Source: a virus (taxonomy: Duplodnaviria; Heunggongvirae; Uroviricota; Caudoviricetes). Taken from it: a stretch of 64,000 nt of DNA. Below are positions 1 through 64,000 of this stretch, piece after piece (positions within the stretch are counted from its first letter, which is position 1; each line of letters begins with the position of its first letter). A program made the position numbers and the translations under genes. The notes below the pieces were generated by a model that searched no databases, was not told the DNA's origin, and saw nothing but the letters and a program-made list of their open reading frames with translations. The stretch spans positions 128,833-192,832 of IMG/VR virus record IMGVR_UViG_3300027710_001079; one strand, written 5' to 3'.

Positions 1-418
1 GCGGAGTTGCTTCTTGAAAAGCAGTTGATTCCTGCTGTTTAAAATAAGACAGCACATCTTCATACTGCGTAATTTTAGGAAATGTCACAGTAAGTAAGTA
101 TCTATCAGTAGGGTGCAAACTAACTACCTGATGTTGCATTTGAGAATTAAACAAATACCAACGGTGTTTTTCGTATGCTAGTTCAGTTATATTATTAGTG
201 ATCCCCAATCTTTCTTCGTTATTGAACAACGTAAACGCTCGATAGTCATCTAGCACCATATTCATAGAGCATCCAATATCTTTATCTCTGTGCCAATTAT
301 AGATACTATTAGTTGAAAATTTATATAGTCGTAGTACAGGATAAAATTTTTTAGGAATACGTGATAAAAAAGGATCGTGTTTGATTAGGTGTTGGGGTAA
401 ATTTGTTGCCATGTTCAT
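1..418 (-). CDS. hypothetical protein; C-terminal part lies beyond the window start (partial)
   Basis: Hand translation of the minus strand. Open frame from ATG at 418..416 (MNMATNLPQHLIKHDPFLSRIPKK...) with no stop before position 1. In-frame upstream stop near 491..493. Confidence 0.4.
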   Translation of the reverse strand, partial: MNMATNLPQHLIKHDPFLSRIPKKFYPVLRLYKFSTNSIYNWHRDKDIGCSMNMVLDDYRAFTLFNNEERLGITNNITELAYEKHRWYLFNSQMQHQVVSLHPTDRYLLTVTFPKITQYEDVLSYFKQQESTAFQEATP

Positions 419-516
419 ATAAGGCACCCACTCCCATTCAGCCTTTGGCAAAAAATCAAAGACTTTATTCAATATGGTACAACTATTATCTAATTTGTAA
501 AAAAAGTTTTCTGTAT

Positions 517-1059
517 TCATTTTTTGATTGGTCTGTGCATTACTTGAAAAATAGGTTTGTACCCAACTGTTCTTGCAATAGTATCTGTCAACAGGTTATT
601 ATCTAGTCCCATAAAAGAAGTGACGCCGACTCTGCCATGAGACTTGCCAACAACATCAATAAGACTGTGCATTTTTTTGTAAATTCCTTTTTTTCTGTGA
701 CCATCGTTAGTAACTGCAAGTAATATATAAACACTTGATAGAGATTTTTGCAGGTCATAAAAAATACCAGCTACAACTTCATTTTCATCTTCTAATAAAA
801 TTGCACCGTCTATTTGAAATTTCCCCGGAATATGTATTCCTCCCGTGTCCAGGTATTTGTTGTACATATCTTTAAAAATTGATAATATCCTATTGTCACT
901 GATATCATCATTGTCGATATCTAAATCAATACTGAAACAATCATAATGATTAAACGTATACCTTTCGAGTGTTTCTAGTGGTGTTTTCTTAAAAAAGAAT
1001 TGCATATTGCTGTCCTTATAAATATTTATTATCATGTTCCTTGCACACAAAAATTCCAT
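517..1059 (-). CDS. GNAT-like N-acetyltransferase (putative)
   Basis: ORF-track 180 aa. Segment HRKKGIYKKMHSLIDVVG resembles GNAT motif A (R-x-x-G-x-G/A). Confidence 0.35.
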   Translation of the reverse strand: MEFLCARNMIINIYKDSNMQFFFKKTPLETLERYTFNHYDCFSIDLDIDNDDISDNRILSIFKDMYNKYLDTGGIHIPGKFQIDGAILLEDENEVVAGIFYDLQKSLSSVYILLAVTNDGHRKKGIYKKMHSLIDVVGKSHGRVGVTSFMGLDNNLLTDTIARTVGYKPIFQVMHRPIKK

Positions 1060-1861
1060 CGTTTCAAATTATTATGAGCCGCTACCGCAATTCCAAAATC
1101 GCACGGTGCTAGTTAATGACGGTGTGATTAAACTAGTATCTAATGTTTGCCCTCACCAAAAGAGTTTAATATCAACAACTTCGGGGACTGGTAATAGAAC
1201 ATGTCCTTACCATAGTTGGTCATTTGATCTTTCAGGAATTCCAGTAACATCTGGAAGAACTGCTCATTATTGCAAGAATGAGACTCCGTTGACTACTCAA
1301 CCTGTTTATGAATGGAATGGATTATTATTCAGTTCTCCAATTGATTTTGATGTAGATATTAATTTTAAAAATATGCAACTGGTCGAAAAAAGAATTGACA
1401 CAGTTTATAGCAGGCACGAAAACATTATTGATTTATTTTTAGATGTTGATCATATCCCCGGAGTGCATAGGGGAGTGTACGACAAGATTGGTATTTCTAA
1501 TATTGATAATATTGAATGGAAATATTTTAAAAATAGTAATGTACAGTATGTGTATAATGATCATAGAGAAATTAGTGCAGCATGGATTACCGTCTATCCT
1601 AATACAATGATTGAATGGCAACCTGGTGCATTGTTTATAACTGTAGTGCTTCCGTCTACTGACGAGTTATCTAAAGTGATTGTTTACAAATATAAAGATA
1701 CTGATTCGTCTAACGATTCATGGAAACTTAATGAAGAAGTTTGGGAAACAGCATGGTCGCAGGATAAACAGCAAGCAGAAATTATAACAGAATTTAATCA
1801 AGACAATCTAGAAGAATCAAAAATGCATTTTAGGTATTGGCTTAATGATCGAATTAATTAA
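1034..1861 (+). CDS. Rieske [2Fe-2S] non-heme iron oxygenase, alpha-subunit-like
   Basis: CPHQ...(17 aa)...CPYHSW is a Rieske CxH...CxxH motif. DVDHIPGVH matches the mononuclear-iron DxxHxxxxH motif of ring-hydroxylating oxygenases. Confidence 0.65.
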   Translation: MFLAHKNSIVSNYYEPLPQFQNRTVLVNDGVIKLVSNVCPHQKSLISTTSGTGNRTCPYHSWSFDLSGIPVTSGRTAHYCKNETPLTTQPVYEWNGLLFSSPIDFDVDINFKNMQLVEKRIDTVYSRHENIIDLFLDVDHIPGVHRGVYDKIGISNIDNIEWKYFKNSNVQYVYNDHREISAAWITVYPNTMIEWQPGALFITVVLPSTDELSKVIVYKYKDTDSSNDSWKLNEEVWETAWSQDKQQAEIITEFNQDNLEESKMHFRYWLNDRIN

Positions 1862-2756
1862 GGATAATTATCTTCGCGGAACCGGCCATGGTAATTCGTG
1901 GGTAGTAGAAATTGATCCTCCTAAGAGAAAAGTTAAATCTTATTTTGAAGAAACACTAATTGCCGCTGAATACATGTATGAAAATAAAAACGGAAATTTA
2001 TTTTTATTATACAGTGGAGGATTAGATAGTCAGTATGTTTTTAATATATTTTGCTATCTAGGTCTACCCTTTACTCCTGTTATTATTAGACTTACAAATA
2101 AATCTAAAACTGTTGATTATAACTATCACGAGACTCAGTACGCATATGCGTTTTGTAAAGAAAAAAATATAACTCCTAAAACAATATGGTTTGACTACGA
2201 CACGTTTGTTGATAGCGGAGAAATAATTGAAATTGCCGAAACTATATGTTGCGGATCATTTCATTTGCCCGCAACTATGAAAGTTGCAAAAATGCTAGAA
2301 GAATTTGTTGTGTTTGGTAATGATCCGCCTTATATGAAATGCAATAATAATGTATGGCAATTAGAAGAAACTGAAAAGATTCATAGCATTCTAAATTATT
2401 TTAAACATTATAATGTACCAGGTTGTCCTTTTTTATTGTCATTCACTCCTGAACTAATGTTAAGTTTTTTACTAGACCCTACTATGGTGAATTTAGCAAA
2501 TGGACAATTTCCCGGAAGGCTAGGTACAAACTCTACAAAGGTGCATGTGTTTAATAACGGGTCTGGGTTTAATATGCCGAATTACGACTTTGTAAATAAA
2601 ACACGAATTAAATCTACAGGATATGAATTTGTAAATGAACAATTTAAAATACAGCATCCTAATCTTTTTAAGTTTATAGAGCTAGAAAATAAATGGAATG
2701 GAATGTGGTATGAAGACTATCATACAATAGTTCCTAAACTATCAATATACCAATGA
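1845..2756 (+). CDS. PP-loop ATP pyrophosphatase family protein
   Basis: LYSGGLDSQYV is an SGGxDS PP-loop motif. Start overlaps the upstream stop (operon-like). Confidence 0.55.
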   Translation: MIELIKDNYLRGTGHGNSWVVEIDPPKRKVKSYFEETLIAAEYMYENKNGNLFLLYSGGLDSQYVFNIFCYLGLPFTPVIIRLTNKSKTVDYNYHETQYAYAFCKEKNITPKTIWFDYDTFVDSGEIIEIAETICCGSFHLPATMKVAKMLEEFVVFGNDPPYMKCNNNVWQLEETEKIHSILNYFKHYNVPGCPFLLSFTPELMLSFLLDPTMVNLANGQFPGRLGTNSTKVHVFNNGSGFNMPNYDFVNKTRIKSTGYEFVNEQFKIQHPNLFKFIELENKWNGMWYEDYHTIVPKLSIYQ

Positions 2757-3364
2757 CTTACAAATTAATAGAATACACAAATTTATCTTATCCAGATAAA
2801 GAAGACTTTTTTAAATTTTGTTATGAATGTTCATTGGAAGATCAACCGGCTGCTAAAAACATGTGGGAAGATGATTGGTATAATAAAACATATTCCTTAC
2901 CGTATCTATTAGAAATAGAAAAAAGATTTAATAGTCCTAACGGAGCTTTCTTTGTATTATTTGATAACAGTTCTATTGTTGGGTGTAGTGGAGTTTATAA
3001 AAGTTCATTTAATGATAGTATAAGCATTGCCGGAGTTAGAACGTGGACAAGTAAAATGCACAGACATGCAAGTGTTAATAGAGAATATTTTTTTCCTGCA
3101 GAAAAACAATGGGCAATTGATCACGGATACAAGGCTATAGCGTTAACCTTCAACGACTATAACAAAAATCTAATTGAAATTTTTAAAAGAAAAAGATTCG
3201 GCGAAACACTAGACAGGATTAATACTAGAGAACCTAAACATCTATTCTATTCAAATTTTAATCAAGTGCCGTTTGCAGTTGAAATACAGAAAACTCCGCA
3301 ATGGATTATATACGAAACACTAACTGATTTTAATTTTAACTGGGAAGAGATTCGTCATAGATAA
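2753..3364 (+). CDS. hypothetical protein (possible acyltransferase fold)
   Basis: ORF-track 203 aa. ATGA overlap with the upstream gene. No diagnostic motif. Confidence 0.4.
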   Translation: MTYKLIEYTNLSYPDKEDFFKFCYECSLEDQPAAKNMWEDDWYNKTYSLPYLLEIEKRFNSPNGAFFVLFDNSSIVGCSGVYKSSFNDSISIAGVRTWTSKMHRHASVNREYFFPAEKQWAIDHGYKAIALTFNDYNKNLIEIFKRKRFGETLDRINTREPKHLFYSNFNQVPFAVEIQKTPQWIIYETLTDFNFNWEEIRHR

Positions 3365-3953
3365 CGTACTCAGTGTAATGACTTTGAGACTTTTTAAGAA
3401 TCAAATCACTTTCTAACTGTTTTGTTTTTCCAAAATACATAATGAGTATTTTACTATGGCCCATGTACCAGTCAGTGCCGTGGGTCACTTTGTTATCCCA
3501 GTATGCCCATGTATTAGAGTCGTCTGGTAATTTTTGATATTGAATATTATTGTTGATATTGTAGTAAAATGTATCTCGTACATTATTGTCATATAACATC
3601 GACCTTACACTAACCGCAGTCGATTCCTGGTCTCTGTGCGGCAACACTCTGCCAAAACTAGAAACTGCTCTTACAATATCAACATCTATCGGTAACTGGT
3701 CTATGTTTTCAAAAATACAAGGAAATAGTTCTGGGCAATTTAAATTGATTGCTTTATAATGTGTTTCTTTTATAGAGTCAATACCGGGTTTAACATAGAT
3801 ATCAAAACCTCTCCATAATACTCCGTATTGATTGTGATTTTTCTCTACCTTATTTACAATTCGATTTTCTCTGTACCAAAGTTCCCACCATGCGTTCCAG
3901 TCAACAGGTTGTACGTAAGGAAATATTATAGGAGTTGATACTAGATTTTGCAT
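3336..3953 (-). CDS. hypothetical protein
   Basis: ORF-track 205 aa. Contiguous with the minus-strand operon. Confidence 0.4.
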   Translation of the reverse strand: MQNLVSTPIIFPYVQPVDWNAWWELWYRENRIVNKVEKNHNQYGVLWRGFDIYVKPGIDSIKETHYKAINLNCPELFPCIFENIDQLPIDVDIVRAVSSFGRVLPHRDQESTAVSVRSMLYDNNVRDTFYYNINNNIQYQKLPDDSNTWAYWDNKVTHGTDWYMGHSKILIMYFGKTKQLESDLILKKSQSHYTEYVIYDESLPS

Positions 3954-4579
3954 TAGTTGTATACTATATAATTTTTATATTTTTCAAAACTTCGCTGGAT
4001 CATTTCTAAGTGACGATGTTCATCTATTGGGCCTGCAAAAAACATTGTTATTTTTTTATATTTTGGGGGAACTAATAAGGAGCCGTGATATCCAATATGG
4101 TTATTAATCACAAACCAATCAGTTTCTTCGGGTAGTTCAGGATGCACTGGGTTGAACTCGCTAAACGGGCGTGTGTCGTACTGCGTAATTGTTGGATTAG
4201 TTGATTGAGGAAGGAGATAAAATGATTCTAATTTGTCTCGCATCACTAAGTTTTTATATGCAGTAGGTCCTAGAGAACTGTCTACAAGAGATTTAGCAAT
4301 AGGATCTTGATGAGGCCTATTGTACACAACCTGTTCTCTAAAATCTATATGTAGATTATTATCGTAATCTGTAAATGGAAGAGCTCTAAGACAAGTTTCA
4401 ATACCTGGAAAAATGTTAACTAGATCGGCATCAATAGGTTGATTGTATTTTTTAAAATTTACCCAATTCCAATCTTGATGGGGTTCTTTTTTTAAATTAA
4501 AATATTCAAGAACCTTATCTCTATCTAATGATAGCTTAGGTAAGTCTATAGGTAGGAATAATATATTTGTTAAGTCCAT
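3953..4579 (-). CDS. hypothetical protein
   Basis: ORF-track 208 aa. Overlapping start/stop with its neighbours. Confidence 0.4.
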   Translation of the reverse strand: MDLTNILFLPIDLPKLSLDRDKVLEYFNLKKEPHQDWNWVNFKKYNQPIDADLVNIFPGIETCLRALPFTDYDNNLHIDFREQVVYNRPHQDPIAKSLVDSSLGPTAYKNLVMRDKLESFYLLPQSTNPTITQYDTRPFSEFNPVHPELPEETDWFVINNHIGYHGSLLVPPKYKKITMFFAGPIDEHRHLEMIQRSFEKYKNYIVYN

Positions 4580-5982
4580 TGCCGGTTTACTACAGATTTT
4601 AATTTTTGTTTATAATCAGATATGAATTTATCTTTTCGGGCAAGTACTAAAGTTCTAAATTGATTAAATTTAAAATTTGAAACTTCTTCTCTTGAATAAC
4701 CCAGTGTATATAATGAACTTGCATAGAACCCTGACATAGGCCAAGTAGGTGACAAATACCTATTGAATTCTTTTGAAAGTTCTTGATGTAACAGATGATT
4801 ATTTTCAGGGTTTCCTGTTTCTTCCCATCCTAACAAATCTCCGGGAGCTAACCAAGGTTTCCTTGTTAGGTTATATTTTTCTGGATGTTTTCCAAACTCT
4901 GAATCATTTAAGATACGCAACCCTCTGAAGTAGCCTCTTACATAATTATGATCCTTGACCCATTGTACTGACTCTCTTATAGACTCTACTGGTTCTCCGG
5001 GAAGCCCTGATATAAAACTTCCCTCAATACCAACAGTATTATTCCAATGAGTTTCGGCTAATAACGGAATAAAGTCTTTAGCATGTTTTCCATTCCATCC
5101 TTTACCAATTCGTCTGCTAGCTAATGGATGAAAACTTTCAAGACCAAAGTAACATTGATCAAGACCACTCTCTAATAATACCTGATGATTCTTTTGACTC
5201 CATATTAGATCTAGTCGTAAAAATCCAGACCACTTCATTGTGTATCCTAGTCTTTCATTTATTTTTGCAAGATCAGCAATTTTGTCAGGATCTTCATTTA
5301 CTGTATCGTCTAACAGTACATAGTTAGTAGTCCCGAACATTTCTTTATTTCTTGAAATTTCATTTTCAATTAAAGACATATCTCGTATGTAAGATCCTTT
5401 TGCTTTTCCTAGATTAGGGTAAGTGCAAAAACTGCATTTAAATATGCAACCCCTTCCTAATTCTAATGGCAATGCTTCATTTGGCATTATGCAGTCATCT
5501 TCGTGAAATTGATGATCGTTAGTTTTTATATTAAAAAAAGAACCAGGCATGCTCAGACCCATGCTTTGTTCTTGGCACCATTTTAAAAATTGATCCTCAC
5601 CTTCTCCGGTAAAACAATGGTCGAAATGAGTATAATAATTAGTAGCATAAGGCCCACCTACAACAAATTTTAAATTTGGAAATTTTAATTTTAATTTTTG
5701 CATGGCCAATAAAATATTTAAAGGCGGGGTAGTAACTGGAGTAGTTGGAAAGAATACTGAAGACACTGCAACACATACAGTATCCTTGTTAATTAACGGC
5801 TCTGTAAATTCTATTAAAGATGCAGCATTAAACCATTGTAAAAAATCTATCACTTGACATTGGAATCGATTCTTTCTCATCCAATGAGCTAGTGCGTATA
5901 CTGCCATAGGCCTCTGAACTACTGGAGTCATTTCATCTCCTAGTCCCGGCCAGACTCCGCTCCAAAATACAATGTTTTTCAT
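4570..5982 (-). CDS. B12-binding-domain radical SAM enzyme (class B-like)
   Basis: GRGCIFKCSFC is a CxxxCxxC radical SAM cluster motif. The N-terminal ~120 aa look like a Rossmann-type cobalamin-binding domain. Confidence 0.6.
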   Translation of the reverse strand: MKNIVFWSGVWPGLGDEMTPVVQRPMAVYALAHWMRKNRFQCQVIDFLQWFNAASLIEFTEPLINKDTVCVAVSSVFFPTTPVTTPPLNILLAMQKLKLKFPNLKFVVGGPYATNYYTHFDHCFTGEGEDQFLKWCQEQSMGLSMPGSFFNIKTNDHQFHEDDCIMPNEALPLELGRGCIFKCSFCTYPNLGKAKGSYIRDMSLIENEISRNKEMFGTTNYVLLDDTVNEDPDKIADLAKINERLGYTMKWSGFLRLDLIWSQKNHQVLLESGLDQCYFGLESFHPLASRRIGKGWNGKHAKDFIPLLAETHWNNTVGIEGSFISGLPGEPVESIRESVQWVKDHNYVRGYFRGLRILNDSEFGKHPEKYNLTRKPWLAPGDLLGWEETGNPENNHLLHQELSKEFNRYLSPTWPMSGFYASSLYTLGYSREEVSNFKFNQFRTLVLARKDKFISDYKQKLKSVVNRQWT

Positions 5983-6008
5983 TACTTAATCTCTTTAAAT
6001 ATATGTGC

Positions 6009-6932
6009 TCAATCTGGTCGTTGATAGTATCGCAACGATTGCTTCGAAGTTTCTAATTCTTTTATAAACTCAAAATACGGTATTAGTACCGCAGTTTTTC
6101 TATATAAGTTTCCACCAGTTAGTTTTAATTTAGGATTCGACGGTTCATTTTTCATAAAAGGAACATGTTCCCAGCCACCATACTTTGGAAAATATATTAA
6201 TTCATCTTGCCAATACTTTCCGTAGATAATTGGCTTGATGTAAAAATCCCATCTATCAACACTGTCTAGATGGAAGTGTTCTTTATTTAGACCGTTGCCG
6301 TCGAAGTACTGATGTGTATACATTGCAGCCTTATAAACATCATCATTTAAAATGCTGTAAATGAACTCAGTAGGATCACCGTAGGGAATATACTTTCCTT
6401 TACGGTTCAATAGTTCCATTGCTCTTATTCTAGCTACTTCGGGACTATGCAACCCTTGATAAAAATAAAATTTTTCATCTTTTGTAATTCGAACAAACGG
6501 ATCATGAATCATTTGTATAATATCAGCATCATCAGGAAGCAGGCCAGTAAAAATACTTTGCATAATTTGAATAGGATGGATGGCCTCTTTCTCTGCCGTG
6601 ACCATAACTCGTTCTTCGTACTGCATCGGATCTAAGTCGATGACATCGATCCTAACTTGATATTTCTTTTTAACTAACTGAAGTTGTTGATATTCAACTT
6701 CGTTATATCCTGGCATATAAAAGAATACACAATCAATAGGTATGCCTTGGGTATAAAAGCTATGTAGCACACTTTGACTATCGACACCGGAGCTCATGCT
6801 TAAGATTAACTTATTGCTATTATTCGCCAATTCACGAGCACGGTAATCTGACTCTTCTCGCATGTTCCCCGGCACTCTAGTCAATGCTGGAAATTCTATA
6901 TAAAACTGATTGTTTTCAAAGCCATAGTTCAT
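6009..6932 (-). CDS. PP-loop ATP pyrophosphatase family protein (second paralog)
   Basis: LSMSSGVDSQSV is a variant SGGxDS PP-loop motif. Confidence 0.5.
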   Translation of the reverse strand: MNYGFENNQFYIEFPALTRVPGNMREESDYRARELANNSNKLILSMSSGVDSQSVLHSFYTQGIPIDCVFFYMPGYNEVEYQQLQLVKKKYQVRIDVIDLDPMQYEERVMVTAEKEAIHPIQIMQSIFTGLLPDDADIIQMIHDPFVRITKDEKFYFYQGLHSPEVARIRAMELLNRKGKYIPYGDPTEFIYSILNDDVYKAAMYTHQYFDGNGLNKEHFHLDSVDRWDFYIKPIIYGKYWQDELIYFPKYGGWEHVPFMKNEPSNPKLKLTGGNLYRKTAVLIPYFEFIKELETSKQSLRYYQRPD

Positions 6933-6989
6933 GATGGTATTTAAGTCAAAAAAATACCCGCCTAGGCGGGTATTGAATCTACAATCCTA

Positions 6990-8405
6990 TTACAGATCGT
7001 AGCGTGGAACCATGATGGTTTTCATCATGATACCTTCTGGAGTGAATTGATCAGTGTCCGCACTCAAGACCGCTTTCACGATGCTTGGGCTAAAACCACT
7101 AACCAATGCCGCTCCACGTGTGTCATATTTGACAGGCACGTTGTCGCTAGCGTTCAAGTTCCAGAACACAATGTTTGGAACATTGTATCCTGCGTCTGTG
7201 AACTTACGCTTGATCATCTGCATAGCAGAGTCATCGTACTTGGCACAGGCGTCGAACTGCATGTCGCTCAAGATCAACAGCATCTTTGGCATGTCTTCTT
7301 GTGGAACACTACCTTTAACAGCTACACTAAGGATCTTGTCCATAGCCTTAACCAAGTTAGTGTTCATGTCCCACTTAGACTTAACCATTTGTTCTGCCTT
7401 TTGAACCACATTACCCTTCAGAGTCAACAGTTCTGGAGAACCACTGAATGTTAGGAATGTGTCCTTGAACGCACCTTTGTTCTTATCAGCAAGGTACAAG
7501 CCCAAGCTAACAGCAACATCCATACAAGAGAAAGAACTTCCCTTACCTGCTGGTGTGCTCATAGAGCCGCTAACGTCTACCAAAGGTAGGATGCTAGCAT
7601 CGCCAACAAAGTTAGGCAGTGCTTCCCACTGTGCCACAATGTGGTCCAGTTCTGTCTTGCCAAAGTTGACGCCACCGTAGTGGTTAATCACGCCCTTCAA
7701 GACATCGTATGGGTAAACAGCACCAGCATTAACTTTAACACCTGCTTCGCCCTTTGCCAATTTAGCCACGTATTCCGCAAACTTTTCAGTATGGCGGCCG
7801 AAGGCCTTCTTGTAACGTGCTGCCGCAACGCTTGGCACGTGGTTGAAGTTGATGTTGTCCCAGTCGTTGGCACACATTTGTGTTTCAACAACATTAGTCA
7901 ACGCCACAAGACTCTTACGATATTGCTTAGGAGACATACCGAAGAAATCACGGATTTCAGCGGCAATCTTGCCCTTACGAGGAGTCCACTTTGCAGCCAA
8001 GCCATTGCGAGCACGAAGTGCATCGCCTAGCATAGTGAAAGCCTTGGCCTTCAATGCTTTAGACTCGAATACAAACAAGTCGTCCCAACGACCAAGTTCA
8101 GGGATCTTATCCATCAGAACTTCTGCGGCAGCTGGATCATTCTTTTCCAGGTACTTCAAGATGCTACGGAACAGTTCACGTTCACCAGAACCTCCACGGA
8201 CGTCACGAGCCCATTGTGCGACACGCAGGGCTAGATCTTTGTCTTCCACATAAGCGGCAACAAAGTCCTTAGTGATGTCCTTACCACGGCTTGCACCGAT
8301 CTTGAAGAACAGATCAACTACTGCGTTGGCAGTAGATTTACGAGCCTTCATGCCATTGGCAGTACGGGCTTCTTGGTTTTTAACGGCTTCTACAAATGCG
8401 TTCAT
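6990..8405 (-). CDS. rsr: Ro60/Rsr-like ribonucleoprotein (TROVE domain + vWA domain with MIDAS)
   Basis: N-terminus NGMKARKSTANAVVDLFFKIGASRG resembles the Ro60 TROVE entry motif. The C-terminal vWA has a LVDVSGSMS (DxSxS) MIDAS motif. 471 aa. Confidence 0.55.
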   Translation of the reverse strand: MNAFVEAVKNQEARTANGMKARKSTANAVVDLFFKIGASRGKDITKDFVAAYVEDKDLALRVAQWARDVRGGSGERELFRSILKYLEKNDPAAAEVLMDKIPELGRWDDLFVFESKALKAKAFTMLGDALRARNGLAAKWTPRKGKIAAEIRDFFGMSPKQYRKSLVALTNVVETQMCANDWDNINFNHVPSVAAARYKKAFGRHTEKFAEYVAKLAKGEAGVKVNAGAVYPYDVLKGVINHYGGVNFGKTELDHIVAQWEALPNFVGDASILPLVDVSGSMSTPAGKGSSFSCMDVAVSLGLYLADKNKGAFKDTFLTFSGSPELLTLKGNVVQKAEQMVKSKWDMNTNLVKAMDKILSVAVKGSVPQEDMPKMLLILSDMQFDACAKYDDSAMQMIKRKFTDAGYNVPNIVFWNLNASDNVPVKYDTRGAALVSGFSPSIVKAVLSADTDQFTPEGIMMKTIMVPRYDL

Positions 8406-8914
8406 TTTATTTTCCTTCAGGTTACAATTTTAAATATTAAAAAATGCTGTATATAACCTATACAACAGGATGGTCGGAACGGTATTTTATTTTCTGCTTG
8501 CCCCCATCCCCAGTACATCGGTTCAGTTCCACAAGCCTATCGACATTCATGTCGCCTATCTAGTAATTGTGTCTGCTACTAGAAACATAGTATGTCTTTC
8601 CATGCTGTCGTCTATTCCTTGAGCGTCTATTTCTAGAATAGTATTTCTACTATGTCCTGCGACCACTTTCTATAGCTGTAGTTCAGAGTTGATGTTTTAG
8701 TTGCTGTATCCATCCTAGGATATCAAACAGGTTAGTTGTTGACTGCTTTTATTTTACTCAGGCCATCACTCTGAGCTTGTTGGTCTATTTCAATAGACAC
8801 CTTCACAGCACTCGGGCGAACCTCTGTGCTCCAGCGTACTACCATAGGGTCCAACGATTCATAGTTAATGAATGTTGCTGTACCTAACCTTAAAAACTTA
8901 CTGTCTAAGCATTT

Positions 8915-8943
8915 ATTATATAGGATAAATGCTTCTATGTCAA
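8915..8943 (-). promoter_or_regulatory. consensus sigma70 promoter (TTGACA-17-TATAAT) driving a ~500-nt leader and rsr
   Basis: Minus strand reads TTGACAtagaagcatttatcctaTATAAT. -35 at 8938..8943, -10 at 8915..8920, spacer exactly 17. Confidence 0.6.
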
Positions 8944-8974
8944 CACTTTTTTAAACTTTGTTATCCAAAATACT

Positions 8975-9064
8975 TGGCAGTGGGTAAGAGATTCGAACTC
9001 TTGTGTCGCTTTCGCAACCTGCACCTTTCCAAGATGTGCCAATAAACCACTCTGGCAACCCACT
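8975..9064 (-). tRNA. tRNA-Ser: tRNA-Ser(GGA), type II
   Basis: Hand fold. Acceptor AGTGGGT/ACCCACT, 3-bp D stem, anticodon loop TTGGAAA, variable arm GTTGC-GAAA-GCGAC, T loop TTCGAAT, CCA encoded. 90 nt. Confidence 0.65.
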
Positions 9065-9067
9065 ATT

Positions 9068-9289
9068 TTATCGACGTTTTGGAGCTCCGATACGTGAAGC
9101 CTTGTTCCAATCGTAATCAACTCCGTCTGGACACTTGCCATCTTTAACAGAGTCTACTCCAAACATACCACATACTTCAAAATCTGTACCTGCGATAGTT
9201 ACAAACTCGTTCATATGCTTGGCAAGGTTCATTGCTTCAGCTAGTGTAAGCACTTTGAATGTTTCTTCTTTTCCTATTACTTTATACAT
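9068..9289 (-). CDS. hypothetical small protein
   Basis: ORF-track 73 aa between two tRNAs. Confidence 0.3.
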   Translation of the reverse strand: MYKVIGKEETFKVLTLAEAMNLAKHMNEFVTIAGTDFEVCGMFGVDSVKDGKCPDGVDYDWNKASRIGAPKRR

Positions 9290-9334
9290 TGTTAATTTTA
9301 CTTTCTTTTTCTCTCATTACAACAATATCAACAT

Positions 9335-9409
9335 TGGTCCCACCGACAGGAATCGAACCTGTATCTGAGACTTAGGAGGTCCCCGTTCTATCCATTGAAC
9401 TACAGCAGG
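9335..9409 (-). tRNA. tRNA-Arg: tRNA-Arg(CCT)
   Basis: Hand fold. D arm GTTC/GAAC, anticodon loop CTCCTAA, T arm ACAGG-TTCGATT-CCTGT, CCA encoded. 75 nt. Confidence 0.75.
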
Positions 9410-9916
9410 TTACAAAACTCTTTTTAATATTTTCTCTAATTTTAAACTTTCCGATCTTATGCTAATAATATTTTTAAATTGATCTGTAGAATTTACTACG
9501 GTATGCCAGCAATTATATGCATCAAAAATGCAACTGCCATTCTGCATACTCCACTGGTCAACTAATTTTGCATTATTTTCATGTAACAAAGGAATGTTAT
9601 TTTCCTGAAAATTATTATGGAAGGCACTAGTTGTATCAGCTATCTGGTCAAAAATTTCTATTGAAACATTTTCATGACCTATAGGAGACGTTACTAATGA
9701 CCAAATAGCTCCGGTACCATCTAGTCTTTGATCTTTATGTATTATATCCTTTGAGTTTGGGCCTAACCAAATAGAAAGAGTATATACATCATTGATTAAA
9801 TCTTCTAAGCCCAGCATTTTTAAATAAGGTGTAGAATCTACAACACCCCAAAAATTACCAACATTTGGATTTGGATGGAACGAAAATACTCTTTTTGTAG
9901 TTATTGGAATAAAATA
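9410..9916 (-). CDS. hypothetical protein
   Basis: ORF-track 9410..9985. The listed 5' end overlaps the tRNA at 9925..9999, so the start is moved to the internal Met (MYFIPITTKR). Confidence 0.4.
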   Translation of the reverse strand, partial: YFIPITTKRVFSFHPNPNVGNFWGVVDSTPYLKMLGLEDLINDVYTLSIWLGPNSKDIIHKDQRLDGTGAIWSLVTSPIGHENVSIEIFDQIADTTSAFHNNFQENNIPLLHENNAKLVDQWSMQNGSCIFDAYNCWHTVVNSTDQFKNIISIRSESLKLEKILKRVL

Positions 9917-9924
9917 CATAATTT

Positions 9925-9999
9925 TGGCCGGCCATGCAGGAATCGAACCCACACCGCTTGTTTCGAAGACAAGCATGATATCCATTTCACTAATGGCCG
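9925..9999 (-). tRNA. tRNA-Arg: tRNA-Arg(TCG)
   Basis: Hand fold. Acceptor CGGCCAT/ATGGCCG, perfect anticodon stem CTTGT/ACAAG, loop CTTCGAA, T loop TTCGATT, CCA encoded. Confidence 0.7.
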
Positions 10000-10117
10000 C
10001 AGTTGGTGCTCCAGGCTGGTAACGATCCAGCTTCTCATCCTTACCAAGGAAGTGTACTGCCTTTATACTACAGGAGCAAATCTTTTTCTTTTAAATATAC
10101 TTTAATTATACAACATT

Positions 10118-10738
10118 ATGGAAATTCAGTCAAGGATAGATGGTAAACAGATCGTTGTAAATTTACAACAGAATGTGTCTTACGGATTAATGATGTCGGG
10201 CGGGTTAGATAGTGCTGTGTTACTTTATCTAATGCTTAAAGCCTGTCCTACTGCAAGTATACAGCCGTTTTATATTGCCAAGCATGACGGATCGTATGCT
10301 TACATAGACGGCATTATTGAATACATTAACCTATTGTTCAATATTCGTATACCCCAACCTATTAAAGTAGGCTCCCCAGACATACATCATACACAGATCA
10401 ATCAAGCAGGTATTAGGCAGGTGTTATTTAAACACCCCGAAATAGAAAAGTTGTTTATTGGTATTAACCAAAATCCGCCACAACCTTGGGGAGATCCTAA
10501 ATGGGAATTTCCCAATAGGCCCACCTTTAACAGTAATCTCAGAATAGAGATGCCTTTTATGATGCTATACAAGACACATATAGTTGATCTTGTTAATCAA
10601 TTTGAAATTCAGGCACTCGCAAATCTTACGCACACCTGCACCGAACAGGTTACCGGAAGATGTATGAAATGTTTCCAATGTAGCGAACGAGCTTGGGCAT
10701 ACCAAACGCTCGGATTAATAGACCACGGTAAACTTTAA
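10118..10738 (+). CDS. queC: QueC-like PP-loop ATPase (7-cyano-7-deazaguanine synthase family)
   Basis: MMSGGLDSAV PP-loop motif. C-terminal RCMKCFQCSERAWA matches the QueC zinc-binding CxxCxxC motif. Confidence 0.6.
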   Translation: MEIQSRIDGKQIVVNLQQNVSYGLMMSGGLDSAVLLYLMLKACPTASIQPFYIAKHDGSYAYIDGIIEYINLLFNIRIPQPIKVGSPDIHHTQINQAGIRQVLFKHPEIEKLFIGINQNPPQPWGDPKWEFPNRPTFNSNLRIEMPFMMLYKTHIVDLVNQFEIQALANLTHTCTEQVTGRCMKCFQCSERAWAYQTLGLIDHGKL

Positions 10739-11610
10739 GTAGGAGTATCGTAACTCCACTTCCAAGTACGACTATCTTCTAAACCCAATTGTTCACATAG
10801 CTCGTCAGTAAACGTTCCGTCAACTCTAAGTGTATATCGAAATACTGGTTCAGGGTCAACTCCGTGGTAGTCACGGTTATTGAAGAAGTAACTACGAGCG
10901 TCACTATCTAGATAAATCTTTTTCTTAGCCTTTTCGTCCCAAATAAAACTAGGGCGGCTCCCACTTGCAAAAAATAAATTAATATTGTGATCACTGTGTT
11001 CAGCCATAACACTGTCTCGATGTGTTACCACTCCGGCATTTGGATAAGTTGTAAAAAATAAAACTCGACCAATTGTCTTAAACGGCAGTTGATCAATGTA
11101 CTTAACTACCTTGGGGAACAACTTTGCAGCCTCGGTCCATTGCCCGAAGTCTTGTGTCTTTTTCCCAAAATCATTTTTCTTTAAGTACAATGCAAAGAAC
11201 CATGGAATAACTGCACCCATGGCGAAATAAGCATATTTGTACATTGCCTGCATTTCTTTTCCGGGACTACGATCGATAACTTCTTTAAGAGCTTCTCGAT
11301 GTACGCCTGTTGGATCGTACTTGTGTAGTTGTTGAAGCATCTCACTCCAACAATCGTGTCCACCAAACCTAGCAACTTCCTCTGGAGGTAATGCTCCGTA
11401 GGTCATCCCCATTTTATATTCTTCACTCAGTGCAAGACCTTTGCAACATTCGATATGAAGTTCCTGGTCTTGACTGTGATCAATATATTTGTCCATTGAC
11501 AAAATAGGGAGTCGATTCTTACCGACTCCCTTAATGCCATATTCTGTATAAGGATATGATACTATATTCTGCGTATGAAACTTTAAGGATGTGTGTTGCT
11601 GATCTTTCAT
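10735..11610 (-). CDS. cupin/2OG-Fe(II)-oxygenase-like protein (aspartyl beta-hydroxylase-like), putative
   Basis: H-x-D...H arrangement (VVTHRDSVMAEHSDH) in the C-terminal half. Weak. Confidence 0.3.
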   Translation of the reverse strand: MKDQQHTSLKFHTQNIVSYPYTEYGIKGVGKNRLPILSMDKYIDHSQDQELHIECCKGLALSEEYKMGMTYGALPPEEVARFGGHDCWSEMLQQLHKYDPTGVHREALKEVIDRSPGKEMQAMYKYAYFAMGAVIPWFFALYLKKNDFGKKTQDFGQWTEAAKLFPKVVKYIDQLPFKTIGRVLFFTTYPNAGVVTHRDSVMAEHSDHNINLFFASGSRPSFIWDEKAKKKIYLDSDARSYFFNNRDYHGVDPEPVFRYTLRVDGTFTDELCEQLGLEDSRTWKWSYDTPT

Positions 11611-12077
11611 TAGTCTACACTCCTAAAAGTTCGCCAATCATCAATGTTTGGTTTTTCATCTACATCATATGTCCAGCCTAACGCCTTCATCATGCGATGT
11701 TTGACTAATAGATTAGGACTACGGAATCGTCCTGTATCTTCAAAGCCCATCATTACACCAACTTCGCATACTGCACCCGAACGGCAAATGCCAGCAAAGC
11801 AATGCACTACAACATTCATTCGATTCTCTTTTGCGTGTTGCAGTAGGCGAACAAGCTCTGCGGCTTGCTCATGACTGCACTTCATAGCTTCTTCCAGTAC
11901 TTCGTCCTTTTCTTCTACATCCAAGAACTCAAAGTTATGTTGTTCCTTGAACTTGTGGGCAGGAGTAGGACGCCAGCTTGCTGGATCAACAATACTGATC
12001 AGCATCGAATTCTCACCTGCTTCGTGATGAAACCTCTTAGGGATATCATCAGCGGCTACGTTTTCAATCCATGGCAT
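11610..12077 (-). CDS. dual-specificity/tyrosine protein phosphatase
   Basis: HCFAGICRSGAV is the CX5R P-loop of PTP/DSP phosphatases. Confidence 0.7.
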   Translation of the reverse strand: MPWIENVAADDIPKRFHHEAGENSMLISIVDPASWRPTPAHKFKEQHNFEFLDVEEKDEVLEEAMKCSHEQAAELVRLLQHAKENRMNVVVHCFAGICRSGAVCEVGVMMGFEDTGRFRSPNLLVKHRMMKALGWTYDVDEKPNIDDWRTFRSVD

Positions 12078-12093
12078 TTCAATACTCCAAATG

Positions 12094-12273
12094 TTAATTA
12101 GCTCTTAATCGCTCAATTTCGTTTGCGGCTTCTTCTAAAAGGTTTGCAATTTTGTCGGGCTTACCTTCTTCTACTGATTTACGACCTTGAATCTGTCGTC
12201 GAATTTCTGCCCGCTTACGCAAACGGAACACAAGGCTCTGTTCTGCTACAGGTAAATGGCTTTCATCTATCAT
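12094..12273 (-). CDS. hypothetical small coiled-coil protein (59 aa, below ORF-track cutoff)
   Basis: Hand translation MIDESHLPVAEQSLVFRLRKRAEIRRQIQGRKSVEEGKPDKIANLLEEAANEIERLRAN. Fills the minus-strand gap between the phosphatase and the HD hydrolase. Confidence 0.3.
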   Translation of the reverse strand: MIDESHLPVAEQSLVFRLRKRAEIRRQIQGRKSVEEGKPDKIANLLEEAANEIERLRAN

Positions 12274-12382
12274 ACAGTCTCCACAATATAGTATCCCGAA
12301 TTAGGGTAGCGTTCTTGCAACCATTCCAACATGCCCGGTTCATTGGGCAGTTGGATTGAGTTATATTTGTTAGTAATGTACA

Positions 12383-12919
12383 TCATGCACCTACAAACTC
12401 ACTAGCACGAGCATGTAAGCCCGCATCGCCCTTGGTCATCACTGCCAACGCCATACGCTTTTCTTCTAAGTAAGTCTTAGCAAAGGCAGGATCGTGTGCC
12501 ACAATGCTACGACTGTTAGAGATGAAATCGGCTAACTTGATAGTCTGTGCTTCAGCTGGTGCAGATGCAGTGTGTTCACGATCAATTGCCTTACGAACTG
12601 CACGGTTGCCGTCTTCTGGCTTTGACACATCAGTTAACCAACTTACTAATCCTGCAACTTCGGGACCGAAGTTCATGTGGATGTCAGTTAAGGTAACCCC
12701 AGTGTCTTCCACAGTGTCGTGTAACCAAGCAGCCGCAACCATTTCCGGAGTACTATCCGGAACCTCTGCTACGATCCTTGCAACTTCTGCAGGGTGAACA
12801 AAGTAGGGTTCGCCGGTATACTTACGCTTTTGCCCGACCGCACTGTGAGCAGCGATGGCAAAAACTTGGGCCTTGTGTACCAAGTCCATTCCAGTTAATT
12901 CCATAGTAAATCCTTCCAT
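12383..12919 (-). CDS. HD-domain (p)ppGpp hydrolase (SpoT/Mesh1-type small alarmone hydrolase)
   Basis: HSAVGQKRKYTGEPYFVHPAEVA...LHDTVEDT are the RelA/SpoT hydrolase-domain signature motifs (H, HD, ED). Confidence 0.7.
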   Translation of the reverse strand: MEGFTMELTGMDLVHKAQVFAIAAHSAVGQKRKYTGEPYFVHPAEVARIVAEVPDSTPEMVAAAWLHDTVEDTGVTLTDIHMNFGPEVAGLVSWLTDVSKPEDGNRAVRKAIDREHTASAPAEAQTIKLADFISNSRSIVAHDPAFAKTYLEEKRMALAVMTKGDAGLHARASEFVGA

Positions 12920-12945
12920 GCTACTCTCCTTGTTAATAAGTGTAT

Positions 12946-12974
12946 ATTATAGCATGGTTTTACCATACTGTCAA
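12946..12974 (-). promoter_or_regulatory. consensus sigma70 promoter (TTGACA-17-TATAAT)
   Basis: Minus strand reads TTGACAgtatggtaaaaccatgcTATAAT. -35 at 12969..12974, -10 at 12946..12951. Sits upstream of the HD hydrolase start. Confidence 0.6.
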
Positions 12975-13201
12975 CCGGAAGTTTTCAGCACTTTCTGTAT
13001 AGTAATTTCTACTACTAAATGCTTACGAAGAAGCATGAACTTTTTAAACTTGGCTTCTACTTCAGATTGTATATATTCGTCATGATAGGGCACAGTAGCA
13101 ACATCTTCGTAGGGCTCGTCATTTTCATCGAGTGCTATAAATTTCAATGTTACCATGCCCTGCTCGGGCTCTTTAAACAATTTGGCAAGTTTGTTAAACA
13201 T
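12971..13201 (-). CDS. hypothetical protein
   Basis: ORF-track 76 aa. Confidence 0.35.
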   Translation of the reverse strand: MFNKLAKLFKEPEQGMVTLKFIALDENDEPYEDVATVPYHDEYIQSEVEAKFKKFMLLRKHLVVEITIQKVLKTSG

Positions 13202-13209
13202 GCAAATAT

Positions 13210-13758
13210 TTAGTGATGACTTTTGATTTCATTGTCCTTGATCAAGCGGATTGCACGATCCATCGAGATAACGATTTCACCGGTTGAGTCCATACCTACA
13301 TCCATACAACGATATTTTTCCATACCTGTAGTTCCTCCGTGTAAGTGCCCGTGAAAGTGTAATGCTCCCCTGTGCATTTGATCCCATTCAAAAATAGGAT
13401 AGTGAAACATCACAATCTTGTGTCCATCATAGGTAATGTCCAAGTATTCGTGTACTTCTGCAAACGCACTACGGAATGTTTGATCCATCAATGTTTTGCG
13501 ATCATGATTACCACGTACCAAAATCTTTGTACCGTACAAACGATTCACCATACGTCCAGCATCACTGCCGCTCATGAACGCTACATCACCTAAGATGTAT
13601 ACAAGATCTTCCGGAGACACTTTAGCGTTCCATTCTTCCGCCATTGCATTGTTCATGTATGCAACATCGTTATTAAAACGTGCTCGTGTCTGTGGACAGA
13701 AACTCATAATGTTCTTGTGTCCAAAGTGTAAGTCGCTAGTAATCCATGTTTTCATCAA
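13210..13758 (-). CDS. calcineurin-like metallophosphoesterase (Ser/Thr phosphatase family)
   Basis: DLHFGH...GDV...GNHD metallophosphatase motifs. 182 aa. Confidence 0.65.
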   Translation of the reverse strand: MMKTWITSDLHFGHKNIMSFCPQTRARFNNDVAYMNNAMAEEWNAKVSPEDLVYILGDVAFMSGSDAGRMVNRLYGTKILVRGNHDRKTLMDQTFRSAFAEVHEYLDITYDGHKIVMFHYPIFEWDQMHRGALHFHGHLHGGTTGMEKYRCMDVGMDSTGEIVISMDRAIRLIKDNEIKSHH

Positions 13759-13928
13759 TACGTCTCTTTTATAATATCATATAGCTCAGCAGGCCACGCA
13801 GCCTTAAATTCTTCAGTCTTAACATATTCATTGTAGGATTTGGCTTCAAAGAAGACTTTCTTGAATACGCTCATATGCTTACCCTTAGGCAAGATTGTGA
13901 GATAGATTGATTTTGCTTTTCCTGCCAT
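13755..13928 (-). CDS. hypothetical small protein (57 aa, below ORF-track cutoff)
   Basis: Hand translation MAGKAKSIYLTILPKGKHMSVFKKVFFEAKSYNEYVKTEEFKAAWPAELYDIIKETY. Its stop overlaps the next start (ATGA-type coupling). Confidence 0.3.
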   Translation of the reverse strand: MAGKAKSIYLTILPKGKHMSVFKKVFFEAKSYNEYVKTEEFKAAWPAELYDIIKETY

Positions 13929-13956
13929 GATGTTTCCTTAAGTGTAGTAATTATAT

Positions 13957-13985
13957 ATTATACAGTCAAAAGAAAGCCCTGTCAA
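13957..13985 (-). promoter_or_regulatory. consensus sigma70 promoter with the -35 in a terminator-like hairpin
   Basis: Minus strand reads TTGACAgggctttcttttgactgTATAAT. Hairpin gccctgcTTGACAgggc overlaps the -35. Confidence 0.6.
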
Positions 13986-13997
13986 GCAGGGCAGTAA

Positions 13998-14468
13998 TTA
14001 CTGTGCAAACCAAACTTGCGTGAAGCCTTCTTCTACAGTGGGCTCTTCCCAGCTGGCAATCATGCTGGCAACAACATGCTCGGGAATAATCTTACCATCA
14101 TCCCATCGGCTCTCTAATCGCCGCATGAGCTCCTTATGCTCGGGTGTCTTAAACACCACAGCAATATGTTCATAGTTAGGCAACATGTTAAACTTGCGAG
14201 TACGACTTATTAAAGTAGTACTGGTTTGATCCCAGATGATGTCTTTGCCTGCTTCCCGGGCTTCTACTACTTTGTCAGCCATCAACTTTACAGCGGTTGG
14301 CATGTATTCTACAAATACTTCTGAATAGGTCTTACCTTGTTCTCGAGCATAGGCTTCAACAAAATCGTCAGTAGAAACTACTACACAGTCAGGAGCCCAA
14401 TCTTGTTCTTTAATCCAAGTGCTCTTACCTGAAGCAGGCACTCCGACCAATTGATAACATTTTGCCAT
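13998..14468 (-). CDS. P-loop NTPase/kinase (AAA_33 / polynucleotide-kinase-like)
   Basis: LVGVPASGKST Walker A motif. 156 aa. Confidence 0.5.
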   Translation of the reverse strand: MAKCYQLVGVPASGKSTWIKEQDWAPDCVVVSTDDFVEAYAREQGKTYSEVFVEYMPTAVKLMADKVVEAREAGKDIIWDQTSTTLISRTRKFNMLPNYEHIAVVFKTPEHKELMRRLESRWDDGKIIPEHVVASMIASWEEPTVEEGFTQVWFAQ

Positions 14469-14471
14469 TTA

Positions 14472-15221
14472 TTACCTTACTTTGATATTTTTAAATTGTT
14501 GCCTTGAAATAACGATTACCCTAATATCTGCACCAAGCAGATCAATCGGATTAGGAACTTTGTAACCAACTGATTCGAACTGTTCCAAAATACTAACACA
14601 TTCTTTAAAGTCTGAAGTTTTCATTAGCCATGCTTCAAAATGAATAACACTAGGCAGTATAGAAAGACTTAATAAGGATTTTAACAATGAATAGTCAACT
14701 CCATCTAAATCCATTTTTAAATATGCACTGTTTGGTGCAAGATTAAAAATTTCAACTGCGGCTTCGTTACATGTTTTTGGATTTGCAATAGGCAAATTAA
14801 CTGTTATGTCAGCTCTAGTTGTTGTTTTAATTGACGAGGTATCTCCCGACTTATCAAGGTCCACTGTTATATGACTAGGAAAATTGTCACTATCAATAAT
14901 TGACATTTCAACTATATCTATATTAGCATCTAATTGCTCTCTTGTCAATAGTTCTTTTGCAAGATATAGGTATACAGGAACAGCATCGATTAGTATATGC
15001 CTATCCGGATTTACTATTTTTTTTACTTGTGCTGATAGAATACCTAGCCAACACCCCATGTCAACAAAAGTATTGCATCCGTGTGCGGTGTAAAACTCTC
15101 TAATAGTTTCAACTTCTGGATAAGTTGGTTCTCTATTATACTCTGCTCTTTGCTGAGAGACTAGCACTTTCTCTAACCAGCCTGGCGTATTTTTTGGTTT
15201 TGGGTATTGATCTATTTTCAT
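14472..15221 (-). CDS. FkbM-family SAM-dependent methyltransferase
   Basis: FVDMGCWLGILS glycine-rich SAM motif in an FkbM-like context. 249 aa. Confidence 0.45.
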   Translation of the reverse strand: MKIDQYPKPKNTPGWLEKVLVSQQRAEYNREPTYPEVETIREFYTAHGCNTFVDMGCWLGILSAQVKKIVNPDRHILIDAVPVYLYLAKELLTREQLDANIDIVEMSIIDSDNFPSHITVDLDKSGDTSSIKTTTRADITVNLPIANPKTCNEAAVEIFNLAPNSAYLKMDLDGVDYSLLKSLLSLSILPSVIHFEAWLMKTSDFKECVSILEQFESVGYKVPNPIDLLGADIRVIVISRQQFKNIKVR

Positions 15222-15227
15222 ATTAAT

Positions 15228-15301
15228 TGGAGCGGGATAGGAGAATCGAACTCCTGACTAAACCTTGGCAAGGTTTCGTTTGACCATTAAACTAATCCCG
15301 C
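15228..15301 (-). tRNA. tRNA-Gly: tRNA-Gly(GCC)
   Basis: Hand fold. Acceptor GCGGGAT, D arm GTTT-AATGGTC-AAAC, anticodon stem AAACC/GGTTT, loop TTGCCAA, T loop TTCGATT, CCA encoded. 74 nt. Confidence 0.8.
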
Positions 15302-15310
15302 ATACCTTTC

Positions 15311-16081
15311 TTATTTAAGTAACCACTTGAATAAAGTACAAGGGTCATACTCCCAATATTTACCACTAACCCCAGAACCAAAATCAAATGACTTTGGATC
15401 TTTATGGTGATTGTTATGCCATCCTTGGCCCCATGCAAAAATTCCTAAAATAGGAACATTAGTTGACAGGTCTTTTAACTCGAAATTTCTATACCCGGCG
15501 GCAGGAGTATGGCCAAATAAATCTACTAGATTTTCTTGGTGTTGTGCTATGGTCATTGCAATAACAAATCCATATAAGGCTGCTTGCCAGGAAATCAATC
15601 CAACAACTAGCAATGTAATCCAAATGATTTTATTGTAGTGTTTATGTATGAATAAATGAAATGGATCTCTTAACAAGTCAACAGCGTATTTCAAGTTAAC
15701 ATCGGTGGGCTTTAACTTGAATATCCAGCCCATATAGGCACTCCACTTGCCGTGTATAGGGCTGTGGAAATCTTTAACTGTGTCAGCCGATGCATGATGA
15801 TATCCTCTATGCAATGCTACCCAAAATATAGGGCTTCCTTGACATCCAAACATACCTAACACAGCTAATACTTTTTTCTTCCACGGTACAACTGCTAAAG
15901 CATTATGACTTATAATTCTGTGATAGCCAACAGCGATTCCCAGGCCACTAAACAGTGTCCAAAAGATAAAACTGCTCCATAGCCAAATCCAGTCATGCAG
16001 TACAAACATAGTCGTAACTGCTAGAACAAATAGAATATGTATTGGAATAGTAATACTTTTTACATGTTGACTTGTAAACAT
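15311..16081 (-). CDS. membrane fatty-acid (acyl-lipid/acyl-CoA) desaturase
   Basis: Three histidine boxes: HRIISH, HRGYHH, HNNHH. Hydrophobic segments between them. Confidence 0.7.
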   Translation of the reverse strand: MFTSQHVKSITIPIHILFVLAVTTMFVLHDWIWLWSSFIFWTLFSGLGIAVGYHRIISHNALAVVPWKKKVLAVLGMFGCQGSPIFWVALHRGYHHASADTVKDFHSPIHGKWSAYMGWIFKLKPTDVNLKYAVDLLRDPFHLFIHKHYNKIIWITLLVVGLISWQAALYGFVIAMTIAQHQENLVDLFGHTPAAGYRNFELKDLSTNVPILGIFAWGQGWHNNHHKDPKSFDFGSGVSGKYWEYDPCTLFKWLLK

Positions 16082-16090
16082 AATTTATTT

Positions 16091-16687
16091 TTATAAACCT
16101 GCTATTGGTGGTCTGTATTTTTGTTGCAATATGTGATGTCGTACCAGCATGTCTTGCGGCCATACTGCACCTTTCATTAATACAGAATCAAACTCTTTAT
16201 ATTTAGATCTTGTCAGTGCAGGAATTACATGATCAAAATTAATATCATAATGCTTTCTTTCAGGCACTAGATTTCCCCAAATTCGTTCGTGGGATTTTAC
16301 ATATTTTAATGGAATACTACTGTAGTATTCAAACAGCATTTTTTGCTCTGCAAAATTAATTGCATGACTCATTAGTGATGCTATACCTTTCATGGGAATA
16401 GAGGTTACTGCCGTTGCATCATTAACTACTTTTTGTAGATACCAGACTGGTCGACTAGAACTTAATTGCATAATTAAGTAACTTAGTAGGTTATCATTTT
16501 CAAAATATCCCCAGCATAAGTGATCTTCTATATTGTGATCCAATAAAGTATATACAAAGTATGCTTCATTCTTATCCCAGAAATTTATTTTACCTACTTG
16601 ATCGGGAGTTACACCTGCGTGTCTTTCGTGTGAAAGCGTTAATCTTTCGACTAAACTAACATGCTCTAGACCCAGAAGTGTAATCAT
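16091..16687 (-). CDS. hypothetical protein
   Basis: ORF-track 198 aa. Confidence 0.4.
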   Translation of the reverse strand: MITLLGLEHVSLVERLTLSHERHAGVTPDQVGKINFWDKNEAYFVYTLLDHNIEDHLCWGYFENDNLLSYLIMQLSSSRPVWYLQKVVNDATAVTSIPMKGIASLMSHAINFAEQKMLFEYYSSIPLKYVKSHERIWGNLVPERKHYDINFDHVIPALTRSKYKEFDSVLMKGAVWPQDMLVRHHILQQKYRPPIAGL

Positions 16688-16690
16688 GTT

Positions 16691-16918
16691 TCAATAATGT
16701 TCGCTCTTTTTAGGAGGCTTACGAAGTTTTTCCAAATAATTACGACCTACTTTACCTGCTTCAATTTCTCGAAGTGCAGTAACGTTAAATCCGTTATTAC
16801 AAGTAACCATAGGCATATGCCCACGCTTTAGTTCTCTTGCACGAATTGATGCAATTAGTACTAGATCAAAACGATTACCAACCATCTCTACTGCTGCCTG
16901 TGACGTTAAACGTGCCAT
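16691..16918 (-). CDS. rpoZ: DNA-directed RNA polymerase omega subunit homolog
   Basis: [33 protein letters not shown] aligns closely with E. coli RpoZ [33 protein letters not shown]. Confidence 0.7.
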   Translation of the reverse strand: [75 protein letters not shown]

Positions 16919-16951
16919 GTGTTTCCTTGAAGTTAAAGTTAAAATTAAACA

Positions 16952-17065
16952 GGTTCTCTTTTTTACGTGCTACCACTACACCAACGTGAAGACCAACTCA
17001 CGCCTAGGATTCGAACCTAGCCCCTCTTTTTTCAAGAAAGATTATTTTGATTGCTGAAAAGAACC
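16952..17065 (-). ncRNA. yrlA-like: Y-RNA-like tRNA mimic (YrlA-type candidate) #1
   Basis: Minus-strand order: closing stem GGTTCTTTT...AAAAGAGAACC; T arm CTAGG-TTCGAAT-CCTAG; 7-bp acceptor-like stem GCGTGAG/TTCACGT capped by loop TTGGTC instead of open ends; D arm GTGT-AGTGGTA-GCAC. No anticodon arm. Confidence 0.5.
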
Positions 17066-17231
17066 TAAAGGTCAAAACTTACCGAGTAATAAATCTTACT
17101 AGCCGCAACCAGTAATATTTAATTCCTCTAAATGCCGGGAAATCAAATTCTATAAATGATACCGGCTCTTTGGGAATATTGCCGTATGCTTTATCAAGTG
17201 TGTCTTTCGCATTCATATAACATTCCTTTGT

Positions 17232-17306
17232 TGGTGGACCGACGGGGGATCGAACCCCGACCCGAGGCTTGCAAAGCCACTGTGCTCCCATTATCACTAT
17301 CAGCCC
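17232..17306 (-). tRNA. tRNA-Ala: tRNA-Ala(TGC)
   Basis: Hand fold. G3:U70 wobble in the acceptor, anticodon loop TTTGCAA, T arm CGGGG-TTCGATC-CCCCG, CCA encoded. Confidence 0.7.
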
Positions 17307-17310
17307 AAAA

Positions 17311-17384
17311 TGGATGCGGGTGACAGATTCGAACTGCCGATGCACCTGGCTTATGAGACCGGTGTGGTGACCACCCTACCCGCG
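17311..17384 (-). tRNA. tRNA-Met: tRNA-Met(CAT), possibly initiator-like (C1:A72 mismatch)
   Basis: Hand fold. Acceptor CGCGGGT/ACCCGCA with a 1:72 mismatch, anticodon loop CTCATAA, short D arm, T loop TTCGAAT, CCA encoded. Confidence 0.6.
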
Positions 17385-17548
17385 TAATTCTTGTTGATGA
17401 TTATTTTTGTGTCAGGAAACCATCCAACCCCGTGAGAGCAGCCCATCCTGTTTTCGCTTCAGCGGATGCGGAATTTGGATACAGGTCCGCACTAAATTCG
17501 TTTACATACTACTTATCTCATTGTACTCCGTATGTAAGGGAGATTCTT

Positions 17549-17625
17549 TTGGTCGGTGTGACACGATTCGAACATGCGACCACTGCGTCCCAAACGCAGA
17601 GCTCTACCAAGCTGAGCTACACACC
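17549..17625 (-). tRNA. tRNA-Pro: tRNA-Pro(TGG)
   Basis: Hand fold. D arm GCTC-AGCTTGGTA-GAGC, anticodon stem CTGCG/CGCAG, loop TTTGGGA, T loop TTCGAAT, CCA encoded. 77 nt. Confidence 0.75.
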
Positions 17626-17632
17626 GATTATC

Positions 17633-17708
17633 CTGGTACGTCCTGACGGGCTCGAACCGCCGACAGCTGCCGTGTAAAGGCAGAACTCTACCAACTGAGT
17701 TAAGGACG
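17633..17708 (-). tRNA. tRNA-Val: tRNA-Val(TAC)
   Basis: Hand fold. D arm ACTC-AGTTGGTA-GAGT, anticodon stem CTGCC/GGCAG, loop TTTACAC, CCA encoded. Confidence 0.75.
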
Positions 17709-17778
17709 CAAAATACAACAGGCTTCGCTTTTTTTCATTTACAGTGAAATTTTTATTTGCTGAAAGAAGCCTAAAAAT

Positions 17779-17852
17779 TGGAGCGGGGTAAGAGAATCGA
17801 ACTCTCAGCATTAGCTTGGAAGGCTAAGGTATTACCACTATACGAACCCCGC
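17779..17852 (-). tRNA. tRNA-Gly: tRNA-Gly(TCC)
   Basis: Hand fold. Acceptor GCGGGGT/ACCCCGC, D arm GTAT-AGTGGTA-ATAC, anticodon stem TTAGC/GCTAA, loop CTTCCAA, CCA encoded. Confidence 0.8.
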
Positions 17853-18367
17853 ATTAAATCTATTTAGTAAAACACACTAACACCGCTGGCAAAGTAATTA
17901 CATTACTTGATACGAGTACCTAATGTGTTTTAATAAAGTGTCTAGCTACCTACACCACATAGGCCCTAAACTGAGCGGTTTACTCTGTCTCACGTTATCC
18001 CTTATGGTTGGACTATTCGTCTACCTGTGATATTTTCCGTGCTCCTGAAATGAAGCCGTGTAGTAGATCTCACGCACTAAGTTCGTCGTTATGGCAAGGA
18101 AACCACTCGCCCACTTTAATAACGGTCAAGTGTAACCGGGTTTTTAACAGGTTAATACTAGTTTAACGTCCTAGCAGACAGCCATTTTTTTATTGCCGTA
18201 ATTAACCTAAATAGGTTTTTGAGAGACTGACTATCTTTCTTAAGGACTCATCAGGTTGTCTCGAATGAAAGAGTTTATGCAGACCTTGTACAATTCTACT
18301 GGTGTGTCATGCTCAAGAATAGGGCACTAGAATACAAGGGACTCATCTCACCGTCTATCTCAAAACT

Positions 18368-18459
18368 TGGTACCCCCGGCGGGAGTCGAACCCACACTAA
18401 CCAATTATCTGTTGCATACGGGATATAAATCCGCTGTTCTACCATTAAACTACAGGGGC
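18368..18459 (-). tRNA. tRNA, long-variable-arm (type II-like) gene; anticodon loop reads TTTATAT (TAT?), assignment uncertain
   Basis: Acceptor GCCCCTG/CGGGGGT, D arm GTTT-AATGGTA-GAAC, T arm GTGGG-TTCGACT-CCCGC, CCA encoded. There is a ~20-nt variable region. The anticodon stem has an A:C mismatch. 92 nt. Confidence 0.45.
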
Positions 18460-18538
18460 ATAAAATAACAGGATCAACTTTTTATGTTTCAGTATAAATG
18501 AAATTTTTATTATGTTTGCTGAACTGATCCTAAAAACT

Positions 18539-18628
18539 TGGCGGTGCGACTGAGACTCGAACTCAGAACCCGGCTTTCACCGAGCGACGGATTAGCAATC
18601 CGCTCTAATACCATTATAGGACCGCACC
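18539..18628 (-). tRNA. tRNA-Ser: tRNA-Ser(GCT), type II
   Basis: Hand fold. 3-bp D stem, anticodon loop TTGCTAA, variable arm CTCGG-TGAAAG-CCGGG, T arm CTGAG-TTCGAGT-CTCAG, CCA encoded. 90 nt. Confidence 0.75.
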
Positions 18629-18633
18629 ATATT

Positions 18634-18709
18634 TGGCTCCCCAGCGTGGGATCGAACCACGGACACCTTGATTAACAGTCAAGTGCAACTACCGCTGTGC
18701 TACTAGGGA
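18634..18709 (-). tRNA. tRNA-Asn: tRNA-Asn(GTT)
   Basis: Hand fold. Perfect anticodon stem CTTGA/TCAAG, loop CTGTTAA, T arm CGTGG-TTCGATC-CCACG, CCA encoded. Confidence 0.75.
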
Positions 18710-18722
18710 ATATATTCTTTAC

Positions 18723-18956
18723 TTACACACTAGTACTTGCAGTACCGGTGTCATTGGTTACGTAACTAGTACCCTGTGGACGAGGTGCGTTACGATCACG
18801 TTTTTCTGATCTTGGAACAATGCTTGCTGCCACTTGAGCATCAATCATTGCATTTTTAAAACCATGACGGTCTTGTTCATTTTTAAACTTCATCAATGCT
18901 AACATTGTTTTTGTTCGTTTACTCAACTTAAAAGTTGCAGATGTTCTTGATCTCAT
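18723..18956 (-). CDS. hypothetical small basic protein within the tRNA array
   Basis: ORF-track 77 aa. Does not overlap the flanking tRNAs. Confidence 0.3.
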   Translation of the reverse strand: MRSRTSATFKLSKRTKTMLALMKFKNEQDRHGFKNAMIDAQVAASIVPRSEKRDRNAPRPQGTSYVTNDTGTASTSV

Positions 18957-18977
18957 TTTAGTCCTTAATAAAAAATT

Positions 18978-19051
18978 GGTCCGGCGTAGAGGAATCGAAC
19001 CTCTATTAAGACTTTAGAAGAATCCTGTCCTATCCATTGAACGAACGCCAG
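18978..19051 (-). tRNA. tRNA-Arg: tRNA-Arg(TCT)
   Basis: Hand fold. D arm GTTC-AATGGATA-GGAC, anticodon loop CTTCTAA, T arm AGAGG-TTCGATT-CCTCT, CCA encoded. Confidence 0.75.
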
Positions 19052-19060
19052 GTAATTGTT

Positions 19061-19144
19061 TGGTACGAGAGACGGGACTCGAACCCGTATGCCTTTCGAC
19101 GGGAGATTTTAAGTCTCCTGAGTATACCATTTCTCCACTCTCGC
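19061..19144 (-). tRNA. tRNA-Leu: tRNA-Leu(TAA), type II
   Basis: Hand fold. 3-bp D stem, anticodon stem GGAGA/TCTCC, loop CTTAAAA, long variable arm, T arm ACGGG-TTCGAGT-CCCGT, CCA encoded. 84 nt. Confidence 0.75.
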
Positions 19145-19232
19145 ATTCACCATATTAGAACACATTTAAACAGTCCTTCAACGCTAGACGCTATCTCCCC
19201 AACTAGAGGGCGGAACTGTATGTGTTTTAATA

Positions 19233-19316
19233 TGGTGCCCCAGGTCGGACTCGAACCGACACGGATTTCTCCACTGGCTTCTAAGACCAGCGTGGCTACC
19301 ATTACACCACCGGGGC
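19233..19316 (-). tRNA. tRNA-Leu: tRNA-Leu(TAG), type II
   Basis: Hand fold. Anticodon loop CTTAGAA, long variable arm, T arm GTCGG-TTCGAGT-CCGAC, CCA encoded. 84 nt. Confidence 0.7.
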
Positions 19317-19371
19317 AAAATACTGACTTAACTTTTTAATGAACAGTGCTGTGTTAACAGCGTATGTATTA

Positions 19372-19400
19372 ATTATACAGTCTATTTAACAGTGTGTCAA
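19372..19400 (-). promoter_or_regulatory. consensus sigma70 promoter inside the tRNA array
   Basis: Minus strand reads TTGACAcactgttaaatagactgTATAAT. -35 at 19395..19400, -10 at 19372..19377. Points toward the tRNA-Leu/Arg/Asn block. Confidence 0.55.
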
Positions 19401-19420
19401 TAGATATATAAAAATATTTT

Positions 19421-19495
19421 TGGAAGAGCTACGGGGAATCGAACCCCGCTTGCCTGGATGAAAACCAGATGTCCTAACCGATAGACGATAGCTCC
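19421..19495 (-). tRNA. tRNA-Glu: tRNA-Glu(TTC)
   Basis: Hand fold. D arm GTCT-ATCGGTTA-GGAC, anticodon loop TTTTCAT, T arm CGGGG-TTCGATT-CCCCG, CCA encoded. Confidence 0.7.
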
Positions 19496-19637
19496 ATAAA
19501 AAGTGTTAGGTGTGCTACTACGCTAAAAGGGAAACAGTCCTTACCAGTTACGGGGTGACCTATTACTTCCTAGACTATATCTAGGCCCTACTCCTTAGAG
19601 GATGGACGCCTTTAATCCCACCTTCCTAACTATAACT

Positions 19638-19712
19638 TGGTGGTGATGAGTAGAGTCGAACTACCACCTTGCTCCGTATGAAGGAGGTGCACTACCATTA
19701 TGCTACATCACC
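19638..19712 (-). tRNA. tRNA-Met: tRNA-Met(CAT), elongator or Ile2-type
   Basis: Hand fold. Acceptor GGTGATG/CATCACC, D arm GCAT-AATGGTA-GTGC, anticodon loop TTCATAC, T loop TTCGACT, CCA encoded. Confidence 0.7.
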
Positions 19713-19809
19713 ATATGTAAACACACTAAGGTTTATTAAGAGTTATGACTATGTCAAAGAGCTCCTGGGATACCAAACCTGATCTTTTTACAGATTTAAG
19801 TATGTTTAC

Positions 19810-19860
19810 ATATGGTAGGGGCACAGGGAATCGAACCCTGATAGACCGGATCTTTGAAGT
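19810..19860 (-). pseudogene. tRNA 3'-half fragment (T arm + acceptor 3' strand + CCA, no matching 5' half)
   Basis: CAGGG-TTCGATT-CCCTG-TGCCCCT-A-CCA is present. No D arm or complementary acceptor 5' strand lies upstream. Confidence 0.4.
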
Positions 19861-19891
19861 CTTAGATTTTATTTGCTGAGTTTAGCAATAA

Positions 19892-20371
19892 TCATTTGTC
19901 TTTTAATCTGTCCCAAGCACGATCCTGAGTTTGTTGTGCCTTGCGGGCGTATGCTGGATCTTTATCTGCTTGTTTACTTGTTACTCTATCTGCGGCACGA
20001 TTGTGGACCTTGCCTAACTGCTTCTGACCTTTAGCAGTATCACCGTATTCTTCTAAAGAGCCTTCTGATACACCTTGCTCTTTATCCTTCTTTGCTTTTT
20101 CTATTGCGTCCCATTCGGCTCCGGTCTTTTCACCTCGTTTTTTCTTTACAGGAGGTTTAGATGAACGAACACCAGTGTGTTGATTTATATAATCACCGCT
20201 TGGAGTTTTGGTCCAGCCCTCTGCTACTTCTTCGCTTTGGGCATTTTCAATAAGGTTGATATAATCGCGGATAGATTTGTTTGTCATAGTGTAGTATTTA
20301 TGCTTCACGCTTCCAAAATCTAAAAGATTCCGCGAGTTTTTCGCGGATGTATTCTTCTGTTTCGGTATCAC
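19892..20371 (-). CDS. hypothetical Lys/Glu-rich protein
   Basis: ORF-track 159 aa. Low-complexity charged C-terminus. Confidence 0.4.
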   Translation of the reverse strand: MIPKQKNTSAKNSRNLLDFGSVKHKYYTMTNKSIRDYINLIENAQSEEVAEGWTKTPSGDYINQHTGVRSSKPPVKKKRGEKTGAEWDAIEKAKKDKEQGVSEGSLEEYGDTAKGQKQLGKVHNRAADRVTSKQADKDPAYARKAQQTQDRAWDRLKDK

Positions 20372-20443
20372 AAGATGCTAACTCACTATCCACCAAATCG
20401 TGAATTTTTGTCCATAATTCGTTGTATAGGTCTTGTTCATTCA

Positions 20444-21019
20444 TTACTTAACTCCTAACAATCGTTTAGCTCTTGAATAGTTATTACCCTTTGCCGCAAT
20501 ACCTGCCTTAAGCAAACCTTGCCTGATATTATCAGTTTCTTTTAGGCATTGTAGTAAGAACTCATCCGAGACTTCATTTACTCCATTCCTAGATGGTTTG
20601 TTTCTTCCTCGCCAAGTATCAGTAATACTATGGCAGTTCGGACACAATCCTTCTAAGTTTTCTCTACTATTATTAGTAGTGTTGCCATCTTTGTGTTCTA
20701 GTTCAAGCGGAATCTTAAACCCCTGCCATTCACTTACACCGCATCTATTACAGCAATGATTTTGTTCTTCAAACACCCTGCGGCGTCTGTTTTCAGAACC
20801 CAACTCGGCAAACGGTGTAGCATTGTATTTGTCTAATCGTGCTTGCCTAATGTTTGCTTTCCATTGTTCTGGATTTGCCCTAACTGCTGTTCGTCCTGCC
20901 AACTTAGCAGAACGACTTTCATTTATATCTTTACTCCACTCTCTGCTATTGGCACAAGAGCGTGAGCAGTATAAGCCTGCTTTTTCGTGTTCTTTGTTAC
21001 ACTTAGGACATTGTTTCAT
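20444..21019 (-). CDS. HNH homing endonuclease
   Basis: Zinc-finger-like CPKC...CSRSC pair, then ELEHKDGN...NLEGLCPNCH HNH motif. Embedded in the tRNA array. Confidence 0.7.
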   Translation of the reverse strand: MKQCPKCNKEHEKAGLYCSRSCANSREWSKDINESRSAKLAGRTAVRANPEQWKANIRQARLDKYNATPFAELGSENRRRRVFEEQNHCCNRCGVSEWQGFKIPLELEHKDGNTTNNSRENLEGLCPNCHSITDTWRGRNKPSRNGVNEVSDEFLLQCLKETDNIRQGLLKAGIAAKGNNYSRAKRLLGVK

Positions 21020-21156
21020 ATCGTACCTTGTTAAAATATAAAAGTATTTATCTAAGTACGATATAAAACAACATTCTAATGGTGAGGGTGTAGGGTACTG
21101 ACCCCTATTTTACGAGTTAAAAGCTCGTTACTTCACCTTAAAGTTTCACCCCCATA

Positions 21157-21231
21157 TGGTCCCTCCGCTGAGAATTGAACTCAGTCTTCTCGGATTAAGA
21201 GTCCGGTATGCTACCGTAACATCTCGAAGGG
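21157..21231 (-). tRNA. tRNA-Lys: tRNA-Lys(CTT)
   Basis: Hand fold. Acceptor CCCTTCG/CGGAGGG, D arm ATGT-TACGGTA-GCAT, anticodon loop CTCTTAA, T loop TTCAATT, CCA encoded. Confidence 0.6.
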
Positions 21232-21339
21232 ATGGATCGTAAGAATTGTCTTTTACGTGCCATCCAGGACCATACGGGGGTCTAGGATGACACTAACGTT
21301 TACCTGAACGTTTCATGTCGTTCTCCTTTTAAATAAAAT

Positions 21340-21414
21340 TGGCGGTACCAGGGGGTAACGATCCCCCTCCTCAGCAGTGACAGTGCTGTGTGCGTCCATG
21401 AACACCTTGGAACC
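21340..21414 (-). tRNA. tRNA-Asp: tRNA-Asp(GTC)-like with non-canonical T loop (ATCGTTA)
   Basis: Acceptor GGTTCCA/TGGTACC, D arm GTGT-TCATGGAC-GCAC, perfect anticodon stem CAGCA/TGCTG, loop CTGTCAC, CCA encoded. The T loop deviates from TTCRANN and may be degenerate. Confidence 0.45.
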
Positions 21415-21419
21415 TAAAT

Positions 21420-21506
21420 TGGTGGAGACGACTGGAGTCGAACCAGTAGTGCCTTTCGGGCGGCGGATTTACAGTCCACTGGGGTTACCAATTTTCCTAC
21501 ATCTCC
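21420..21506 (-). tRNA. tRNA-Tyr: tRNA-Tyr(GTA), type II
   Basis: Hand fold. Anticodon stem GTGGA/TCCGC, loop CTGTAAA, variable arm CGCCCGAAAGGC, T arm ACTGG-TTCGACT-CCAGT, CCA encoded. 87 nt. Confidence 0.7.
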
Positions 21507-21628
21507 ATTAATTGAATCCTCTACACTATATGCCTATCCTCAACAGCTTTACTCGAGATTACTGTTTATTGAATAAGTTACATAACGTATGATCAAACCT
21601 CTGTGCTTGCAGAGGATTCAATTAATGG
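21505..21628. repeat. perfect 18-bp inverted repeat bracketing the tRNA-Tyr/tRNA-Ile spacer
   Basis: ccattaattgaatcctct at 21505..21522 is the exact reverse complement of agaggattcaattaatgg at 21611..21628. The arms overlap the 5' end of tRNA-Tyr and the CCA end of tRNA-Ile. Confidence 0.75.
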
Positions 21629-21700
21629 TACCCGAAGCAAGATTTGAACTTGCGACCAACGGCTTATCAAGCCGCTGCTCTACCACTGAGCTATCCGGGT
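21626..21700 (-). tRNA. tRNA-Ile: tRNA-Ile(GAT)
   Basis: Hand fold. D arm GCTC-AGTGGTA-GAGC, anticodon loop TTGATAA, T arm GCAAG-TTCAAAT-CTTGC, CCA encoded. Confidence 0.8.
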
Positions 21701-21832
21701 AAACTTTTGATTTAACTTTTTAAAGAACGTTTGTTAATTTCTTAACATGTGTATATTATAGCAAAGTTTTGCCACTTTGTCAAGTTCTTTTTGTGTTGTA
21801 TTTTTACAACATATTTGGCACCCGTTACGGAT

Positions 21833-22486
21833 TTAAACCTTTATAATTCTGCCCTTACTCCACCCATTTGGAATATCATCAGACTTTTTAATTTTTTTAT
21901 TTTCTATGCCGTTAGTAATCCACATAGTTCCAAACTGTGAGCCTTTTTCACCTTTACCTCTCCCAGTTCTTTGCCATGTTAATTTCTTCTTAGCAATTGC
22001 CTCTGGAGAATTAGCTACTGACAACGCAGTCCAGTAATTTGGATTTTTTACAGAAGAGTTTCCAAGTTTACCTAATTGGCTCCGTTCTTCAGGAGTTAAT
22101 TGTGCCATTCTTGATTTTCCGCCCTTCGATGACTCGTTAGGAGTTAACTTAAAATTTTTACTATGCTTATTGATATAATCAAATCCGCCGTAGCCTCCTC
22201 GTCTTTTATTGTAAACATCTGTTCTTAATAAAAATTCTTCGTTTACAATTTCTTTTTCTCGATTAAACATAGACTCTGAAGTATCGAATGTTTCTAATAT
22301 TCTTTTGGAAAAATTTTCAATTCCGAACTCTTTATATGCTTTATGAAGTTCTGAACCAGACCCCATATAACCGTCATCCATATTTTTAGTTTTATGGACT
22401 CCAACATAAATCATATTGTTTATGTTGTTTCTAATTTCGTACAAATAGTAGTATCTCATAAAACTATTTATACTTTGTGTGGGCAA
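21833..22486 (-). CDS. GIY-YIG homing endonuclease
   Basis: N-terminal YYLYEIRN...MIYVGV GIY-YIG motif, then RRGGYGG. Embedded in the tRNA array. Confidence 0.65.
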   Translation of the reverse strand: MPTQSINSFMRYYYLYEIRNNINNMIYVGVHKTKNMDDGYMGSGSELHKAYKEFGIENFSKRILETFDTSESMFNREKEIVNEEFLLRTDVYNKRRGGYGGFDYINKHSKNFKLTPNESSKGGKSRMAQLTPEERSQLGKLGNSSVKNPNYWTALSVANSPEAIAKKKLTWQRTGRGKGEKGSQFGTMWITNGIENKKIKKSDDIPNGWSKGRIIKV

Positions 22487-22568
22487 GTGTGGAATCGAAC
22501 CACCTAGTCTCTCATGTTCGAAAGGGCCTAGAATTTCTTAAGAGTGCGAAACCATTTCGCGTCATGCC
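22478..22568 (-). tRNA. irregular tRNA-like gene (D arm and T arm present; acceptor and anticodon arm imperfect)
   Basis: D arm GCGA-AATGGTT-TCGC and T arm GGTGG-TTCGATT-CCACA in canonical order. The acceptor pairs at only 5/7 positions and no clean 5-7-5 anticodon arm is found. Possible pseudo-tRNA or intron-bearing tRNA. Confidence 0.3.
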
Positions 22569-22574
22569 TATAAT

Positions 22575-22649
22575 TGGTAGTTCCTACTGGGATCGAACCA
22601 GTGACCTTCACAATGTCAATGTGATATTCTACCGCTGAAATAAGGAACT
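22575..22649 (-). tRNA. tRNA-Val: tRNA-Val(GAC)
   Basis: Hand fold. Perfect acceptor AGTTCCT/AGGAACT, perfect anticodon stem TCACA/TGTGA, loop TTGACAT, T arm CACTGG-TTCGATC-CCAGT, CCA encoded. Confidence 0.8.
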
Positions 22650-22655
22650 GTTGTT

Positions 22656-22774
22656 TGGTGGTGACCCCTGGATTCGAACCAGGATCTCGTCCTTATGAAT
22701 GGAATGAAGTAGTTGCTGTATTGTATCCTTGCCAGGATCGCTTTCTACGTGTGCTACCGTTACACCAAGTCACC
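22656..22774 (-). tRNA. 119-nt tRNA with a ~45-nt insertion between D arm and T arm (possible intron or giant variable region)
   Basis: Acceptor GGTGACT/GGTCACC, D arm GTGT-AACGGTA-GCAC, T arm CCTGG-TTCGAAT-CCAGG, CCA encoded. The intervening 66 nt cannot be folded into a single anticodon arm plus normal variable loop. Confidence 0.4.
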
Positions 22775-22775
22775 G

Positions 22776-22853
22776 TGGTACCCTAGGTCGGATTCGAACC
22801 GACACGATTCTCCTTTTGAGAGAGACGCCTCATTCCAATTGGGCTACTAGGGC
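22776..22853 (-). tRNA. tRNA (anticodon loop CTCAAAA, CAA = Leu by anticodon, but short variable arm)
   Basis: Acceptor GCCCTAG/CTAGGGT, 3-bp D stem with long D loop, anticodon stem TCTCT/GGAGA, T arm GTCGG-TTCGAAT-CCGAC, CCA encoded. Confidence 0.5.
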
Positions 22854-22861
22854 ATAAAAAT

Positions 22862-22935
22862 TGGTGCGGGGTAGGAGAATCGAACTCCTGCTTAAACGTT
22901 GGCAACGTCTGGTTCTACCATTTAACTAACCACGC
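22862..22935 (-). tRNA. tRNA-Gly: tRNA-Gly(GCC), second copy
   Basis: Hand fold. Anticodon stem AGACG/CGTTT, loop TTGCCAA, T arm AGGAG-TTCGATT-CTCCT, CCA encoded. Confidence 0.7.
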
Positions 22936-22941
22936 ATTATT

Positions 22942-23019
22942 TGGAATCTGGGGTGAGATTTGAACTCACGGTTTTACGGATTTGCAATCCATTGCATTGG
23001 GCCACTCTGCCACCCAGAC
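22942..23019 (-). tRNA. tRNA-Cys: tRNA-Cys(GCA)
   Basis: Hand fold. Anticodon stem ATGGA/TCCGT, loop TTGCAAA, T arm GTGAG-TTCAAAT-CTCAC, CCA encoded. Confidence 0.7.
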
Positions 23020-23030
23020 ATAATAAAACA

Positions 23031-23144
23031 GGATACTTTTTTTCGATGGCTTGTAAGCCATTGCTCTACCATTGAGCGAATCATTCCATCAGGAATAATG
23101 TTGGAATCGAACCAACGTGTCGTTAGACATTGCTGTAAGTATCC
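23031..23144 (-). ncRNA. yrlA-like: Y-RNA-like tRNA mimic (YrlA-type candidate) #2
   Basis: Minus-strand order: 8-bp closing stem GGATACTT/AAGTATCC; T arm GTTGG-TTCGATT-CCAAC; 7-bp acceptor-like stem ATTATTC/GAATGAT capped by loop CTGATG; D arm GCTC-AATGGTA-GAGC; extra hairpin ATGGC-TTACAA-GCCAT where the anticodon arm would be. Same permuted architecture as element #1. Confidence 0.5.
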
Positions 23145-23150
23145 TTAAAC

Positions 23151-23224
23151 TGGCACTCCCCTAGGGACTCGAACCCCAACGAACGGTTTTGGAGACCGCT
23201 ATGCTGCCATTACATCAGAGAAGT
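23151..23224 (-). tRNA. tRNA-Trp: tRNA-Trp(CCA)
   Basis: Hand fold. Acceptor ACTTCTC/GGGGAGT, D arm ATGT-AATGGCA-GCAT, anticodon loop CTCCAAA, T loop TTCGAGT, CCA encoded. Confidence 0.7.
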
Positions 23225-23229
23225 AAATT

Positions 23230-23314
23230 TGGTGGAAAGCAGAGGAGTCGAACCCCACCCGCCTCTTCAGCAGGACCTAGTTTTCAAGACTAGTCGGGGT
23301 ACCAACACCCCTGC
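23230..23314 (-). tRNA. tRNA-Ser: tRNA-Ser(TGA), type II (acceptor register ambiguous)
   Basis: Perfect anticodon stem CTAGT/ACTAG with loop CTTGAAA, long variable region, T loop TTCGACT. Two alternative acceptor pairings exist. 85 nt. Confidence 0.45.
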
Positions 23315-23330
23315 ATTACTTTCCATAATT

Positions 23331-23406
23331 TGGTACCACAAGCTGGACTCGAACCAGCAACACAAGAATTTTCAGTCCTCTGCTCTACCATTGGAGCTAT
23401 TGTGGC
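23331..23406 (-). tRNA. tRNA-Phe: tRNA-Phe(GAA)
   Basis: Hand fold. D arm GCTC-CAATGGTA-GAGC, anticodon loop CTGAAAA, T arm GCTGG-TTCGAGT-CCAGC, CCA encoded. Confidence 0.8.
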
Positions 23407-23422
23407 AATAAAACTTATTAGG

Positions 23423-23493
23423 GGTGACTATCGGGATTTGAACCCGAACTACCAGAGTCACAGTCTAGGTTGCTACCATTACAACATAGCCAC
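23423..23493 (-). tRNA. tRNA-His: tRNA-His(GTG), CCA not encoded
   Basis: Hand fold. Acceptor GTGGCTA/TAGTCAC, discriminator C, anticodon stem CTAGA/TCTGG, loop CTGTGAC, T arm TCGGG-TTCAAAT-CCCGA. Confidence 0.65.
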
Positions 23494-23510
23494 ACCTAAT
23501 AAGTCTCAAT

Positions 23511-23585
23511 TGGTGCCTCCGTATGGAATCGAACCACAATCCCCGGTTTCGTAGACCAGTGTATTATCCATTATACTACGGAGGC
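23511..23585 (-). tRNA. tRNA-Arg: tRNA-Arg(ACG)
   Basis: Hand fold. Perfect acceptor GCCTCCG/CGGAGGC, D arm GTAT-AATGGATA-ATAC, anticodon loop CTACGAA, T loop TTCGATT, CCA encoded. Confidence 0.8.
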
Positions 23586-23596
23586 AAATTAATTAG

Positions 23597-23670
23597 TGGT
23601 CTGGGTGGCAGGAATCGAACCTGCACCTCAAGTATCCAAGACTCGTCGACTTCCACTATCCTACACCCAG
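23597..23670 (-). tRNA. tRNA-Pro: tRNA-Pro(TGG)-like, second copy
   Basis: Perfect acceptor CTGGGTG/CACCCAG, anticodon stem CGAGT/ACTTG, loop CTTGGAT, T arm GCAGG-TTCGATT-CCTGC, CCA encoded. The D stem is weak. Confidence 0.55.
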
Positions 23671-23794
23671 ATATTGAATTTGTAAGTAGTTGCGTCCCTC
23701 ATATCGCAACCATTTTCCCTTGTAATAAAGCCGGCAGGGTCAAGATACGTCACTTGGGCTTTGTCCAGATGATACTCCAACTGTATTCCGATCT

Positions 23795-23830
23795 TCCGAT
23801 CGGACGGGGATCGAACCCGCTACCTTCTAC
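23795..23830 (-). pseudogene. isolated tRNA T-arm fragment (GCGGG-TTCGATC-CCCGT) with palindromic tail TCCGATCGGA
   Basis: T-arm signature without an identifiable acceptor partner, D arm or anticodon arm in the adjacent ~125 nt. Confidence 0.3.
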
Positions 23831-23891
23831 TGTTTCAGTCCTTCGAAGAAACCTTAACAGCGTGACTCTACTTGCTGACACTTACAAAACT

Positions 23892-23966
23892 TGGTGCCCC
23901 TTGCAGGAATCGAACCCACACACCCTGATTACAAAACAGGACCTCTACCATTAAGGATAAAAGGGC
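23892..23966 (-). tRNA. tRNA-Thr: tRNA-Thr(TGT)
   Basis: Hand fold. Acceptor GCCCTTT/AAGGGGC, anticodon loop TTTGTAA, T arm GTGGG-TTCGATT-CCTGC, CCA encoded. Confidence 0.65.
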
Positions 23967-23973
23967 AAAAATA

Positions 23974-24047
23974 TGGCACCCGGACTAGGGATCGAACCTA
24001 GGCTAACAGAGTCAAAGTCTGTTGTGCTACCATTACACAATCCGGGA
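23974..24047 (-). tRNA. tRNA-Gln: tRNA-Gln(TTG) with weak 1:72 pair
   Basis: Hand fold. D arm GTGT-AATGGTA-GCAC, perfect anticodon stem ACAGA/TCTGT, loop CTTTGAC, T arm CTAGG-TTCGATC-CCTAG, CCA encoded. U1:U72. Confidence 0.7.
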
Positions 24048-24124
24048 ACAAAATAACAGGATGGTTTTTGTCGCTAGACAACCAAAAAGTTTAGCTTTAA
24101 AGTTTGCTGAACCCATCCTAAAAC

Positions 24125-24199
24125 TGGTGGAGGCCGGGGGTATCGAACCCCTCTAGACAAGATGCTTGCAAGGCAACTCCGCAGCCCTCTGCTGCCCCC
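24125..24199 (-). tRNA. tRNA-Ala: tRNA-Ala(TGC)-like, second copy (G3:U70 present; short D arm)
   Basis: Acceptor GGGGGCA/GGCCTCC with G3:U70. Anticodon stem GTTGC/GCATC with the same U:U mismatch as the first Ala copy. Loop CTTGCAA, T loop TTCGATA, CCA encoded. Confidence 0.45.
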
Positions 24200-24206
24200 A
24201 TTATAT

Positions 24207-24285
24207 TGGCTCCGTGTGTGAGGATCGAACTCACCTAATCATTGATTAACAGTCAAGTCCTTGCACCATGCTTGGATTTCACGGA
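24207..24285 (-). tRNA. tRNA-Asn: tRNA-Asn(GTT)-like, second copy
   Basis: Anticodon arm CTTGA-CTGTTAA-TCAAT is nearly identical to the first Asn copy. 3-bp D stem with long D loop, T arm GTGAG-TTCGATC-CTCAC, CCA encoded. Confidence 0.55.
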
Positions 24286-24294
24286 ATAGAAAAC

Positions 24295-24369
24295 TGGCAC
24301 CGCAGACGAGAATCGAACTCGCCTAAGTCGGATAGACAATCCGTTGCCCTCCCAGAGGACTACTGCGGT
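24295..24369 (-). tRNA. tRNA-Asp: tRNA-Asp(GTC)
   Basis: Hand fold. Perfect acceptor ACCGCAG/CTGCGGT, D arm GTCC-TCTGGGA-GGGC, anticodon loop TTGTCTA, T loop TTCGATT, CCA encoded. Confidence 0.75.
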
Positions 24370-24374
24370 ATATT

Positions 24375-24449
24375 TGGTACTCCGAACGGGTTTCGATCCC
24401 GCTTCTCCAACTTGAAAGGCTGGCGTCCTAGCCACTAGACGACCGGAGT
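24375..24449 (-). tRNA. tRNA-Glu: tRNA-Glu(TTC), second copy; T loop ATCGAAA
   Basis: Hand fold. D arm GTCT-AGTGGCTA-GGAC, anticodon stem CCAGC/GTTGG, loop CTTTCAA, CCA encoded. Confidence 0.6.
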
Positions 24450-24525
24450 ATAATTAAACAGGTTGCTTTTTTACGTTTTCAATTAAAAGTTGAATGTATT
24501 ATGTTTGCTGAACGCAACCTAAACT

Positions 24526-24599
24526 TGGTTCCTAGAACAAGAATCGAACTTGTAATGACCGGTTATCAGCCGATTGTTATACCATTTAACTATCCAGGA
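24526..24599 (-). tRNA. tRNA-Ile: tRNA-Ile(GAT), second copy
   Basis: Hand fold. D arm GTTA-AATGGTA-TAAC, anticodon stem ATCGG/CCGGT, loop CTGATAA, T arm ACAAG-TTCGATT-CTTGT, CCA encoded. Confidence 0.7.
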
Positions 24600-24604
24600 A
24601 TAAT

Positions 24605-24693
24605 TGGTGAAGCGTGATAGAATCGAACTACTTGCCAGCCACCCCACTTAATAAAGGCTACCGGGTTACAGCCGGCAATGGGGAACACACTCC
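24605..24693 (-). tRNA. 89-nt type II-like tRNA, isotype unresolved (internal hairpin GCCGG-CTGTAAC-CCGGT)
   Basis: T loop TTCGATT, acceptor GGAGTGT/ACGCTTC, CCA encoded. The D-arm region is too short for a standard fold. Confidence 0.35.
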
Positions 24694-24907
24694 AATTTGT
24701 TAACACTCTCTTTCGAAAGTGCTTATTAAAACAAACTGTTACGCTATGCGTCCTATTCTGATTCAGAGTCAGTAGGTACCAATTTGTTTTAATAACTAGT
24801 ATTTTTTTATCCACATAAGGATAAGCCATCCACTAGTCCGCCCGTTCAGAACATATTTTAAGTGCGTTCCCCGGGCCTCGTTCCCGTAATCTATTGCACT
24901 TTGCGAT

Positions 24908-25069
24908 CTACGACTGCTCTTGAGCAATCTCTCGCTTTCTAACGGCTTTGCTATACACCTTTGCACGTTCAAACTTTTCAAAAATCATCTTGCGAAGATC
25001 TTCTTGGGTTAGAGTGTGTTTGAGTGTAAACTCAGCTTCTCGTTGTTTATTCTTATCTGTCTCTATCAT
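24908..25069 (-). CDS. hypothetical small protein (53 aa, below ORF-track cutoff)
   Basis: Hand translation MIETDKNKQREAEFTLKHTLTQEDLRKMIFEKFERAKVYSKAVRKREIAQEQS, starting immediately downstream of the terminator at 25081..25115. Confidence 0.25.
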   Translation of the reverse strand: MIETDKNKQREAEFTLKHTLTQEDLRKMIFEKFERAKVYSKAVRKREIAQEQS

Positions 25070-25080
25070 TTTTCCGATCT

Positions 25081-25115
25081 AAAAACAAAAAACCCCAGGG
25101 TTGTTAATCCTGGGG
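25081..25115 (-). terminator. rho-independent terminator
   Basis: Minus strand reads CCCCAGGATTAACAACCCTGGGG followed by TTTTTTGTTTTT. Confidence 0.7.
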
Positions 25116-25350
25116 TCCTTAGAAGTTAAAATGTAAACTTGTTACACTTTGGTCTCCTGGGACCCCGGGTAAATCTCTGGTGTGCGATCATATGACAGAC
25201 TTCCACACTCAATAGATAACCAATTGGAGGCTACAAAGCCTGCCTGTTTGGGCATCGTATTAAATTGTTGATGTCTAAAATTCGATTGCATTTTGTTTTC
25301 TCTTTAAAAACTTTCTTTACATTGACAGCACCATTACTGTCTATGTGTTA

Positions 25351-25554
25351 ATTATACAGTTATTTAGTCTTGTTGTCAACCTCTTTTTTGCCTTTTGACA
25401 AAAAAGTTTTTTAACAACCTTTCTAACTAACCTATGTCTTTATTGTACAGTTATTTAGTTCTCTTGTCAACCACTATTTTTAAAGTGGCTAAAAATTTCA
25501 CTATCTAACTTACAACCTAGTCTCTATTGTATAGTGTTTATTTAGTCTTGTCAA
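25351..25554 (-). promoter_or_regulatory. three tandem consensus-like sigma70 promoters ~90 nt apart
   Basis: On the minus strand: (1) TTGACAacaagactaaataactgTATAAT, -35 at 25374..25379, -10 at 25351..25356. (2) TTGACAagagaactaaataactgTACAAT, -35 at 25465..25470, -10 at 25442..25447. (3) TTGACAagactaaataaacactaTACAAT, -35 at 25549..25554, -10 at 25526..25531. All spacers are 17 nt. Confidence 0.6.
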
Positions 25555-25570
25555 GATCTAGTGTTGTTTT

Positions 25571-26167
25571 TTAACAACATTTTTTAAGGATTACCAAAGA
25601 ACCTGCTTTTAATACTTTAGTGTATCCTTGTGTACTTAACCGATGTACTGCTTCTTCTACTGCTGGCCACCTTAACGGATTACTTAACGGCAGGTGCGGC
25701 CTATGATCGTGAAAAATCATCAACCCTCCGTTTTTTAATTTTGGCAACCAGTATTCTAAATTCTTGTTTAGCCCCGGGGCATAATGATCTCCATCATCAA
25801 AATAAACATCTATTGGATCACCGTTCCAATTAAACGACTCTGTATTCAAGAATCGAGATCTATGTAGGAATATATTTGTATATTCCGATAATAGGTTACT
25901 TACTGTTTCGAGATTCCTTGGAACACCCAGACCTAATGATTTTTCTAATAATTCTTCTTTAAACAACGGATCATTGTCTCGGCCGTCATACAGATCATAC
26001 GTATAAATTTTAGCAGTTGGGTTTGAGCTTGCCATAATTGCTGCACTACCGCCCAAGTATGTTCCGACTTCGACAATTATTGGATTTGTTAGTTGTGCAA
26101 TTGCATTATACAATGCGTTTTTTTCTTCCAGAGTTGTTAGACTAAATTCGTGTTCTTTTGGTAACAT
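25571..26167 (-). CDS. class I SAM-dependent methyltransferase (CmcI/TylF-like O-methyltransferase fold)
   Basis: IIVEVGTYLGGSAAIMA is a glycine-rich SAM-binding motif I. 198 aa. Confidence 0.5.
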   Translation of the reverse strand: MLPKEHEFSLTTLEEKNALYNAIAQLTNPIIVEVGTYLGGSAAIMASSNPTAKIYTYDLYDGRDNDPLFKEELLEKSLGLGVPRNLETVSNLLSEYTNIFLHRSRFLNTESFNWNGDPIDVYFDDGDHYAPGLNKNLEYWLPKLKNGGLMIFHDHRPHLPLSNPLRWPAVEEAVHRLSTQGYTKVLKAGSLVILKKCC

Positions 26168-26188
26168 GCCCTTATTTATGTGGTACCG

Positions 26189-26217
26189 TTGTTTTTATAA
26201 TTAAATACAGCTATAAT
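26189..26217 (+). promoter_or_regulatory. sigma70-like promoter for the plus-strand sugar/glycosyltransferase operon
   Basis: TTGTTTttataattaaatacagcTATAAT, spacer 17. The -10 lies 10 nt upstream of the ATG at 26227. Confidence 0.45.
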
Positions 26218-26226
26218 TTTAATACT

Positions 26227-27036
26227 ATGAAACAACACAATTTTATCACACACGCAACATTCGGAGATATCGTTTACAGCCTATGCGTTATGAAAATGAT
26301 CGGCCCGGGCGATATCTATGTAAAACTAAACTATCACGACTACTTTGCTAAAAATGTTTTAGGGTGGCCTAACGCGGGACCTGCATCGGGTAGACTTACA
26401 CAGAAAGACTACGACATTGTGGCACCTTTGTTAGAAGCACAGGACTACATTGGCAAAGTTGCAGTTTGGAAGGACGAGGTAGATGACTTTCCGCAACTAC
26501 TAGATCACTGGAAGCAGCACTTGATCCGAGGTTGGCAAGGTAACCAAACAGAGTGTTATGCATTAGCTATGGGATGGAACATCCATGATCCAGAAATTAA
26601 AAAGAAGCTATTACACGAGCCGTGGCTAACTCCTGTACAACCGATTCACATTCCGGGCAAGCCTGTTATTGTTAACAGAACTGGCAGACATCTTTGGGGT
26701 GCAGAAGGCGGAGAAGGATGGATTGAACAGAAGTTTATCGAAAATCAAATTGGAGAGTACGGTGCGTTTGTTGGAACACCCGATGAACATGCTAGCTTCG
26801 AAGAAACATTCAAAACAAAAATACACTATCAGAAAACAGAAGACTTACTTGAAGTTGCAAGACTTATTCAAGGTAGCGAAATGTTCATTGGAAACCAGAG
26901 TGCCGCATTAAGCATTGCAATTGGTTTAGGCAAGACCTATTGGTGCGAAGTACGTGCTGATTACGAACAGACAAAAACACCACACGGCGGCTACGGGGAC
27001 ACATGGTTTCCTCGTGCTAACGGCTTTTACTTTTAA
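26227..27036 (+). CDS. glycosyltransferase family 9-like (ADP-heptose:LPS heptosyltransferase-like)
   Basis: ORF-track frame 26158..27036 (begins with TTG). Internal ATG at 26227 gives MKQHNFITHATFGDIVYSLCV, which resembles GT9 N-termini (MKILVIRLSSLGDVV). Confidence 0.4.
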   Translation: MKQHNFITHATFGDIVYSLCVMKMIGPGDIYVKLNYHDYFAKNVLGWPNAGPASGRLTQKDYDIVAPLLEAQDYIGKVAVWKDEVDDFPQLLDHWKQHLIRGWQGNQTECYALAMGWNIHDPEIKKKLLHEPWLTPVQPIHIPGKPVIVNRTGRHLWGAEGGEGWIEQKFIENQIGEYGAFVGTPDEHASFEETFKTKIHYQKTEDLLEVARLIQGSEMFIGNQSAALSIAIGLGKTYWCEVRADYEQTKTPHGGYGDTWFPRANGFYF

Positions 27037-27044
27037 GGACATAT

Positions 27045-27695
27045 ATGTACGCAGTTGTAAGTTTAAACGACGAGAAATACCAACCACTTGCTGACCTAAC
27101 TTGGAATCAGAACAAGAAACAATATTGTGAGCGACACGGATACGAAGGTATTAATAAAACTGATAATTTTGTAGGTGGTATCACGATCGGTTTTGAAAAA
27201 ATATTCTTTATTAAAAAACTTATGGAAGACCGTAAGGATATTGAGTGGATCTGGTGGACAGGCACAGATGCTATGATCACAAACCATACAATTAAAATCG
27301 AAGACAAGATCATGCCTGAATATGATTTGATTCTTGCTACAGACTGCAATGAGATCAACAACGACAGCTTCTTAATCAAGAATAGCGATTGGAGTCGTAA
27401 CTACATGCAGAGCATCATCAATGTTATGCCAAAATATGAAAAACACTATTTCTACGAGCAGCAGGCTATGATCGACAGTGTGCCGCTACCAGAGAATAAG
27501 GGCAAGATTAAAATTGTTCCACAGCGATATTTAAATGCATATAAGAATGATCTGTACCCACACCAGAGCAAATATGATCTGTTAGGCAATGATGGAACTT
27601 GGCAAAAGGGCGATTGGTTAATCCACTGGCCGGGTACTGGGCTAGATCTTCGTCTCCAATTAGCTAGACATTTCATGAACGAAGTAGTAAAATAA
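27045..27695 (+). CDS. glycosyltransferase (GT32/GT34-like), putative
   Basis: ORF-track 216 aa. D-x-D-containing segment ILATDCNEINNDSF. Sits inside the sugar operon. Confidence 0.3.
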   Translation: MYAVVSLNDEKYQPLADLTWNQNKKQYCERHGYEGINKTDNFVGGITIGFEKIFFIKKLMEDRKDIEWIWWTGTDAMITNHTIKIEDKIMPEYDLILATDCNEINNDSFLIKNSDWSRNYMQSIINVMPKYEKHYFYEQQAMIDSVPLPENKGKIKIVPQRYLNAYKNDLYPHQSKYDLLGNDGTWQKGDWLIHWPGTGLDLRLQLARHFMNEVVK

Positions 27696-27698
27696 ACT

Positions 27699-29018
27699 AT
27701 GAAAGACATCTTAGACCAAATTCGACAGTTCATCGAAGAAAAACAAAAGAACAAAACTTGGACTGCGGGCAAGGATTTTGTTAACTATGCAGGCCCACAT
27801 TTTAACGCAGACGAATATGTTGCGGCAGCAGAAACATTACTAGGCGGTTGGCTAGTAATGGGCGATAAGAGTTTGAAATTTGAAAAAGAATTCCCTAAGC
27901 AATTTGGCAAAATGAACGGCATCTTAACCAACAGCGGGTCTAGCTCGAACTTGTTGATGATGTCTGCGTTGACCAGTAAGCGTGGATATAACTTGCCTAA
28001 GGGTACTAAGGTACTGATGCCTATCGCAGGCTTCCCTACTACACTTAACCCAACATTACAGGTAGGATTTACTCCTGTATTCTGTGATATTGAAATTGAA
28101 ACACTAAACATTGATTTGAAACATGCAGAACAGTTACTCGAAGCTGATCCAGAAATTCGTGTAATTACATTTGCTCACGTGTTAGGTAATCCTCCAAACA
28201 TGGACAAGGTAATGGAATTGGTAAAGAAGTACAACCTTATCTTGTTAGAAGATTGTTGCGATGCATTAGGCAGCACATATGATGACAAACCATTAGGTAG
28301 CTTTGGAGAAATGGCATCATGCAGTTTCTATCCTGCACACCACATGACAATGGGCGAAGGCGGATACGTTGCATGTAACGATTACCAGCAAGAAGTTATC
28401 TTACGTAGTTTCCGTGAATGGGGTCGCGGTTGCTACTGTGTTGGTCCTGAGGCTAACAAACTAAAGTGCGGCAGTTGCGGTAAACGCTTCCAAGAATGGA
28501 TTCCAGAACTACCTGGGGAAATTTTTGATCACAAATATGTCTATGACGAGATCGGTTATAATCTCAAGCCTATTGAAATTCAAAGTGCAATGGGATTAGT
28601 GCAACTTAACAAGTTGGAAGAAATTCATGCACTTCGTAAACGTAACTATTCATTACTCTTTGAAATCTATTCAAAGTACGAAGACTTCTTTTATTTGCCA
28701 CGTCCGCAAGCTAAAGCAGATCCTAGCTGGTTTGCATTCCCGTTAACCGTTAGAGAAAATGCACCTTTCAAACGTGCAGACATTGTAGACTACCTGGAAG
28801 AAAATTTAATTCAAACTCGTCCTTACTTTGCTGGCAACATTATGTTACAGCCTGCGTACTCGCACATTATGGCACCGCAGAAAGCCAAAGACGACTTCCC
28901 AGTTGCTACTCTGACAATGACTAACACTTACTTCCACGGAACTAGTCCAGTTATCACTCCTGAACAGATTGCTTATATTGGCGAGACTGTTGACGGCTTT
29001 ATGAGTTTATTCAAATGA
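27699..29018 (+). CDS. DegT/ColD/E1-family PMP-dependent sugar 3-dehydratase (His in place of PLP-Lys, 4-Cys cluster)
   Basis: SFYPAHHMTMGEGG matches the ColD/E1 (DdhC) active site, where His replaces the DegT lysine. CYCVGPEANKLKCGSCG suggests a [2Fe-2S] site as in E1. Confidence 0.6.
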   Translation: MKDILDQIRQFIEEKQKNKTWTAGKDFVNYAGPHFNADEYVAAAETLLGGWLVMGDKSLKFEKEFPKQFGKMNGILTNSGSSSNLLMMSALTSKRGYNLPKGTKVLMPIAGFPTTLNPTLQVGFTPVFCDIEIETLNIDLKHAEQLLEADPEIRVITFAHVLGNPPNMDKVMELVKKYNLILLEDCCDALGSTYDDKPLGSFGEMASCSFYPAHHMTMGEGGYVACNDYQQEVILRSFREWGRGCYCVGPEANKLKCGSCGKRFQEWIPELPGEIFDHKYVYDEIGYNLKPIEIQSAMGLVQLNKLEEIHALRKRNYSLLFEIYSKYEDFFYLPRPQAKADPSWFAFPLTVRENAPFKRADIVDYLEENLIQTRPYFAGNIMLQPAYSHIMAPQKAKDDFPVATLTMTNTYFHGTSPVITPEQIAYIGETVDGFMSLFK

Positions 29019-30181
29019 AAAGTTTAAGCCAAGTAACATCTAAGATTGACGGACAGCCAATGTTCAAGTATTTGGACATGGCTAAGGCTTTAGAAGCTAA
29101 AGGTCGGCACCTTATCCATATGGAGATAGGTGAGCCAGACTTTGACACGCCTAAGAATGTTACTTGGGCTGCTGTTCAGTCTTTATCTAACGGTGAAACA
29201 CACTACGGAAGTAGTTACGGTTTACAAGAGTTTAGAGAAGCTGTTCAGTTTGCTACAGAACGTAGCAGAGGATTTAAACCCGATTTAGATCAAGTGCTGA
29301 TTACGCCAGGTGCTAATATTGCTATCTACTATGCAGTATTCTGTTTAGTCGATCCGGGATTCGAAGTTATTGTTCCAGATCCCGGCTTCAGTACATATTA
29401 TAGTAATATCAAAATGTGTGGTGCGGTTCCAGTTCGTGTGCCGTTAAAAGAAGAAAACGAATTCCGTATGAACCCTGATGATATTGAAGCGGCTATTACA
29501 GACAAGACCCGCTTGATTATTATTAACAGTCCGCAAAATCCTACAGGCAGTGTGTTAACCACTGACGAAGTAAAACGCATTTACGAAATTGCCAAGAAGC
29601 ACGACATCTACATTTATAGTGATGAAATTTATGCACGTATGAACTATGAGCCAATTGGCTTTGCAAGTCCTAGCATTTATGATCATTGTAAAGAACATGT
29701 TATCCTTAGTAACGGTTTTAGTAAAGCGTTTGCTATGACTGGCTGGCGTCTAGGTACACTTATCGGTCCCGCAAATGTTATTGAACGTATGGCGGCACTA
29801 TTACAGACTACATCAAGTTGTGTAAGTCCGTTTGTTCAACGTGCTGGCATTGAAGCTATTCGTGGCAGTCAAGAAGCAGTTACAAACATGATGGCAGAAT
29901 ATCGAGCACGTAGAGATTTGTTAGTTGACGGACTTAATCGTGTTAAGGGTATCACTTGTCTAAAACCCGGCGGTGCTTTTTATGTATTTCCTAATATCAA
30001 AGGAACCGGACTAACAAGTGATCAAGTTGTTGATAAACTAATGGATGCGGGTGTAGTAACACTGCCCGGTCATTGCTTCGGAGAACACGGCGACGGTTAT
30101 ATTAGATTGTGCTATGCAACCAGTCGTGAAAATATTCAAGAAGCATTGAATAGAATTTACAAAGCATTGGGGACAAAATGA
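29015..30181 (+). CDS. class I/II PLP-dependent aminotransferase
   Basis: SNGFSKAFAMTGWRLG carries the PLP-lysine motif of aspartate-aminotransferase-fold enzymes. 388 aa. Confidence 0.7.
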   Translation: MKSLSQVTSKIDGQPMFKYLDMAKALEAKGRHLIHMEIGEPDFDTPKNVTWAAVQSLSNGETHYGSSYGLQEFREAVQFATERSRGFKPDLDQVLITPGANIAIYYAVFCLVDPGFEVIVPDPGFSTYYSNIKMCGAVPVRVPLKEENEFRMNPDDIEAAITDKTRLIIINSPQNPTGSVLTTDEVKRIYEIAKKHDIYIYSDEIYARMNYEPIGFASPSIYDHCKEHVILSNGFSKAFAMTGWRLGTLIGPANVIERMAALLQTTSSCVSPFVQRAGIEAIRGSQEAVTNMMAEYRARRDLLVDGLNRVKGITCLKPGGAFYVFPNIKGTGLTSDQVVDKLMDAGVVTLPGHCFGEHGDGYIRLCYATSRENIQEALNRIYKALGTK

Positions 30182-31185
30182 GAGTATGTGAATGGATAGC
30201 TGATTATCTAAAATCAATCGGTGTTGAACGTGTACACGGATTGATGGGCGGTGGAGCAAGCGGACTCAATGATGGGTTCATTAAGCAGGGTATGCCTTAC
30301 ATTTGTTATCACCATGAACAGGGTGCCGGACATGCAGCAACTGCCGAAAGTAAGTTTACAGGCAAACTTGCTGTAGTTAATCCTACAACAGGATGTGCAG
30401 GTACTAACTGTGCAACTAGTGTATTGAACGCATGGCAAGACAGTGTTCCTGTTTTATTTTTGTCCGGCAATGTTAGATTAGCTACTTGTAGCGGACACAT
30501 TAATAAAAAGAATCATATTAAAATTAGAAAGTATGGTATTCAGGAACATCACATTGTTGATACTTACGAGTCTATGACCAAGTTTAGTTACTTCATCGAT
30601 AATGTTGATGATGTTGCGTATGTCTTACAGTATGCTATTCACACTGCTACTAGTGGTAGACATGGACCTGTATGGATTGATATTCCAGGAGATATACAAA
30701 CTGCACAGATGCCTGAAAAGTATAAAGAGTATCAGCCTGTAGAACTAGTTAAACCATTAGCAGACTTTAGTCGAATCAAAGAAGCGATTGCTAAAGCAGA
30801 ACGTCCTATTGTGTTAGCAGGTTACGGAATTCGTCAAAGCAACACTGTTGAAGATTTTGTTAAGTTTATCGAACATTATCAAATTCCTTATGTTAGTACA
30901 TACGGAGCAAGAGATTACACAGCTAATGATCACAAATTAAGTATCGGTGCTATAGGTATTAAAGGTAGTCGTGCAGGTAACTTTGCTTTACAGAATGCAG
31001 ACTTGTTAATTGTTTTAGGTAGCAGTTTAGGATCAAGTGTAATTGGATATGATCCTGCACAGTTTAGTCCTGCAAGTTACAAAATTATTGTAGACTTAGA
31101 TATCAACGAATTAAAAAAAGATATCGTTAAAATTGACGAGAAGTATAACGTTAACTTAGAAAAATTCTTTAGGAGCATGGTATGA
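30178..31185 (+). CDS. ThDP-dependent enzyme, N-terminal Pyr + middle domains (AHAS/YerE-like), split gene part 1
   Basis: GGASGLNDGF...HEQGAGHAATAESKFTG is the TPP_enzyme_N signature. Confidence 0.65.
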   Translation: MRVCEWIADYLKSIGVERVHGLMGGGASGLNDGFIKQGMPYICYHHEQGAGHAATAESKFTGKLAVVNPTTGCAGTNCATSVLNAWQDSVPVLFLSGNVRLATCSGHINKKNHIKIRKYGIQEHHIVDTYESMTKFSYFIDNVDDVAYVLQYAIHTATSGRHGPVWIDIPGDIQTAQMPEKYKEYQPVELVKPLADFSRIKEAIAKAERPIVLAGYGIRQSNTVEDFVKFIEHYQIPYVSTYGARDYTANDHKLSIGAIGIKGSRAGNFALQNADLLIVLGSSLGSSVIGYDPAQFSPASYKIIVDLDINELKKDIVKIDEKYNVNLEKFFRSMV

Positions 31186-31928
31186 ACAGACAAGAATGGA
31201 TAGACAAATGCGATCACTGGAAAGCTATCTGGCCAGTAATGCAGGAGGAATATCGTCCAACTGATAATCAATTCCAATTAAACATCTATGCTGTACTAGA
31301 TGCAATCAATCAGCATAGTTCAGCTGATGATATTTTAATGGGAGATGCGGGCAGTATTAGCTATGCAGGCCCTGTAGCACTTAATGCCAAACAAGGTCAG
31401 CGTTTTATTTTTAGCCCTGCTCAAGCAGACATGGGATGGGCGTTGCCGGCGGCTGTTGGTGCAAGCCTAGCCAGTAATCAGCCTGTAATCAGCATCATAG
31501 GCGATGGCAGTTTTATGAGCAATGTTCAAGAGTTAGCTGTGGCCAAACAACACGAATTAGATATTAAATTTGTTATATTAAATAATAACGGTTACTTGAG
31601 CATTAAAAATACACAACAAAAATATTTCAATGGCAGAGTACACGGCACTAGCGGTGAAACTGGTCTTTGGTTCCCTAGCATGAAAAATATTGCTACGGCA
31701 TTCGGAATGCCTTGTGTGGATATTAGAACAAAAGAGGATCTGCGACTACACTTTCCTAACGCTCTTAAGAAAAAAGGTCCAGTTATTATCGACTGCCAGT
31801 GCCTGTCTGAACAAGAAATTCTGCCAGCACAAGCATTAAAGGATGGGAAGCAAGCCGGGCTCCACGACATGACTCCGTTCTTAAGTAATGAAGAACTTGC
31901 CCGAGAAATGATTGTTAAGATTACATGA
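31182..31928 (+). CDS. ThDP-dependent enzyme, C-terminal PP domain, split gene part 2
   Basis: GDGSFMSNVQELAVAKQHELDIKFVILNNNGY is the GDG-x24-NN ThDP-binding motif. ATGA overlap with part 1. Confidence 0.65.
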   Translation: MNRQEWIDKCDHWKAIWPVMQEEYRPTDNQFQLNIYAVLDAINQHSSADDILMGDAGSISYAGPVALNAKQGQRFIFSPAQADMGWALPAAVGASLASNQPVISIIGDGSFMSNVQELAVAKQHELDIKFVILNNNGYLSIKNTQQKYFNGRVHGTSGETGLWFPSMKNIATAFGMPCVDIRTKEDLRLHFPNALKKKGPVIIDCQCLSEQEILPAQALKDGKQAGLHDMTPFLSNEELAREMIVKIT

Positions 31929-32710
31929 AGATAGCAGTGTTAGGTGCAGGCGGATTCTTAGGCAAAATTATTTGTGAATACCTAAGAAGTAATGGACATA
32001 CTGTATTTGCTGTTACTCGTCGAGAGTTGACATTAACTGACTATCTATCTGTACAAAAATGGCTAGAGCAAACGTTACCAGATGCTGTTGTTAATTGTGC
32101 AACTTCGGGCGGTAAGCAAAGGATGGGTGATGCTCTGCTAGATGATGTACAGAACAATTTAACTATTTTCCTAAATTTTTATAATAATAGTCAATACTTT
32201 GACAAGTTTATTAATGTAGGGTCTGGTGCAGAGTTTGATCATTCTGCTAACATAGACCTTGCAAAAGAAGATCATATACTTAATGTATTTCCCAAAGACG
32301 GGTATGGGTATGCAAAAAATACGATTTCAAGATTATGTTTAGAACATTCTAAATTTTATACTCTAAGATTGTTTGGGTGCTTTGATAGTAGTGATCCAGA
32401 CTTTAGACTTTTTAAAAAATTTCTTAATAATGATCCGTTAGATCTTGTTGATCGTAAATTTGATTATTTCAGTGCTCAAGATTTTTGTCAAGTAATAGAC
32501 CACTACTTAAATAATCAAGTTGAATACCGCGATATCAATTGCGTGTATAAAGATAAACTTTATCTAAGTGAAATATTAAACAAGTTCAAGCCTGTAGAGA
32601 TTTTAAAAAAATCAAATAATAATTATACCGGTGACGGAAGTAGATTAGCTAAATTAAAATTAAAACTAAACGGATTAGATAAATCTATAAAGGAATATAA
32701 AGCGTTATGA
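31925..32710 (+). CDS. NAD(P)-dependent sugar epimerase/reductase (RmlD-like)
   Basis: MKIAVLGAGGFLGKII Rossmann motif. YGYAK catalytic YxxxK. Confidence 0.55.
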   Translation: MKIAVLGAGGFLGKIICEYLRSNGHTVFAVTRRELTLTDYLSVQKWLEQTLPDAVVNCATSGGKQRMGDALLDDVQNNLTIFLNFYNNSQYFDKFINVGSGAEFDHSANIDLAKEDHILNVFPKDGYGYAKNTISRLCLEHSKFYTLRLFGCFDSSDPDFRLFKKFLNNDPLDLVDRKFDYFSAQDFCQVIDHYLNNQVEYRDINCVYKDKLYLSEILNKFKPVEILKKSNNNYTGDGSRLAKLKLKLNGLDKSIKEYKAL

Positions 32711-33645
32711 AAAAGATTGTGTACGTTACTGGATGTTTGGGATTCATTGGTTATCATGTAACTAAAGCATGTTTAGACAAAGGTTGGTATGTGCGAGGCA
32801 TCGACAAGGGAACTTACGCTGCTAATTGGAATCTATTGCCTGAATTAAAAAAGTATGATACGTTTACTTTTGAACACAAAGATATTAACGACTTAGACAG
32901 GATTTACGACTGTGACTATTTTATTAATACAGCCGCCGAAACTCATGTTGATAACAGTTTAGAAGAAAGCGACACCTTTGTTCACAGCAACATTAACGGT
33001 GTCCATCATATTTTAAAATTAATCAACCAAAAGAAATACCGCAGGCCTATCTTGTTACACTTTAGCACTGATGAAGTCTACGGTGATATTGATGAAGGAA
33101 GTCATTCAGAAGAGGATCTACTGTGTCCTAGTAATCCATACTCAGCAACTAAAGCAGCAGCAGACATGTTGATTATGGCATGGGGACGTAGTCATAAACT
33201 ACCTTACGTTATTGTTCGTCCTACTAACAATTACGGTATTGGACAGTATGTAGAAAAACTTATTCCCAAGACTTGTAAGTTTTTAACTGTGGGTAAAAAG
33301 ATTGATCTTCATAATAACGGAACTCCGGTGCGTACTTGGTTGCACGCCAGCGATACTGCTAATGCAGTTATTACTATTATTGAAGCCGGAGTAGTTAACG
33401 AAATTTACAATATTAGTGGTGCTTATCAGACAGAGAATATTAATGTTGTAAAGAAGATTCTTGAACTATTCAAAGTAAAAGGATCATATGAAAACTACAT
33501 CACTCATATGGATCGTCAGGGACAGGACGTTAGATACAGTATTGACGACAGTAAGTTACAGGCACTAGGTTGGAAACCAAAAGCTGTATTTGATAAAGAA
33601 TTAAAGAAAATTGTTAAGTATTACAAAGACAACTTTATTTGGTAA
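32707..33645 (+). CDS. NDP-hexose 4,6-dehydratase (extended SDR, RmlB/DdhB-like)
   Basis: VYVTGCLGFIGYHV Rossmann motif. YSATKAAAD YxxxK. 312 aa. Confidence 0.6.
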   Translation: MKKIVYVTGCLGFIGYHVTKACLDKGWYVRGIDKGTYAANWNLLPELKKYDTFTFEHKDINDLDRIYDCDYFINTAAETHVDNSLEESDTFVHSNINGVHHILKLINQKKYRRPILLHFSTDEVYGDIDEGSHSEEDLLCPSNPYSATKAAADMLIMAWGRSHKLPYVIVRPTNNYGIGQYVEKLIPKTCKFLTVGKKIDLHNNGTPVRTWLHASDTANAVITIIEAGVVNEIYNISGAYQTENINVVKKILELFKVKGSYENYITHMDRQGQDVRYSIDDSKLQALGWKPKAVFDKELKKIVKYYKDNFIW

Positions 33646-34144
33646 AGCCGTTATTGTAGTTAACATTATCAAACTCTATTAAACTTGCACGAGGATTTTT
33701 AATCCAAAAGTCAACAGCACTAACAACCTGTTGATATGGTATTGAATCATACTGTGTCCAGTTTTCAAGGAATCCCATTTTCAATAACAACATTGGAAAT
33801 TGGGATTCTTTTTTTAATTTCTTGTGTTCAATTTCAATAAGTTTTTTTGCAGTAGCATAACGAATAATGTCTGGATTCGGATAGTCCGCAGCCATTGATC
33901 CGCAAGTTATAATAGAAGTTTTATTATGTAACCGTTTTAGAAAGTCGTATTGTATAGTATGTATATGTAAATTGTTAATGAACAGATCAGCAGTCTCTGC
34001 TAAGTTAACAACTTCTTCAAACTTTTCAGGCAGGTTATAACCATTTGATCTAGACACACCTACAACCTCATGACCTGATTGTGTTAAGTAATTGAAAAAG
34101 GCGAGCCCGAGCCCGCCTGTGTGTCCTGTGATTACAACTCGCAT
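33635..34144 (-). CDS. short-chain dehydrogenase/reductase (truncated SDR fold)
   Basis: VITGHTGGLGLAF (TGxxxGxG) and YATAKK (YxxxK). Confidence 0.5.
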   Translation of the reverse strand: MRVVITGHTGGLGLAFFNYLTQSGHEVVGVSRSNGYNLPEKFEEVVNLAETADLFINNLHIHTIQYDFLKRLHNKTSIITCGSMAADYPNPDIIRYATAKKLIEIEHKKLKKESQFPMLLLKMGFLENWTQYDSIPYQQVVSAVDFWIKNPRASLIEFDNVNYNNGFTK

Positions 34145-34650
34145 CAGCTATTTAAAACTTTTGCCACCGAGTTCATAACAGAAGCGATTCTACCAATATC
34201 ACGTAACTGTTCTACAGTGTAGCCTTCGGTCTTCAATGTTTCGTAATGTGCTTTCACACAGAAATGGCATTTGCCTACAATACTAGCTGCTAAACTAAAT
34301 GCTTCAAAGTTTGACTTAGTAGTTCCACCGTGGTTTGCAATAGCGTTCATACGTAGCTGTGCTGGCAATCCTTTGAGTGCAGGATCATCGGCCATTTCAA
34401 CATATGGATACCACACATTGTTCTGTGCCATGATACTTGCCGCAGTCATTGCCGACTCAGCATGTACAGGTGCATCTGCTAGTAAAATGCTTAATACTTT
34501 ACCGTTGCCAGTTGCAGCCAAAGCAGCCACAGCACAACCTAGGGCAACATCGGCATCTAGCGTACTTCGTACTAATACTGCATCTAGATTTAACTTAGTG
34601 TCCTTAGCATAATCAGGTAATGCACCTTTAATTGTATCAATAAAACTCAT
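34144..34650 (-). CDS. ahpD: AhpD-like alkylhydroperoxidase / carboxymuconolactone decarboxylase family
   Basis: KCHFCVKAHYE is a CxxHC-type AhpD core motif. Lies adjacent to AhpC. Confidence 0.5.
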   Translation of the reverse strand: MSFIDTIKGALPDYAKDTKLNLDAVLVRSTLDADVALGCAVAALAATGNGKVLSILLADAPVHAESAMTAASIMAQNNVWYPYVEMADDPALKGLPAQLRMNAIANHGGTTKSNFEAFSLAASIVGKCHFCVKAHYETLKTEGYTVEQLRDIGRIASVMNSVAKVLNS

Positions 34651-35081
34651 TTTGTCATCTCCGCTAATTGTTTATATCCATTGTATGTAGGATGTACCTT
34701 ATCTTTCGATAGCTCCGGAATTGTCAAAATAGTGTCACCGTAACTGTTAGCAATGATTCTAACAATATCTTGAACTGACGGTTTGATAGGCGGCATAACC
34801 CACATCACTTTTTTTGCATAAATCTGTTGACGCAACAATAATAGTTCTTTAAAACTATTCATAGTGTCCGGGTCGTTAGTTCCAAGACTGATAATAACAG
34901 TGTTGGCAGATAAATCATTAACAATATTTCTATTGTTCCAGGTACGACTGTTAATACCGCTCTTAACAATAGCAACACATTCTTTACGAATTGTGCTAAT
35001 GCCATGAGCGATACTATCGCCTAAGATAAGGCAATCTAACATTACAGAGTCTCGCCGCCTACTGTACGGTTGCAAGCACAC
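34647..35081 (-). CDS. SGNH/GDSL-family hydrolase
   Basis: CLILGDSIAHGI block I GDS(x) motif. Confidence 0.45.
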   Translation of the reverse strand: MCLQPYSRRRDSVMLDCLILGDSIAHGISTIRKECVAIVKSGINSRTWNNRNIVNDLSANTVIISLGTNDPDTMNSFKELLLLRQQIYAKKVMWVMPPIKPSVQDIVRIIANSYGDTILTIPELSKDKVHPTYNGYKQLAEMTK

Positions 35082-35581
35082 AGTTCGCCTGTTTGCAATG
35101 CGTCCAATACACGAAGTGTTTCTTCTGGACTACGACCAACGTTCAAGTTGTTGACAGTAACGTGTTGGATAACGTTTTCTGGGTCAACAATGAATGTTGC
35201 ACGAAGTGCGGCACCTGCTGGAGCGTACATAACGCCCAACTGTTCAATCAAACTCAACTCACCACGCTGTGTGTCTGCGAATTGATTGTGGGTAATCTTA
35301 ACTAGATCACTGTGACTCTTTTGCCATGCTACTTTGCAGAACTCATTGTCTGTACTGCCTGTTAGCAGAACTGCATCACGATCCGCAAAATCACCTGTTA
35401 GCTTGTCGTAGGCTACAATTTCTGTAGGGCAAACAAACGTAAAGTCCTTAGGATAGTAAACGATTACTTTCCACTTGCCTTCAAAGCTCTGGTCTGTAAT
35501 TGTAAAGAATGCATCTTCTGGTTGTCCTGGCTTAACGCCTGTGACTGCAAATGGGGCTAATTTATCGCCGACTGTTTTCAT
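35042..35581 (-). CDS. ahpC: peroxiredoxin (AhpC/TSA 2-Cys family)
   Basis: YPKDFTFVCPTEI peroxidatic-Cys motif. 179 aa. Confidence 0.75.
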   Translation of the reverse strand: MKTVGDKLAPFAVTGVKPGQPEDAFFTITDQSFEGKWKVIVYYPKDFTFVCPTEIVAYDKLTGDFADRDAVLLTGSTDNEFCKVAWQKSHSDLVKITHNQFADTQRGELSLIEQLGVMYAPAGAALRATFIVDPENVIQHVTVNNLNVGRSPEETLRVLDALQTGELCACNRTVGGETL

Positions 35582-35639
35582 ATCTTCTCCTGTGTGTTAA
35601 ATGAAAAAACTTCTGTACATCTTCTGTACTGTACAGTTT

Positions 35640-35668
35640 ATTGTACATATATTTACAATAGAAATCAA
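35640..35668 (-). promoter_or_regulatory. sigma70 promoter for ahpC (TTGATT-17-TACAAT), followed by a TGTACA-repeat operator candidate
   Basis: Minus strand reads TTGATTtctattgtaaatatatgTACAAT. Downstream, at 35610..35640, ACTGTACAGTACAGAAGATGTACAGAAG has three TGTACA palindromes and two TACAGAAG direct repeats. Confidence 0.45.
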
Positions 35669-35772
35669 CTAAAAACTCATGGTTTACCATTGTATTTTCC
35701 TATGACTGTAATAGGTTATTAAGTACCAAGTTTTAAAAATTATATACCCAGTAAATACGATTACACTACAAC

Positions 35773-36072
35773 TTGGGACTAGGAGTAAAAATGGGCGATA
35801 TTTTTAAAATTATCGGCGATCTTGGTATGCCTGTTGCGGCAGCACTTGCTGGTGGGTACTTTGTGTACTTGACTATCAAGCTGTTGTTGCAGGGCGTTCT
35901 TGGATCAATAAAAGGAATGGCTGGTATTATTACAGCACTTGATAATCGTGTTAAGACCATGAATCACGATGTTATACGTATTGACACAATCGTATCTAAT
36001 GCACTAGGTCTACGTCCTGACGCAGATCGTATTGCTCGTGCAGACGGTAAAAACGATGCAAGGAGAGACTAA
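35773..36072 (+). CDS. small membrane protein (holin-like candidate)
   Basis: ORF-track 99 aa. N-terminal hydrophobic helix GMPVAAALAGGYFVYLTIKLLL. Confidence 0.35.
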   Translation: MGLGVKMGDIFKIIGDLGMPVAAALAGGYFVYLTIKLLLQGVLGSIKGMAGIITALDNRVKTMNHDVIRIDTIVSNALGLRPDADRIARADGKNDARRD

Positions 36073-36266
36073 TGTTGCACCTTGAATACAATTGGGATCT
36101 GCACCCGGACAAAATTATACTAGATGACGAACTAAACACTGATCGGCTAGGTTGGAAGGGCGGAGACATTTTTAAATTCATCAATGTTGACGGTAAGCAA
36201 ATGCTGGTCAAAATGGATCCCCTAGTTGCTTTTGTTAAAGGCTTTAAGGTGAACTGCAATGAGTAA
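36072..36266 (+). CDS. hypothetical small protein
   Basis: ORF-track 64 aa. Its start overlaps the previous stop. Confidence 0.3.
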   Translation: MLHLEYNWDLHPDKIILDDELNTDRLGWKGGDIFKFINVDGKQMLVKMDPLVAFVKGFKVNCNE

Positions 36267-36406
36267 ATGGAATACTTGGTATGACAACTTGCCAGAGCAT
36301 ACAAAACAATATTTAAAATCTCAACCAATTTGGCACGACATTGACATGTGGAAAGCTGGCATATTGGGTGCAGTAGTAGGGTTCATTCTAGGAGTAATAT
36401 TATAAT
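36263..36406 (+). CDS. hypothetical small membrane protein (47 aa, hand-called)
   Basis: ATG at 36263 overlaps the upstream stop. MSKWNTWYDNLPEHTKQYLKSQPIWHDIDMWKAGILGAVVGFILGVIL. Confidence 0.25.
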
Positions 36407-36740
36407 GGATGTCGTTGAATTAGTAAACAAATATGGCTTCCCTATTGTTATGGCAGTAGGGATGGGATTCATTATCAAGTATGTGTGGGAATGGGCCACT
36501 AAGGAAGTGAAGCCAGTTATATCAGATGCCAACACAGTGTTGATTGCACTGATTGATCGAATACGTATGTTAGACAATGACCTTATCAGACTTAACCAAA
36601 AAGTTAATACAGTATTACATCTACGTGGTAAGACCATTGAGTTTGAACGTGTAGAAGCAGAGAAAGCAATTAATAAGATAGACCGCCCTAAAAGCGAGGG
36701 TAACGAAGATACTAAGTCAGCTGCCTCAGGTGAAAGTTGA
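36407..36740 (+). CDS. small membrane/coiled-coil protein
   Basis: ORF-track frame 36348..36740. Probable start at the internal MDVVELVNKYGFPIVMAVGMGFII (hydrophobic N-terminus). Confidence 0.35.
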
Positions 36741-37212
36741 TTTGAGAAAGTTTTGCTAGATTGTGAAGCCATACGACACCCTCTACGGAGGGTGATCTTA
36801 TGATGTTTGCTGAGTTGCTCTGCACACACTTGACAGTAGGTATTTGATCTTCACTCTTCTGGGCTCTGTACCTTACCCCACCTACTACGACTTTTAAAGG
36901 AACTGCGGTGTCACTGCTCCTATGAGAGTATAGAAAATCTTTTCAACTATTATGACAATCCAAACGTTTCGTGCCAGTGGGCAGACGTTTAAGCATCCTC
37001 TCGGGTAGTGGATTGAAACTGCCTTCGCAATGAGGCTAGGTCAGTGGGTCACACGTCAGAACCTTGACCAACAGAAAGTTACCGGTGCTGTCTCACCTTA
37101 AGTTGCGAATAGTGGGAGTGTGAATGTAAGTGTGTAACTTACATTATACAGGTTATCCAAAATGATCGCGACCGAAATGGCGATCTATTTTGGATTAGTA
37201 GTCCTGTAGATA

Positions 37213-39285
37213 TTACTTACTTGTGGCTATGAATACGCCGTTCCAATCAGCTGGTAGTACTTGTGTCTTTTGGAACTCACAGCGTTCTATCCACATGTCG
37301 TAGTATTTTTTCATTTGCCCGTCGAACTCATGTTTAAGTTCTTCGCACAGCTGAATAGCATCGTCCCATTTCTGCTGTCTATAACACAGGTGCATTTCAT
37401 TGTGAGTCTCTTGTGCTAACAAATATTCAGCAGCAACAGTTACATCAGGATCAAGAACTGTATAGATAGCAACTCCTACTGACTTACCTTTAACAGCTAG
37501 GTCGTCGATCTTAAGGAAGAAGAATTCGTTAGCACAACGTTCAACGGTTGCACCGCCTACTAATAACAAGCATCCGTATTCTTTACACTTACTTTCAATT
37601 CGTGCCGCAGTACTAACAGCATCGCCTAGTACATCGTAACTGTGTCTAGCAGTACTGCCCATCTCACCAATGTAGCCCAGTCCTGTATTAATACCTGCAC
37701 CCATACCAACTGGAGGACGTCCTTGCGGAACAATCACATCTCGGTTAAATGTATCTACAGCTTTAAGCATTTTCAATCCTGTGCGAACTGCTGTTGAAGG
37801 ATGATTAAGATCTTCAATAGGTGCATTGTGTATGTGCATACTAGCATCGCCAATGTACTTGATGATCATACCATCTGCATCTAATACAGGTTGTGTAATA
37901 GCATCCATGTAGCCGTTCATTATTTTTGTAAGTCCTGCAACATCATCGCCGAATGATTCACCTAAGGGTGTAAAACCACGTAAGTCCGAGAACAGTATGC
38001 TGACTTCTTTTTTAACACCTTTCTTGATCAAGTCTGGGTTTTCTTGTAGCAGTCTAACCACTGTAGGACTAGCGTAGCCTGCAAACTGTTTCTTGATTGC
38101 CTGCTTTTGTAAGAATTCGCTTACGAATTTAACTCCGTATGCATGTAATGCCACAAGCAATATGCCACTGACAAAAGCAGTAGCATCAAACAAATAAAGA
38201 TACTGGCTATAAGCATACATGCTGACAGCAACACCACCCACAGAAAGAGCAACCACTGTTCCAAGTCCAACATATACCCACCTTGTTAAAAATAATAATA
38301 GTACACCTGCTGCTAGGAGTACAATAATTTCTACACCATCTGCATAATCCGGACGCTGAATGGTTACATTGTTAATCATTGTGCCTATTACTGCGGCCTG
38401 TACTTCGTGTGGAAATACTGCACCCTTACTAGTAGGTAAAGGATTTGCAATGCCTGCGGCTGTTGGGCCCACGATTACAATCGCACCTGCTAGGTCTTTT
38501 GGAAGATTTAACATACTGACTGATTGACTGGTCTGACTCCAATCAATCCATATGCGACCTAAGTTGTCTGTTGCCACAGGACCAAACTTTGGAATACGCA
38601 TTTTTTCAACGCCACCTTCAAACAGTTTGACCTGGAACGTTGTATCGCCTGCCGCTACGCGGAGTGTCTCCATAGCTAAACTAGGATATAACTTACCGTC
38701 CACTGTGACAATTAACGGCAATCTGCGATTAACACCATCTACTTCTGGCAGTGTGTTTACAATACCAATACCTGCTGCTGCGTTTTCTAACACAGGCACG
38801 TTAGCAATTAGACCTGGATACTGTATGATTTGATCTAAGTGTTCTGGACCTAATACTGCTGAGCCAGGATTACGAGGTTCGTTCTTAGTCTTTTGTGCAG
38901 GAATGCTGCCCAATACTACTGGATATTCTTTTAGAGTTTTACCCAGTTGACTGTCACCACCTGTACGATCTGATTCTGGCATGAGTACGTTGAGTACCAC
39001 AAGGCCCGCTCCCCTCTGATATAAATCTCGTATAAGTCGGGAATACTCAACACGAGGTAACGGCCATTGTCCATATTTGTCTAAGCTCCCTTCATCAATG
39101 TTTACTGTAACAATGTTGTTAACAGTAGTTTCTTTAGCGGTGATTAGCGTATCAAAATAGCGTAGTCTTATACTTTCTACAAAGACAGGATCAGCAATTC
39201 TTATACTTAAAATAAGTGCCAATGTCAGCAGTGCTGTCCATGGACTAGTTAAAATTTTTTTAATTTTTGACATTAGCAGTTCCAA
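37213..39285 (-). CDS. membrane-anchored class III adenylate/guanylate cyclase with CHASE2-like sensor region
   Basis: N-terminal TM, ~350-aa extracytoplasmic region, second TM cluster, then FSDLRGFT...IKYIGDASM cyclase-homology-domain motifs. 690 aa. Confidence 0.65.
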   Translation of the reverse strand: MELLMSKIKKILTSPWTALLTLALILSIRIADPVFVESIRLRYFDTLITAKETTVNNIVTVNIDEGSLDKYGQWPLPRVEYSRLIRDLYQRGAGLVVLNVLMPESDRTGGDSQLGKTLKEYPVVLGSIPAQKTKNEPRNPGSAVLGPEHLDQIIQYPGLIANVPVLENAAAGIGIVNTLPEVDGVNRRLPLIVTVDGKLYPSLAMETLRVAAGDTTFQVKLFEGGVEKMRIPKFGPVATDNLGRIWIDWSQTSQSVSMLNLPKDLAGAIVIVGPTAAGIANPLPTSKGAVFPHEVQAAVIGTMINNVTIQRPDYADGVEIIVLLAAGVLLLFLTRWVYVGLGTVVALSVGGVAVSMYAYSQYLYLFDATAFVSGILLVALHAYGVKFVSEFLQKQAIKKQFAGYASPTVVRLLQENPDLIKKGVKKEVSILFSDLRGFTPLGESFGDDVAGLTKIMNGYMDAITQPVLDADGMIIKYIGDASMHIHNAPIEDLNHPSTAVRTGLKMLKAVDTFNRDVIVPQGRPPVGMGAGINTGLGYIGEMGSTARHSYDVLGDAVSTAARIESKCKEYGCLLLVGGATVERCANEFFFLKIDDLAVKGKSVGVAIYTVLDPDVTVAAEYLLAQETHNEMHLCYRQQKWDDAIQLCEELKHEFDGQMKKYYDMWIERCEFQKTQVLPADWNGVFIATSK

Positions 39286-39557
39286 CGACTTAATGCTTTG
39301 GCTTTTGGAGTAGGGCGTCCCTTCTCGTCTTTCATTGGTCCTTTGTTACCCGACATACGAGCACAGAAACTCTTACGGCGTTTTGCATCCTTGCTGCCTG
39401 CTTTTAATTTACTAGGCTTAGTAGTAACTGCTGTTTTTAATTTACTACCTGGATTCTCTCTACGATAAGCATTAACAGCTTTTTGACTTAGGCCGTCTGT
39501 CTTATCTTTTCTATTGACTTTATTCCAGTCTTCATTAATAAATTCGTGTGCTCTCAT
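39273..39557 (-). CDS. hypothetical basic protein
   Basis: ORF-track 94 aa. Lys/Arg-rich. Confidence 0.35.
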   Translation of the reverse strand: MRAHEFINEDWNKVNRKDKTDGLSQKAVNAYRRENPGSKLKTAVTTKPSKLKAGSKDAKRRKSFCARMSGNKGPMKDEKGRPTPKAKALSRWNC

Positions 39558-40099
39558 TGTCTTAAATCCTGCGGTGAACTGTTGGGAACATGATTAGGAC
39601 CATAACTGATCCTGCTGCCCGTAATCTTTTCCAATGCAACATGCAGACTTGGTCCGGTTAAATTCTTACGTAACCATTTCTCTGCTAGGTTGTTAATAAT
39701 CTTTTCATTACTTTGTGCTCTTCCGGGGCTCTTACTATGAACATATGCGTGATATGCTTCGTGTACTGCTACTCCAATATCACTCGCGGCATGACTTTCA
39801 AGATTTGGCAAATTAATGCTACCGCCCTCACCTTGATCACCTGTGGCTCTAAACATAGGAGGCTCCGAACTTTGATACACATAGTACATACCTGGTTCTA
39901 ATTCGTCCTCGTCGTCTGTGACATTACCGGCACCTAGTATGTTTTTGATTGCATCTATACAAGACCATAAGGTAGGTGCAGGTTGTCTCGGTAATTGAGT
40001 AGTTGGTAACATAGGCTTGTCTTCGGGATCAAAGTCACCCCAGCGTTGCCTTAATTCCGCATCACTTGCTTCTGCTTCTAGTAGTTCTTGTATTCGCAT
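39554..40099 (-). CDS. putative zinc metallopeptidase (HExxH)
   Basis: VAVHEAYHAYVH contains an HExxH motif. 181 aa. Confidence 0.3.
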   Translation of the reverse strand: MRIQELLEAEASDAELRQRWGDFDPEDKPMLPTTQLPRQPAPTLWSCIDAIKNILGAGNVTDDEDELEPGMYYVYQSSEPPMFRATGDQGEGGSINLPNLESHAASDIGVAVHEAYHAYVHSKSPGRAQSNEKIINNLAEKWLRKNLTGPSLHVALEKITGSRISYGPNHVPNSSPQDLRQ

Positions 40100-40106
40100 G
40101 ATGTAT

Positions 40107-40976
40107 TTACTTTAATTTTGTATCCAAATACAGTGCTGCACCCACACTTGATCCGGCATCGCCTGGATTTTTTGGAACATAGGTATGTTTAAATGTAGAT
40201 GAAAGTAGACGTTTTGCAGGCACATTATAAGCACAACCGCCTGTAAAAACGCAGGAATTACTGTGAAAAGATGCAAGTTTAAAGCAATTTTTTATCTGTT
40301 CCATGAACACACGCTGTACGCTGGCAGCTACGTCTGCACGATCTTTTTCTGCTACTTCCCAATCCCAAATTCCTTTGTGTAGATTCTTTGTTAGATAGCT
40401 GCTGACTTTTAAGTAGTTTGGTTCCCAGTCTCCAGAAGTTGCAAGTGCAGTTAGTTTACTTTCTTCTTGGACGGGTTTAAATCCCAGTAACTCTGTAAAT
40501 GCTGTATAAAATAAACCGAGACTAAAAGGATAACTTTTTGAAAATACTTTTTTAAATTTTTGATCTCGATAATGCCAGATACTCACAGTATCCCACTCGC
40601 CGATTGCATCAGCTACTACAACCGCAGTTTCTGTTAATCCACTTTCATATACAGCATTTGCTGCATGACTTAAATGATGCGGCACACAGTAGATTGGAAC
40701 AGATGGTATATTAAATTTTTTTAGGTAGAAGTATGGCAACTGATTGATACTAAATGCATCTCTGTATTGTCCTGCATATAGTTGTCTTGATTTTTTAATC
40801 CAAGGTTGTTCGTACCAAGCAATTGCATCTATTGGAGCATATGACAATGCACGAGCAACTATTTCTGGACATAAGTCGACTCCGCAGAGAGAGCGTTCAT
40901 GATGTAGTATTTGACCGTCGTGAATAACTGCAACACTTGCATCGTGATTTAGAGCATTTATTCCTAGTATATTCAT
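40107..40976 (-). CDS. carbamoyltransferase N-terminal (Kae1/NodU-like) domain protein
   Basis: MNILGINALNHDASVAV...VPHHLSHAANA matches the NodU/CmcH N-domain. 289 aa (about half the length of full carbamoyltransferases). Confidence 0.45.
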   Translation of the reverse strand: MNILGINALNHDASVAVIHDGQILHHERSLCGVDLCPEIVARALSYAPIDAIAWYEQPWIKKSRQLYAGQYRDAFSINQLPYFYLKKFNIPSVPIYCVPHHLSHAANAVYESGLTETAVVVADAIGEWDTVSIWHYRDQKFKKVFSKSYPFSLGLFYTAFTELLGFKPVQEESKLTALATSGDWEPNYLKVSSYLTKNLHKGIWDWEVAEKDRADVAASVQRVFMEQIKNCFKLASFHSNSCVFTGGCAYNVPAKRLLSSTFKHTYVPKNPGDAGSSVGAALYLDTKLK

Positions 40977-41082
40977 TTGTAAATGAAAGGGTCTCGTTTG
41001 CGAAACTCTTTTAATTTCTTACGTATACGCCTACGCTCTTGAAAATGACGATATAGAGATATAATAAAATTCATATCTCTAT

Positions 41083-42837
41083 TTATTGTTGTTTAACTGT
41101 GGTGTTACATCCTGATAAAATTGCACAACTCTGTATTAGAGTAAAGTTCTTGCCGCCGCCTTGTTCTAGATCAACAGTTGCTGCACCGCCAGCATTAGTT
41201 ACATCAATCTGTGCATTGTTTGCATTTGCACCATATTGATTAACTTTTACATTATGCCCGTTACCAGTCATTCTAACATCAAGGTAGTGTTGGCCTGCAC
41301 CTGATTGAGTAGTAGTTAGGGTGTTGCTATCACCGTTGACTGTGCTAAACAACAATCTGTTATTGTTATTATTCTGCGTATGATTTACAGAGTTGTTATT
41401 ACCGTTAATAGTAGTTTCGGCATAGTTAGTACCAATAGTATTTGTTTGATTGGTAGTAAGACTATTTTGATAACCATTAACATCTGCTTTAAGATAGTTT
41501 GATCCAATCTGTGTAAGATTTAAATTATTAGTGCCAGCTCCGTCCAAAGTTAGTTCTACTCTGTTCTTTGTGCCAGACAACGAGATAGTTACGTTATTAT
41601 TATCCCCACCTATCTGATCAACATACACTGCATTGCTGTATGGTGCTGGACTATTAGCCCAAGTATTGATTCTAGTTTGTTGTGATGTTCTGCTAGAATT
41701 ATTGACATAAGTACCGCCACTTTGTATAGTTTGATTTGAAGGTGCGTTAGTCTGAGTGATTGTTCCGCCTACTACTGTTGGACCGCAATCGGCACAGATA
41801 CTGCCGGATGTTCCTGGATTGCTCGGAGTACCTCCTGATCCAGTAGCTGTTGAAGTTACTCCGTCATTTAGATCGTAATAAAAAGTGACTTCAGCAATCT
41901 GCATACTGTCGCAATTTAATCCACACCCATCGCCTGACTTAGTTGTGGGAAATAATATAAAATAGTAAACATAGGCATTTGTATTTGCTACCATGATTTC
42001 TGGACTTGTCCAAAAACGTTGCTCACTTAAAGTCACAGTGTCTTGTTTGATCAATACCCAATTAACCCCGTCATTACTGCCGTAGAGTTTATAGCTGGTA
42101 GGATCTCGTCCACTGAAGTCATTAGCAGTGGTCAATGTGAATTTTTGTACTACACGACCTTGACTTAATTTAACAGTAACACCTGCGTTTTTCTTATCAA
42201 AGTTCAAATACTTAGTTCCAGAGTTTCCGTCAAATGCTTGTGTTGCACCTTCGCCGGCAGGGCTATTATTACTTGTTGGATAGATGTTACTGATCACAAC
42301 TGGGGAGCTAGTAGTTCTAATAGGTTGCCAGTTGACTGTTGGAGTCGGCGGTGCTGCTGTCTGTCCTGCTGCTAGTGGAGTTGAACTAGCATAGGTATAA
42401 TTGTTTAAGTCTGTGCTAGTAACACTAGTATCCATATTAGTAAAACTAGCACTCGAACCGTAGCTGTAGCCTTGGGCGGTAGTAATAACATTGCCAAAGA
42501 ATCCACTACCAATGTAAAAAATAGCACCATTACCCAAGGCAGTGATATCACCGTGATCGTGTACAATGCTATGCTGTGTGCCGTTGCTGTTCATTAACTT
42601 TAATCCGTGCTTACCCGGATTAGTTGTGCTGTCAAAGAATTGAAAGTATTGACCTGCGGTAACCGTTACTGTTTGAAAGTTTTTATTGTAAGGTGCAATG
42701 AAGTTACTGGCGTTTAAAGTAGTGCCGCTCCAATAATATTGTACATCAAATATTTGATTGATACCAAACTTGCCGTCAGTGATGGCACCAAAGGCATTAG
42801 AGCATAACAGTAACAGTGCTAGAAATATTTTCTTCAT
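41083..42837 (-). CDS. secreted protein with discoidin (F5/8 type C) domain and C-terminal curlin-like Q/N-rich repeats
   Basis: Signal peptide. GEGATQAFDGNSGTKYLNFD...YKLYGSNDGVNWVL is discoidin-like. The C-terminus has TQIGSNY/NGYQNS/INGNNNS repeats. Confidence 0.5.
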   Translation of the reverse strand: MKKIFLALLLLCSNAFGAITDGKFGINQIFDVQYYWSGTTLNASNFIAPYNKNFQTVTVTAGQYFQFFDSTTNPGKHGLKLMNSNGTQHSIVHDHGDITALGNGAIFYIGSGFFGNVITTAQGYSYGSSASFTNMDTSVTSTDLNNYTYASSTPLAAGQTAAPPTPTVNWQPIRTTSSPVVISNIYPTSNNSPAGEGATQAFDGNSGTKYLNFDKKNAGVTVKLSQGRVVQKFTLTTANDFSGRDPTSYKLYGSNDGVNWVLIKQDTVTLSEQRFWTSPEIMVANTNAYVYYFILFPTTKSGDGCGLNCDSMQIAEVTFYYDLNDGVTSTATGSGGTPSNPGTSGSICADCGPTVVGGTITQTNAPSNQTIQSGGTYVNNSSRTSQQTRINTWANSPAPYSNAVYVDQIGGDNNNVTISLSGTKNRVELTLDGAGTNNLNLTQIGSNYLKADVNGYQNSLTTNQTNTIGTNYAETTINGNNNSVNHTQNNNNNRLLFSTVNGDSNTLTTTQSGAGQHYLDVRMTGNGHNVKVNQYGANANNAQIDVTNAGGAATVDLEQGGGKNFTLIQSCAILSGCNTTVKQQ

Positions 42838-43949
42838 CGTTGTGTTATAGTAATAATAGTATTACCGCCCGAATTTACTCTATTACTAAATTCAATACTA
42901 CCTTGAATTTGTGTAATTAAACTATTTTGAGTCAACGGAGTAGTTACACACTGTATGTCACTGCCGTTGTCGCGGCATAGACCAATTTGTCCTTCATCCT
43001 TAGTTACAATAATACCGCTGCTTCGTCTCCAATCTGGTAGCACACTGTCCACATCGTCTTTTAAGTAATCTTCATCTAGCCCACTGCCTATAATATCAAA
43101 TAGACTATCTAGAAAATGATTTTCTAGAAAGTTACGACTTAGTCGATCTTGAAAAAATTGTGCGTTTTGTTTTTCCAAGGCATTTTCGTCTAGCCCTGAG
43201 AATTTTAAAAAGTCAATATCTAGCAAACTTCGTTGTTCGTAATCACTGCGTCTAGTTTCAGTTAGTTCTCTCGGCGGACTTAAAATAAGAATATTGCTGA
43301 TAGCATCTTCGGACAAGTTCAATATTACTGGGGTCCTAGGAACTTGACTTCTACTGGCCACAGTAGTTGCTTGAAATGCCTGATTCATTATGACTTGACC
43401 AACATCTGTTTCAACAATAATAGTGCCCACTACACAGTTGCTGTTAACTTCGTCTCTGTTACGTACTGGTTTGTCATTGGGACAACTTGGTAACAGAATA
43501 ATAGTGCTGGCCCCTACTTCATCTACTGTGGCGGTAAAATCAGTACCACGAACTGAGATAGTAGCAGTAGGTGTATTAACGGCAACGTTTTGCGGGCTGT
43601 TCTTGGCAATTTGTCCACTGGCATATCTAACAGTGCCCAATGCAACCTTAACACCCAGCTTACCGGATTTTGATTTTGGATCATAAACAAAGTCGTCGAT
43701 TACTAATCTCGAATTCTCATTGACCTGTACTCGAGTCTGATCTTCGAATGTTATGCCTACCTTGCCCACTGCTGTTTTCACAGAGTCGTTCATTTCCACT
43801 CCCGTGCCCTTGGCTCCGGTCAGTGTGGCATTCTTCCGCTGTATACTGGGAGGGGTGTTCAGCAACTCTGTCACTGTTCCGATACTGGCTTGACTGTTCA
43901 GCGAGGTACTGATCAATAAGCCTAATAAGATTAAGCGACATAGTTTCAT
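42834..43949 (-). CDS. secreted protein (FecR-like beta-sandwich?)
   Basis: Signal peptide MKLCRLILLGLLISTSLNSQA. 371 aa. Confidence 0.3.
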   Translation of the reverse strand: MKLCRLILLGLLISTSLNSQASIGTVTELLNTPPSIQRKNATLTGAKGTGVEMNDSVKTAVGKVGITFEDQTRVQVNENSRLVIDDFVYDPKSKSGKLGVKVALGTVRYASGQIAKNSPQNVAVNTPTATISVRGTDFTATVDEVGASTIILLPSCPNDKPVRNRDEVNSNCVVGTIIVETDVGQVIMNQAFQATTVASRSQVPRTPVILNLSEDAISNILILSPPRELTETRRSDYEQRSLLDIDFLKFSGLDENALEKQNAQFFQDRLSRNFLENHFLDSLFDIIGSGLDEDYLKDDVDSVLPDWRRSSGIIVTKDEGQIGLCRDNGSDIQCVTTPLTQNSLITQIQGSIEFSNRVNSGGNTIITITQR

Positions 43950-43957
43950 TTCACACC

Positions 43958-44737
43958 TTAATTACCAGTGGTAATGCTGTATGTGTTTCCGCTTCCTGCT
44001 ACAGCAAGATTAACATTGGTATTGATACTACCACTCTGTACAACTGTGGTATTGTTATTTGATCCATTGATATTCAATGTTGCAATGTGACCATCGGCAC
44101 CACCACCACTTTGGGTAATGTTAGTTGCGTTACTAGCACCTAATATAGTTAAATCTACTGTGCCTTTTGCACCAGTTAAATTTAACGTAGTGTTGTTTGC
44201 AGTTCCACCAGTCTTATTAATGTTTACACTAACTTGATCCGCATTGATTGTAGCAACGATTTGATTCAAGTTGCCGTCTGTTACAGCACTAAAGGTGTTG
44301 TTAGATCCTAGCATATTAAGATTGGCAATAGTATTGTCACCTGTTTGATCAATAGAAACAGTGTTACTATTTGCAGTACCCTGTTCGCTATTGTTCATAT
44401 TGATTGTACCAATACCGTTATTACCAGTTACTCGATATAGAATACTAGTATCAACGCCGCCACTAGCTGTGGCAGTTACAACGCCTAGATTTAAAATGTT
44501 ACCACTACCAACTTGTTCAACAGTCAAAGTTACGTTGTCGCCTTTGATTTTTGACGGGGTAGTGTTGCCCGTGCCCGTGCCTTGAATTCCTCGGATACGG
44601 TTTGTTGCACCATCCTGTAGCATGGTGATAACAGAGTTGTCGCCTGTTTGATCAATATAGATACTATTGTCTGCTGCGAAAACTTGTGAAGCGAACAACA
44701 TCACGATCGCTGTCATTACTTGATTTAGCTTCTTCAT
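43958..44737 (-). CDS. curlin-repeat amyloid subunit (CsgA/CsgB-like)
   Basis: Signal peptide. Repeated (S/I)-x-Q-x-G-x-x-N units, e.g. IDQTGDNSV, VEQVGSGNI, SIDQTGDNTI. Confidence 0.55.
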   Translation of the reverse strand: MKKLNQVMTAIVMLFASQVFAADNSIYIDQTGDNSVITMLQDGATNRIRGIQGTGTGNTTPSKIKGDNVTLTVEQVGSGNILNLGVVTATASGGVDTSILYRVTGNNGIGTINMNNSEQGTANSNTVSIDQTGDNTIANLNMLGSNNTFSAVTDGNLNQIVATINADQVSVNINKTGGTANNTTLNLTGAKGTVDLTILGASNATNITQSGGGADGHIATLNINGSNNNTTVVQSGSINTNVNLAVAGSGNTYSITTGN

Positions 44738-44794
44738 ATATTTCTTCAGTTCTTTTGAAACTGCTCCTTGGGGTGTTATTTGTTGCTCCCCGAT

Positions 44795-45709
44795 TTACTT
44801 GGCCCTAACTTCTTTGCTTCCTCCAGCATCTTTCTCGTTGCTGGGCTGTGTCGTTGCGGCTGTGCCTTGTGGGGCTCTTTCGCTTTCGGTGTTCTTTTGA
44901 ACCAACTCATTTTTTTCTCCCTTATAGTCCCAAAGCCCTTTACGAGCTCCTTCTTTAATAAGTTCAACCACGCCTGCTTCAATTGCTGATTTTACAGCAT
45001 ATGTTCCCGGCTCGTTTATTGTAAATCCTGCTTCACCTTCGAATGCTCTGGTGCCCATGTCAAAGAATTTAAGAGCAGTTACAGCATCGGCAGAACTGAG
45101 AATAGTTTTCTGTACAGTCACTGACGCTAATATTTTACCAGTATTAACACTCACCGCTCTTATACTGATAGTCACAACATCTTGACTCCACTGTGTTTGC
45201 TTACCGATGCCGAACACTCTAGCACCGAGGCCGCCGCTTTTTGTTGAGCTATCATAGCCCACAATACCACCTTCAATAATCATTCCAGCAAATTGCATTG
45301 GCATCAAAGGTTTAGCACTTGGCCCCTCATACGCTTCACGCATCTGTCTAATGATTAATCTTTCTTTGGTTAAATTATCAAGCCCTACACGCTCAACAAC
45401 ATCAAACCATTGTCCTTTGCCTACATCCTGTAATGCCTTGATCAAAAACGATTCTGCACCCTGTGTCACTGCCATTGACAAACTAGCAATGTTACTCTGC
45501 GGACGTCTCTGTCCTGTCATATCTCTAAAACTGTATACAGCCACACTCACAGGTTTGCCGCCAGCCGGTGCAGGAATAGTATCAAATTCTTTCTGCATCA
45601 TTACTTTTGCTACTTCAGGCTTGTCTGCCTCCACTAAAGGATTATTTTGATGTATTGCACAGCCAGACAACAGTGTTACGATCGCCAGTGTTAATAATGT
45701 CTTTTTCAT
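44795..45709 (-). CDS. csgG: curli production assembly/transport lipoprotein CsgG
   Basis: Lipobox LLSGCA. IPAPAGGKPVSVAVYSF..TGQ, WFDVVERVGLDNL..ER.IIR and GYDSSTKSGGLGARVFGIGKQTQ...VNTGKILASV...KTILS align block-by-block with E. coli CsgG. Confidence 0.85.
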   Translation of the reverse strand: MKKTLLTLAIVTLLSGCAIHQNNPLVEADKPEVAKVMMQKEFDTIPAPAGGKPVSVAVYSFRDMTGQRRPQSNIASLSMAVTQGAESFLIKALQDVGKGQWFDVVERVGLDNLTKERLIIRQMREAYEGPSAKPLMPMQFAGMIIEGGIVGYDSSTKSGGLGARVFGIGKQTQWSQDVVTISIRAVSVNTGKILASVTVQKTILSSADAVTALKFFDMGTRAFEGEAGFTINEPGTYAVKSAIEAGVVELIKEGARKGLWDYKGEKNELVQKNTESERAPQGTAATTQPSNEKDAGGSKEVRAK

Positions 45710-45710
45710 A

Positions 45711-46190
45711 TTATTTTCCTGGAATTACAAATTGGCTTAGGGGAATATCAATAGTTGTATTAATATCAGGACCAACTACGGTTAAACGAATCATATCTCC
45801 GTTCACCAAATCAGAAATTTTTTCCCACTTGATTTTACTTCCTTGGAAGTCTACTTCACCTGAACAAGTTGTTGACGTTGTAGTGCAACCACTGTTGGCA
45901 AACATAGCTGTAGCTACGTTTTGACTAATCTGTGCATAAATTCTAGATTCTAAGTTGTTTAAAAACTTAGCTAAGTTAGTATTCTTTTTATCAGCGGCTT
46001 CTTTATCAATGGCCGCTTGGATTTTGTCTTGAAGAGCTTTACGACGAGTAGCTTCTTGATTCTCAATCGTCAAGACGTGACTGCTATATCCTATGCCGTT
46101 GAAAGCAGGACTTTTAAAAGTAAAGTCGTTTATTGGTGCAGCCTGTGCAGTCATCGCAGACAAGGCCAGGCTGAGAATTAAAAATCGCAT
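45711..46190 (-). CDS. csgF: curli assembly protein CsgF-like
   Basis: Signal peptide, then TFKSPAFNGIGYSS (compare E. coli TFQFRNPNFGGNPNNG). Size ~140 aa mature, immediately upstream of csgG. Confidence 0.55.
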   Translation of the reverse strand: MRFLILSLALSAMTAQAAPINDFTFKSPAFNGIGYSSHVLTIENQEATRRKALQDKIQAAIDKEAADKKNTNLAKFLNNLESRIYAQISQNVATAMFANSGCTTTSTTCSGEVDFQGSKIKWEKISDLVNGDMIRLTVVGPDINTTIDIPLSQFVIPGK

Positions 46191-46266
46191 CCTAAGTCCC
46201 CAGTGTAGTGTATTAGTATTTACTAGGGTGGAATGAGAAATTTAAGCAGCAGTTTATTAATCTAGA

Positions 46267-47913
46267 TTAAATTCCTGGTTTAATACCAGTTTGTGGTGCG
46301 GGAGTTGTGCCTAGTGTACCTTTAGACTGAACTGGTGCACCTATTTTAGGTTTGCTTACTGCTAGTGCAGGCTGCTTTGGTGCCGCTACAGTGGGTTTAA
46401 CCGCAGGTTGTTTTGCAGCTAATTTATTAACAGGCTGTGGCTGTTTAGCCTGTTGCTCTATGTGATTTTCAATATCAGCAATGTTTTTCAGCAACGACCC
46501 CATACCTAACATGTTACGAATAGATCCATCTTTTAATTGCGATGTCAAATCTACTAGTTTACTATTAGCATCTTTTCTTCCCGGAACATACTTCTTTGCA
46601 ATACTGCCTACCGGAAATCCGTAAATTGAAATATTAAAAGAAGAAGCTCTATCAGATTCTGTAACGACTAATTGTAATTGTTTTAATGCTTGATAAAACG
46701 CTGGACCAAAATCTAGTTCTTTAAAGGCTTTCTTGTCATCAGGATCTAAAATAACCATTTCAACACCTTCTTCGTGTCTAGTTAAGTGATGCAATAATCC
46801 TTGATAAACATCTTCAACTAAATTTGCCTGATCAGTCGCTGCCCTAGATTTCAGCTGTTTAAATGCTGTACTAAAGGCACTACTAACACCGTTGTTAAAG
46901 TTATGTTCCTTTTGGTCAGAAGTATCGCGTGTACCCGGGCGAATATCGTAGAAATATTTCTTTAGAGTAGGTGGCAAAGTTACACCCACAGCATTGAAAA
47001 ATTCACTAACGTGTTCAAAATTTGCACCAGTAACTTGTCCAAATTGTGCTACGTTTCCTGCTTTAATGCTTAGTAATCTCTTTGCAGATTCTTTGCCGTC
47101 GATTAAAATTTTTAAATCTACTTTAGTACTGCTTTGATTTTCTTTCTCGCCACCATCGCTGATAACGTCAACTTTGTTTTGTTGAGGATCATTTGCTGCT
47201 TCTTGAATAGCTGCCTGTACTCTTTTCGAAGTATTTGCATATTCAATTGCAGTTCTAGCACGTCTTTCAATCAATGCGATCGACTCAGCAGGTACGTTGT
47301 AATCTTGTAAAGATCGACCACGACTATCTTCGTTCAACCAAGCATAAAACGCTTTCTTATCCATAAAAGGAATTGACACTTTAAAAATAAGTTTATCTTT
47401 TCCTGCGGTTGTTTCGATATAGCCTTTATTACGAGCAATCTGTTTGCCCATAGACACTAGTTGCTGTTCTGTTACTGGCTTGCCGCCTGATGCAAATTTT
47501 GCAGCTACTGCACATCCTAATAACGCTTCGGAGATATTGCCCATGTTAGGCTTTAGTTCTCCCTTGATTTTTTCATCTTTAAAAATGCTGTTAATAGGAA
47601 CGTTTTCAATAACTCTTCCAGTTGAGTTTCCGTCCTCATCAACTTCTGCTACTGAAAATTTAATTTTTGCGGCGGCGAAATCTTTTTGATCCCAATCTGC
47701 AACAGCATCTCCAACAGCCTGTCTAACTAGTTCGGGATTTTGGATAATTCCCTCAAACCTGTTTCCTTTTGGAAATTCGAAAGCATATACTTGTTGATTT
47801 TCTAATCCATCAATGAAACTATCAATGTATTTCTCTTTCATCCATTCGCTATTGGTCATCATTCCTTCTTTAAGAAATGATCTTGATTCTTTTAAAAATT
47901 CACGTGCTCGCAT
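46267..47913 (-). CDS. hypothetical protein with Pro/Ala/Lys-rich C-terminal tail
   Basis: ORF-track 548 aa. Confidence 0.4.
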   Translation of the reverse strand: MRAREFLKESRSFLKEGMMTNSEWMKEKYIDSFIDGLENQQVYAFEFPKGNRFEGIIQNPELVRQAVGDAVADWDQKDFAAAKIKFSVAEVDEDGNSTGRVIENVPINSIFKDEKIKGELKPNMGNISEALLGCAVAAKFASGGKPVTEQQLVSMGKQIARNKGYIETTAGKDKLIFKVSIPFMDKKAFYAWLNEDSRGRSLQDYNVPAESIALIERRARTAIEYANTSKRVQAAIQEAANDPQQNKVDVISDGGEKENQSSTKVDLKILIDGKESAKRLLSIKAGNVAQFGQVTGANFEHVSEFFNAVGVTLPPTLKKYFYDIRPGTRDTSDQKEHNFNNGVSSAFSTAFKQLKSRAATDQANLVEDVYQGLLHHLTRHEEGVEMVILDPDDKKAFKELDFGPAFYQALKQLQLVVTESDRASSFNISIYGFPVGSIAKKYVPGRKDANSKLVDLTSQLKDGSIRNMLGMGSLLKNIADIENHIEQQAKQPQPVNKLAAKQPAVKPTVAAPKQPALAVSKPKIGAPVQSKGTLGTTPAPQTGIKPGI

Positions 47914-47919
47914 AATAAG

Positions 47920-48588
47920 TTATTTACCAATTTCAGGGAACAGCACTTGATCAACAAACTGCCGAATAGTTGTTTCTGGAACGCCCATTGCAATCATACT
48001 GCGGTACACATGCGGATTCTGTTTCTGATTTTGACAGTAGTAATTTTGCCGCTCAGTAACATCAACTCCGTTAATCCTGTCTCCTATATTATGCAGGTAG
48101 TAATCTAGGGTTTTAATCCCTAAATCAACAAGATTATCTAATTCTGTTTGCTCACTGATGTTGCCCGCGGCTACCATTGCAGGACTAAAAATATTGCGGG
48201 CCCATTCCGGTAGTTCGCGTTGTTTATTCCAGGTTATGCTACTGGCAGTTTCTTTAAACCATTCGTGCATATAATGACTGTCGTTTACAAGACTAAAGTC
48301 GTGAAACGCACCAGTAATCTTATTCTTACCACAAACGGCATCAAATCCCCAAATAGGACTAGGATCGTCTACGTGTGGGAACACTGTTGCATGTAGAATA
48401 TATATTCCGTGTGTTGCAGTTTTATCTACTACTTCAACGTGCCCTCTACGGAACAGGTTGCTGTGGTATACGTGATTTTCCCAGTCGTATTGATCTAAGC
48501 TAGGATCTTCTGCTCTGTAACCTGCATGTTCCATCATAGACTGCATCGTTTCGGCACACTGCCGCATCTGTGTCCATACTGTGCTCAT
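47920..48588 (-). CDS. ferredoxin-dependent bilin reductase (FDBR; PebB/PcyX-like)
   Basis: VDKTATHGIYILHATVFPHVDDPSPIWGFDAVCGKNKITGAFHDFS is the FDBR core. Paralog of the adjacent gene. Confidence 0.6.
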   Translation of the reverse strand: MSTVWTQMRQCAETMQSMMEHAGYRAEDPSLDQYDWENHVYHSNLFRRGHVEVVDKTATHGIYILHATVFPHVDDPSPIWGFDAVCGKNKITGAFHDFSLVNDSHYMHEWFKETASSITWNKQRELPEWARNIFSPAMVAAGNISEQTELDNLVDLGIKTLDYYLHNIGDRINGVDVTERQNYYCQNQKQNPHVYRSMIAMGVPETTIRQFVDQVLFPEIGK

Positions 48589-49301
48589 TGATGTACTCCT
48601 ATCTTAGGAAATAGGCAGTCCTGTATAAACACACGAACGTCTTCTGGATTTAGTCCTAATGCAGTCATCACCTTAGGAGTGTGGGGATTCTGTCTTTGAT
48701 TTTCACAGTAGTAATCTTGCGAAGGTCCGGTGTCTAATGCAGTACCGTTAGTTTCACCTACAGCACTAATATAATGCTTCAAGTTATTAATAGCAGTAAA
48801 ATACAGTTGTTGAAGCTCCTCTGGATCATTGACATTTCCTGCACTGATCATACTGGGAGTAAAGATACGTTCTGCCCAGTCTGGTAAACGTCTAACTTTG
48901 TTCCATTCTAATTTTTGTGCTTCGTCTGCAAAGTAATCTAACATAGGATGCTCAGGATCACCTGCAGGACTAAAGTCGTGAAATGCACCTGTTACTTTGT
49001 TTCTGCCAGCTACTACATCGAACCCAAAGATAGGTGCAGGATTATGAGTATGCGGAAACACACAACAATGCATCATCCAGAGACCTCGAGTTTCTCTAGC
49101 ATCAACAACATCTATATGTGCTCGGCGATATAATTTACTGGTCCAGACTTTGTTGTACCAACTAAATCTTTCTAGGCCTGGCTCTTGTATTTCTGTTCCA
49201 CTGAGATTGAATTGTCTTTCAAACTCAGTTTGTATATCAATTAGACTGTTCCAGACCAAGCTCATTGTTATATGACTCCATAATTTTGATAGCCCATTCA
49301 A
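48585..49301 (-). CDS. ferredoxin-dependent bilin reductase (FDBR; PebA/PebS-like)
   Basis: VDARETRGLWMMHCCVFPHTHNPAPIFGFDVVAGRNKVTGAFHDFS FDBR core. Confidence 0.6.
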   Translation of the reverse strand: MNGLSKLWSHITMSLVWNSLIDIQTEFERQFNLSGTEIQEPGLERFSWYNKVWTSKLYRRAHIDVVDARETRGLWMMHCCVFPHTHNPAPIFGFDVVAGRNKVTGAFHDFSPAGDPEHPMLDYFADEAQKLEWNKVRRLPDWAERIFTPSMISAGNVNDPEELQQLYFTAINNLKHYISAVGETNGTALDTGPSQDYYCENQRQNPHTPKVMTALGLNPEDVRVFIQDCLFPKIGVHQ

Positions 49302-49788
49302 AAGCTACATTGGCTTCATCGCCCATGCTGTCATCTAACTTAGCACGAATGTTAGTTTTTAATGTGTTAGCATCTTCAAATTCTAAATTGCGGTGTGGAC
49401 CTGGAACAATTTTCTTGATCATTTGTCCACCAAACATATCTCCCATGTGCCACACATATAAATGTGCCATAATTTTATTAGGGTCTTGACTGATGCTTAA
49501 AATATAATTGTAATAATCAATAACTAATGATCGATATGAATGACGAGGATACCCCTCATTCATATCGTTGTAGTCCATGTTTAGATAAAATGCTCTACGC
49601 AGATCTGGAAGATCTCCTAGCAATCTATTAGCACCTGCTGCTCCTTCAATTGCACCGTAAAATAATGACTTCTGTAAAGTCCAATCTGTCCATACTTCTC
49701 TTGGTAATGTTTTTGCAAACACTGCCTTCATAAAAGGTGTGTGTTCTGCTCTATCATGATTTTCTGCTGTTAGTTCTTTAAGACTCAT
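49237..49788 (-). CDS. ho1: heme oxygenase
   Basis: LKELTAENHDRAEHTPFMK and KIMAHLYVWHMGDMFGGQMIKK align with the HO-1 motifs LKEATKEVHTQAENAEFMR and [22 protein letters not shown]. Confidence 0.8.
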   Translation of the reverse strand: MSLKELTAENHDRAEHTPFMKAVFAKTLPREVWTDWTLQKSLFYGAIEGAAGANRLLGDLPDLRRAFYLNMDYNDMNEGYPRHSYRSLVIDYYNYILSISQDPNKIMAHLYVWHMGDMFGGQMIKKIVPGPHRNLEFEDANTLKTNIRAKLDDSMGDEANVAFEWAIKIMESYNNELGLEQSN

Positions 49789-51015
49789 TTAATCCTCGTA
49801 ACGTTCTAATACTGCACAAGCGGCCCTGCCACCAAATGCAAAATTATTCTTTATCGCATACTTAGCCACTATTGCGGTAGCCTTAGTGGGGATATTGATT
49901 CCTACATCAATTGGGTTAATTAAATTTACAGTAGGAGGTGATATTTGATCTCGTAGTGCTAACACAGTATAGATAGTTTCAACAATCCCACTGGCTGCTA
50001 ATGTGTGTCCAATTTGACCTTTATTTGCAGTCATTGTAGTGCCTGGCAATAAGTCACGCATAGCATAGAATTCAATGTCGTCGCCTGCTTTTGTTCCAGT
50101 AGCATGTGCATTAATATAACCGACATCTGCTAACTGTATGCCTGCTTGCTTTATTGCTCTGGTTACTGCTAATTTTGCAGCATCACCATTTTTATCCGGT
50201 GCAGTATCATTATTGCCACATGTGGCAATTCCTACAGACTTGATTATTCCGTAAATCTTTGCACCTCGTGCCTTAGCTTTATCTAACGGTTCGACAATTA
50301 GTGTGCCAGCGGCTTCTCCTACTACAAATCCTGATCTATCTTTGTCAAAAGGTCTACTTGCAATTTCTGCTGGTTGTAAACTTAATGCACCGAGATTTTG
50401 AAAGTAGTATACTTGGAAGCCTTCAATCGGTACATCGGCACCTCCCACAATGACAGCATCGAGATCGTCATTGAATTCTAGTTGCTTAATAGCATAATCA
50501 AGACCAGTCAGTCCAGTTGAACATGCAGAGTGCATCGAAGTTGACCCACCGTTACATTCGTATATTCTAGCAATCAATCCGCTAATGTAATCCGCAGTTG
50601 CCTGTATTACTTGCCTCGGGGAAACTCTCTCGCGACCATCTTCTAGTTGCCGCATCATGTATGCTCTACTATGTAAACTTCCGCCGGTGGTACTAAACAC
50701 TACTGAAACATTTTTGCTAGTAAGACTGCTGTCTCTGATAGCATCTCTAGCAGTGTGCATTGATATTTTAACACACGGATCCCAATACTGGTGATGTCCT
50801 CCGAATTCTGTTTCTTCAAACGCAGGCAGCGGGCACGGTGCCCCAGAAGAGACAATTAAAGATTTATGTGTTCTTGGAAATTTTGTTGGATCATCTTCGG
50901 GCCACTTGATTTGTTTAATTGCAGTTTCCCCTGCTAACAAATTCAGCCAATTTTCCTGTACGCTTGCTCCAAGACCGTTGATAATTCCCATTCCGGTAAT
51001 GGCGTACTGTTTCAT
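49789..51015 (-). CDS. beta-ketoacyl-ACP synthase (KAS I/II, FabF/FabB-like)
   Basis: Active-site Cys in SMHSACSTG, then HATGTKAGD and GHTLAASG (the Cys-His-His triad region). Confidence 0.7.
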   Translation of the reverse strand: MKQYAITGMGIINGLGASVQENWLNLLAGETAIKQIKWPEDDPTKFPRTHKSLIVSSGAPCPLPAFEETEFGGHHQYWDPCVKISMHTARDAIRDSSLTSKNVSVVFSTTGGSLHSRAYMMRQLEDGRERVSPRQVIQATADYISGLIARIYECNGGSTSMHSACSTGLTGLDYAIKQLEFNDDLDAVIVGGADVPIEGFQVYYFQNLGALSLQPAEIASRPFDKDRSGFVVGEAAGTLIVEPLDKAKARGAKIYGIIKSVGIATCGNNDTAPDKNGDAAKLAVTRAIKQAGIQLADVGYINAHATGTKAGDDIEFYAMRDLLPGTTMTANKGQIGHTLAASGIVETIYTVLALRDQISPPTVNLINPIDVGINIPTKATAIVAKYAIKNNFAFGGRAACAVLERYED

Positions 51016-51320
51016 TCTTCTTCGATCCTTACTGCTAGCGGCCAGCCATTTTGTCTAGCAAGCATTGTGCTTTCTACACCTTTTTGCTCTGCGACTTCAT
51101 ATGTATAAACACCGGCAATACCTGCACCTTGTTCGTGTACCTGCATTGTTATTTCCCTTGCCTTTGCCTCACTGTGCTTAAACACATGCATCAACAATGC
51201 AATGACAAAATCCATTGGGGTGTGATCATCATTTAGTACAATCACTTTATACATGCCGGGCGTTATAATGTCGAAATCTTCTTCAATATCAACAATATCT
51301 TTGGTTTTGGTATTTGCCAT
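51012..51320 (-). CDS. clpS: ATP-dependent Clp protease adaptor ClpS
   Basis: MYKVIVLNDDHTPMDFVIALLMHVFKH is the canonical ClpS core. 102 aa. Confidence 0.8.
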   Translation of the reverse strand: MANTKTKDIVDIEEDFDIITPGMYKVIVLNDDHTPMDFVIALLMHVFKHSEAKAREITMQVHEQGAGIAGVYTYEVAEQKGVESTMLARQNGWPLAVRIEEE

Positions 51321-51356
51321 ATAGACTTTCTAAAAAGGGGGCCGGAGCCCCCGGGC

Positions 51357-51782
51357 TTACTTGATGGCGATCAAGCGAGGCTTGAGTGCTTCAGGTACTA
51401 CTCGTGTAAGTTTAACACGAAGAATACCGTTTGTCAACTCTGCATCGCCCACAATCATGTAGTCTGCCAGTGTAAAGCTTCGCTCAAAATCACGAGCAGC
51501 TAGCCCACGATGTAGGTATTTGCTAGCATCGTCTTCTTTTAACCGATTGCCTTTAATGGTCAGTAGATTTTGATCCACTTCCACAGTAACGTCCTCTCGA
51601 TCAAAGCCTGCCACAGCGATTTCGATCTCAAAGTGATCGTCATCGTGTTTCAGAACATTGTACGGAGGGTAGTTGGTTTGTACGGAGTTTGCAAATCGCT
51701 TTTCAACATCGTTAAAAAGGCTGTCAAATCCAATAAGTGCTCTGTTTAGAGCCTGAGTGTCAAATCGTGTTAATGCGTTCAT
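51357..51782 (-). CDS. ibpA: small heat-shock protein (Hsp20/IbpA family)
   Basis: PPYNVLKHDDDHFEIEIAVAGFDREDVTVEVDQNLLTIKG alpha-crystallin domain. Start set at the internal MNALTRF. Confidence 0.75.
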   Translation of the reverse strand: MNALTRFDTQALNRALIGFDSLFNDVEKRFANSVQTNYPPYNVLKHDDDHFEIEIAVAGFDREDVTVEVDQNLLTIKGNRLKEDDASKYLHRGLAARDFERSFTLADYMIVGDAELTNGILRVKLTRVVPEALKPRLIAIK

Positions 51783-51861
51783 AGTTTTCTCCTTAATAAG
51801 CAAGAACGTTTTGGGCACCATGCCCATTTTGTAGAACCCTAACGGCGTCCTACAAAATTAT

Positions 51862-52647
51862 TTATCCCGAGATTTTCGAGATTTCTTCACAAGTGGGCGA
51901 ATAATTTCCGCGATGTTGCACAGTAATACTGGCCGCCTTGTTTGCATATATTATAGCTTTTTCTATATCTTTTGTATATAGATATTCAGTAGTTAGGGCG
52001 GCTAAAAATGTATCTCCGCAGCCACATACATCCATAACTTCTACTCGATTAGTTGGGTACCTGACCCCGTTATACTCTGCACCCTCGTCGCCTTTAGTCA
52101 CGATCAAATTAGTGGGTTTACTCGTTGCAAGTTTGGATTCTGCATCATTAATCTTAACATAAACTCTAGGGTCTTGTCCAAAGAATGCTAGATCTTTTTT
52201 CTTAGTATCAATGAATACCGGGCACTTTGACATTTCGACTAGATACCTAATAGATTCGTATGTTAGAAAACCCTTGTCATAATCCGATATGATAATTGCA
52301 TCATATTCATGCGGCGGGGAGAGAAGACGTTTGCTCCATGGAGTTAACGAATGCTCCTGATCCATTCTTAATAAATGCTGCCCAGATTTTTTGTCAATAA
52401 ACCTAGTTTTAGTAATAGTTTCATCGTTGCTAACAAAGTCTGGGTTAACGCCTAGTGCTACAAAGTTGTTGAGTACGTTAGCACTCATACCGGCTAATGA
52501 GTATGTTTCTACTAATTTGAAAACTGGCACAGGTGCTTCGGGACTCAGTCTATCAACCGTGCCTATTTTATATTCATCTATACACCTATCACCGATCAGC
52601 AATACGTTGAATAATGTTGGTAGTTGAGTAGTCTCCGACTCTGTCAT
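51862..52647 (-). CDS. PfkB-family sugar kinase (HldE/RfaE kinase-domain-like; heptose-7-phosphate kinase candidate)
   Basis: DVCGCGDTFLAAL is the PfkB GxGD anion-hole motif. Confidence 0.6.
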   Translation of the reverse strand: MTESETTQLPTLFNVLLIGDRCIDEYKIGTVDRLSPEAPVPVFKLVETYSLAGMSANVLNNFVALGVNPDFVSNDETITKTRFIDKKSGQHLLRMDQEHSLTPWSKRLLSPPHEYDAIIISDYDKGFLTYESIRYLVEMSKCPVFIDTKKKDLAFFGQDPRVYVKINDAESKLATSKPTNLIVTKGDEGAEYNGVRYPTNRVEVMDVCGCGDTFLAALTTEYLYTKDIEKAIIYANKAASITVQHRGNYSPTCEEISKISG

Positions 52648-52987
52648 AATAAATTACTTCTTTTGAATATTGGTGGGCAGTTCCAGTGCTAGATTTCCAG
52701 TCACTGCCCTTTACATAAATGTCAGGTTGCCAGCCTTGCATGATTTCTATCAACTCTTCTTTAGAGTCAAAAAATAATACATAATCAACAGCTTTGAGAT
52801 TTTCTAAATGAAATTTACGATCCTCTTGATTATTAATAGGACGATCTGGGCCCTTTAGTTCTTTGACACGGCGGTCAGTGTCAATGGCAACTAACAATAC
52901 ATAACCTTGACTCTTAGCAAAGTTTAACAGTTCAATGTGCCCACGATGTAAGATATCAAACGTGCCATTAACCATTACCCGTTTCAT
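52589..52987 (-). CDS. cytidylyl/adenylyltransferase (HldE/RfaE domain II-like; heptose-1-phosphate adenylyltransferase candidate)
   Basis: NGTFDILHRGHIELL is the (H/T)xGH nucleotidyltransferase motif. Confidence 0.6.
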   Translation of the reverse strand: MKRVMVNGTFDILHRGHIELLNFAKSQGYVLLVAIDTDRRVKELKGPDRPINNQEDRKFHLENLKAVDYVLFFDSKEELIEIMQGWQPDIYVKGSDWKSSTGTAHQYSKEVIYYDRVGDYSTTNIIQRIADR

Positions 52988-53343
52988 TTTTGACTATCAC
53001 CTTTGCCTACACGGTAGTTGTCTTCTACGCTGTCAGGAGTAGAAACTTCAATAACTGTACCAGCTTCGATACATTCTAATTGATGCGGCATGCACGGTGT
53101 ATTATGCCATACTGCACCTTCACGAATTTCTTTTTCGTGCAGCTCGGCAGTGTTAGTGTCAATCCATCGAACAATAAACTTACCTGATTGTATGTACCAA
53201 GTTTCCTCTTTGTCTTTATGGAAGTGCATACTGAACTTAGCACCTGCGTTAAAGTTCATAAACTTACCGCAGTACTTGTCGTTAGTGGCCCAGATAAATT
53301 CTGAGCCCCAACCTTTTGGAACTAGACCTTTTAATTGTGTCAT
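52984..53343 (-). CDS. cupin-domain protein
   Basis: WHNTPCMPHQLECIEAGTVIEV cupin motif-2-like. 119 aa. Confidence 0.35.
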   Translation of the reverse strand: MTQLKGLVPKGWGSEFIWATNDKYCGKFMNFNAGAKFSMHFHKDKEETWYIQSGKFIVRWIDTNTAELHEKEIREGAVWHNTPCMPHQLECIEAGTVIEVSTPDSVEDNYRVGKGDSQK

Positions 53344-53344
53344 G

Positions 53345-54037
53345 TTATTTTCCTATTAACTTGATATTTAATCTTACACCGTCACCTGGATAGTTTTTTA
53401 CAACAGTTGCCAGCTTCACTCCAAACTCTAAATTTTGAGCGGGCAGAAAATGGTTTCGTGTTTCATTTTTTTTCCATACGGCTGATTGTTGAAGATCAAT
53501 CAAAGGTATTGACATAGTAATACCTCTTGAAAATATATGGTTATTATAGTCTCCTCGAAAACAAAAAAAATGTACAACTTTTTCTATGTTATTGTCGACG
53601 GCAATTTTATCTATTTCATTAAACCATTGCTGGTAAGCCCAAAGATGAAAATTCTCGCAAATAATATATTCATAATATCCCCTTGCTGCCTTAATAAAAT
53701 TTTCTGATGGACTCTTTACCCCTAATGGATTCCAAATATCTCCAAGCTCAACACTTTTTGTATTGAGGGACAATGCATCGTCATTAGGTATCCTAAATGG
53801 TTCTGTGTGACATACTACTAATACCTTAACAGGATTAATAAGTAATTCGTCTAATAATTTTTTTCGGGCTGACCACCAACTTGCCCCGCCATACCCTTGC
53901 CCTCTAGGAAGTTGATCTTTTTCAAATTTATTTCCTGTTAGATGTAAAGTAAATATCTGTGGCCAATCGACGGGCATAGTACGTTCTGCACAGAAACTAT
54001 CCCCTACGATTAATATATCGTTCCATTCATATGTCAT
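53345..54037 (-). CDS. SGNH/GDSL-like hydrolase, putative
   Basis: ILIVGDSFC near the N-terminus. Confidence 0.3.
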   Translation of the reverse strand: MTYEWNDILIVGDSFCAERTMPVDWPQIFTLHLTGNKFEKDQLPRGQGYGGASWWSARKKLLDELLINPVKVLVVCHTEPFRIPNDDALSLNTKSVELGDIWNPLGVKSPSENFIKAARGYYEYIICENFHLWAYQQWFNEIDKIAVDNNIEKVVHFFCFRGDYNNHIFSRGITMSIPLIDLQQSAVWKKNETRNHFLPAQNLEFGVKLATVVKNYPGDGVRLNIKLIGK

Positions 54038-54330
54038 AACTCTTTGAACCGTCTAATATCTTTATGTTTTACAATTATAAAATTATAAATTTTGTCTTGA
54101 TATTTAAGGGGCAAGTCTAAGTGGATGGTTACTTCCGGACCAGTGATATGATTAATTAGTCGGTCGTTTCCTACAGTACCCACGAAAGGAATCTTATGCC
54201 ATTTACCTATGACACGATCTCCTATGTCATATGTATGTTTGTATCCAATTTTATTAAAGTAATCAGTTTGATTGCCCATCTGATTCTCCAAAAATATACT
54301 CTGCCATTTTACGCTCGGCAGTCTTTTCAT
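54034..54330 (-). CDS. hypothetical protein
   Basis: ORF-track 98 aa. Confidence 0.35.
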   Translation of the reverse strand: MKRLPSVKWQSIFLENQMGNQTDYFNKIGYKHTYDIGDRVIGKWHKIPFVGTVGNDRLINHITGPEVTIHLDLPLKYQDKIYNFIIVKHKDIRRFKEL

Positions 54331-54454
54331 CCTTCATAGCACAGTCAAAACAAATCTGTTCATCATTTGGACCATAAGGGCGGCACTCTGCAATTATGCC
54401 GCACAGTTCACAAGCCTGGTCTGGCTCGGGTGCAATAAATCCACGTCCGCTCAT
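54263..54454 (-). CDS. hypothetical zinc-ribbon protein
   Basis: CELCG...CFDC pair of CxxC motifs. 63 aa. Confidence 0.3.
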   Translation of the reverse strand: MSGRGFIAPEPDQACELCGIIAECRPYGPNDEQICFDCAMKDEKTAERKMAEYIFGESDGQSN

Positions 54455-54723
54455 TTACCACCTGCCTTCTTTAACAAATACATAGTAACCTCCGGACCGT
54501 CAACTTTGACTAAGTCGCTGGGATATTTGTTACTACCAGTATACCACTTACTTGGGCCATGCCCAGCTTCCCAAACTTTAACCATCTTTGGATTAAGTTT
54601 CTTTACCGTACCCAATTCTAAACTATTATGACTAGGATAGCACACAGCATCTCCTACCGCTAACAATTTACCTAATTTATCTCTATGCTCGAGCGGTACT
54701 TTTGTTGTTTTCTCTGCTGCCAT
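54451..54723 (-). CDS. hypothetical protein
   Basis: ORF-track 90 aa. Confidence 0.35.
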   Translation of the reverse strand: MAAEKTTKVPLEHRDKLGKLLAVGDAVCYPSHNSLELGTVKKLNPKMVKVWEAGHGPSKWYTGSNKYPSDLVKVDGPEVTMYLLKKAGGK

Positions 54724-55016
54724 CAGTGTGTTCCATTTTCTTCATCATAAATGTAGTAACGACCTGCTTCATTATTCCAATGACGATTGTCATATAAGTT
54801 AAAGTTGAACGTATATCCTAGCAAGCCTACGTCAATGTTTACACCGGCGTGATCTGTACGTGTAGCAAGTTTAAAACTAAAGGATAAAATGGTACTATCC
54901 TTAAACACTTCAAGTTCGATGTACTTGTTAGGGTGCGGAGTATTGTAAACACGATTCCAAATGTTCGTCCAACGCTTGCTCCAAGGGTTGGTAATATTAA
55001 AGCAGAAATAAATCAT
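54723..55016 (-). CDS. hypothetical protein
   Basis: ORF-track 97 aa. Confidence 0.35.
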   Translation of the reverse strand: MIYFCFNITNPWSKRWTNIWNRVYNTPHPNKYIELEVFKDSTILSFSFKLATRTDHAGVNIDVGLLGYTFNFNLYDNRHWNNEAGRYYIYDEENGTH

Positions 55017-55321
55017 TCGTCGTTTTCCTCTTGCAGTTGGTCTCGGAATAACTCTAATTGTTTGATTAGATTGTCAATGCCGCCTGCATTTAAAGTAATT
55101 TCGCTGTAGCCCATAGCAAAACTAACTCTGTTGTTATTAGTCATTCCCAGCCGGTAATAGGTCATAGCAGGCTTTTCTTCTTTAGGCGGCACTACTTCGG
55201 GTACTGGAAAAGGAATCACTTTTTTCATATCATTGCCAATCTTTTCCATATCAGTAGGAGGCGGAACATCTGCCCAAGTAGGGTATTCACGACGACCAAT
55301 ATTTTTAAACCATTCAAACAT
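55013..55321 (-). CDS. hypothetical protein
   Basis: ORF-track 102 aa. Confidence 0.35.
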   Translation of the reverse strand: MFEWFKNIGRREYPTWADVPPPTDMEKIGNDMKKVIPFPVPEVVPPKEEKPAMTYYRLGMTNNNRVSFAMGYSEITLNAGGIDNLIKQLELFRDQLQEENDE

Positions 55322-55531
55322 TTACTTACTCCTTACACAACGGTAGTTTTCTGTCTTCAATCCAAGCTGACGAGCAGCATCTTCGCACATTTCTTGTGCT
55401 GTCTTTTTACCCATACGACCTTCTTCCATATGAAACTCACCAAGCGGCCGCCAATCATGATATGCCTTCATAGATCCGCCTCGACTGTCGCTGGCTCCTA
55501 CTACAGTCCAAATTAGTAGAATGTAAATCAT
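55322..55531 (-). CDS. hypothetical small protein
   Basis: ORF-track 69 aa. Confidence 0.3.
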   Translation of the reverse strand: MIYILLIWTVVGASDSRGGSMKAYHDWRPLGEFHMEEGRMGKKTAQEMCEDAARQLGLKTENYRCVRSK

Positions 55532-55713
55532 ACTTCCACCTTTTCAATACACTGTTCCACATCCTGTAGGATACGCTTGAGTTCGTCAATGTTGATTTCA
55601 AGGTACTTAATTGCTACTTTATCAATAACACGGCGGGAGTTGAGATTAGACAGCATGTATTCCTTGCCGGCGATTGTGTTACGCAGGTTGTCTGCTACGG
55701 TTTGGATGTTCAT
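55528..55713 (-). CDS. hypothetical small protein
   Basis: ORF-track 61 aa. Confidence 0.3.
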   Translation of the reverse strand: MNIQTVADNLRNTIAGKEYMLSNLNSRRVIDKVAIKYLEINIDELKRILQDVEQCIEKVEV

Positions 55714-55982
55714 TCTTCAACTCCGAAATGTTGTTTAATCATTGTAGCACAACTATCAGCCGTTGCTTTAGTTTTGCGAGCCATTTCACCCGTGTTAGTG
55801 ATTGTAGCCATATTAGCAACAAACTCGCACTTACTGGTACATTCCCGAACAATCAACTCGGCGAACTTTTGATCACATCGTTCCCATTGTTCTCGAGCCT
55901 CATACAGTTCGCCACGATCTCGTTCTTCATTGGATACTAAGGTCCAAGCCTGTTCTCTCAGTTGTCGAATTCGTTCGTTCAT
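55710..55982 (-). CDS. hypothetical protein
   Basis: ORF-track 90 aa. First gene downstream of the promoter at 56015..56043. Confidence 0.35.
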   Translation of the reverse strand: MNERIRQLREQAWTLVSNEERDRGELYEAREQWERCDQKFAELIVRECTSKCEFVANMATITNTGEMARKTKATADSCATMIKQHFGVEE

Positions 55983-56014
55983 ATCAATCTCTCAGTGTGT
56001 GTTGAACATATGTT

Positions 56015-56050
56015 ATTATAGCACAAAAGAAAAGGGCCGTCAAGGCCCTT
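56015..56050 (-). promoter_or_regulatory. terminator-promoter cassette: intrinsic terminator hairpin whose loop carries the -35 (TTGACG-17-TATAAT)
   Basis: Minus strand reads AAGGGCC-TTGAC-GGCCCTT followed by TTCTTTTGTGC, then TATAAT. -35 at 56038..56043, -10 at 56015..56020. Confidence 0.6.
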
Positions 56051-56068
56051 GTTCTTCTTATTGCTTAA

Positions 56069-56872
56069 TCAGCGACCGCTAATGTTACCCAGAGCAGTCA
56101 TGTTGCTTGGAACAACAATGGTCTGTACCTTACCGTTCTTGATACCTTCGGAGATATTCAATTCAGCCTGTGCCCGCATAAACGCAATGCTACTAGTTGA
56201 GTTGTTAGCCAATGCCGCCATACGACGTGATTCAGCTTCAGCAGTCTTGACTTCAATTTCCTTCTGTTTCAACTCATTCTTGGACTTAACCAATTCGTTA
56301 GCACTGGCCACAACTGAGTCTGCCGGAACTACGTTACGAATCAATACCTGACTGATAGTAATCGAACCGTCCAACTTTTCTTCAGTAAGGTTGCGAATAA
56401 CTTCTTCTTTAATGAAGTTTTCCATTTCGCCTCGATTATCAGCCATGTCCAGAGCTTCGTACTTACGTGCGGCCTTGTAGATAGCATTACGAGCGTTCTG
56501 AACAATGTAATTATACATCACGTAGGTATCGCCCTTGAACTCTGCGTGGAAGCTCTTGTTCTTAGTCGAATACAGTTCTGCTACTTGTGCAGGGTTGATG
56601 TTGTAAACAACCACAGCATCAAAGTCCTTCATTGTGCTGTTATCTTTGGCAACGGGTGTCATGTCGTTGAGCGACACGTTAACGTCCTTGATTGGAAACG
56701 TAAGGATAGTACCAATCAAACTTTGGTTGAACGAACCTGGCAACAGCTCACCCGGCTGTACCTGCTTGTCAAAACCAACTCGAACACCAACTTCGCCAGT
56801 CTCAATTCGAGTACATGCACTAGTCAATGCAACTGCGGCGATAACAAAACCCAATTTAATCAAACGATTCAT
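56069..56872 (-). CDS. SPFH/band-7 (prohibitin/flotillin-like) lipoprotein
   Basis: Start set at the internal MNRLIKLGFVIAAVALTSAC (lipobox LTSAC). SPFH-like core follows. Confidence 0.5.
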   Translation of the reverse strand: MNRLIKLGFVIAAVALTSACTRIETGEVGVRVGFDKQVQPGELLPGSFNQSLIGTILTFPIKDVNVSLNDMTPVAKDNSTMKDFDAVVVYNINPAQVAELYSTKNKSFHAEFKGDTYVMYNYIVQNARNAIYKAARKYEALDMADNRGEMENFIKEEVIRNLTEEKLDGSITISQVLIRNVVPADSVVASANELVKSKNELKQKEIEVKTAEAESRRMAALANNSTSSIAFMRAQAELNISEGIKNGKVQTIVVPSNMTALGNISGR

Positions 56873-56968
56873 TTTAAATAACTCCAGTAGAAAAAAGAAA
56901 GAAACAAACACTAAACCCAAGAACAAAATACAGTGGCCGAAGCAACACATCATTGATCATATAAGTCC

Positions 56969-57145
56969 TTAAAAAATAATTACAATTCCAAACATTAGCA
57001 ACATTGCTATTGTTGCACTAATTATAGCATACATTCCTGTCTTAGTCAAGAACAATGCCTGGGCACCTGTCATCTTTTGGACTCCGCGAATGCCAAAATA
57101 AATCAGCACCGCGAGAACCAAAAAGAGTAAAATTACTCCAATCAT
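56969..57145 (-). CDS. small two-TM membrane protein (NfeD/YqiJ-like partner of the SPFH protein?)
   Basis: Hand translation MIGVILLFLVLAVLIYFGIRGVQKMTGAQALFLTKTGMYAIISATIAMLLMFGIVIIF (58 aa). Confidence 0.3.
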   Translation of the reverse strand: MIGVILLFLVLAVLIYFGIRGVQKMTGAQALFLTKTGMYAIISATIAMLLMFGIVIIF

Positions 57146-57148
57146 TTA

Positions 57149-58225
57149 TCAACTCCGAGTCGGGAAGGGCCACTGTACAGATTGTGCAGTGAAGGTAGTT
57201 CCTGGAGGAGGACTTACCTTACCATCTGCGTTGCGAGTCCAACCTGCCGGAGTAGCAGGTGCCTTGGCCTGATAACGCCAGCGTTCTGGAGCACCGTCAT
57301 CGCGATCCTCACAGCCCAAATTGTAGCCGTTGTCGTAGTTGTCGTAGTCCTTACCAACATAAGTGTTGTGATAGTCCAAGTTCATAAAACCATTGCTATA
57401 ACCCTTCTTAAAGGCACTGTCGCCAATACGCACTTCCGGAGTAGCCTGCGGTGCTTGAGTAGTACCGTTGGCATTGCTTTGGACACTACGATCAAAAGCC
57501 TTGTCTGGGTCAACGTTCAGTTCGCCGATAACTTCATAGCGGCAAGCACGACCTTTGGCATCGTTGTAGTCACTTGGAATGCTAACAACATCGCGTGGGT
57601 TGATCTTAACGATCACAGTACGCTCGCCACCAAAGTGACTCAGGTAACTCATACCGCAGAAGTGCAGGCCAGTAGAGCAGGTTTGATCCTTGTTGTCGTC
57701 AACTTGGTTACGTTCCATCTCCACAACACAGCCAGGTGCGTTCAGCATGGTATTGCTGTGTACGTCCATAAATGTGTCACGCACTTTCTTGTAGGCAAGG
57801 AAGTGACCGTCTGGAGTGATTGGCAACTGATTCTTTTCCAAGAAGCCATACAGTTCAGTTACGGCTCGTTTGCTAGGGTTAGCATACAAGTTTTCCATAA
57901 AGTTAACCATTGGCTCAATTGGAAAGCCTTCCTGCAACATTTCGATCATGCGTCGAGCAAGACCAGTGTTGAGCACTTCGCCCTTCCAGTACAGAGTCTC
58001 ACCTTGGATGCTGACATTGCCGGCACCGTAGTTCAACACAACCTTTTTGGGTTCGATGATGTCTTTAACAGTATCCCAATCTCCAGCCTTAATGGCATCG
58101 AGCACCTTTTGATAGGTAATATGGGTTTTGGAAACAGTGTGTGACTTATTTCCGATTACAACAACAATGTTTGATCCTTGGATCAAGAATGGATAACTCA
58201 TTTTAAATGCCTTTCTTTGCGTCAA
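57149..58225 (-). CDS. hypothetical protein
   Basis: ORF-track 358 aa. GC-rich Pro/Gly C-terminus. Confidence 0.4.
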   Translation of the reverse strand: MTQRKAFKMSYPFLIQGSNIVVVIGNKSHTVSKTHITYQKVLDAIKAGDWDTVKDIIEPKKVVLNYGAGNVSIQGETLYWKGEVLNTGLARRMIEMLQEGFPIEPMVNFMENLYANPSKRAVTELYGFLEKNQLPITPDGHFLAYKKVRDTFMDVHSNTMLNAPGCVVEMERNQVDDNKDQTCSTGLHFCGMSYLSHFGGERTVIVKINPRDVVSIPSDYNDAKGRACRYEVIGELNVDPDKAFDRSVQSNANGTTQAPQATPEVRIGDSAFKKGYSNGFMNLDYHNTYVGKDYDNYDNGYNLGCEDRDDGAPERWRYQAKAPATPAGWTRNADGKVSPPPGTTFTAQSVQWPFPTRS

Positions 58226-60377
58226 TCAAATTAACATATTCAGCAATATCGCTTGCTTCAACGCGGTAGGTGCTCAACTTACTCAACAACGGATACCTAC
58301 GGTTCACTTCGTCAACTTCTTTCTGATACTTGATCACAAGTGCTTCTGGGCTAAGGTTAGCAGTAGGAGCAAACTTGCGGAACAGTCTATCTATATTATA
58401 GCGGTTTCCTTGAAACTTGTCAACCTTTTCAAACACTGTGACCAGTTTTGCGTAAGGACTATTTGCATCAATTTCGCCAACAATGCTACGGTTATTGTAA
58501 CTAAACAGGTCTGAACGTTCCAAACCACTCTTAACCAAACTCATCAACAGTTTGGAATTGTCCTTGGCGTTCAACTTGTCCACAACATAGTCTTCGAAGT
58601 TCTTCCAGTTTGGCTTCTTCTTGATATCTTCAATGTCGCTCTTACGAACACCGTAGATCTCACCGTTGAACAAACCACTCAGGCTCTTAACATCGTCATG
58701 CAATTCCTTGCCACTAGTATAACCTTTGGCACTCAGCATAGTGAAGCCGCTCAATGGCACATAGTAGTAGGTTTCTGTGTCAACAAACTTGCTAGTATCA
58801 CCAGCGGCACGCCAAACCATATCTTGCTCATCACGACGATAGCCACCACCACCTCGACGTTCCAACTTGAGAATTGACACATTCTTGCCCATGTTCTCAC
58901 GTTCACGTTGCTTCAATGTACTTGCGGCAAAGCGTCGAGCAGTAGGCGGTTCTTGGATAGCGGCAAAGAATGCTGTCAAATCCATATCCTTACTCTTGTC
59001 TGCCTTTTCCAAAATCCAGATAGCACGGCTGTAGACATCGCAACCGACTTCCTTGTAGTGGTAACGAGCACGTTCGGCAGCACCTGTCTTCAAGTCGTTG
59101 ATGATAAAGTGGCAAGTGTCGTCTACAGGAATCTGCCATTCTTGCCAAGTGATGTAATGACCATTGGCATCTTTAGCATTGTTAGCGGCATACTCAGTAA
59201 CACTCTTGCCTGTGCTGATAACCTTAGCATGACGGCTTTGCGACAACAAGCGGATCTGAATGTTCCAGTCCTTGGCAAGTTCTTCAACTTTGAAATTGAA
59301 CTTCTTCAATCGGTTCCATTGCTTGTCATCGTAAGTAGACAGTTGGGTGTCCTGTACATACTTGCTCACAGCCGCAGTCCACAAGCGGTGTTCTTTCTTC
59401 TTGTACAAGAACACAGCACGGTCCCACAGGTTATCAATAGCATCTGCTTCTTTAGCCAAGACCACAGTCAATGCGGCATTGAGTTGTTCCAACTTAGATT
59501 TGATAGCGGCAATAGTTGAAGGGATGTAACTCAAACCTTCACGGCTTGCTTGGAAGTCCAATTCGCCAATACCGAAGTGGATTTCCAACCCACAGCCCAA
59601 CAATGCCCGCACATCAGCAGGGATAGTTTGATCAGCGGCAGGGATATCGATTGGGTAAGCAATATTACCCATAACGGCTGTACTACCACGGCCACCTTTG
59701 ACAGCATGAACACCTGCGATGATATCGCGGCTTTCGTAGTCAATCAAGTCAAAGCGGAAGTCGTTGTTACCACTGACCACAGGCTTCAAACTGAAGTGTG
59801 TATAGACTTGACGTGCTTCTTGACGGAACTTGTCAAAGTCATAACGATCGTTGACTGAAAATTTAACTTCAACACCTGCTGGCTCGTCAGTAACTTCCAT
59901 CATCATCAGTGCAATGCTGGGCACACCTTCGCCGTTGATGAACGCAGAGTAGATACCTTTCTGGCCATCCTTGATAGCGGTTACTGTGAAGTTATCCGTG
60001 TAACTAAATGGTGACTTTGAGCCAAGACCAAGAGCACCAATAAAAGCATTAGAACCAGTTTTAGTAGATTCGAAGTACGTTGTATAAATGCTAGTAACTT
60101 GTTCATGTGTCAATCCTGTACCGTAGTCGCGAATAGCAAAGTGCGGCTCCAAAGCATTTGGAAGATGCACATCAAAAGGAGTGTCTGCTTTACCTGCGGC
60201 CACGTGTGAGTCAACTGCGTTGCAACTCAATTCACGGATGATAGCACGGACCTTGTTGGCGTACAAGCCACTGGACAAGATGCTGAACGCTTTGGCAGAG
60301 TTGCGAATACGGAATTCTCCAATTTCTGCTACGTTAGAAACAATGGCTTCGTGTTGTGGAGCATTGTTGAGAATCAT
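58203..60377 (-). CDS. GHKL-family ATPase, Hsp90 (HtpG)-like N-terminal domain
   Basis: KVRAIIRELSCNAVDSHVAAGK resembles the HtpG motif EIFLRELISNASDAADK (N box). IRDYGTGLT is the G1 box and IGALGLGSKS the G2 box. 724 aa. Confidence 0.5.
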   Translation of the reverse strand: MILNNAPQHEAIVSNVAEIGEFRIRNSAKAFSILSSGLYANKVRAIIRELSCNAVDSHVAAGKADTPFDVHLPNALEPHFAIRDYGTGLTHEQVTSIYTTYFESTKTGSNAFIGALGLGSKSPFSYTDNFTVTAIKDGQKGIYSAFINGEGVPSIALMMMEVTDEPAGVEVKFSVNDRYDFDKFRQEARQVYTHFSLKPVVSGNNDFRFDLIDYESRDIIAGVHAVKGGRGSTAVMGNIAYPIDIPAADQTIPADVRALLGCGLEIHFGIGELDFQASREGLSYIPSTIAAIKSKLEQLNAALTVVLAKEADAIDNLWDRAVFLYKKKEHRLWTAAVSKYVQDTQLSTYDDKQWNRLKKFNFKVEELAKDWNIQIRLLSQSRHAKVISTGKSVTEYAANNAKDANGHYITWQEWQIPVDDTCHFIINDLKTGAAERARYHYKEVGCDVYSRAIWILEKADKSKDMDLTAFFAAIQEPPTARRFAASTLKQRERENMGKNVSILKLERRGGGGYRRDEQDMVWRAAGDTSKFVDTETYYYVPLSGFTMLSAKGYTSGKELHDDVKSLSGLFNGEIYGVRKSDIEDIKKKPNWKNFEDYVVDKLNAKDNSKLLMSLVKSGLERSDLFSYNNRSIVGEIDANSPYAKLVTVFEKVDKFQGNRYNIDRLFRKFAPTANLSPEALVIKYQKEVDEVNRRYPLLSKLSTYRVEASDIAEYVNLIDAKKGI

Positions 60378-60411
60378 TTGAAACCTTTCAGTAGTGTGTC
60401 TGTATGTATAT

Positions 60412-60440
60412 ATTATACAGCGGTTTTACCTGTTTGTCAA
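60412..60440 (-). promoter_or_regulatory. consensus sigma70 promoter (TTGACA-17-TATAAT)
   Basis: Minus strand reads TTGACAaacaggtaaaaccgctgTATAAT. Directly upstream of the GHKL ATPase start. Confidence 0.6.
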
Positions 60441-60443
60441 CCA

Positions 60444-60815
60444 CTAATCCAATTTAGTTATGTTTAATTTTTTAATTTGGATAACTTCGTTGATATATTT
60501 TTCCAATTCCGAAGCACGAGTATCCTTAATCCATTCACTAAGTGCTCGGATTTCAGCACATCGTTTAACTTTAAAATATTTGAGCACTTGCCGTTCAAGC
60601 CAGCGAATTTCCTTTTCGTCCCCTATCCAAGTTGCTTCAAATTGAAAAGCATAGTCCGGACCCACTGCCTGCTGATAGTCAGCATTACGAGAATCTAAAC
60701 TTTTTGCAATTCCAACTTTTGAGCTACACTTTCCAGTGTATTGTTGAATAGGCAACAAGGTTTCAAAAATGTAAAGATTATAGGACACGGTTAGTTGCCT
60801 TTGAAAAGTCCACAC
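60444..60815 (-). CDS. hypothetical protein
   Basis: ORF-track 123 aa. Confidence 0.35.
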   Translation of the reverse strand: MWTFQRQLTVSYNLYIFETLLPIQQYTGKCSSKVGIAKSLDSRNADYQQAVGPDYAFQFEATWIGDEKEIRWLERQVLKYFKVKRCAEIRALSEWIKDTRASELEKYINEVIQIKKLNITKLD

Positions 60816-61899
60816 CTGAAGGAATAAGGATACCGGATTTGGGATTCTTTTTATTCCACATATACGCTAGTCCCAACATGACCTGATTGTTGTGGTCAAG
60901 TGTAACTGTGCTCATGTTGGCAACAGGATCATATGTAACTTCTGAAAAAGCTTCTTTAATAAAGTCGTCTGCCATTTCGATAATTTTAAATTTATCTTTC
61001 AACATTTCTGCTAATTTGTCTTGATTGGCAACAGACCATTTATTTTTACGAGCATGTTCACGATGCATAAGCAAACCAAATGCGGCACTCAAGCAAGGGT
61101 CAACTGTTTCGTCTTTCCAATTACGTTTCCACCAACGCATTGCAGTTTCCAATGCGGCACCAGTCTTGTCCAAATTCCACAAAAAGTGGATATCATTTAA
61201 GTTATGAATAGACATTTCGGAAGTGGCATTTTGTTTAACTTTAAAGCCTAATGGGGCAACTACATTATGAATATCAACTTCTGGAGATTGTTGTTGCACT
61301 ACTGCAATTCGATAAATGTCAAACTTGCTAGGCTTCTTGACGTTCTTAGAGTTAAGACTCAGGAAGATTTCTCCAGCAATTTCCATTGCCAATTGCAGAG
61401 TATCTTCAAAGTTACCTTGGTCTGGGACATCTGCAATTTCAAAAGGAATATCAGTTTCACCACGGATAATTCGAGCCACACTAGTATGGCCGCTGTCTGC
61501 CGGCAGTACAATGGATCCATACTTTGCAGGCATCCGAACTCCCTTTCCACTGCGGGCACATGGCTCAAACCAATTTATAACAATGTTTGAAACGTTATTA
61601 GCATAGGTGTTACGTTGGAACATCCAATGGGTGAAAATTGAAGTAACAGGAACTAGTTCGCCCGAAAAGCATTTAATAGCATAGTTATTGTACTTGCCGC
61701 CAATTGGGTTTGAAATTTTGTGCTGAACTAGAATCTTAACACCTTCTGCAATATCCACTAGAGGCACTAGCTCATTTGGATAGTTTGCACCCATTTCTTC
61801 AATGTCGACTGTCTCACCAATAGTAAATTGATGTTTAAACTTTGCTTTGAATGCACTCATTTGTTGTTGCATTAAGAATTGTTTATTGATCTTTGCCAT
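60778..61899 (-). CDS. hypothetical protein
   Basis: ORF-track 373 aa. Confidence 0.4.
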   Translation of the reverse strand: MAKINKQFLMQQQMSAFKAKFKHQFTIGETVDIEEMGANYPNELVPLVDIAEGVKILVQHKISNPIGGKYNNYAIKCFSGELVPVTSIFTHWMFQRNTYANNVSNIVINWFEPCARSGKGVRMPAKYGSIVLPADSGHTSVARIIRGETDIPFEIADVPDQGNFEDTLQLAMEIAGEIFLSLNSKNVKKPSKFDIYRIAVVQQQSPEVDIHNVVAPLGFKVKQNATSEMSIHNLNDIHFLWNLDKTGAALETAMRWWKRNWKDETVDPCLSAAFGLLMHREHARKNKWSVANQDKLAEMLKDKFKIIEMADDFIKEAFSEVTYDPVANMSTVTLDHNNQVMLGLAYMWNKKNPKSGILIPSGVDFSKATNRVL

Positions 61900-61927
61900 A
61901 CGGGCCTCTGTGTGTTAATATATGTAT

Positions 61928-61968
61928 ATTATACAAGAAAAAACCAGTCCTGTCAAGAACTGGTTTTT
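61928..61968 (-). promoter_or_regulatory. terminator-promoter cassette (hairpin AACCAGTTCTTGACAGGACTGGTT + T-run, then TATAAT)
   Basis: -35 TTGACA at 61951..61956 sits inside the terminator hairpin at 61940..61968. -10 at 61928..61933, spacer 17. Confidence 0.6.
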
Positions 61969-61991
61969 ATTAAGTTAATCCAAATTATGGA

Positions 61992-63083
61992 TTAAAAAGC
62001 GTCCATGTAGTTGTAGCTACGATCTTTAACCTTGCTCAAAACCAATTGTACGCCTTCCGAATTGGCAAAAACAAACTTGCCAGATTGGCTGTCAATTTTC
62101 TTGATATGGCTAGGATCAAACTTAATGTTGTTCCAGTTCCAATCAAAGTCGCCGTCTTCGTCCTTTTCGTCTTCGTACTCTTTAACATGGACGCTGACTT
62201 GTCCTTGAAGAGGGTTACCGCTCCATTCAATTCGTTCCATGTCAGTTTCCTTGACTTCTTCGCCGTCCTTGATAACTTTCATAGTGAACTTATTGCCCGA
62301 GTCAAACTCTGGCTTGACGTTCAGCATACGCAGAGCATCTTGAGGTTCTTCGTTGTAGCGATTCATTTCTTCAACAACTGCTTTCAACATGTCAAAGTTA
62401 AATTGTGCAAACAAGCTGGCAATTTGGCACAGCTTTTCAGCGTGATGCTGAAGATCTGCTTTCAAGTTGTCGGCACAATACTCCATAATGAAGCCAGCAT
62501 CCAAACCTTTGTAGTCCAACATGTAGTACAATCGTCCAGGACGATTACGCATGTGTTGGTCGATACGCCACTTGTCGTTACAAGTCAACACAAACAATTT
62601 CTTAGATGGAAACACACCATCTAGCAAAGTCAATGCCTTTTCTTGGTCATCGCTATCGTAGACCTTTTCAAATTCATCAAACAATACCATACAAGGCTGT
62701 TCAATCATCTGCATGAACGCATTGAACTTGTCACCGACCCATGGGGCATTAATAACAATGCATGGAATCTCCATACGCTTTGCGGCTTCAATGGCCAAGT
62801 TCTTAGCCAACAGTGATTTACCGGAACCCTTTTCACCTGCCAGCATAACACCAGTAGAGGCTGTACGATCCATGAACGTATTCAAGATACGATCAGTGTT
62901 CTTGTCCAAGTCACCGTAACGCTTGCCTTTGATCTCGAAAGATTCAATGTGCTCCAGGTATAGAGGACCATCCATGGGCATCTCTTTAACCACGTAGTTA
63001 CCTGCTGGCAATGTATCGTGAAGGTCCATAGCTTCTTTTGTAGAAACTCGGAATGTATTACCAGATTTTAGAAAATATGACAT
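61992..63083 (-). CDS. AAA+ / P-loop ATPase
   Basis: VMLAGEKGSGKSLLAKN Walker A. MVLFDEFEK Walker B. Confidence 0.55.
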   Translation of the reverse strand: MSYFLKSGNTFRVSTKEAMDLHDTLPAGNYVVKEMPMDGPLYLEHIESFEIKGKRYGDLDKNTDRILNTFMDRTASTGVMLAGEKGSGKSLLAKNLAIEAAKRMEIPCIVINAPWVGDKFNAFMQMIEQPCMVLFDEFEKVYDSDDQEKALTLLDGVFPSKKLFVLTCNDKWRIDQHMRNRPGRLYYMLDYKGLDAGFIMEYCADNLKADLQHHAEKLCQIASLFAQFNFDMLKAVVEEMNRYNEEPQDALRMLNVKPEFDSGNKFTMKVIKDGEEVKETDMERIEWSGNPLQGQVSVHVKEYEDEKDEDGDFDWNWNNIKFDPSHIKKIDSQSGKFVFANSEGVQLVLSKVKDRSYNYMDAF

Positions 63084-63117
63084 TGTACTTCTTTCAATGT
63101 GTTGTTGCTATGCGTAA

Positions 63118-63156
63118 ATTATACAGTAAAAACAAGGGGTTGTAAAGCCCCTTGTT
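63118..63156 (-). promoter_or_regulatory. terminator-promoter cassette (hairpin CAAGGGGCTTTACAACCCCTTG + T-run; TTTACA-17-TATAAT)
   Basis: -35 TTTACA at 63141..63146 sits in the hairpin loop. -10 at 63118..63123. Confidence 0.55.
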
Positions 63157-63161
63157 ACATC

Positions 63162-64000
63162 TTACTTGCGAGCGTTAGCTCGAACTTCTTCAAATGTGTA
63201 TTCTTTTTCAAGAGTACCATCCCAGAACACTGGCACTAGAGCCTTGGTCCAGCCTCGGTCAGCCCATTGCTTGGGTTCATCAACACTGGATACATATTCT
63301 CCAGTACCGTTGGTCCAAAGTGTAACACGACCCGCCTTTGACTTCTTACCGGGGTCAGTAATGGGGTCCTTAACAACATCAAACCATTCGGTTTTAAAAC
63401 CTGATCCGAGATCACCGTCTTCGACCCAAACATCTCGACTCATTGCACTGCACTTCATAGCAAACTTCTGAGTATCGCGATCCACGATTTGAAGCAGGGC
63501 ACCTCCCATGCCAAAAGCAATGTTATCGGCACTCCAGCCCATGGCCATAAAAGCACCAAGGATACTGCGAACAGTAAGTTCGTTGATGCCATCACCTTGA
63601 ATCAATCGTACATTGTTGAGTACTTTGAAGCCCTTGCTATTGGTTGTGTAACCAAACTTGCTACCAAGGATCTCAATCAACTTGCGGTTGACTTCAACAG
63701 GATCACCACTGTCAGGACGAATAACAACAGTGGCACCACTATCGATAACCTGTTGGTGAAGTTCTTCGCCCCACAGCTTAGAGGCTGCGTTGTAGATATC
63801 ATAACTATCACTGACAACAGCGAGGATAGTACCGGGACGAGCGAATTGAGTGAGCATGTTTCTGTAAGCATCAACTTCTCCTTCACGACCCCAACTTGTT
63901 ACTGTGCTGTGTTCCATTGCTGGGATACTAAAGCCAGCGATGCCGGCATTGTAATACTCACGAGCAAACAAAATACCACTAATAGTATCAGTGCCCATAA
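63162..64000 (-). CDS. nadV: nicotinamide phosphoribosyltransferase (NAMPT/NadV), N-terminal part beyond window end (partial)
   Basis: C-terminal half matches the NAMPT family (GTDTISGILFAREYY...RPDSGDP...QGDGIN...FGMGGALLQ). The ORF continues past position 64000. Confidence 0.65.
   Translation of the reverse strand, partial: MGTDTISGILFAREYYNAGIAGFSIPAMEHSTVTSWGREGEVDAYRNMLTQFARPGTILAVVSDSYDIYNAASKLWGEELHQQVIDSGATVVIRPDSGDPVEVNRKLIEILGSKFGYTTNSKGFKVLNNVRLIQGDGINELTVRSILGAFMAMGWSADNIAFGMGGALLQIVDRDTQKFAMKCSAMSRDVWVEDGDLGSGFKTEWFDVVKDPITDPGKKSKAGRVTLWTNGTGEYVSSVDEPKQWADRGWTKALVPVFWDGTLEKEYTFEEVRANARK

What the first reader, a model, noticed from the sequence alone, without database searches (positions are those of the whole stretch)
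6990..23144. Ro60/Rsr homolog plus two permuted tRNA-mimic (YrlA-like) Y-RNA candidates embedded in a phage tRNA array
The 471-aa protein at 6990..8405 has a TROVE-like N-terminus and a vWA/MIDAS C-terminus, as in Ro60/Rsr. In the same transcriptional orientation, at 16952..17065 and 23031..23144, two about 115-nt elements share a non-tRNA arrangement. A closing stem encloses a canonical T arm, a 7-bp acceptor-like helix capped by a 6-nt loop, a D arm with an AGTGGTA/AATGGTA loop, and no anticodon arm. Bacterial and mycobacteriophage YrlA Y RNAs have exactly this domain logic: a Ro-binding stem plus a tRNA-like module (Chen et al. 2013/2014). tRNAscan-type tools would probably miss them because D and T arms are in permuted order.
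Basis: partly seen in the sequence, partly recalled or inferred. Interest (0 to 1): 0.9.

Follow-up and report, generated by a model that had tools for sequence, protein, structure and literature searches.

The report
Phage Ro60-like protein with tRNA-mimic RNAs
A freshwater T4-like phage encodes a ring-shaped Ro60-like RNA-binding protein and about a dozen small RNAs that share one conserved "handle" (a short stem plus ACAGCAA) joined to pieces of tRNA; the same protein-RNA pairing recurs in hundreds of phages, and the RNA family does not appear to have been defined before.

Summary

- Both elements carry an anticodon-arm-like hairpin, so they are complete circularly permuted cloverleaves.
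- They are not YrlA by Rfam criteria (26 bits against a cut-off of 69, and no GNCGAA motif).

They are two of about twelve RNAs in the window sharing a module: (U)AGG-stem, NNN, ACAGCAA, cargo, A-run, stem', CUGUU. Cargoes range from a lone anticodon stem-loop mimic to a tRNA-like RNA with a CCA end.

A covariance model of the module hit only the gene strand: 168 to 0 in 81 phage loci and 48 to 0 in 80 bacterial/archaeal loci. It often hit where no tRNA gene is present, and gave no hit in T5.

A 38%-identical homologue, Bas63 gp130, is a published counter-defence protein.

The module also resembles Dictyostelium Class I RNAs. That link could not be tested here.

Protein-RNA binding and function are inferred, not shown.

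The parts
6990..8405 (-). 471-aa Ro60-like protein: helical-repeat ring plus vWA/MIDAS domain. Pfam DUF2828 + DUF7788; PHROG 850 'RNA-binding protein'.
16947..17068 (-). E1: module RNA carrying a circularly permuted tRNA-like cloverleaf. Order: closing stem, ACAGCAA-type motif (UCAGCAA), anticodon-stem-loop-like hairpin, T arm, 7-bp acceptor helix with 6-nt loop, D arm, A-run, stem', CUGUU.
   Evidence: Sequence. MFE fold z -2.77. Covariation. Found by module model R1, which was not trained on it: 43.2 bits, E 5.5e-8. Orthologues in L002, L015, L043, L074.
23026..23147 (-). E2: module RNA of the same kind. Here the anticodon-arm-like hairpin (AUGGC-UUACAAG-GCCAU) follows the D arm, and a 4-bp hairpin precedes the T arm. 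It sits flush between tRNA-Trp and tRNA-Cys.
   Evidence: Sequence. MFE fold z -5.38. Covariation. R1 36.5 bits, E 2.3e-6. Rfam YrlA 26.3 bits, below the gathering score. tRNA neighbours.
24456..24522 (-). Minimal module RNA (about 62 nt). Its cargo is one hairpin with the anticodon-like loop CUUUUAA.
   Evidence: (66.2 bits). Rfam Dicty_Class_I_RNA 26.7 bits, below the gathering score.
24054..24121 (-). Minimal module RNA (about 63 nt).
   Evidence: (57.1 bits).
18466..18533 (-). Minimal module RNA (about 63 nt), read by eye as a UUUCA/UGAAA stem with the 7-nt loop UUUAUAC; this was not recovered by the MFE fold or by the automated hairpin scan.
   Evidence: (63.6 bits).
18145..18210 (-). Minimal module RNA with a variant motif (ACGGCAA). 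Its orthologue in L002 has ACAGCAA.
   Evidence: (35.4 bits).
17716..17774 (-). Minimal module RNA (about 54 nt). Its hairpin loop is CUGUAAA.
   Evidence: (63.6 bits). Rfam Dicty_Class_I_RNA 30.9 bits, below the gathering score.
22657..22775 (-). tRNA-like RNA with normal tRNA ends: acceptor stem GGUGACU/GGUCACC, then A and an encoded CCA. The module is closed into a hairpin (AUCC-UGGCAA-GGAU) followed by ACAGCAA, inserted between the D arm and an anticodon-like hairpin. It is the circular permutation of the E1 design.
   Evidence: Sequence. Conserved with covarying acceptor stems in L008, L014, L022, L041, L047. Not called by ARAGORN or Rfam. Fold z only -1.35, so this part is tentative.
8725..8892 (-). 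Long module RNA (about 165 nt). Its cargo is not tRNA-like. It is the first RNA downstream of a perfect sigma-70 promoter.
   Evidence: Promoter at 8943..8915. No Rfam match.
8463..8718 (-). Long module RNA (about 255 nt). It lies between the previous RNA and the gene. A similar RNA occurs in L077.
8415..8461 (-). Degenerate mini module (ACAGCAU) abutting the ribosome-binding site of the Ro60-like gene. In most relatives a canonical ~60-nt module RNA occupies this position. It may be a leader or feedback element.
   Evidence: R1 20.9 bits, E 0.014. Sequence. Relatives have hits at about 9930-9990 just before the gene start at 10001.
8915..8943 (-). Perfect sigma-70-type promoter (TTGACA-17-TATAAT) driving the two long module RNAs, the mini module and the gene.
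   Evidence: 12 of 12 matches.

Best explanation
The window is from a freshwater T4-like (Kyanoviridae-related) phage.

PROPOSED SYSTEM
- The gene at 8405..6990 encodes a Ro60-fold protein of the DUF2828/DUF7788 family.
- E1 and E2 belong to that protein's own class of Y-RNA-like partners.
- Each RNA has a conserved handle: a 6-8 bp terminal helix starting (U)AGG, then 2-3 nt, an invariant single-stranded (A)CAGCAA, then the cargo, an A-rich run, the 3' strand of the helix, and CUGU(U).
- The cargo imitates tRNA. It can be a whole permuted cloverleaf (E1, E2), a tRNA-like body with CCA ends, or just an anticodon stem-loop.

PROPOSED MECHANISM
- The RNAs are cut out of polycistronic tRNA-array transcripts by the tRNA-processing nucleases.
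- The protein binds the handle, as Ro60 binds the terminal helix of Y RNA.
- The ribonucleoprotein then presents tRNA-like surfaces that recruit or sequester tRNA-recognising factors: tRNA-targeting defence nucleases, exoribonucleases or repair enzymes. This protects the phage's translation capacity and counters host defence.

SHOWN HERE
- The Ro60 fold.
- The RNA structures and their covariation.
- The shared module.
- Strict same-strand linkage of module and gene across very distant (pro)phages.

INFERRED
- Physical binding.
- The processing route.
- The decoy/tether function.
For: PROTEIN FOLD.

RNA STRUCTURE: (E1/E2 type). For the terminal stem of 50 minimal RNAs, one search gives 94.8% paired, 6 of 8 pairs compensatory, score 0.416 against 0.131.

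E1 AND E2 SHARE THE MODULE: a model built only from minimal RNAs detects them at E 5.5e-8 and 2.3e-6.

LINKAGE OF MODULE AND GENE
- 168 module hits in 81 phage loci, all on the gene strand. Nearly every locus has one just upstream of the start codon.
- 48 hits in 80 bacterial/archaeal loci, all on the gene strand. In 16 of the 31 loci with hits there is no tRNA gene at all.
- Module RNAs lie next to the gene in mycobacteriophage Krypton555, Shigella Sf14, Listeria LP-124, Campylobacter NCTC12673, Ralstonia RSP15, Bacillus Thrax3 and E. coli Bas63.
- None was found in the first 50 kb of T5, which includes its tRNA array.

tRNA MIMICRY OF THE CARGO: 29 of 50 minimal RNAs have a stem of at least 4 bp (mostly 5) with a 7-nt loop carrying U33 and R37. 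Shuffles give 2.3.

GENE CONTEXT: polynucleotide-kinase-like, metallophosphoesterase, HD and PTP-type phosphatase genes lie inside the array. RtcB lies 1.3 kb from the gene in Listeria phage LP-124.

LITERATURE
- Bas63 gp130 (38% identical) counters the 'ppl' defence system (PMC11482910).
- In Listeria phage CKA15 there are three very abundant non-coding transcripts within 2 kb upstream of the homologue (PMC12282133).
- Canonical phage Ro60 binds adjacent Y-like RNAs and PNPase (PMC12135203).
Against: - No binding, expression or processing data exist for this phage.
- All loci were fetched through the protein, so the reverse test (does every module have the gene?) was not done. T5 is the only negative control.
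- Bas63 gp130 alone, expressed from a plasmid or inserted into T7, rescues T7 from ppl. So at least that activity needs no phage module RNA.
- No module was found within 4 kb of the gene in Vibrio phage D483.
- The cargoes of the two longest RNAs are not tRNA-like.
- The 'anticodons' of the mimics show no clear match to known nuclease targets.
- At the sequence level the link to TROVE is marginal (E 0.008).
- The structure model is of medium confidence (pLDDT 72.8).
Confidence: 0.7

Rival explanations
1. The module is punctuation for transcript processing or stability in tRNA arrays, for example a recognition site for RNase E, RNase III or a phage nuclease. On this view it is unrelated to the Ro60-like protein, and the tRNA-like parts are by-products of array evolution.
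For: - E1 and E2 have no promoter of their own and sit between tRNAs.
- The conserved flanks UUAGG and CCUGUU could be cleavage sites.
- Bas63 gp130 works without the RNAs in T7.
Against: - The module follows the gene in 16 loci with no tRNA gene and in Krypton555, which has a single tRNA 1.2 kb upstream of the gene.
- It is absent from the T5 array.
- The single-stranded ACAGCAA is invariant from actinobacterial to archaeal-associated loci, where the host nucleases differ.
Confidence: 0.12
2. E1 and E2 are genuine members of the YrlA family, the partners of a canonical Rsr. They are merely divergent, so nothing beyond Chen et al. 2014 is present.
For: - Same order of T arm, capped acceptor helix and D arm inside a terminal stem.
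- YrlA is the best Rfam match for E2 (26.3 bits), for L053 (28.5 bits) and for the mycobacteriophage element (38.3 bits).
Against: - All scores are far below the gathering score of 69, and E1 gives no YrlA hit.
- The matches cover the tRNA-like part only.
- The Ro-binding GNCGAA motif is replaced by ACAGCAA.
- The protein is DUF2828, not TROVE.
- Most family members have no YrlA-like cargo at all.
- The mycobacteriophages carrying this protein are 66-76 kb. None of the mycobacteriophage records sampled in the spread listing is the roughly 155-kb type to which I believe ET08, the phage studied in 2014, belongs (that attribution is from my own knowledge, not checked here).
Confidence: 0.08
3. 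E1 and E2 are permuted tRNA genes or decaying tRNA pseudogenes. Either they mature into working tRNAs by circularisation and cleavage in the acceptor loop, or they are dead debris.
For: - Every cloverleaf arm is present.
- Some relatives carry CCA after the 3' acceptor strand (L049 and L086).
- The window also has a non-permuted version with a CCA end.
Against: - Debris would not show 20 of 24 compensatory pairs or an invariant non-tRNA module.
- E1 and E2 have 6-nt and 4-nt acceptor loops with no CCA.
- The module would remain inserted in the anticodon/variable region of any 'mature' product.
- The anticodon-like loops vary freely among orthologues (UGA, GUA, UAG).
- No tRNA-splicing endonuclease or RNA ligase domain was detected among the 16 proteins encoded between about 6.0 and 22.5 kb that were scanned; the rest of the window was not scanned.
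Confidence: 0.05
4. The module is mainly a cis-acting leader through which the protein controls its own translation. The distant copies are then duplicated leaders without a function in trans.
For: - A module copy lies 10-70 nt upstream of the start codon in almost every relative.
- In the window a degenerate copy abuts the ribosome-binding site.
Against: - Most copies are kilobases away, flanked by tRNAs, and carry elaborate conserved cargo.
- In mycobacteriophage and some cyanobacterial loci the RNAs lie downstream of the gene.
- Abundant discrete non-coding RNAs are reported in Listeria phage CKA15.
Confidence: 0.05

Closest known systems
Ro60/Rsr with YrlA-type Y RNAs (Chen et al. 2013, 2014; Rfam RF02553)
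   Same: - Ring-plus-vWA/MIDAS protein encoded on the same strand as its RNAs.
- The RNA is a terminal helix with a conserved motif on its 5' side, plus a tRNA-like module in the order T arm, capped acceptor helix, D arm.
   Different: - The protein is Pfam DUF2828/DUF7788, not TROVE.
- The RNA motif is ACAGCAA, not GNCGAA.
- There are many RNAs per genome (about 12 here) with interchangeable cargoes.
- An anticodon arm is present.
- E1 and E2 lie 8.5 and 14.6 kb from the gene, not within 4 kb.
Thermus phage phiLo phiRo60 with Yrl1/Yrl2 (PMC12135203; PDB 9KOP, 9L5Y)
   Same: - A phage-encoded Ro60-fold protein with adjacent upstream small RNAs.
   Different: - phiRo60 is a TROVE-domain protein and its RNAs carry the CGAA motif.
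- Only 14% identity to the window protein.
- No tRNA-array context is reported.
Escherichia phage Bas63 gp130 (PMC11482910)
   Same: - Full-length homologue: 38% identity, E 2e-98.
- Sits directly upstream of a tRNA array that contains module RNAs.
- Noted there as Ro60-like.
   Different: - Its published activity (countering the ppl defence system) needs no phage RNA when gp130 is moved into T7.
- The RNAs were only guessed to be hidden among annotated tRNAs; they were not identified.
Dictyostelium Class I RNAs (Rfam RF01414; PMC7919456)
   Same: - Conserved 5' G, a short terminal stem, CUUACAGCAA next to the 5' strand, a variable middle, an A-rich run, and a 3' CUGU.
- Length about 60 nt and GC about 30-40%.
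- The Rfam model aligns end to end with four window RNAs (30.9, 26.7, 23.0 and 13.3 bits).
   Different: - All scores are below the gathering score of 41.5, and many phage copies score lower still.
- Class I RNAs are eukaryotic genes with a DUSE promoter.
- Their known direct binder is the RRM protein Rnp1A.
- No tRNA-like cargo has been described for them.
Circularly permuted tRNA genes (Cyanidioschyzon merolae type) and permuted tmRNA
   Same: The 3' half of the cloverleaf precedes the 5' half, and the acceptor ends are joined by a loop.
   Different: There is no bulge-helix-bulge splicing motif and no evidence of maturation to a tRNA. The break point carries a conserved protein-handle-like module instead.

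Membership tests
Ro60 / TROVE (Pfam PF05731) proteins | Significant match to the TROVE domain model | tested here: not met
   Pfam scan to E 0.1 gives DUF7788, DUF2828 and VWA_2 only. The same holds for the mycobacteriophage 'Ro-like' protein. A family profile against PDB sequences finds TROVE proteins only at E 0.008, over the MIDAS segment.
Ro60 / TROVE (Pfam PF05731) proteins | Fold: helical-repeat ring followed by a vWA domain | tested here: met
Ro60 / TROVE (Pfam PF05731) proteins | MIDAS motif DxSxS...T...D in the vWA domain | tested here: met
   D277, S279, S281, T349 and D381 are invariant in 13 sequences down to 33% identity.
Ro60 / TROVE (Pfam PF05731) proteins | Binds Y RNA on the outer ring surface and single-stranded RNA ends in the central hole | not testable with these tools
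   Needs biochemistry or a structure of the complex.
YrlA (Rfam RF02553) | Score at or above the gathering score of 69 bits | tested here: not met
   E2 26.3 bits. E1 has no YrlA hit at E up to 10. Relatives score 28.5 and 38.3 bits.
YrlA (Rfam RF02553) | tRNA-like module (T arm, capped acceptor helix, D arm) inside a terminal stem | tested here: met
   MFE folds and covariation: T arm 96% paired, acceptor helix 85%, D arm 100%, terminal stem 93.5%.
YrlA (Rfam RF02553) | Conserved GNCGAA(N0-1)G Ro-binding motif in the terminal helix | tested here: not met
   Read directly from alignments A2 and A4. The invariant element is CAGCAA, following the 5' strand of the helix.
YrlA (Rfam RF02553) | Encoded within about 4 kb of the Ro gene and on the same strand | tested here: inconclusive
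   Same strand: yes. E1 and E2 are 8.5 and 14.6 kb upstream. Other module RNAs lie 10-490 nt upstream of the gene.
Dictyostelium Class I RNA (Rfam RF01414) | Score at or above the gathering score of 41.5 bits | tested here: not met
   Window RNAs score 30.9, 26.7, 23.0 and 13.3 bits. No hit at E up to 1 in eight further loci.
Dictyostelium Class I RNA (Rfam RF01414) | 5' G, short terminal stem, 11-nt motif with invariant C..CAA, 3' CUGU | tested here: met
   Invariant columns in A2 are the 5' G, CAGCAA and C.GU.
Dictyostelium Class I RNA (Rfam RF01414) | DUSE promoter about 60 nt upstream; dictyostelid genome | tested here: not met
   This is a phage, with sigma-70-type promoters.
tRNA (Rfam RF00005 / ARAGORN) | Canonical cloverleaf in the standard order, scoring at least 29 bits | tested here: not met
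   Not called by ARAGORN or by Rfam at the gathering score. E2 gives only a truncated 23.6-bit match.

The most novel reading that the evidence does not exclude
The ACAGCAA handle may be the universal recognition element of the DUF2828 branch of Ro60-like proteins in all domains of life.

If so, Dictyostelium Class I RNAs would be the eukaryotic Y-RNA-like partners of DUF2828 proteins. Those RNAs have the same 5' G, short stem, CUUACAGCAA, A-run and CUGU. They are abundant, regulate development, and have had no known mechanism since 2004. Similar unnoticed RNAs in plants would fit too: an Arabidopsis candidate with a covariance-model score of 40 sits in the discarded outgroup list of Kjellin et al. 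One candidate protein partner is the uncharacterised DdR-21 pull-down protein DDB_G0281243.

Phage and amoeba RNAs would then be one ancient RNP class. The phage versions would differ by having tRNA parts grafted on.
Probability: 0.2. Interest if true: 0.9.

Novelty: new variant of a known kind. Interest (0 to 1): 0.75.

Why it matters
Ro60-Y RNA particles are a classic but still poorly understood RNA-surveillance system. This window shows a sister system.

HOW WIDE IT IS
- The protein is found in 711 phage records, including Felix O1, P100-like Listeria phages, staphylococcal, campylobacter and KVP40-like vibrio phages and cluster-L-like mycobacteriophages.
- At least 8000 close protein clusters occur in metagenomes.

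WHAT IS NEW
- Its RNA partners can now be recognised by a simple handle.
- This explains the unannotated gaps in many phage tRNA arrays.
- It gives candidate identities for the abundant non-coding RNAs seen in Listeria phage CKA15.
- It supplies the missing RNAs for the counter-defence protein Bas63 gp130.

WHAT IT MAKES TESTABLE
- The modular cargo (anticodon stem-loop only, elbow only, whole permuted cloverleaf, CCA-ended tRNA-like) suggests a programmable display of tRNA surfaces.
- That makes it possible to test whether phages use decoys or tethers against tRNA-directed immunity.
- If the resemblance to Dictyostelium Class I RNAs is homology, it would give a first mechanistic lead for that RNA class.

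Tried and rejected
- Sequence searches of the protein against PDB chains found nothing, either alone or as a shallow profile. Only a diverse profile gave a marginal TROVE hit.
- Near and distant DNA searches of the gene and of E1/E2 against isolate phages found no close relative. The nearest isolate is Synechococcus phage BUCT-ZZ01, at 50% protein identity.
- The AlphaFold-database fold search, which would have shown whether Dictyostelium has this protein, was unavailable.
- Literature and supplement searches for DDB_G0281243, DUF2828, DUF7788 and the InterPro names gave nothing useful.
- Two paper searches were wasted on over-broad terms.
- Rfam at the gathering threshold on seven loci was swamped by tRNAs, so any Class I hits were not visible. 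An E-value run on eight other loci showed no Class I hit. This tempers the Dictyostelium link.
- With filters off, the module model missed the large-cargo RNAs. The default filters, which allow local ends, found E1 and E2.
- I rejected the idea that the mycobacteriophage Y RNAs of Chen 2014 are this same family. The mycobacteriophages carrying this protein are 66-76 kb, and none of the mycobacteriophage records sampled in the spread listing is the roughly 155-kb type to which I believe ET08 belongs (that attribution is from my own knowledge, not checked here).
- I rejected group I intron, tmRNA and RNase P identities for the elements. No Rfam support was found.

Full report
SETTING

Everything of interest lies on the - strand. 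ARAGORN finds 37 tRNA genes between 8975 and 24599, and Rfam adds one more at 21083-21153. The nearest isolate by protein identity is Synechococcus phage BUCT-ZZ01 (Kyanoviridae, 50%). IMG/VR holds 255 relatives of the gene, mostly freshwater contigs. Five perfect sigma-70-type promoters divide the array into transcription units.

THE PROTEIN

The 471-aa ORF at 8405..6990 matches Pfam DUF7788 (1.8e-50) and the C-terminal part of DUF2828 (2e-26). It does not match TROVE. It belongs to PHROG 850, 'RNA-binding protein'.

Sequence searches against PDB chains found nothing. The exception was a marginal hit to TROVE proteins with a diverse profile (E 0.008).

An AlphaFold model (pLDDT 72.8, pTM 0.67) has an all-helical N-terminal two-thirds and an alpha/beta C-terminal third. 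Its three best matches, the only ones covering the full length, are Ro60-family structures:
- Foldseek: 2NVO (Rsr) E 6.8e-7, 9KOP (phiRo60) E 1.2e-6, 9NFA (Ro60) E 7.5e-5.

The MIDAS residues DxSxS...T...D are invariant in homologues down to 33% identity. So the protein has the Ro60 fold but belongs to a separate sequence family. The mycobacteriophage 'Ro-like RNA binding protein' (Krypton555 gp56) belongs to the same family.

tblastn finds the family in 711 phage records. These include Felix O1 itself, KVP40-like vibriophages, P100-like Listeria phages and staphylococcal, enterococcal, campylobacter, Bacillus and rhizobial phages.

THE TWO ELEMENTS

RNAfold returns the proposed architecture as the minimum-free-energy structure for both. 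E1 has z -2.77 and E2 has z -5.38.

I collected 27 distinct homologues, including ones from a mycobacteriophage, a Shigella phage and a Bacillus phage. I then counted pairs for the terminal stem, T arm, acceptor helix and D arm:
- 93.1% of cells pair.
- 20 of 24 pairs show changes on both sides.
- The covariation score is 0.611. Shuffles give 0.175 (0 of 500 reach the observed value) and slid registers give at most 0.124.

The exception is the statement 'no anticodon arm'. E2 has AUGGC-UUACAAG-GCCAU right after the D arm. E1 has a hairpin before the T arm, which I read as 5 bp plus the 7-nt loop CUUGAAA; RNAfold draws it as 8 bp plus a 5-nt loop. Both are therefore complete cloverleaves in circularly permuted order. 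They are opened between the D arm and anticodon arm (E1) or between the anticodon arm and T arm (E2).

THE SHARED MODULE

Rfam in E-value mode gave YrlA for E2 (26.3 bits, gathering score 69). Unexpectedly, it also gave Dicty_Class_I_RNA for both elements, through their termini. That pointed to a shared terminal module:

(U)UAGG-stem, 3 nt, CAGCAA, ..., A-run, stem', CUGUU

A simple scan found the module eight times in the window. All eight are on the - strand and lie between 8.4 and 24.6 kb. The expected number is 0.42.

Four of these are about 55-65-nt RNAs: 24522..24456, 24121..24054, 18533..18466 and 17774..17716. Two are long RNAs (8892..8725 and 8718..8463) lying between a perfect promoter and the Ro60-like gene.

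Fifty minimal RNAs from the window and related loci align cleanly. Their terminal stem is 94.8% paired, with 6 of 8 pairs compensatory.

A covariance model built from these 50 (R1) finds two more copies in the window. One is at 18210..18145, with the variant motif ACGGCAA. The other is a degenerate copy at 8461..8415 that touches the gene's ribosome-binding site. R1 also finds E1 and E2, on which it was not trained, at E 5.5e-8 and 2.3e-6.

CARGO DIVERSITY

In related phages the same module encloses several kinds of cargo:
- permuted cloverleaves;
- D arm, anticodon arm and T arm without an acceptor stem;
- other conserved structures;
- most often, a single hairpin.

That single hairpin is an anticodon stem-loop mimic. 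In 29 of 50 minimal RNAs it has a stem of at least 4 bp (mostly 5) and a 7-nt loop with U33 and R37 (typically CU-NNN-AA). Shuffles give 2.3.

The window also holds the unpermuted counterpart at 22775..22657. Its order is acceptor stem, D arm, the module closed into a hairpin (AUCC-UGGCAA-GGAU) plus ACAGCAA, an anticodon-like hairpin, T arm, acceptor strand, then ACCA. It is conserved with covarying acceptor stems in five relatives.

The connectivity of the RNA chain is therefore free. What is kept is handle plus tRNA parts.

LINKAGE TO THE GENE

- R1 gave 168 hits at E up to 0.01 in 81 phage loci (1.01 Mb). All are on the gene strand. Nearly every locus has one 10-70 nt before the start codon.
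- A scan of species-representative bacterial and archaeal genomes found 220 relatives of the protein.
- In 80 of those loci R1 gave 48 hits, again all on the gene strand.
- Of the 31 loci with hits, 16 have no tRNA gene at all. The module therefore follows the gene, not tRNA arrays.
- Module RNAs flank the gene in Krypton555 (three in tandem just downstream, the middle one with a YrlA-like cargo), and in Sf14, LP-124, NCTC12673, RSP15, Thrax3 and Bas63.
- The first 50 kb of T5, which includes its tRNA array and its stable RNAs of unknown function, gave no hit.
- Vibrio phage D483 had none within 4 kb.

FUNCTION: WHAT IS KNOWN AND WHAT IS INFERRED

Bas63 gp130 is 38% identical to the window protein over its full length. 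It was found by PhageMaP to counter the 'ppl' defence system. It does so even when moved alone into T7. The authors guessed that Y RNAs hide among the tRNA genes (PMC11482910).

In Listeria phage CKA15 the homologue is in the virion proteome, and three very abundant non-coding transcripts lie within 2 kb upstream. These were suggested to be Y RNAs (PMC12282133). Three module RNAs sit in that position in the related phage LP-124.

The canonical TROVE-type phiRo60 of a Thermus phage binds two adjacent CGAA-motif RNAs and host PNPase (PMC12135203).

The window's array also encodes a polynucleotide-kinase-like P-loop protein, a metallophosphoesterase, an HD hydrolase and a PTP-type phosphatase. 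These are typical RNA end-healing activities. LP-124 has RtcB nearby.

I therefore propose a Ro60-like RNP whose RNAs present tRNA surfaces to tRNA-directed enzymes, acting as decoy, tether or repair platform. Binding and function are inference. The T7 transfer result shows that at least one activity of the protein does not need the phage RNAs.

COMPARISON WITH KNOWN FAMILIES

The system works like Ro60-YrlA but fails the membership tests for TROVE (Pfam) and for YrlA (Rfam score and binding motif).

The module is strikingly like Dictyostelium Class I RNAs as described in PMC7919456: a conserved 5' G, a short stem, the 11-nt motif CCUUACAGCAA with invariant C..CAA, a variable middle, and a 3' CUGU whose C pairs with the 5' G. 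Probe sequences in that paper's supplement show GGUGGC-CUUACAGCAAUCAAC and AAGAAUUC-CUUACAGCAA.

The Rfam model aligns end to end with four window RNAs, but always below its gathering score (30.9 bits at best). It misses many relatives. The best E-value is 0.02 after correction for all Rfam families.

Pfam's DUF2828 family includes eukaryotic proteins. The papers that mention it are mostly on plants. Whether dictyostelids have it could not be tested here. One of the four proteins pulled down with DdR-21, DDB_G0281243, is uncharacterised. I treat this link as an open hypothesis with a probability of about 0.2.

VERDICT

The finding is real and more interesting than stated. It is a new variant of the Ro60-Y RNA theme. 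It has its own protein family, its own RNA handle and modular tRNA-mimic cargo. It is widespread in phages, including experimentally tractable ones.

Noticed in passing
window 22657-22775 (-): A tRNA-like RNA with normal acceptor ends and an encoded ACCA. The anticodon region holds the module as a closed hairpin plus ACAGCAA and an anticodon-like hairpin. ARAGORN and Rfam both miss it. It is conserved in five relatives.
   Followed up: partly
window 23690-23890 (-): A conserved, structured RNA of about 200 nt between tRNA-Thr and tRNA-Pro. It has a UUGUAAGU/ACUUACAA closing helix, GUCAGCAAG, a T arm, a GAUCGGAAGAUC hairpin and a long-range GUCAC/GUGAC helix. 20 of 41 predicted pairs are compensatory across 7 phages. 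It has no Rfam match. It may be a large relative of the module family.
   Followed up: partly
window 19813-19840 (-): An orphan T arm plus 3' acceptor strand plus ACCA (CAGGGUUCGAUUCCCUG-UGCCCCU-ACCA). No matching 5' acceptor strand lies nearby. It could be a tRNA fragment or a piece of a split RNA.
   Followed up: partly
window 11610-14468 (-): A run of RNA end-healing-type genes inside the tRNA array: PTP/DSP phosphatase (11610-12077), HD_4 hydrolase (12383-12919), metallophosphoesterase (13210-13758) and a polynucleotide-kinase-like AAA_33 protein (13998-14468). No ligase was recognised.
   Followed up: partly
window 16691-16918 (-): A 75-aa ORF immediately downstream of E1 matches the RNA polymerase Rpb6/omega family (4.9e-13). 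This is unusual for a phage.
   Followed up: no
window 8915-8943, 12946-12974, 13957-13985, 19372-19400, 21755-21783 (-): Five promoters that match TTGACA-17-TATAAT in 12 of 12 positions, all on the - strand. They punctuate the tRNA/RNA array.
   Followed up: no
window 21083-21153 (-); 18368-18459 (-): Rfam calls a tRNA (43.2 bits) at 21083-21153 that ARAGORN misses. ARAGORN's tRNA-Ile(UAU) at 18368-18459 is 92 nt long. It lies directly after a module RNA (18466-18533) whose hairpin loop, read by eye, would carry the same UAU triplet.
   Followed up: no
L015 1064-1460; L079 17829-18179: Related phages encode a two-piece (permuted) tmRNA (Rfam tmRNA_permuted, 119 and 112 bits). The window has only weak tmRNA-like hits (24125-24199 and 21359-21447).
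   Followed up: no
L089 (phage T5) 30284-33949, 40848-41566: The T5 tRNA region is annotated with eight stable RNAs of unknown function, some of them 'tRNA-like'. They do not carry the ACAGCAA module.
   Followed up: partly
window 20444-21019 and 21833-22486 (-); 10118-10738 (+): HNH and GIY-YIG homing-endonuclease-like ORFs are interspersed in the array. There is a QueC-like ORF on the opposite strand.
   Followed up: no
Supplement of bioRxiv 10.1101/2020.04.05.026054 (file 7): The discarded outgroup candidates for Class I RNAs include an Arabidopsis sequence with covariance-model score 40: UGUUUUC-AUUACAGCAAUC...GAAAACUG. Plants are among the eukaryotes in which DUF2828 proteins are reported.
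   Followed up: no
Literature: PMC12282133: The Listeria phage CKA15 homologue (CKA15_055) was detected in purified virions at 57% sequence coverage. This hints that the protein may be packaged.
   Followed up: no

Follow-up and report, generated by a model that had tools for sequence, protein, structure and literature searches.

The Omega Locus and Its Phage Setting

The window analyzed here, a stretch of 64 kb of viral DNA, contains a 75-aa ORF encoding a homolog of RpoZ, the omega subunit and thus the smallest subunit of bacterial RNA polymerase (RNAP) (table 1). A first-pass annotation, made from the sequence alone, had placed this ORF exactly where the ORF listing has it (minus strand, ATG start, 75 aa). 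Its ATG is preceded by a Shine-Dalgarno-like motif, and AGGA/AAGGA-like motifs also precede the omega start in related loci. Promoter-like sites upstream of omega occur at chance level. A tRNA-fragment-like stretch at 16960–17030 was rejected as an RNA element, as it matches no recognized RNA and folds no better than shuffled sequences.

Table 1. Features of the Omega Locus and Other Relevant Genes of the 64-kb Window.
Feature	Position	Strand	Evidence or remark
Small alarmone hydrolase-like HD_4 protein, 178 aa	12383..12919	minus	Pfam HD_4, E = 2.2e-16
Metallophosphoesterase phrog_547	13210..13758	minus	Pfam Metallophos; phrog_547, E = 1.8e-51
198-aa ORF, function without assignment	16091..16687	minus	ORF listing
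rpoZ-like gene, phage omega homolog, 75 aa	16691..16918	minus	ATG 16918–16916, TGA 16693–16691
Shine-Dalgarno-like AAGGAA, ATG 4 nt downstream	16923..16928	minus	Direct reading of the sequence
Conserved small ORF, 45 aa, between the last tRNA and omega	17079..17216	minus	tblastn
tRNA-Ala, tRNA nearest to omega	17232–17306	minus	ARAGORN, Rfam
tRNA array upstream of omega (32 of the 37 window tRNA genes)	17232..24599	minus	ARAGORN, Rfam
rIIB	57149–58225	minus	phrog_609, E = 4.9e-79
rIIA	58203–60377	minus	phrog_612, E = 2.9e-130

In the direction of transcription, the genes are ordered as follows: the tRNA array, the 45-aa ORF, omega, the 198-aa ORF, and a desaturase gene. According to tblastn, omega loci contain about 20 distinct homologs of the 45-aa ORF, in many cases located 24–830 nt upstream of omega; a Pfam search with the ORF was empty. 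The ATG of the 198-aa ORF is only 3 nt past the omega TGA stop codon, and the two genes are therefore probably cotranslated. Searches of Pfam, PHROG, and PDB with the 198-aa product returned zero matches, and its homologs are confined to the near-identical loci L001–L005. We therefore rejected this ORF as a conserved partner gene of omega.

The gene context indicates that omega is encoded in phage DNA. The window carries rIIA and rIIB genes, and the Pfam profile Phage_T4_rIIB matches the same rIIB gene in locus L248. HNH and GIY-YIG homing endonuclease genes are dispersed among the 37 tRNA genes, which all lie on a single strand. Several omega neighbors belong to phage protein families, namely the phrog_547 phosphoesterase, the phrog_990 phosphohydrolase, and the phrog_850 Ro-like RNA-binding protein; a polynucleotide-kinase (PNK)-like P-loop kinase is also found among the neighbors. 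NAMPT and a phage ATPase family gene are present elsewhere in the window. No capsid, tail, or terminase gene was identified within the 64 kb or in two 10-kb extensions, and these extensions revealed further accessory genes but no transcription genes. Megablast of the region 14000–19000 against GenBank phages gave zero matches. Judged by rIIA, the closest cultivated relative is PA5oct (32.6% identity), a jumbo phage of Pseudomonas, which has no polymerase genes and relies on the host RNAP (PMC7318152).

Sequence and Predicted Fold Identify the Encoded Protein as an RpoZ Homolog

A search against Pfam RNA_pol_Rpb6 (PF01192), proposed as a check by the first-pass annotation, gave a score of 49.3 bits (E = 4.9e-13), above the gathering score of 26. 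The score against the NCBIfam rpoZ equivalog TIGR00690 was 43.1 bits for a cutoff of 23.6. In a HMMER search of all PDB sequences, the phage protein aligned with E. coli omega over residues 1–66 (E = 5.5e-12). Within this alignment 21 of the first 33 residues are identical, as in the N-terminal identity pattern to E. coli RpoZ that the annotation had quoted. An AlphaFold2 model built from 77 relatives (mean pLDDT 83.5) predicts four helices, at residues 7–13, 16–31, 44–53, and 59–65. When this predicted model was compared with the PDB using Foldseek, the top 38 matches were all RNAP omega chains, the best one being E. coli omega (TM 0.74, rmsd 2.4 Å, 65 columns). The column comparison described below also identified the core motifs GNRF, AxxRAR, and ALxEIxxG; AxxRAR and ALxEI have been named as conserved omega motifs (PMC7700224).

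Like proteobacterial RpoZ, the window protein thus combines scores above both curated profile cutoffs, a predicted helical fold, the three core motifs, and an N-terminal MAR. The profile scores together with the structural matches to omega chains place the similarity to RpoZ beyond chance; the outcomes that the annotation had named as refuting, among them an assignment of the similarity to chance, did not occur. Its central proposal, an rpoZ homolog, holds by profiles, predicted fold, motifs, phage context, recurrence, and purifying selection.

Omega Genes Recur among Uncultivated Phages

The identical 75-aa omega was found on 21 metagenome contigs of up to 153 kb, originating from several independent samples and keeping the same gene order. 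The 90% cluster of this protein extends to a 381-kb contig. By scanning IMG/VR with peptide patterns derived from the window omega, we identified relatives on 129 viral contigs, and two patterns derived from the family alignment raised this number to at least 254. Many of the omega-bearing IMG/VR contigs are 230–365 kb long and one reaches 525 kb.

Viral omegas had been described as rare in the first-pass annotation. This applies to cultivated phages and not to metagenomes, as the IMG/VR contigs indicate. Among 50,697 GenBank phage records, tblastn revealed no genuine omega, and every match that we checked was bacterial DNA. The window omega, the divergent phage-type omega P0174, and the cellular beta-type omega P0212, used as queries, returned the same nine records. 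Two of these are openly Salmonella genome records. Three further matches were rejected as bacterial: the contig of "Acinetobacter phage MD-2021a" has pil genes and the gene order gmk-rpoZ-spoT, the region in "Campylobacter phage A11a" matches E. coli K-12 with 100% identity along 6.2 kb, and MT839270 is an unverified fragment of 4.4 kb with spoT downstream.

Phage omega is not represented by any family in PHROGs v4. Full-text literature searches did not retrieve any report of a phage-encoded omega, a 2026 jumbo-phage review mentions neither omega, nor rpoZ, nor ppGpp, and in one rpoZ-rich virome paper the gene serves purely as a bacterial marker. JGI automatic annotation already labels the phage proteins as omega. 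As far as we found, phage omegas are therefore labeled in databases, yet undiscussed in the literature.

The Phage Gene Is Located at the Edge of tRNA Arrays

To describe the neighborhood of phage omegas, all ORFs were clustered in 86 loci and the tRNA genes were mapped. In almost every locus, omega borders a large tRNA array on its downstream side. Of the distinct omegas, 51 have a tRNA gene upstream within their locus, and in 51 of these 51 the nearest such gene lies on the same strand as omega. In 21 of the 51 it lies less than 100 nt from the omega start, typically at 14–31 nt. The asymmetry is sixfold, with 638 tRNAs upstream and 105 downstream of omega. The most constant protein-coding neighbor is the phrog_547 metallophosphoesterase, which occurs in 57 of the 86 loci and accompanies 33 of 52 distinct omegas, in many cases immediately downstream.

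Unlike this setting beside tRNA arrays, the cellular rpoZ loci that we examined carry the guanylate kinase gene gmk upstream and a RelA/SpoT gene downstream, and nearly all the cellular comparison loci are devoid of tRNA genes. The gmk and spoT flanks of the typical proteobacterial gmk-rpoZ-spoT context are absent around the window omega.

Phage Omegas Are under Purifying Selection

Shared by a large group of uncultivated jumbo phages rich in tRNA genes, the omega gene is conserved and under purifying selection. The median pairwise dN/dS is 0.19 (Nei-Gojobori method, 55 distinct genes, 474 pairs with dS of 0.05–1.5).

We compared, column by column, 53 phage-context omegas with 60 gamma-type and 26 beta-type cellular omegas. 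Residues R3, T5, N15, R16, F17, L19, V20, L21, A23, R26, R28, L30, the loop glycine G33, V46, A48, L49, E51, I52, and G55 are invariant or near-invariant in the three sets. Other residues distinguish the phage proteins from cellular omegas: S6 is found in 52 phage, 0 gamma-type, and 0 beta-type sequences, E29 in 53, 0, and 0, Y61 in 53, 0, and 1, and R59 in 49, 0, and 1, respectively. K31/R32 are also listed among the residues fixed only in the phage omegas.

The median identity is 63% within the phage omegas and about 45% between these and either cellular type. Gamma-type and beta-type cellular omegas likewise share 45% identity; the distance between phage and cellular omegas thus equals that between the two cellular types. 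Identity of the phage omega to the sampled cellular sequences does not exceed about 58%. In neighbor-joining trees (68 columns, two cellular groups sampled), the phage omegas group apart from the cellular ones in 197 of 200 bootstraps. Judging from these sequences, they make up a phage-specific clade. Given the short alignment and the sampling of only two cellular groups, a single old acquisition is supported but not proved.

The phage omega has a net charge of about +6 and a basic tail. By contrast with the acidic gamma-type omegas, shortness and positive charge had appeared to be phage-specific. This was rejected, as beta-type cellular omegas match the phage proteins: they are 67 aa long, carry a charge of +4 to +6, and have the same loop lengths.

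A peptide-pattern scan of genome contigs retrieved Gammaproteobacteria at 49–55% identity, with patterns that were themselves biased towards Gammaproteobacteria. The top matches of the scan, in MAGs assigned to "Lentimicrobiaceae," "Polynucleobacter," and "Haliscomenobacter," were rejected as cellular omegas. Their sequences are phage-type and two of them are also accompanied by tRNA genes, so these matches are probably misbinned phage. A TctC/Bug-family gene present in ten related loci gives a weak hint of Burkholderiales as hosts.

The Omega N-Terminus and the Alarmone Hydrolase Gene

The phosphates of ppGpp at site 1 are coordinated by omega residues 2–5 together with residues of beta-prime (PMC7676912), and an N-terminal MAR motif in omega predicts site 1 (PMC6912228). 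The window omega starts with M-A-R-L-T; its residues 2–5 read ARLT, compared with ARVT in E. coli. From its sequence, it is therefore predicted to be an omega of the MAR/ARVT-like, site-1 type. This does not extend to the whole family. Only 16 of 53 distinct members start with MAR or MAK, and about 70% have another or an extended N-terminus, altered in this respect relative to cellular omegas. The variants include MAR..., MT(A/S)R..., MSNSR..., and M(T/S)(E/Q)SR(A/V)R...; most phage omegas have M(T/S)(E/Q)S in front of R-A/V-R-Y-T-S, or other variants. As about 70% of the family has no MAR, a uniform role of these proteins at ppGpp site 1 is not expected. R3 and T5 are conserved in more than 90% of the phage family despite the variable extreme N-terminus. 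Such a combination would suit a tuning of the pocket, yet it is not evidence for tuning.

The HD_4 protein encoded in the window has as its best PDB relatives the hydrolase domains of Rel/SpoT, MESH1, and small alarmone hydrolases (SAH). It appears to be a stand-alone RelA/SpoT-type HD hydrolase domain, with the HD...ED motif visible in the alignment as LHDTVEDT. Its 36% identity with a cellular SpoT/Rel hydrolase domain is insufficient to judge a cocapture of rpoZ and spoT from an operon of the host. The first-pass annotation had placed a (p)ppGpp hydrolase cluster 4 kb away from omega. There is indeed a hydrolase-like gene, 3.8 kb downstream of omega, but it is a single gene and not a cluster. 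An alarmone hydrolase gene occurs within 10 kb of omega in 9 of 52 distinct variants, with both types of N-terminus. The pairing is therefore not a conserved module, and we rejected a conserved linkage of the two genes. A scheme in which omega and hydrolase act together is a possibility for the window phage. No DksA/TraR-like protein was found within the window; an ORF at 54263–54454 with a CxxC...CxxC pattern was rejected as a candidate, such relatives being absent.

A Putative Subunit for the Host RNA Polymerase

We consider it probable, at roughly 60%, that the gene encodes a functional omega that binds the host beta-prime at the normal omega site and replaces or tops up the host omega. Whatever is said here of its function, beyond the presence of an omega homolog in a phage, we infer from the sequence. 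Omega would be transcribed together with the same-strand phage tRNA array located just upstream. The protein would then bind beta-prime of the host RNAP at the site normally occupied by omega, either replacing the resident subunit or filling empty sites, and the phage would thereby determine how much omega-bearing polymerase is available during infection and what properties it has. The residues S6, E29, K31/R32, R59, and Y61 of the phage clade might tune the affinity or build a phage-specific surface. For the window phage, the M-ARLT start matches the site-1 segment, and the omega-bearing polymerase would therefore probably still respond to ppGpp, provided that this signal is not removed by the alarmone hydrolase encoded nearby.

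An exchange of omega is plausible, as part of the E. coli RNAP is omega-free and mutant omegas can displace the wild type: 17–25% of RNAP cryo-EM particles were devoid of omega even under co-overexpression, and displacement on the core enzyme by mutant omegas alters initiation, a phenomenon termed "subunit poisoning" (PMC7700224). E. coli without rpoZ is viable with mild phenotypes (PMC7676912; PMC7700224), so the benefit of an extra omega is not obvious. Cellular omega is reported to stabilize beta-prime and to favor the primary sigma factor and, in a preprint, to stabilize the elongating polymerase. By analogy, the candidate gains for the phage are beta-prime stability, preference for the primary sigma factor, elongation stability, and control of ppGpp site 1. 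More tentatively, a private omega on the host RNAP might mark or retune the enzyme, through site 1 and/or by offering phage regulators a docking surface specific to the phage, such that phage genes escape stringent control. Under this proposal, the escape would begin with the adjacent tRNA array.

Several other explanations have to be weighed against a functional omega at its normal site. Bacterial rRNA and tRNA promoters are classic stringent targets and omega follows a tRNA array. The phage omega might primarily alter site 1 and, together with the alarmone hydrolase, stop stringent throttling, especially of the array. The participation of omega residues 2–5 in this site (PMC7676912), the predictive value of MAR (PMC6912228), the conservation of R3 and T5 behind a variable extreme N-terminus, and the SAH-like gene 3.8 kb from omega are all in line with this idea. 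We nevertheless regard it as unlikely. A nearby hydrolase accompanies only the 9 of 52 distinct omegas mentioned above, irrespective of the N-terminus type, and the host-like ARLT of the window omega argues for a site 1 that is preserved, not abolished. Furthermore, the effect of site 1 in E. coli is smaller than that of the DksA-dependent site 2 (PMC7676912), and the window is devoid of an identifiable DksA/TraR-like protein. The substitutions fixed at several positions of the phage clade could also be those of a poison subunit, binding the core more tightly than host omega and disabling or redirecting initiation at host promoters. There is a precedent in single-residue E. coli omega mutants that bind alpha2-beta-beta-prime more tightly, displace the wild type, and block initiation (PMC7700224). 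However, such phages probably depend on that very polymerase to express genes of their own, as does PA5oct (PMC7318152), and the position of E. coli N60, affected by the poison mutation N60D, is a Gly in the phage family, as in normal beta-type omegas. We therefore give little credit to poisoning. A small basic protein derived from omega and now acting off RNAP, for example in nucleic-acid binding near tRNA and RNA-repair genes, is similarly improbable. The charge of about +6, the basic tail, the clade-specific fixed residues, and the constant proximity to tRNA genes, the PNK-like kinase, phosphoesterases, and the Ro-like RNA-binding protein would fit such a protein. However, beta-type cellular omegas are equally short and basic, and the core residues of cellular omegas are all invariant in the phage proteins, which is unexpected after a loss of beta-prime binding.

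Large eukaryotic DNA viruses encode Rpb6 homologs inside their own RNAPs, and the phage omega might in parallel be a subunit of a phage-encoded multisubunit RNAP. The phage genomes reach sizes as large as 525 kb, and the 64 kb examined are part of a window phage genome of probably 230–380 kb. Even so, this origin of the polymerase seems very improbable. The catalytic NADFDGD-type motif of beta-prime is absent from 1.7 Mb comprising the window and omega-flanking loci, and the nearest cultivated relative by rIIA, PA5oct, has no RNAP genes. The known phiKZ-type phage multisubunit RNAPs are, to our knowledge, without omega. In addition, 45–50% identity to proteobacterial omega with all core residues kept fits a host-type beta-prime better than a viral one of high divergence. 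Contamination of GenBank phage records, to which every checked omega match could be traced, raises the question of an artifact, that is, misassembled host DNA, or of a recently captured host gene without a role. This is effectively excluded by the recurrence of the same protein and gene order on 21 independent contigs, the relatives on more than 250 viral contigs, the dN/dS of 0.19, and the clade separate from cellular omegas, at no more than about 58% identity to those sampled. The absence of the gmk and spoT flanks also speaks against it.

Comparison with Known Systems and Significance

Phage takeover of host RNAP is well illustrated by AsiA, MotA, gp55, gp33, and Alt of T4 and by Gp2 of T7, which are sigma factors, sigma-binders, inhibitors, or modifying enzymes. 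We know of none among them that is homologous to a core RNAP subunit. Thermus phage gp39 is also counted among the phage proteins appropriating host RNAP. The phage omega shares with the T4 and T7 proteins its presumed purpose, the control of the host polymerase by a phage without its own, but differs from them in that it would itself be a core subunit. The dominant-lethal E. coli omega mutants provide a parallel in which an altered omega can outcompete the resident one and change initiation (PMC7700224); unlike these laboratory point mutants, the phage omega has no N60D-type change. Omega is also the contact for activating own genes in another phage-derived system, the Rhodobacter gene transfer agent (PMC9638019). 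There, however, the regulator GafA binds the host omega, whereas here the element encodes omega. Phage ribosomal proteins (PMC6375957) and Rpb6 of eukaryotic viruses are likewise small subunits of essential host-type machines that are encoded by viral genomes. They differ from phage omega in that the former belong to another machine and the latter serves a virus-encoded polymerase. As far as the searched literature shows, the phage omegas represent a known protein family in a previously undescribed phage setting.

Metagenome pipelines call phage omegas bacterial rpoZ. Host and contamination calls, as well as studies using rpoZ as a marker, can be misled as a result. The phage omegas also constitute a natural experiment on the debated role of omega in assembly, sigma competition, ppGpp site 1, and elongation stability, and their natural N-terminal variants, MAR or extended, lend themselves directly to probing ppGpp site 1. 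Known phage strategies for seizing the host RNAP are sigma factors, inhibitors, and covalent modification, and the supply of a core subunit is not known among them. The conserved and selected omega clade, which appears specific to phages, is indicative of a new way of taking over transcription. If the phage indeed equips the host enzyme with a private omega, this would be the first case in which a core subunit of the host polymerase is replaced by a bacterial virus.

tRNA Array and Small Elements Near Omega

The 37-gene tRNA array, in which nearly all amino acids are represented, is interrupted by two endonuclease genes. Around it, between positions 6990 and 14468 of the minus strand, lies an RNA-repair-like gene set encoding a Ro/TROVE-like RNA-binding protein, a dual-specificity phosphatase, a metallophosphoesterase, and a polynucleotide-kinase-like kinase. 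Several members of this set accompany omega, the phage-encoded RpoZ homolog, in many phages. A fatty-acid desaturase homolog is also found near omega (15311-16081, minus strand). A second one is located immediately past the left window end (L250:6083-6874, in the 10-kb extension on that side), beside an acyl-carrier protein, several radical SAM enzymes, and 2OG oxygenases.

The 45-aa ORF upstream of omega (MNAKDTLDKAYGNIPKEPVSFIEFDFPAFRGIKYYWLRLVRFITR) is conserved across about 20 distinct related loci, often at a distance of 24-830 nt from omega; a family search with it gave no match. Between this ORF and omega, we observed a tRNA-fragment-like stretch in which a T-arm-like hairpin (CTAGGTTCGAATCCTAG) is followed by an acceptor-like hairpin and then by a D-arm-like GGTGTAGTGGTAGCAC. 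Neither ARAGORN nor Rfam called a tRNA or other RNA there, and its fold is not superior to those of shuffled sequences (z = -0.73). Found in near-identical loci only, the stretch is probably a decayed tRNA remnant.

Features of the window and its right-hand extension
Feature	Position	Strand	Remark
Ro/TROVE-like RNA-binding protein	6990-8405	minus	phrog_850
tRNA array	8975-24599	minus	all one strand
Dual-specificity phosphatase	11610-12077	minus	
Metallophosphoesterase	13210-13758	minus	phrog_547
Polynucleotide-kinase-like AAA_33 kinase	13998-14468	minus	
tRNA-fragment-like stretch	16960-17030	minus	
45-aa ORF	17079-17216	minus	
HNH endonuclease	20444-21019	minus	
GIY-YIG endonuclease	21833-22486	minus	
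CHASE2-adenylate/guanylate cyclase	37213-39285	minus	
F5/8 type C domain protein	41083-42837	minus	
FecR-like protein	42834-43949	minus	
CsgF-like protein	45711-46190	minus	
Bilin reductase, first	47920-48588	minus	ferredoxin-dependent
Bilin reductase, second	48585-49301	minus	ferredoxin-dependent
Heme oxygenase	49237-49788	minus	
Beta-ketoacyl synthase	49789-51015	minus	
ClpS adaptor	51012-51320	minus	
HSP20 small heat-shock protein	51357-51827	minus	
NAMPT	63162-63998	minus	truncated by window end
NMNAT-NUDIX fusion	L248:6752-9922 (NAD-salvage region)		

Metabolic Genes, ClpS, and HSP20

The heme oxygenase and the two bilin reductases (47920-49788) constitute a bilin-pigment pathway, carried by a phage with a proteobacterial-type omega. 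They are adjoined by a beta-ketoacyl synthase gene, and the phage also encodes a ClpS adaptor and an HSP20 small heat-shock protein. NAMPT and the NMNAT-NUDIX fusion, encoded immediately past the window end in the 10-kb extension L248, form an NAD salvage pair.

Mislabelled Records and Host

Three GenBank records labelled phage (CAKLQH020000003.1, MG065691.1, and MT839270.1; L252-L254) were rejected as such, their content being plain bacterial chromosome: one carries gmk-rpoZ-spoT plus pilus genes, one a 6.2-kb stretch 100% identical to Escherichia coli K-12, and one rpoZ-spoT. Phage-type omega sequences were found in GTDB genomes on three short contigs (L086, L087, and L090) that had been placed in MAGs of Lentimicrobiaceae, Polynucleobacter, and Haliscomenobacter. 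On L087 and L090, tRNA genes are present as well. All three contigs are probably pieces of phage DNA assigned to the wrong bin.

Ten related viral loci harbor, near omega, a gene for a TctC (Bug-family) periplasmic tricarboxylate receptor (L081:3779-4738 and nine others), which hints weakly at a host of the Burkholderiales type. In the window itself, the signalling and envelope genes at 37213-46190 (minus strand), encoding the cyclase and the F5/8 type C, FecR-like, and CsgF-like proteins, point to a Gram-negative host.
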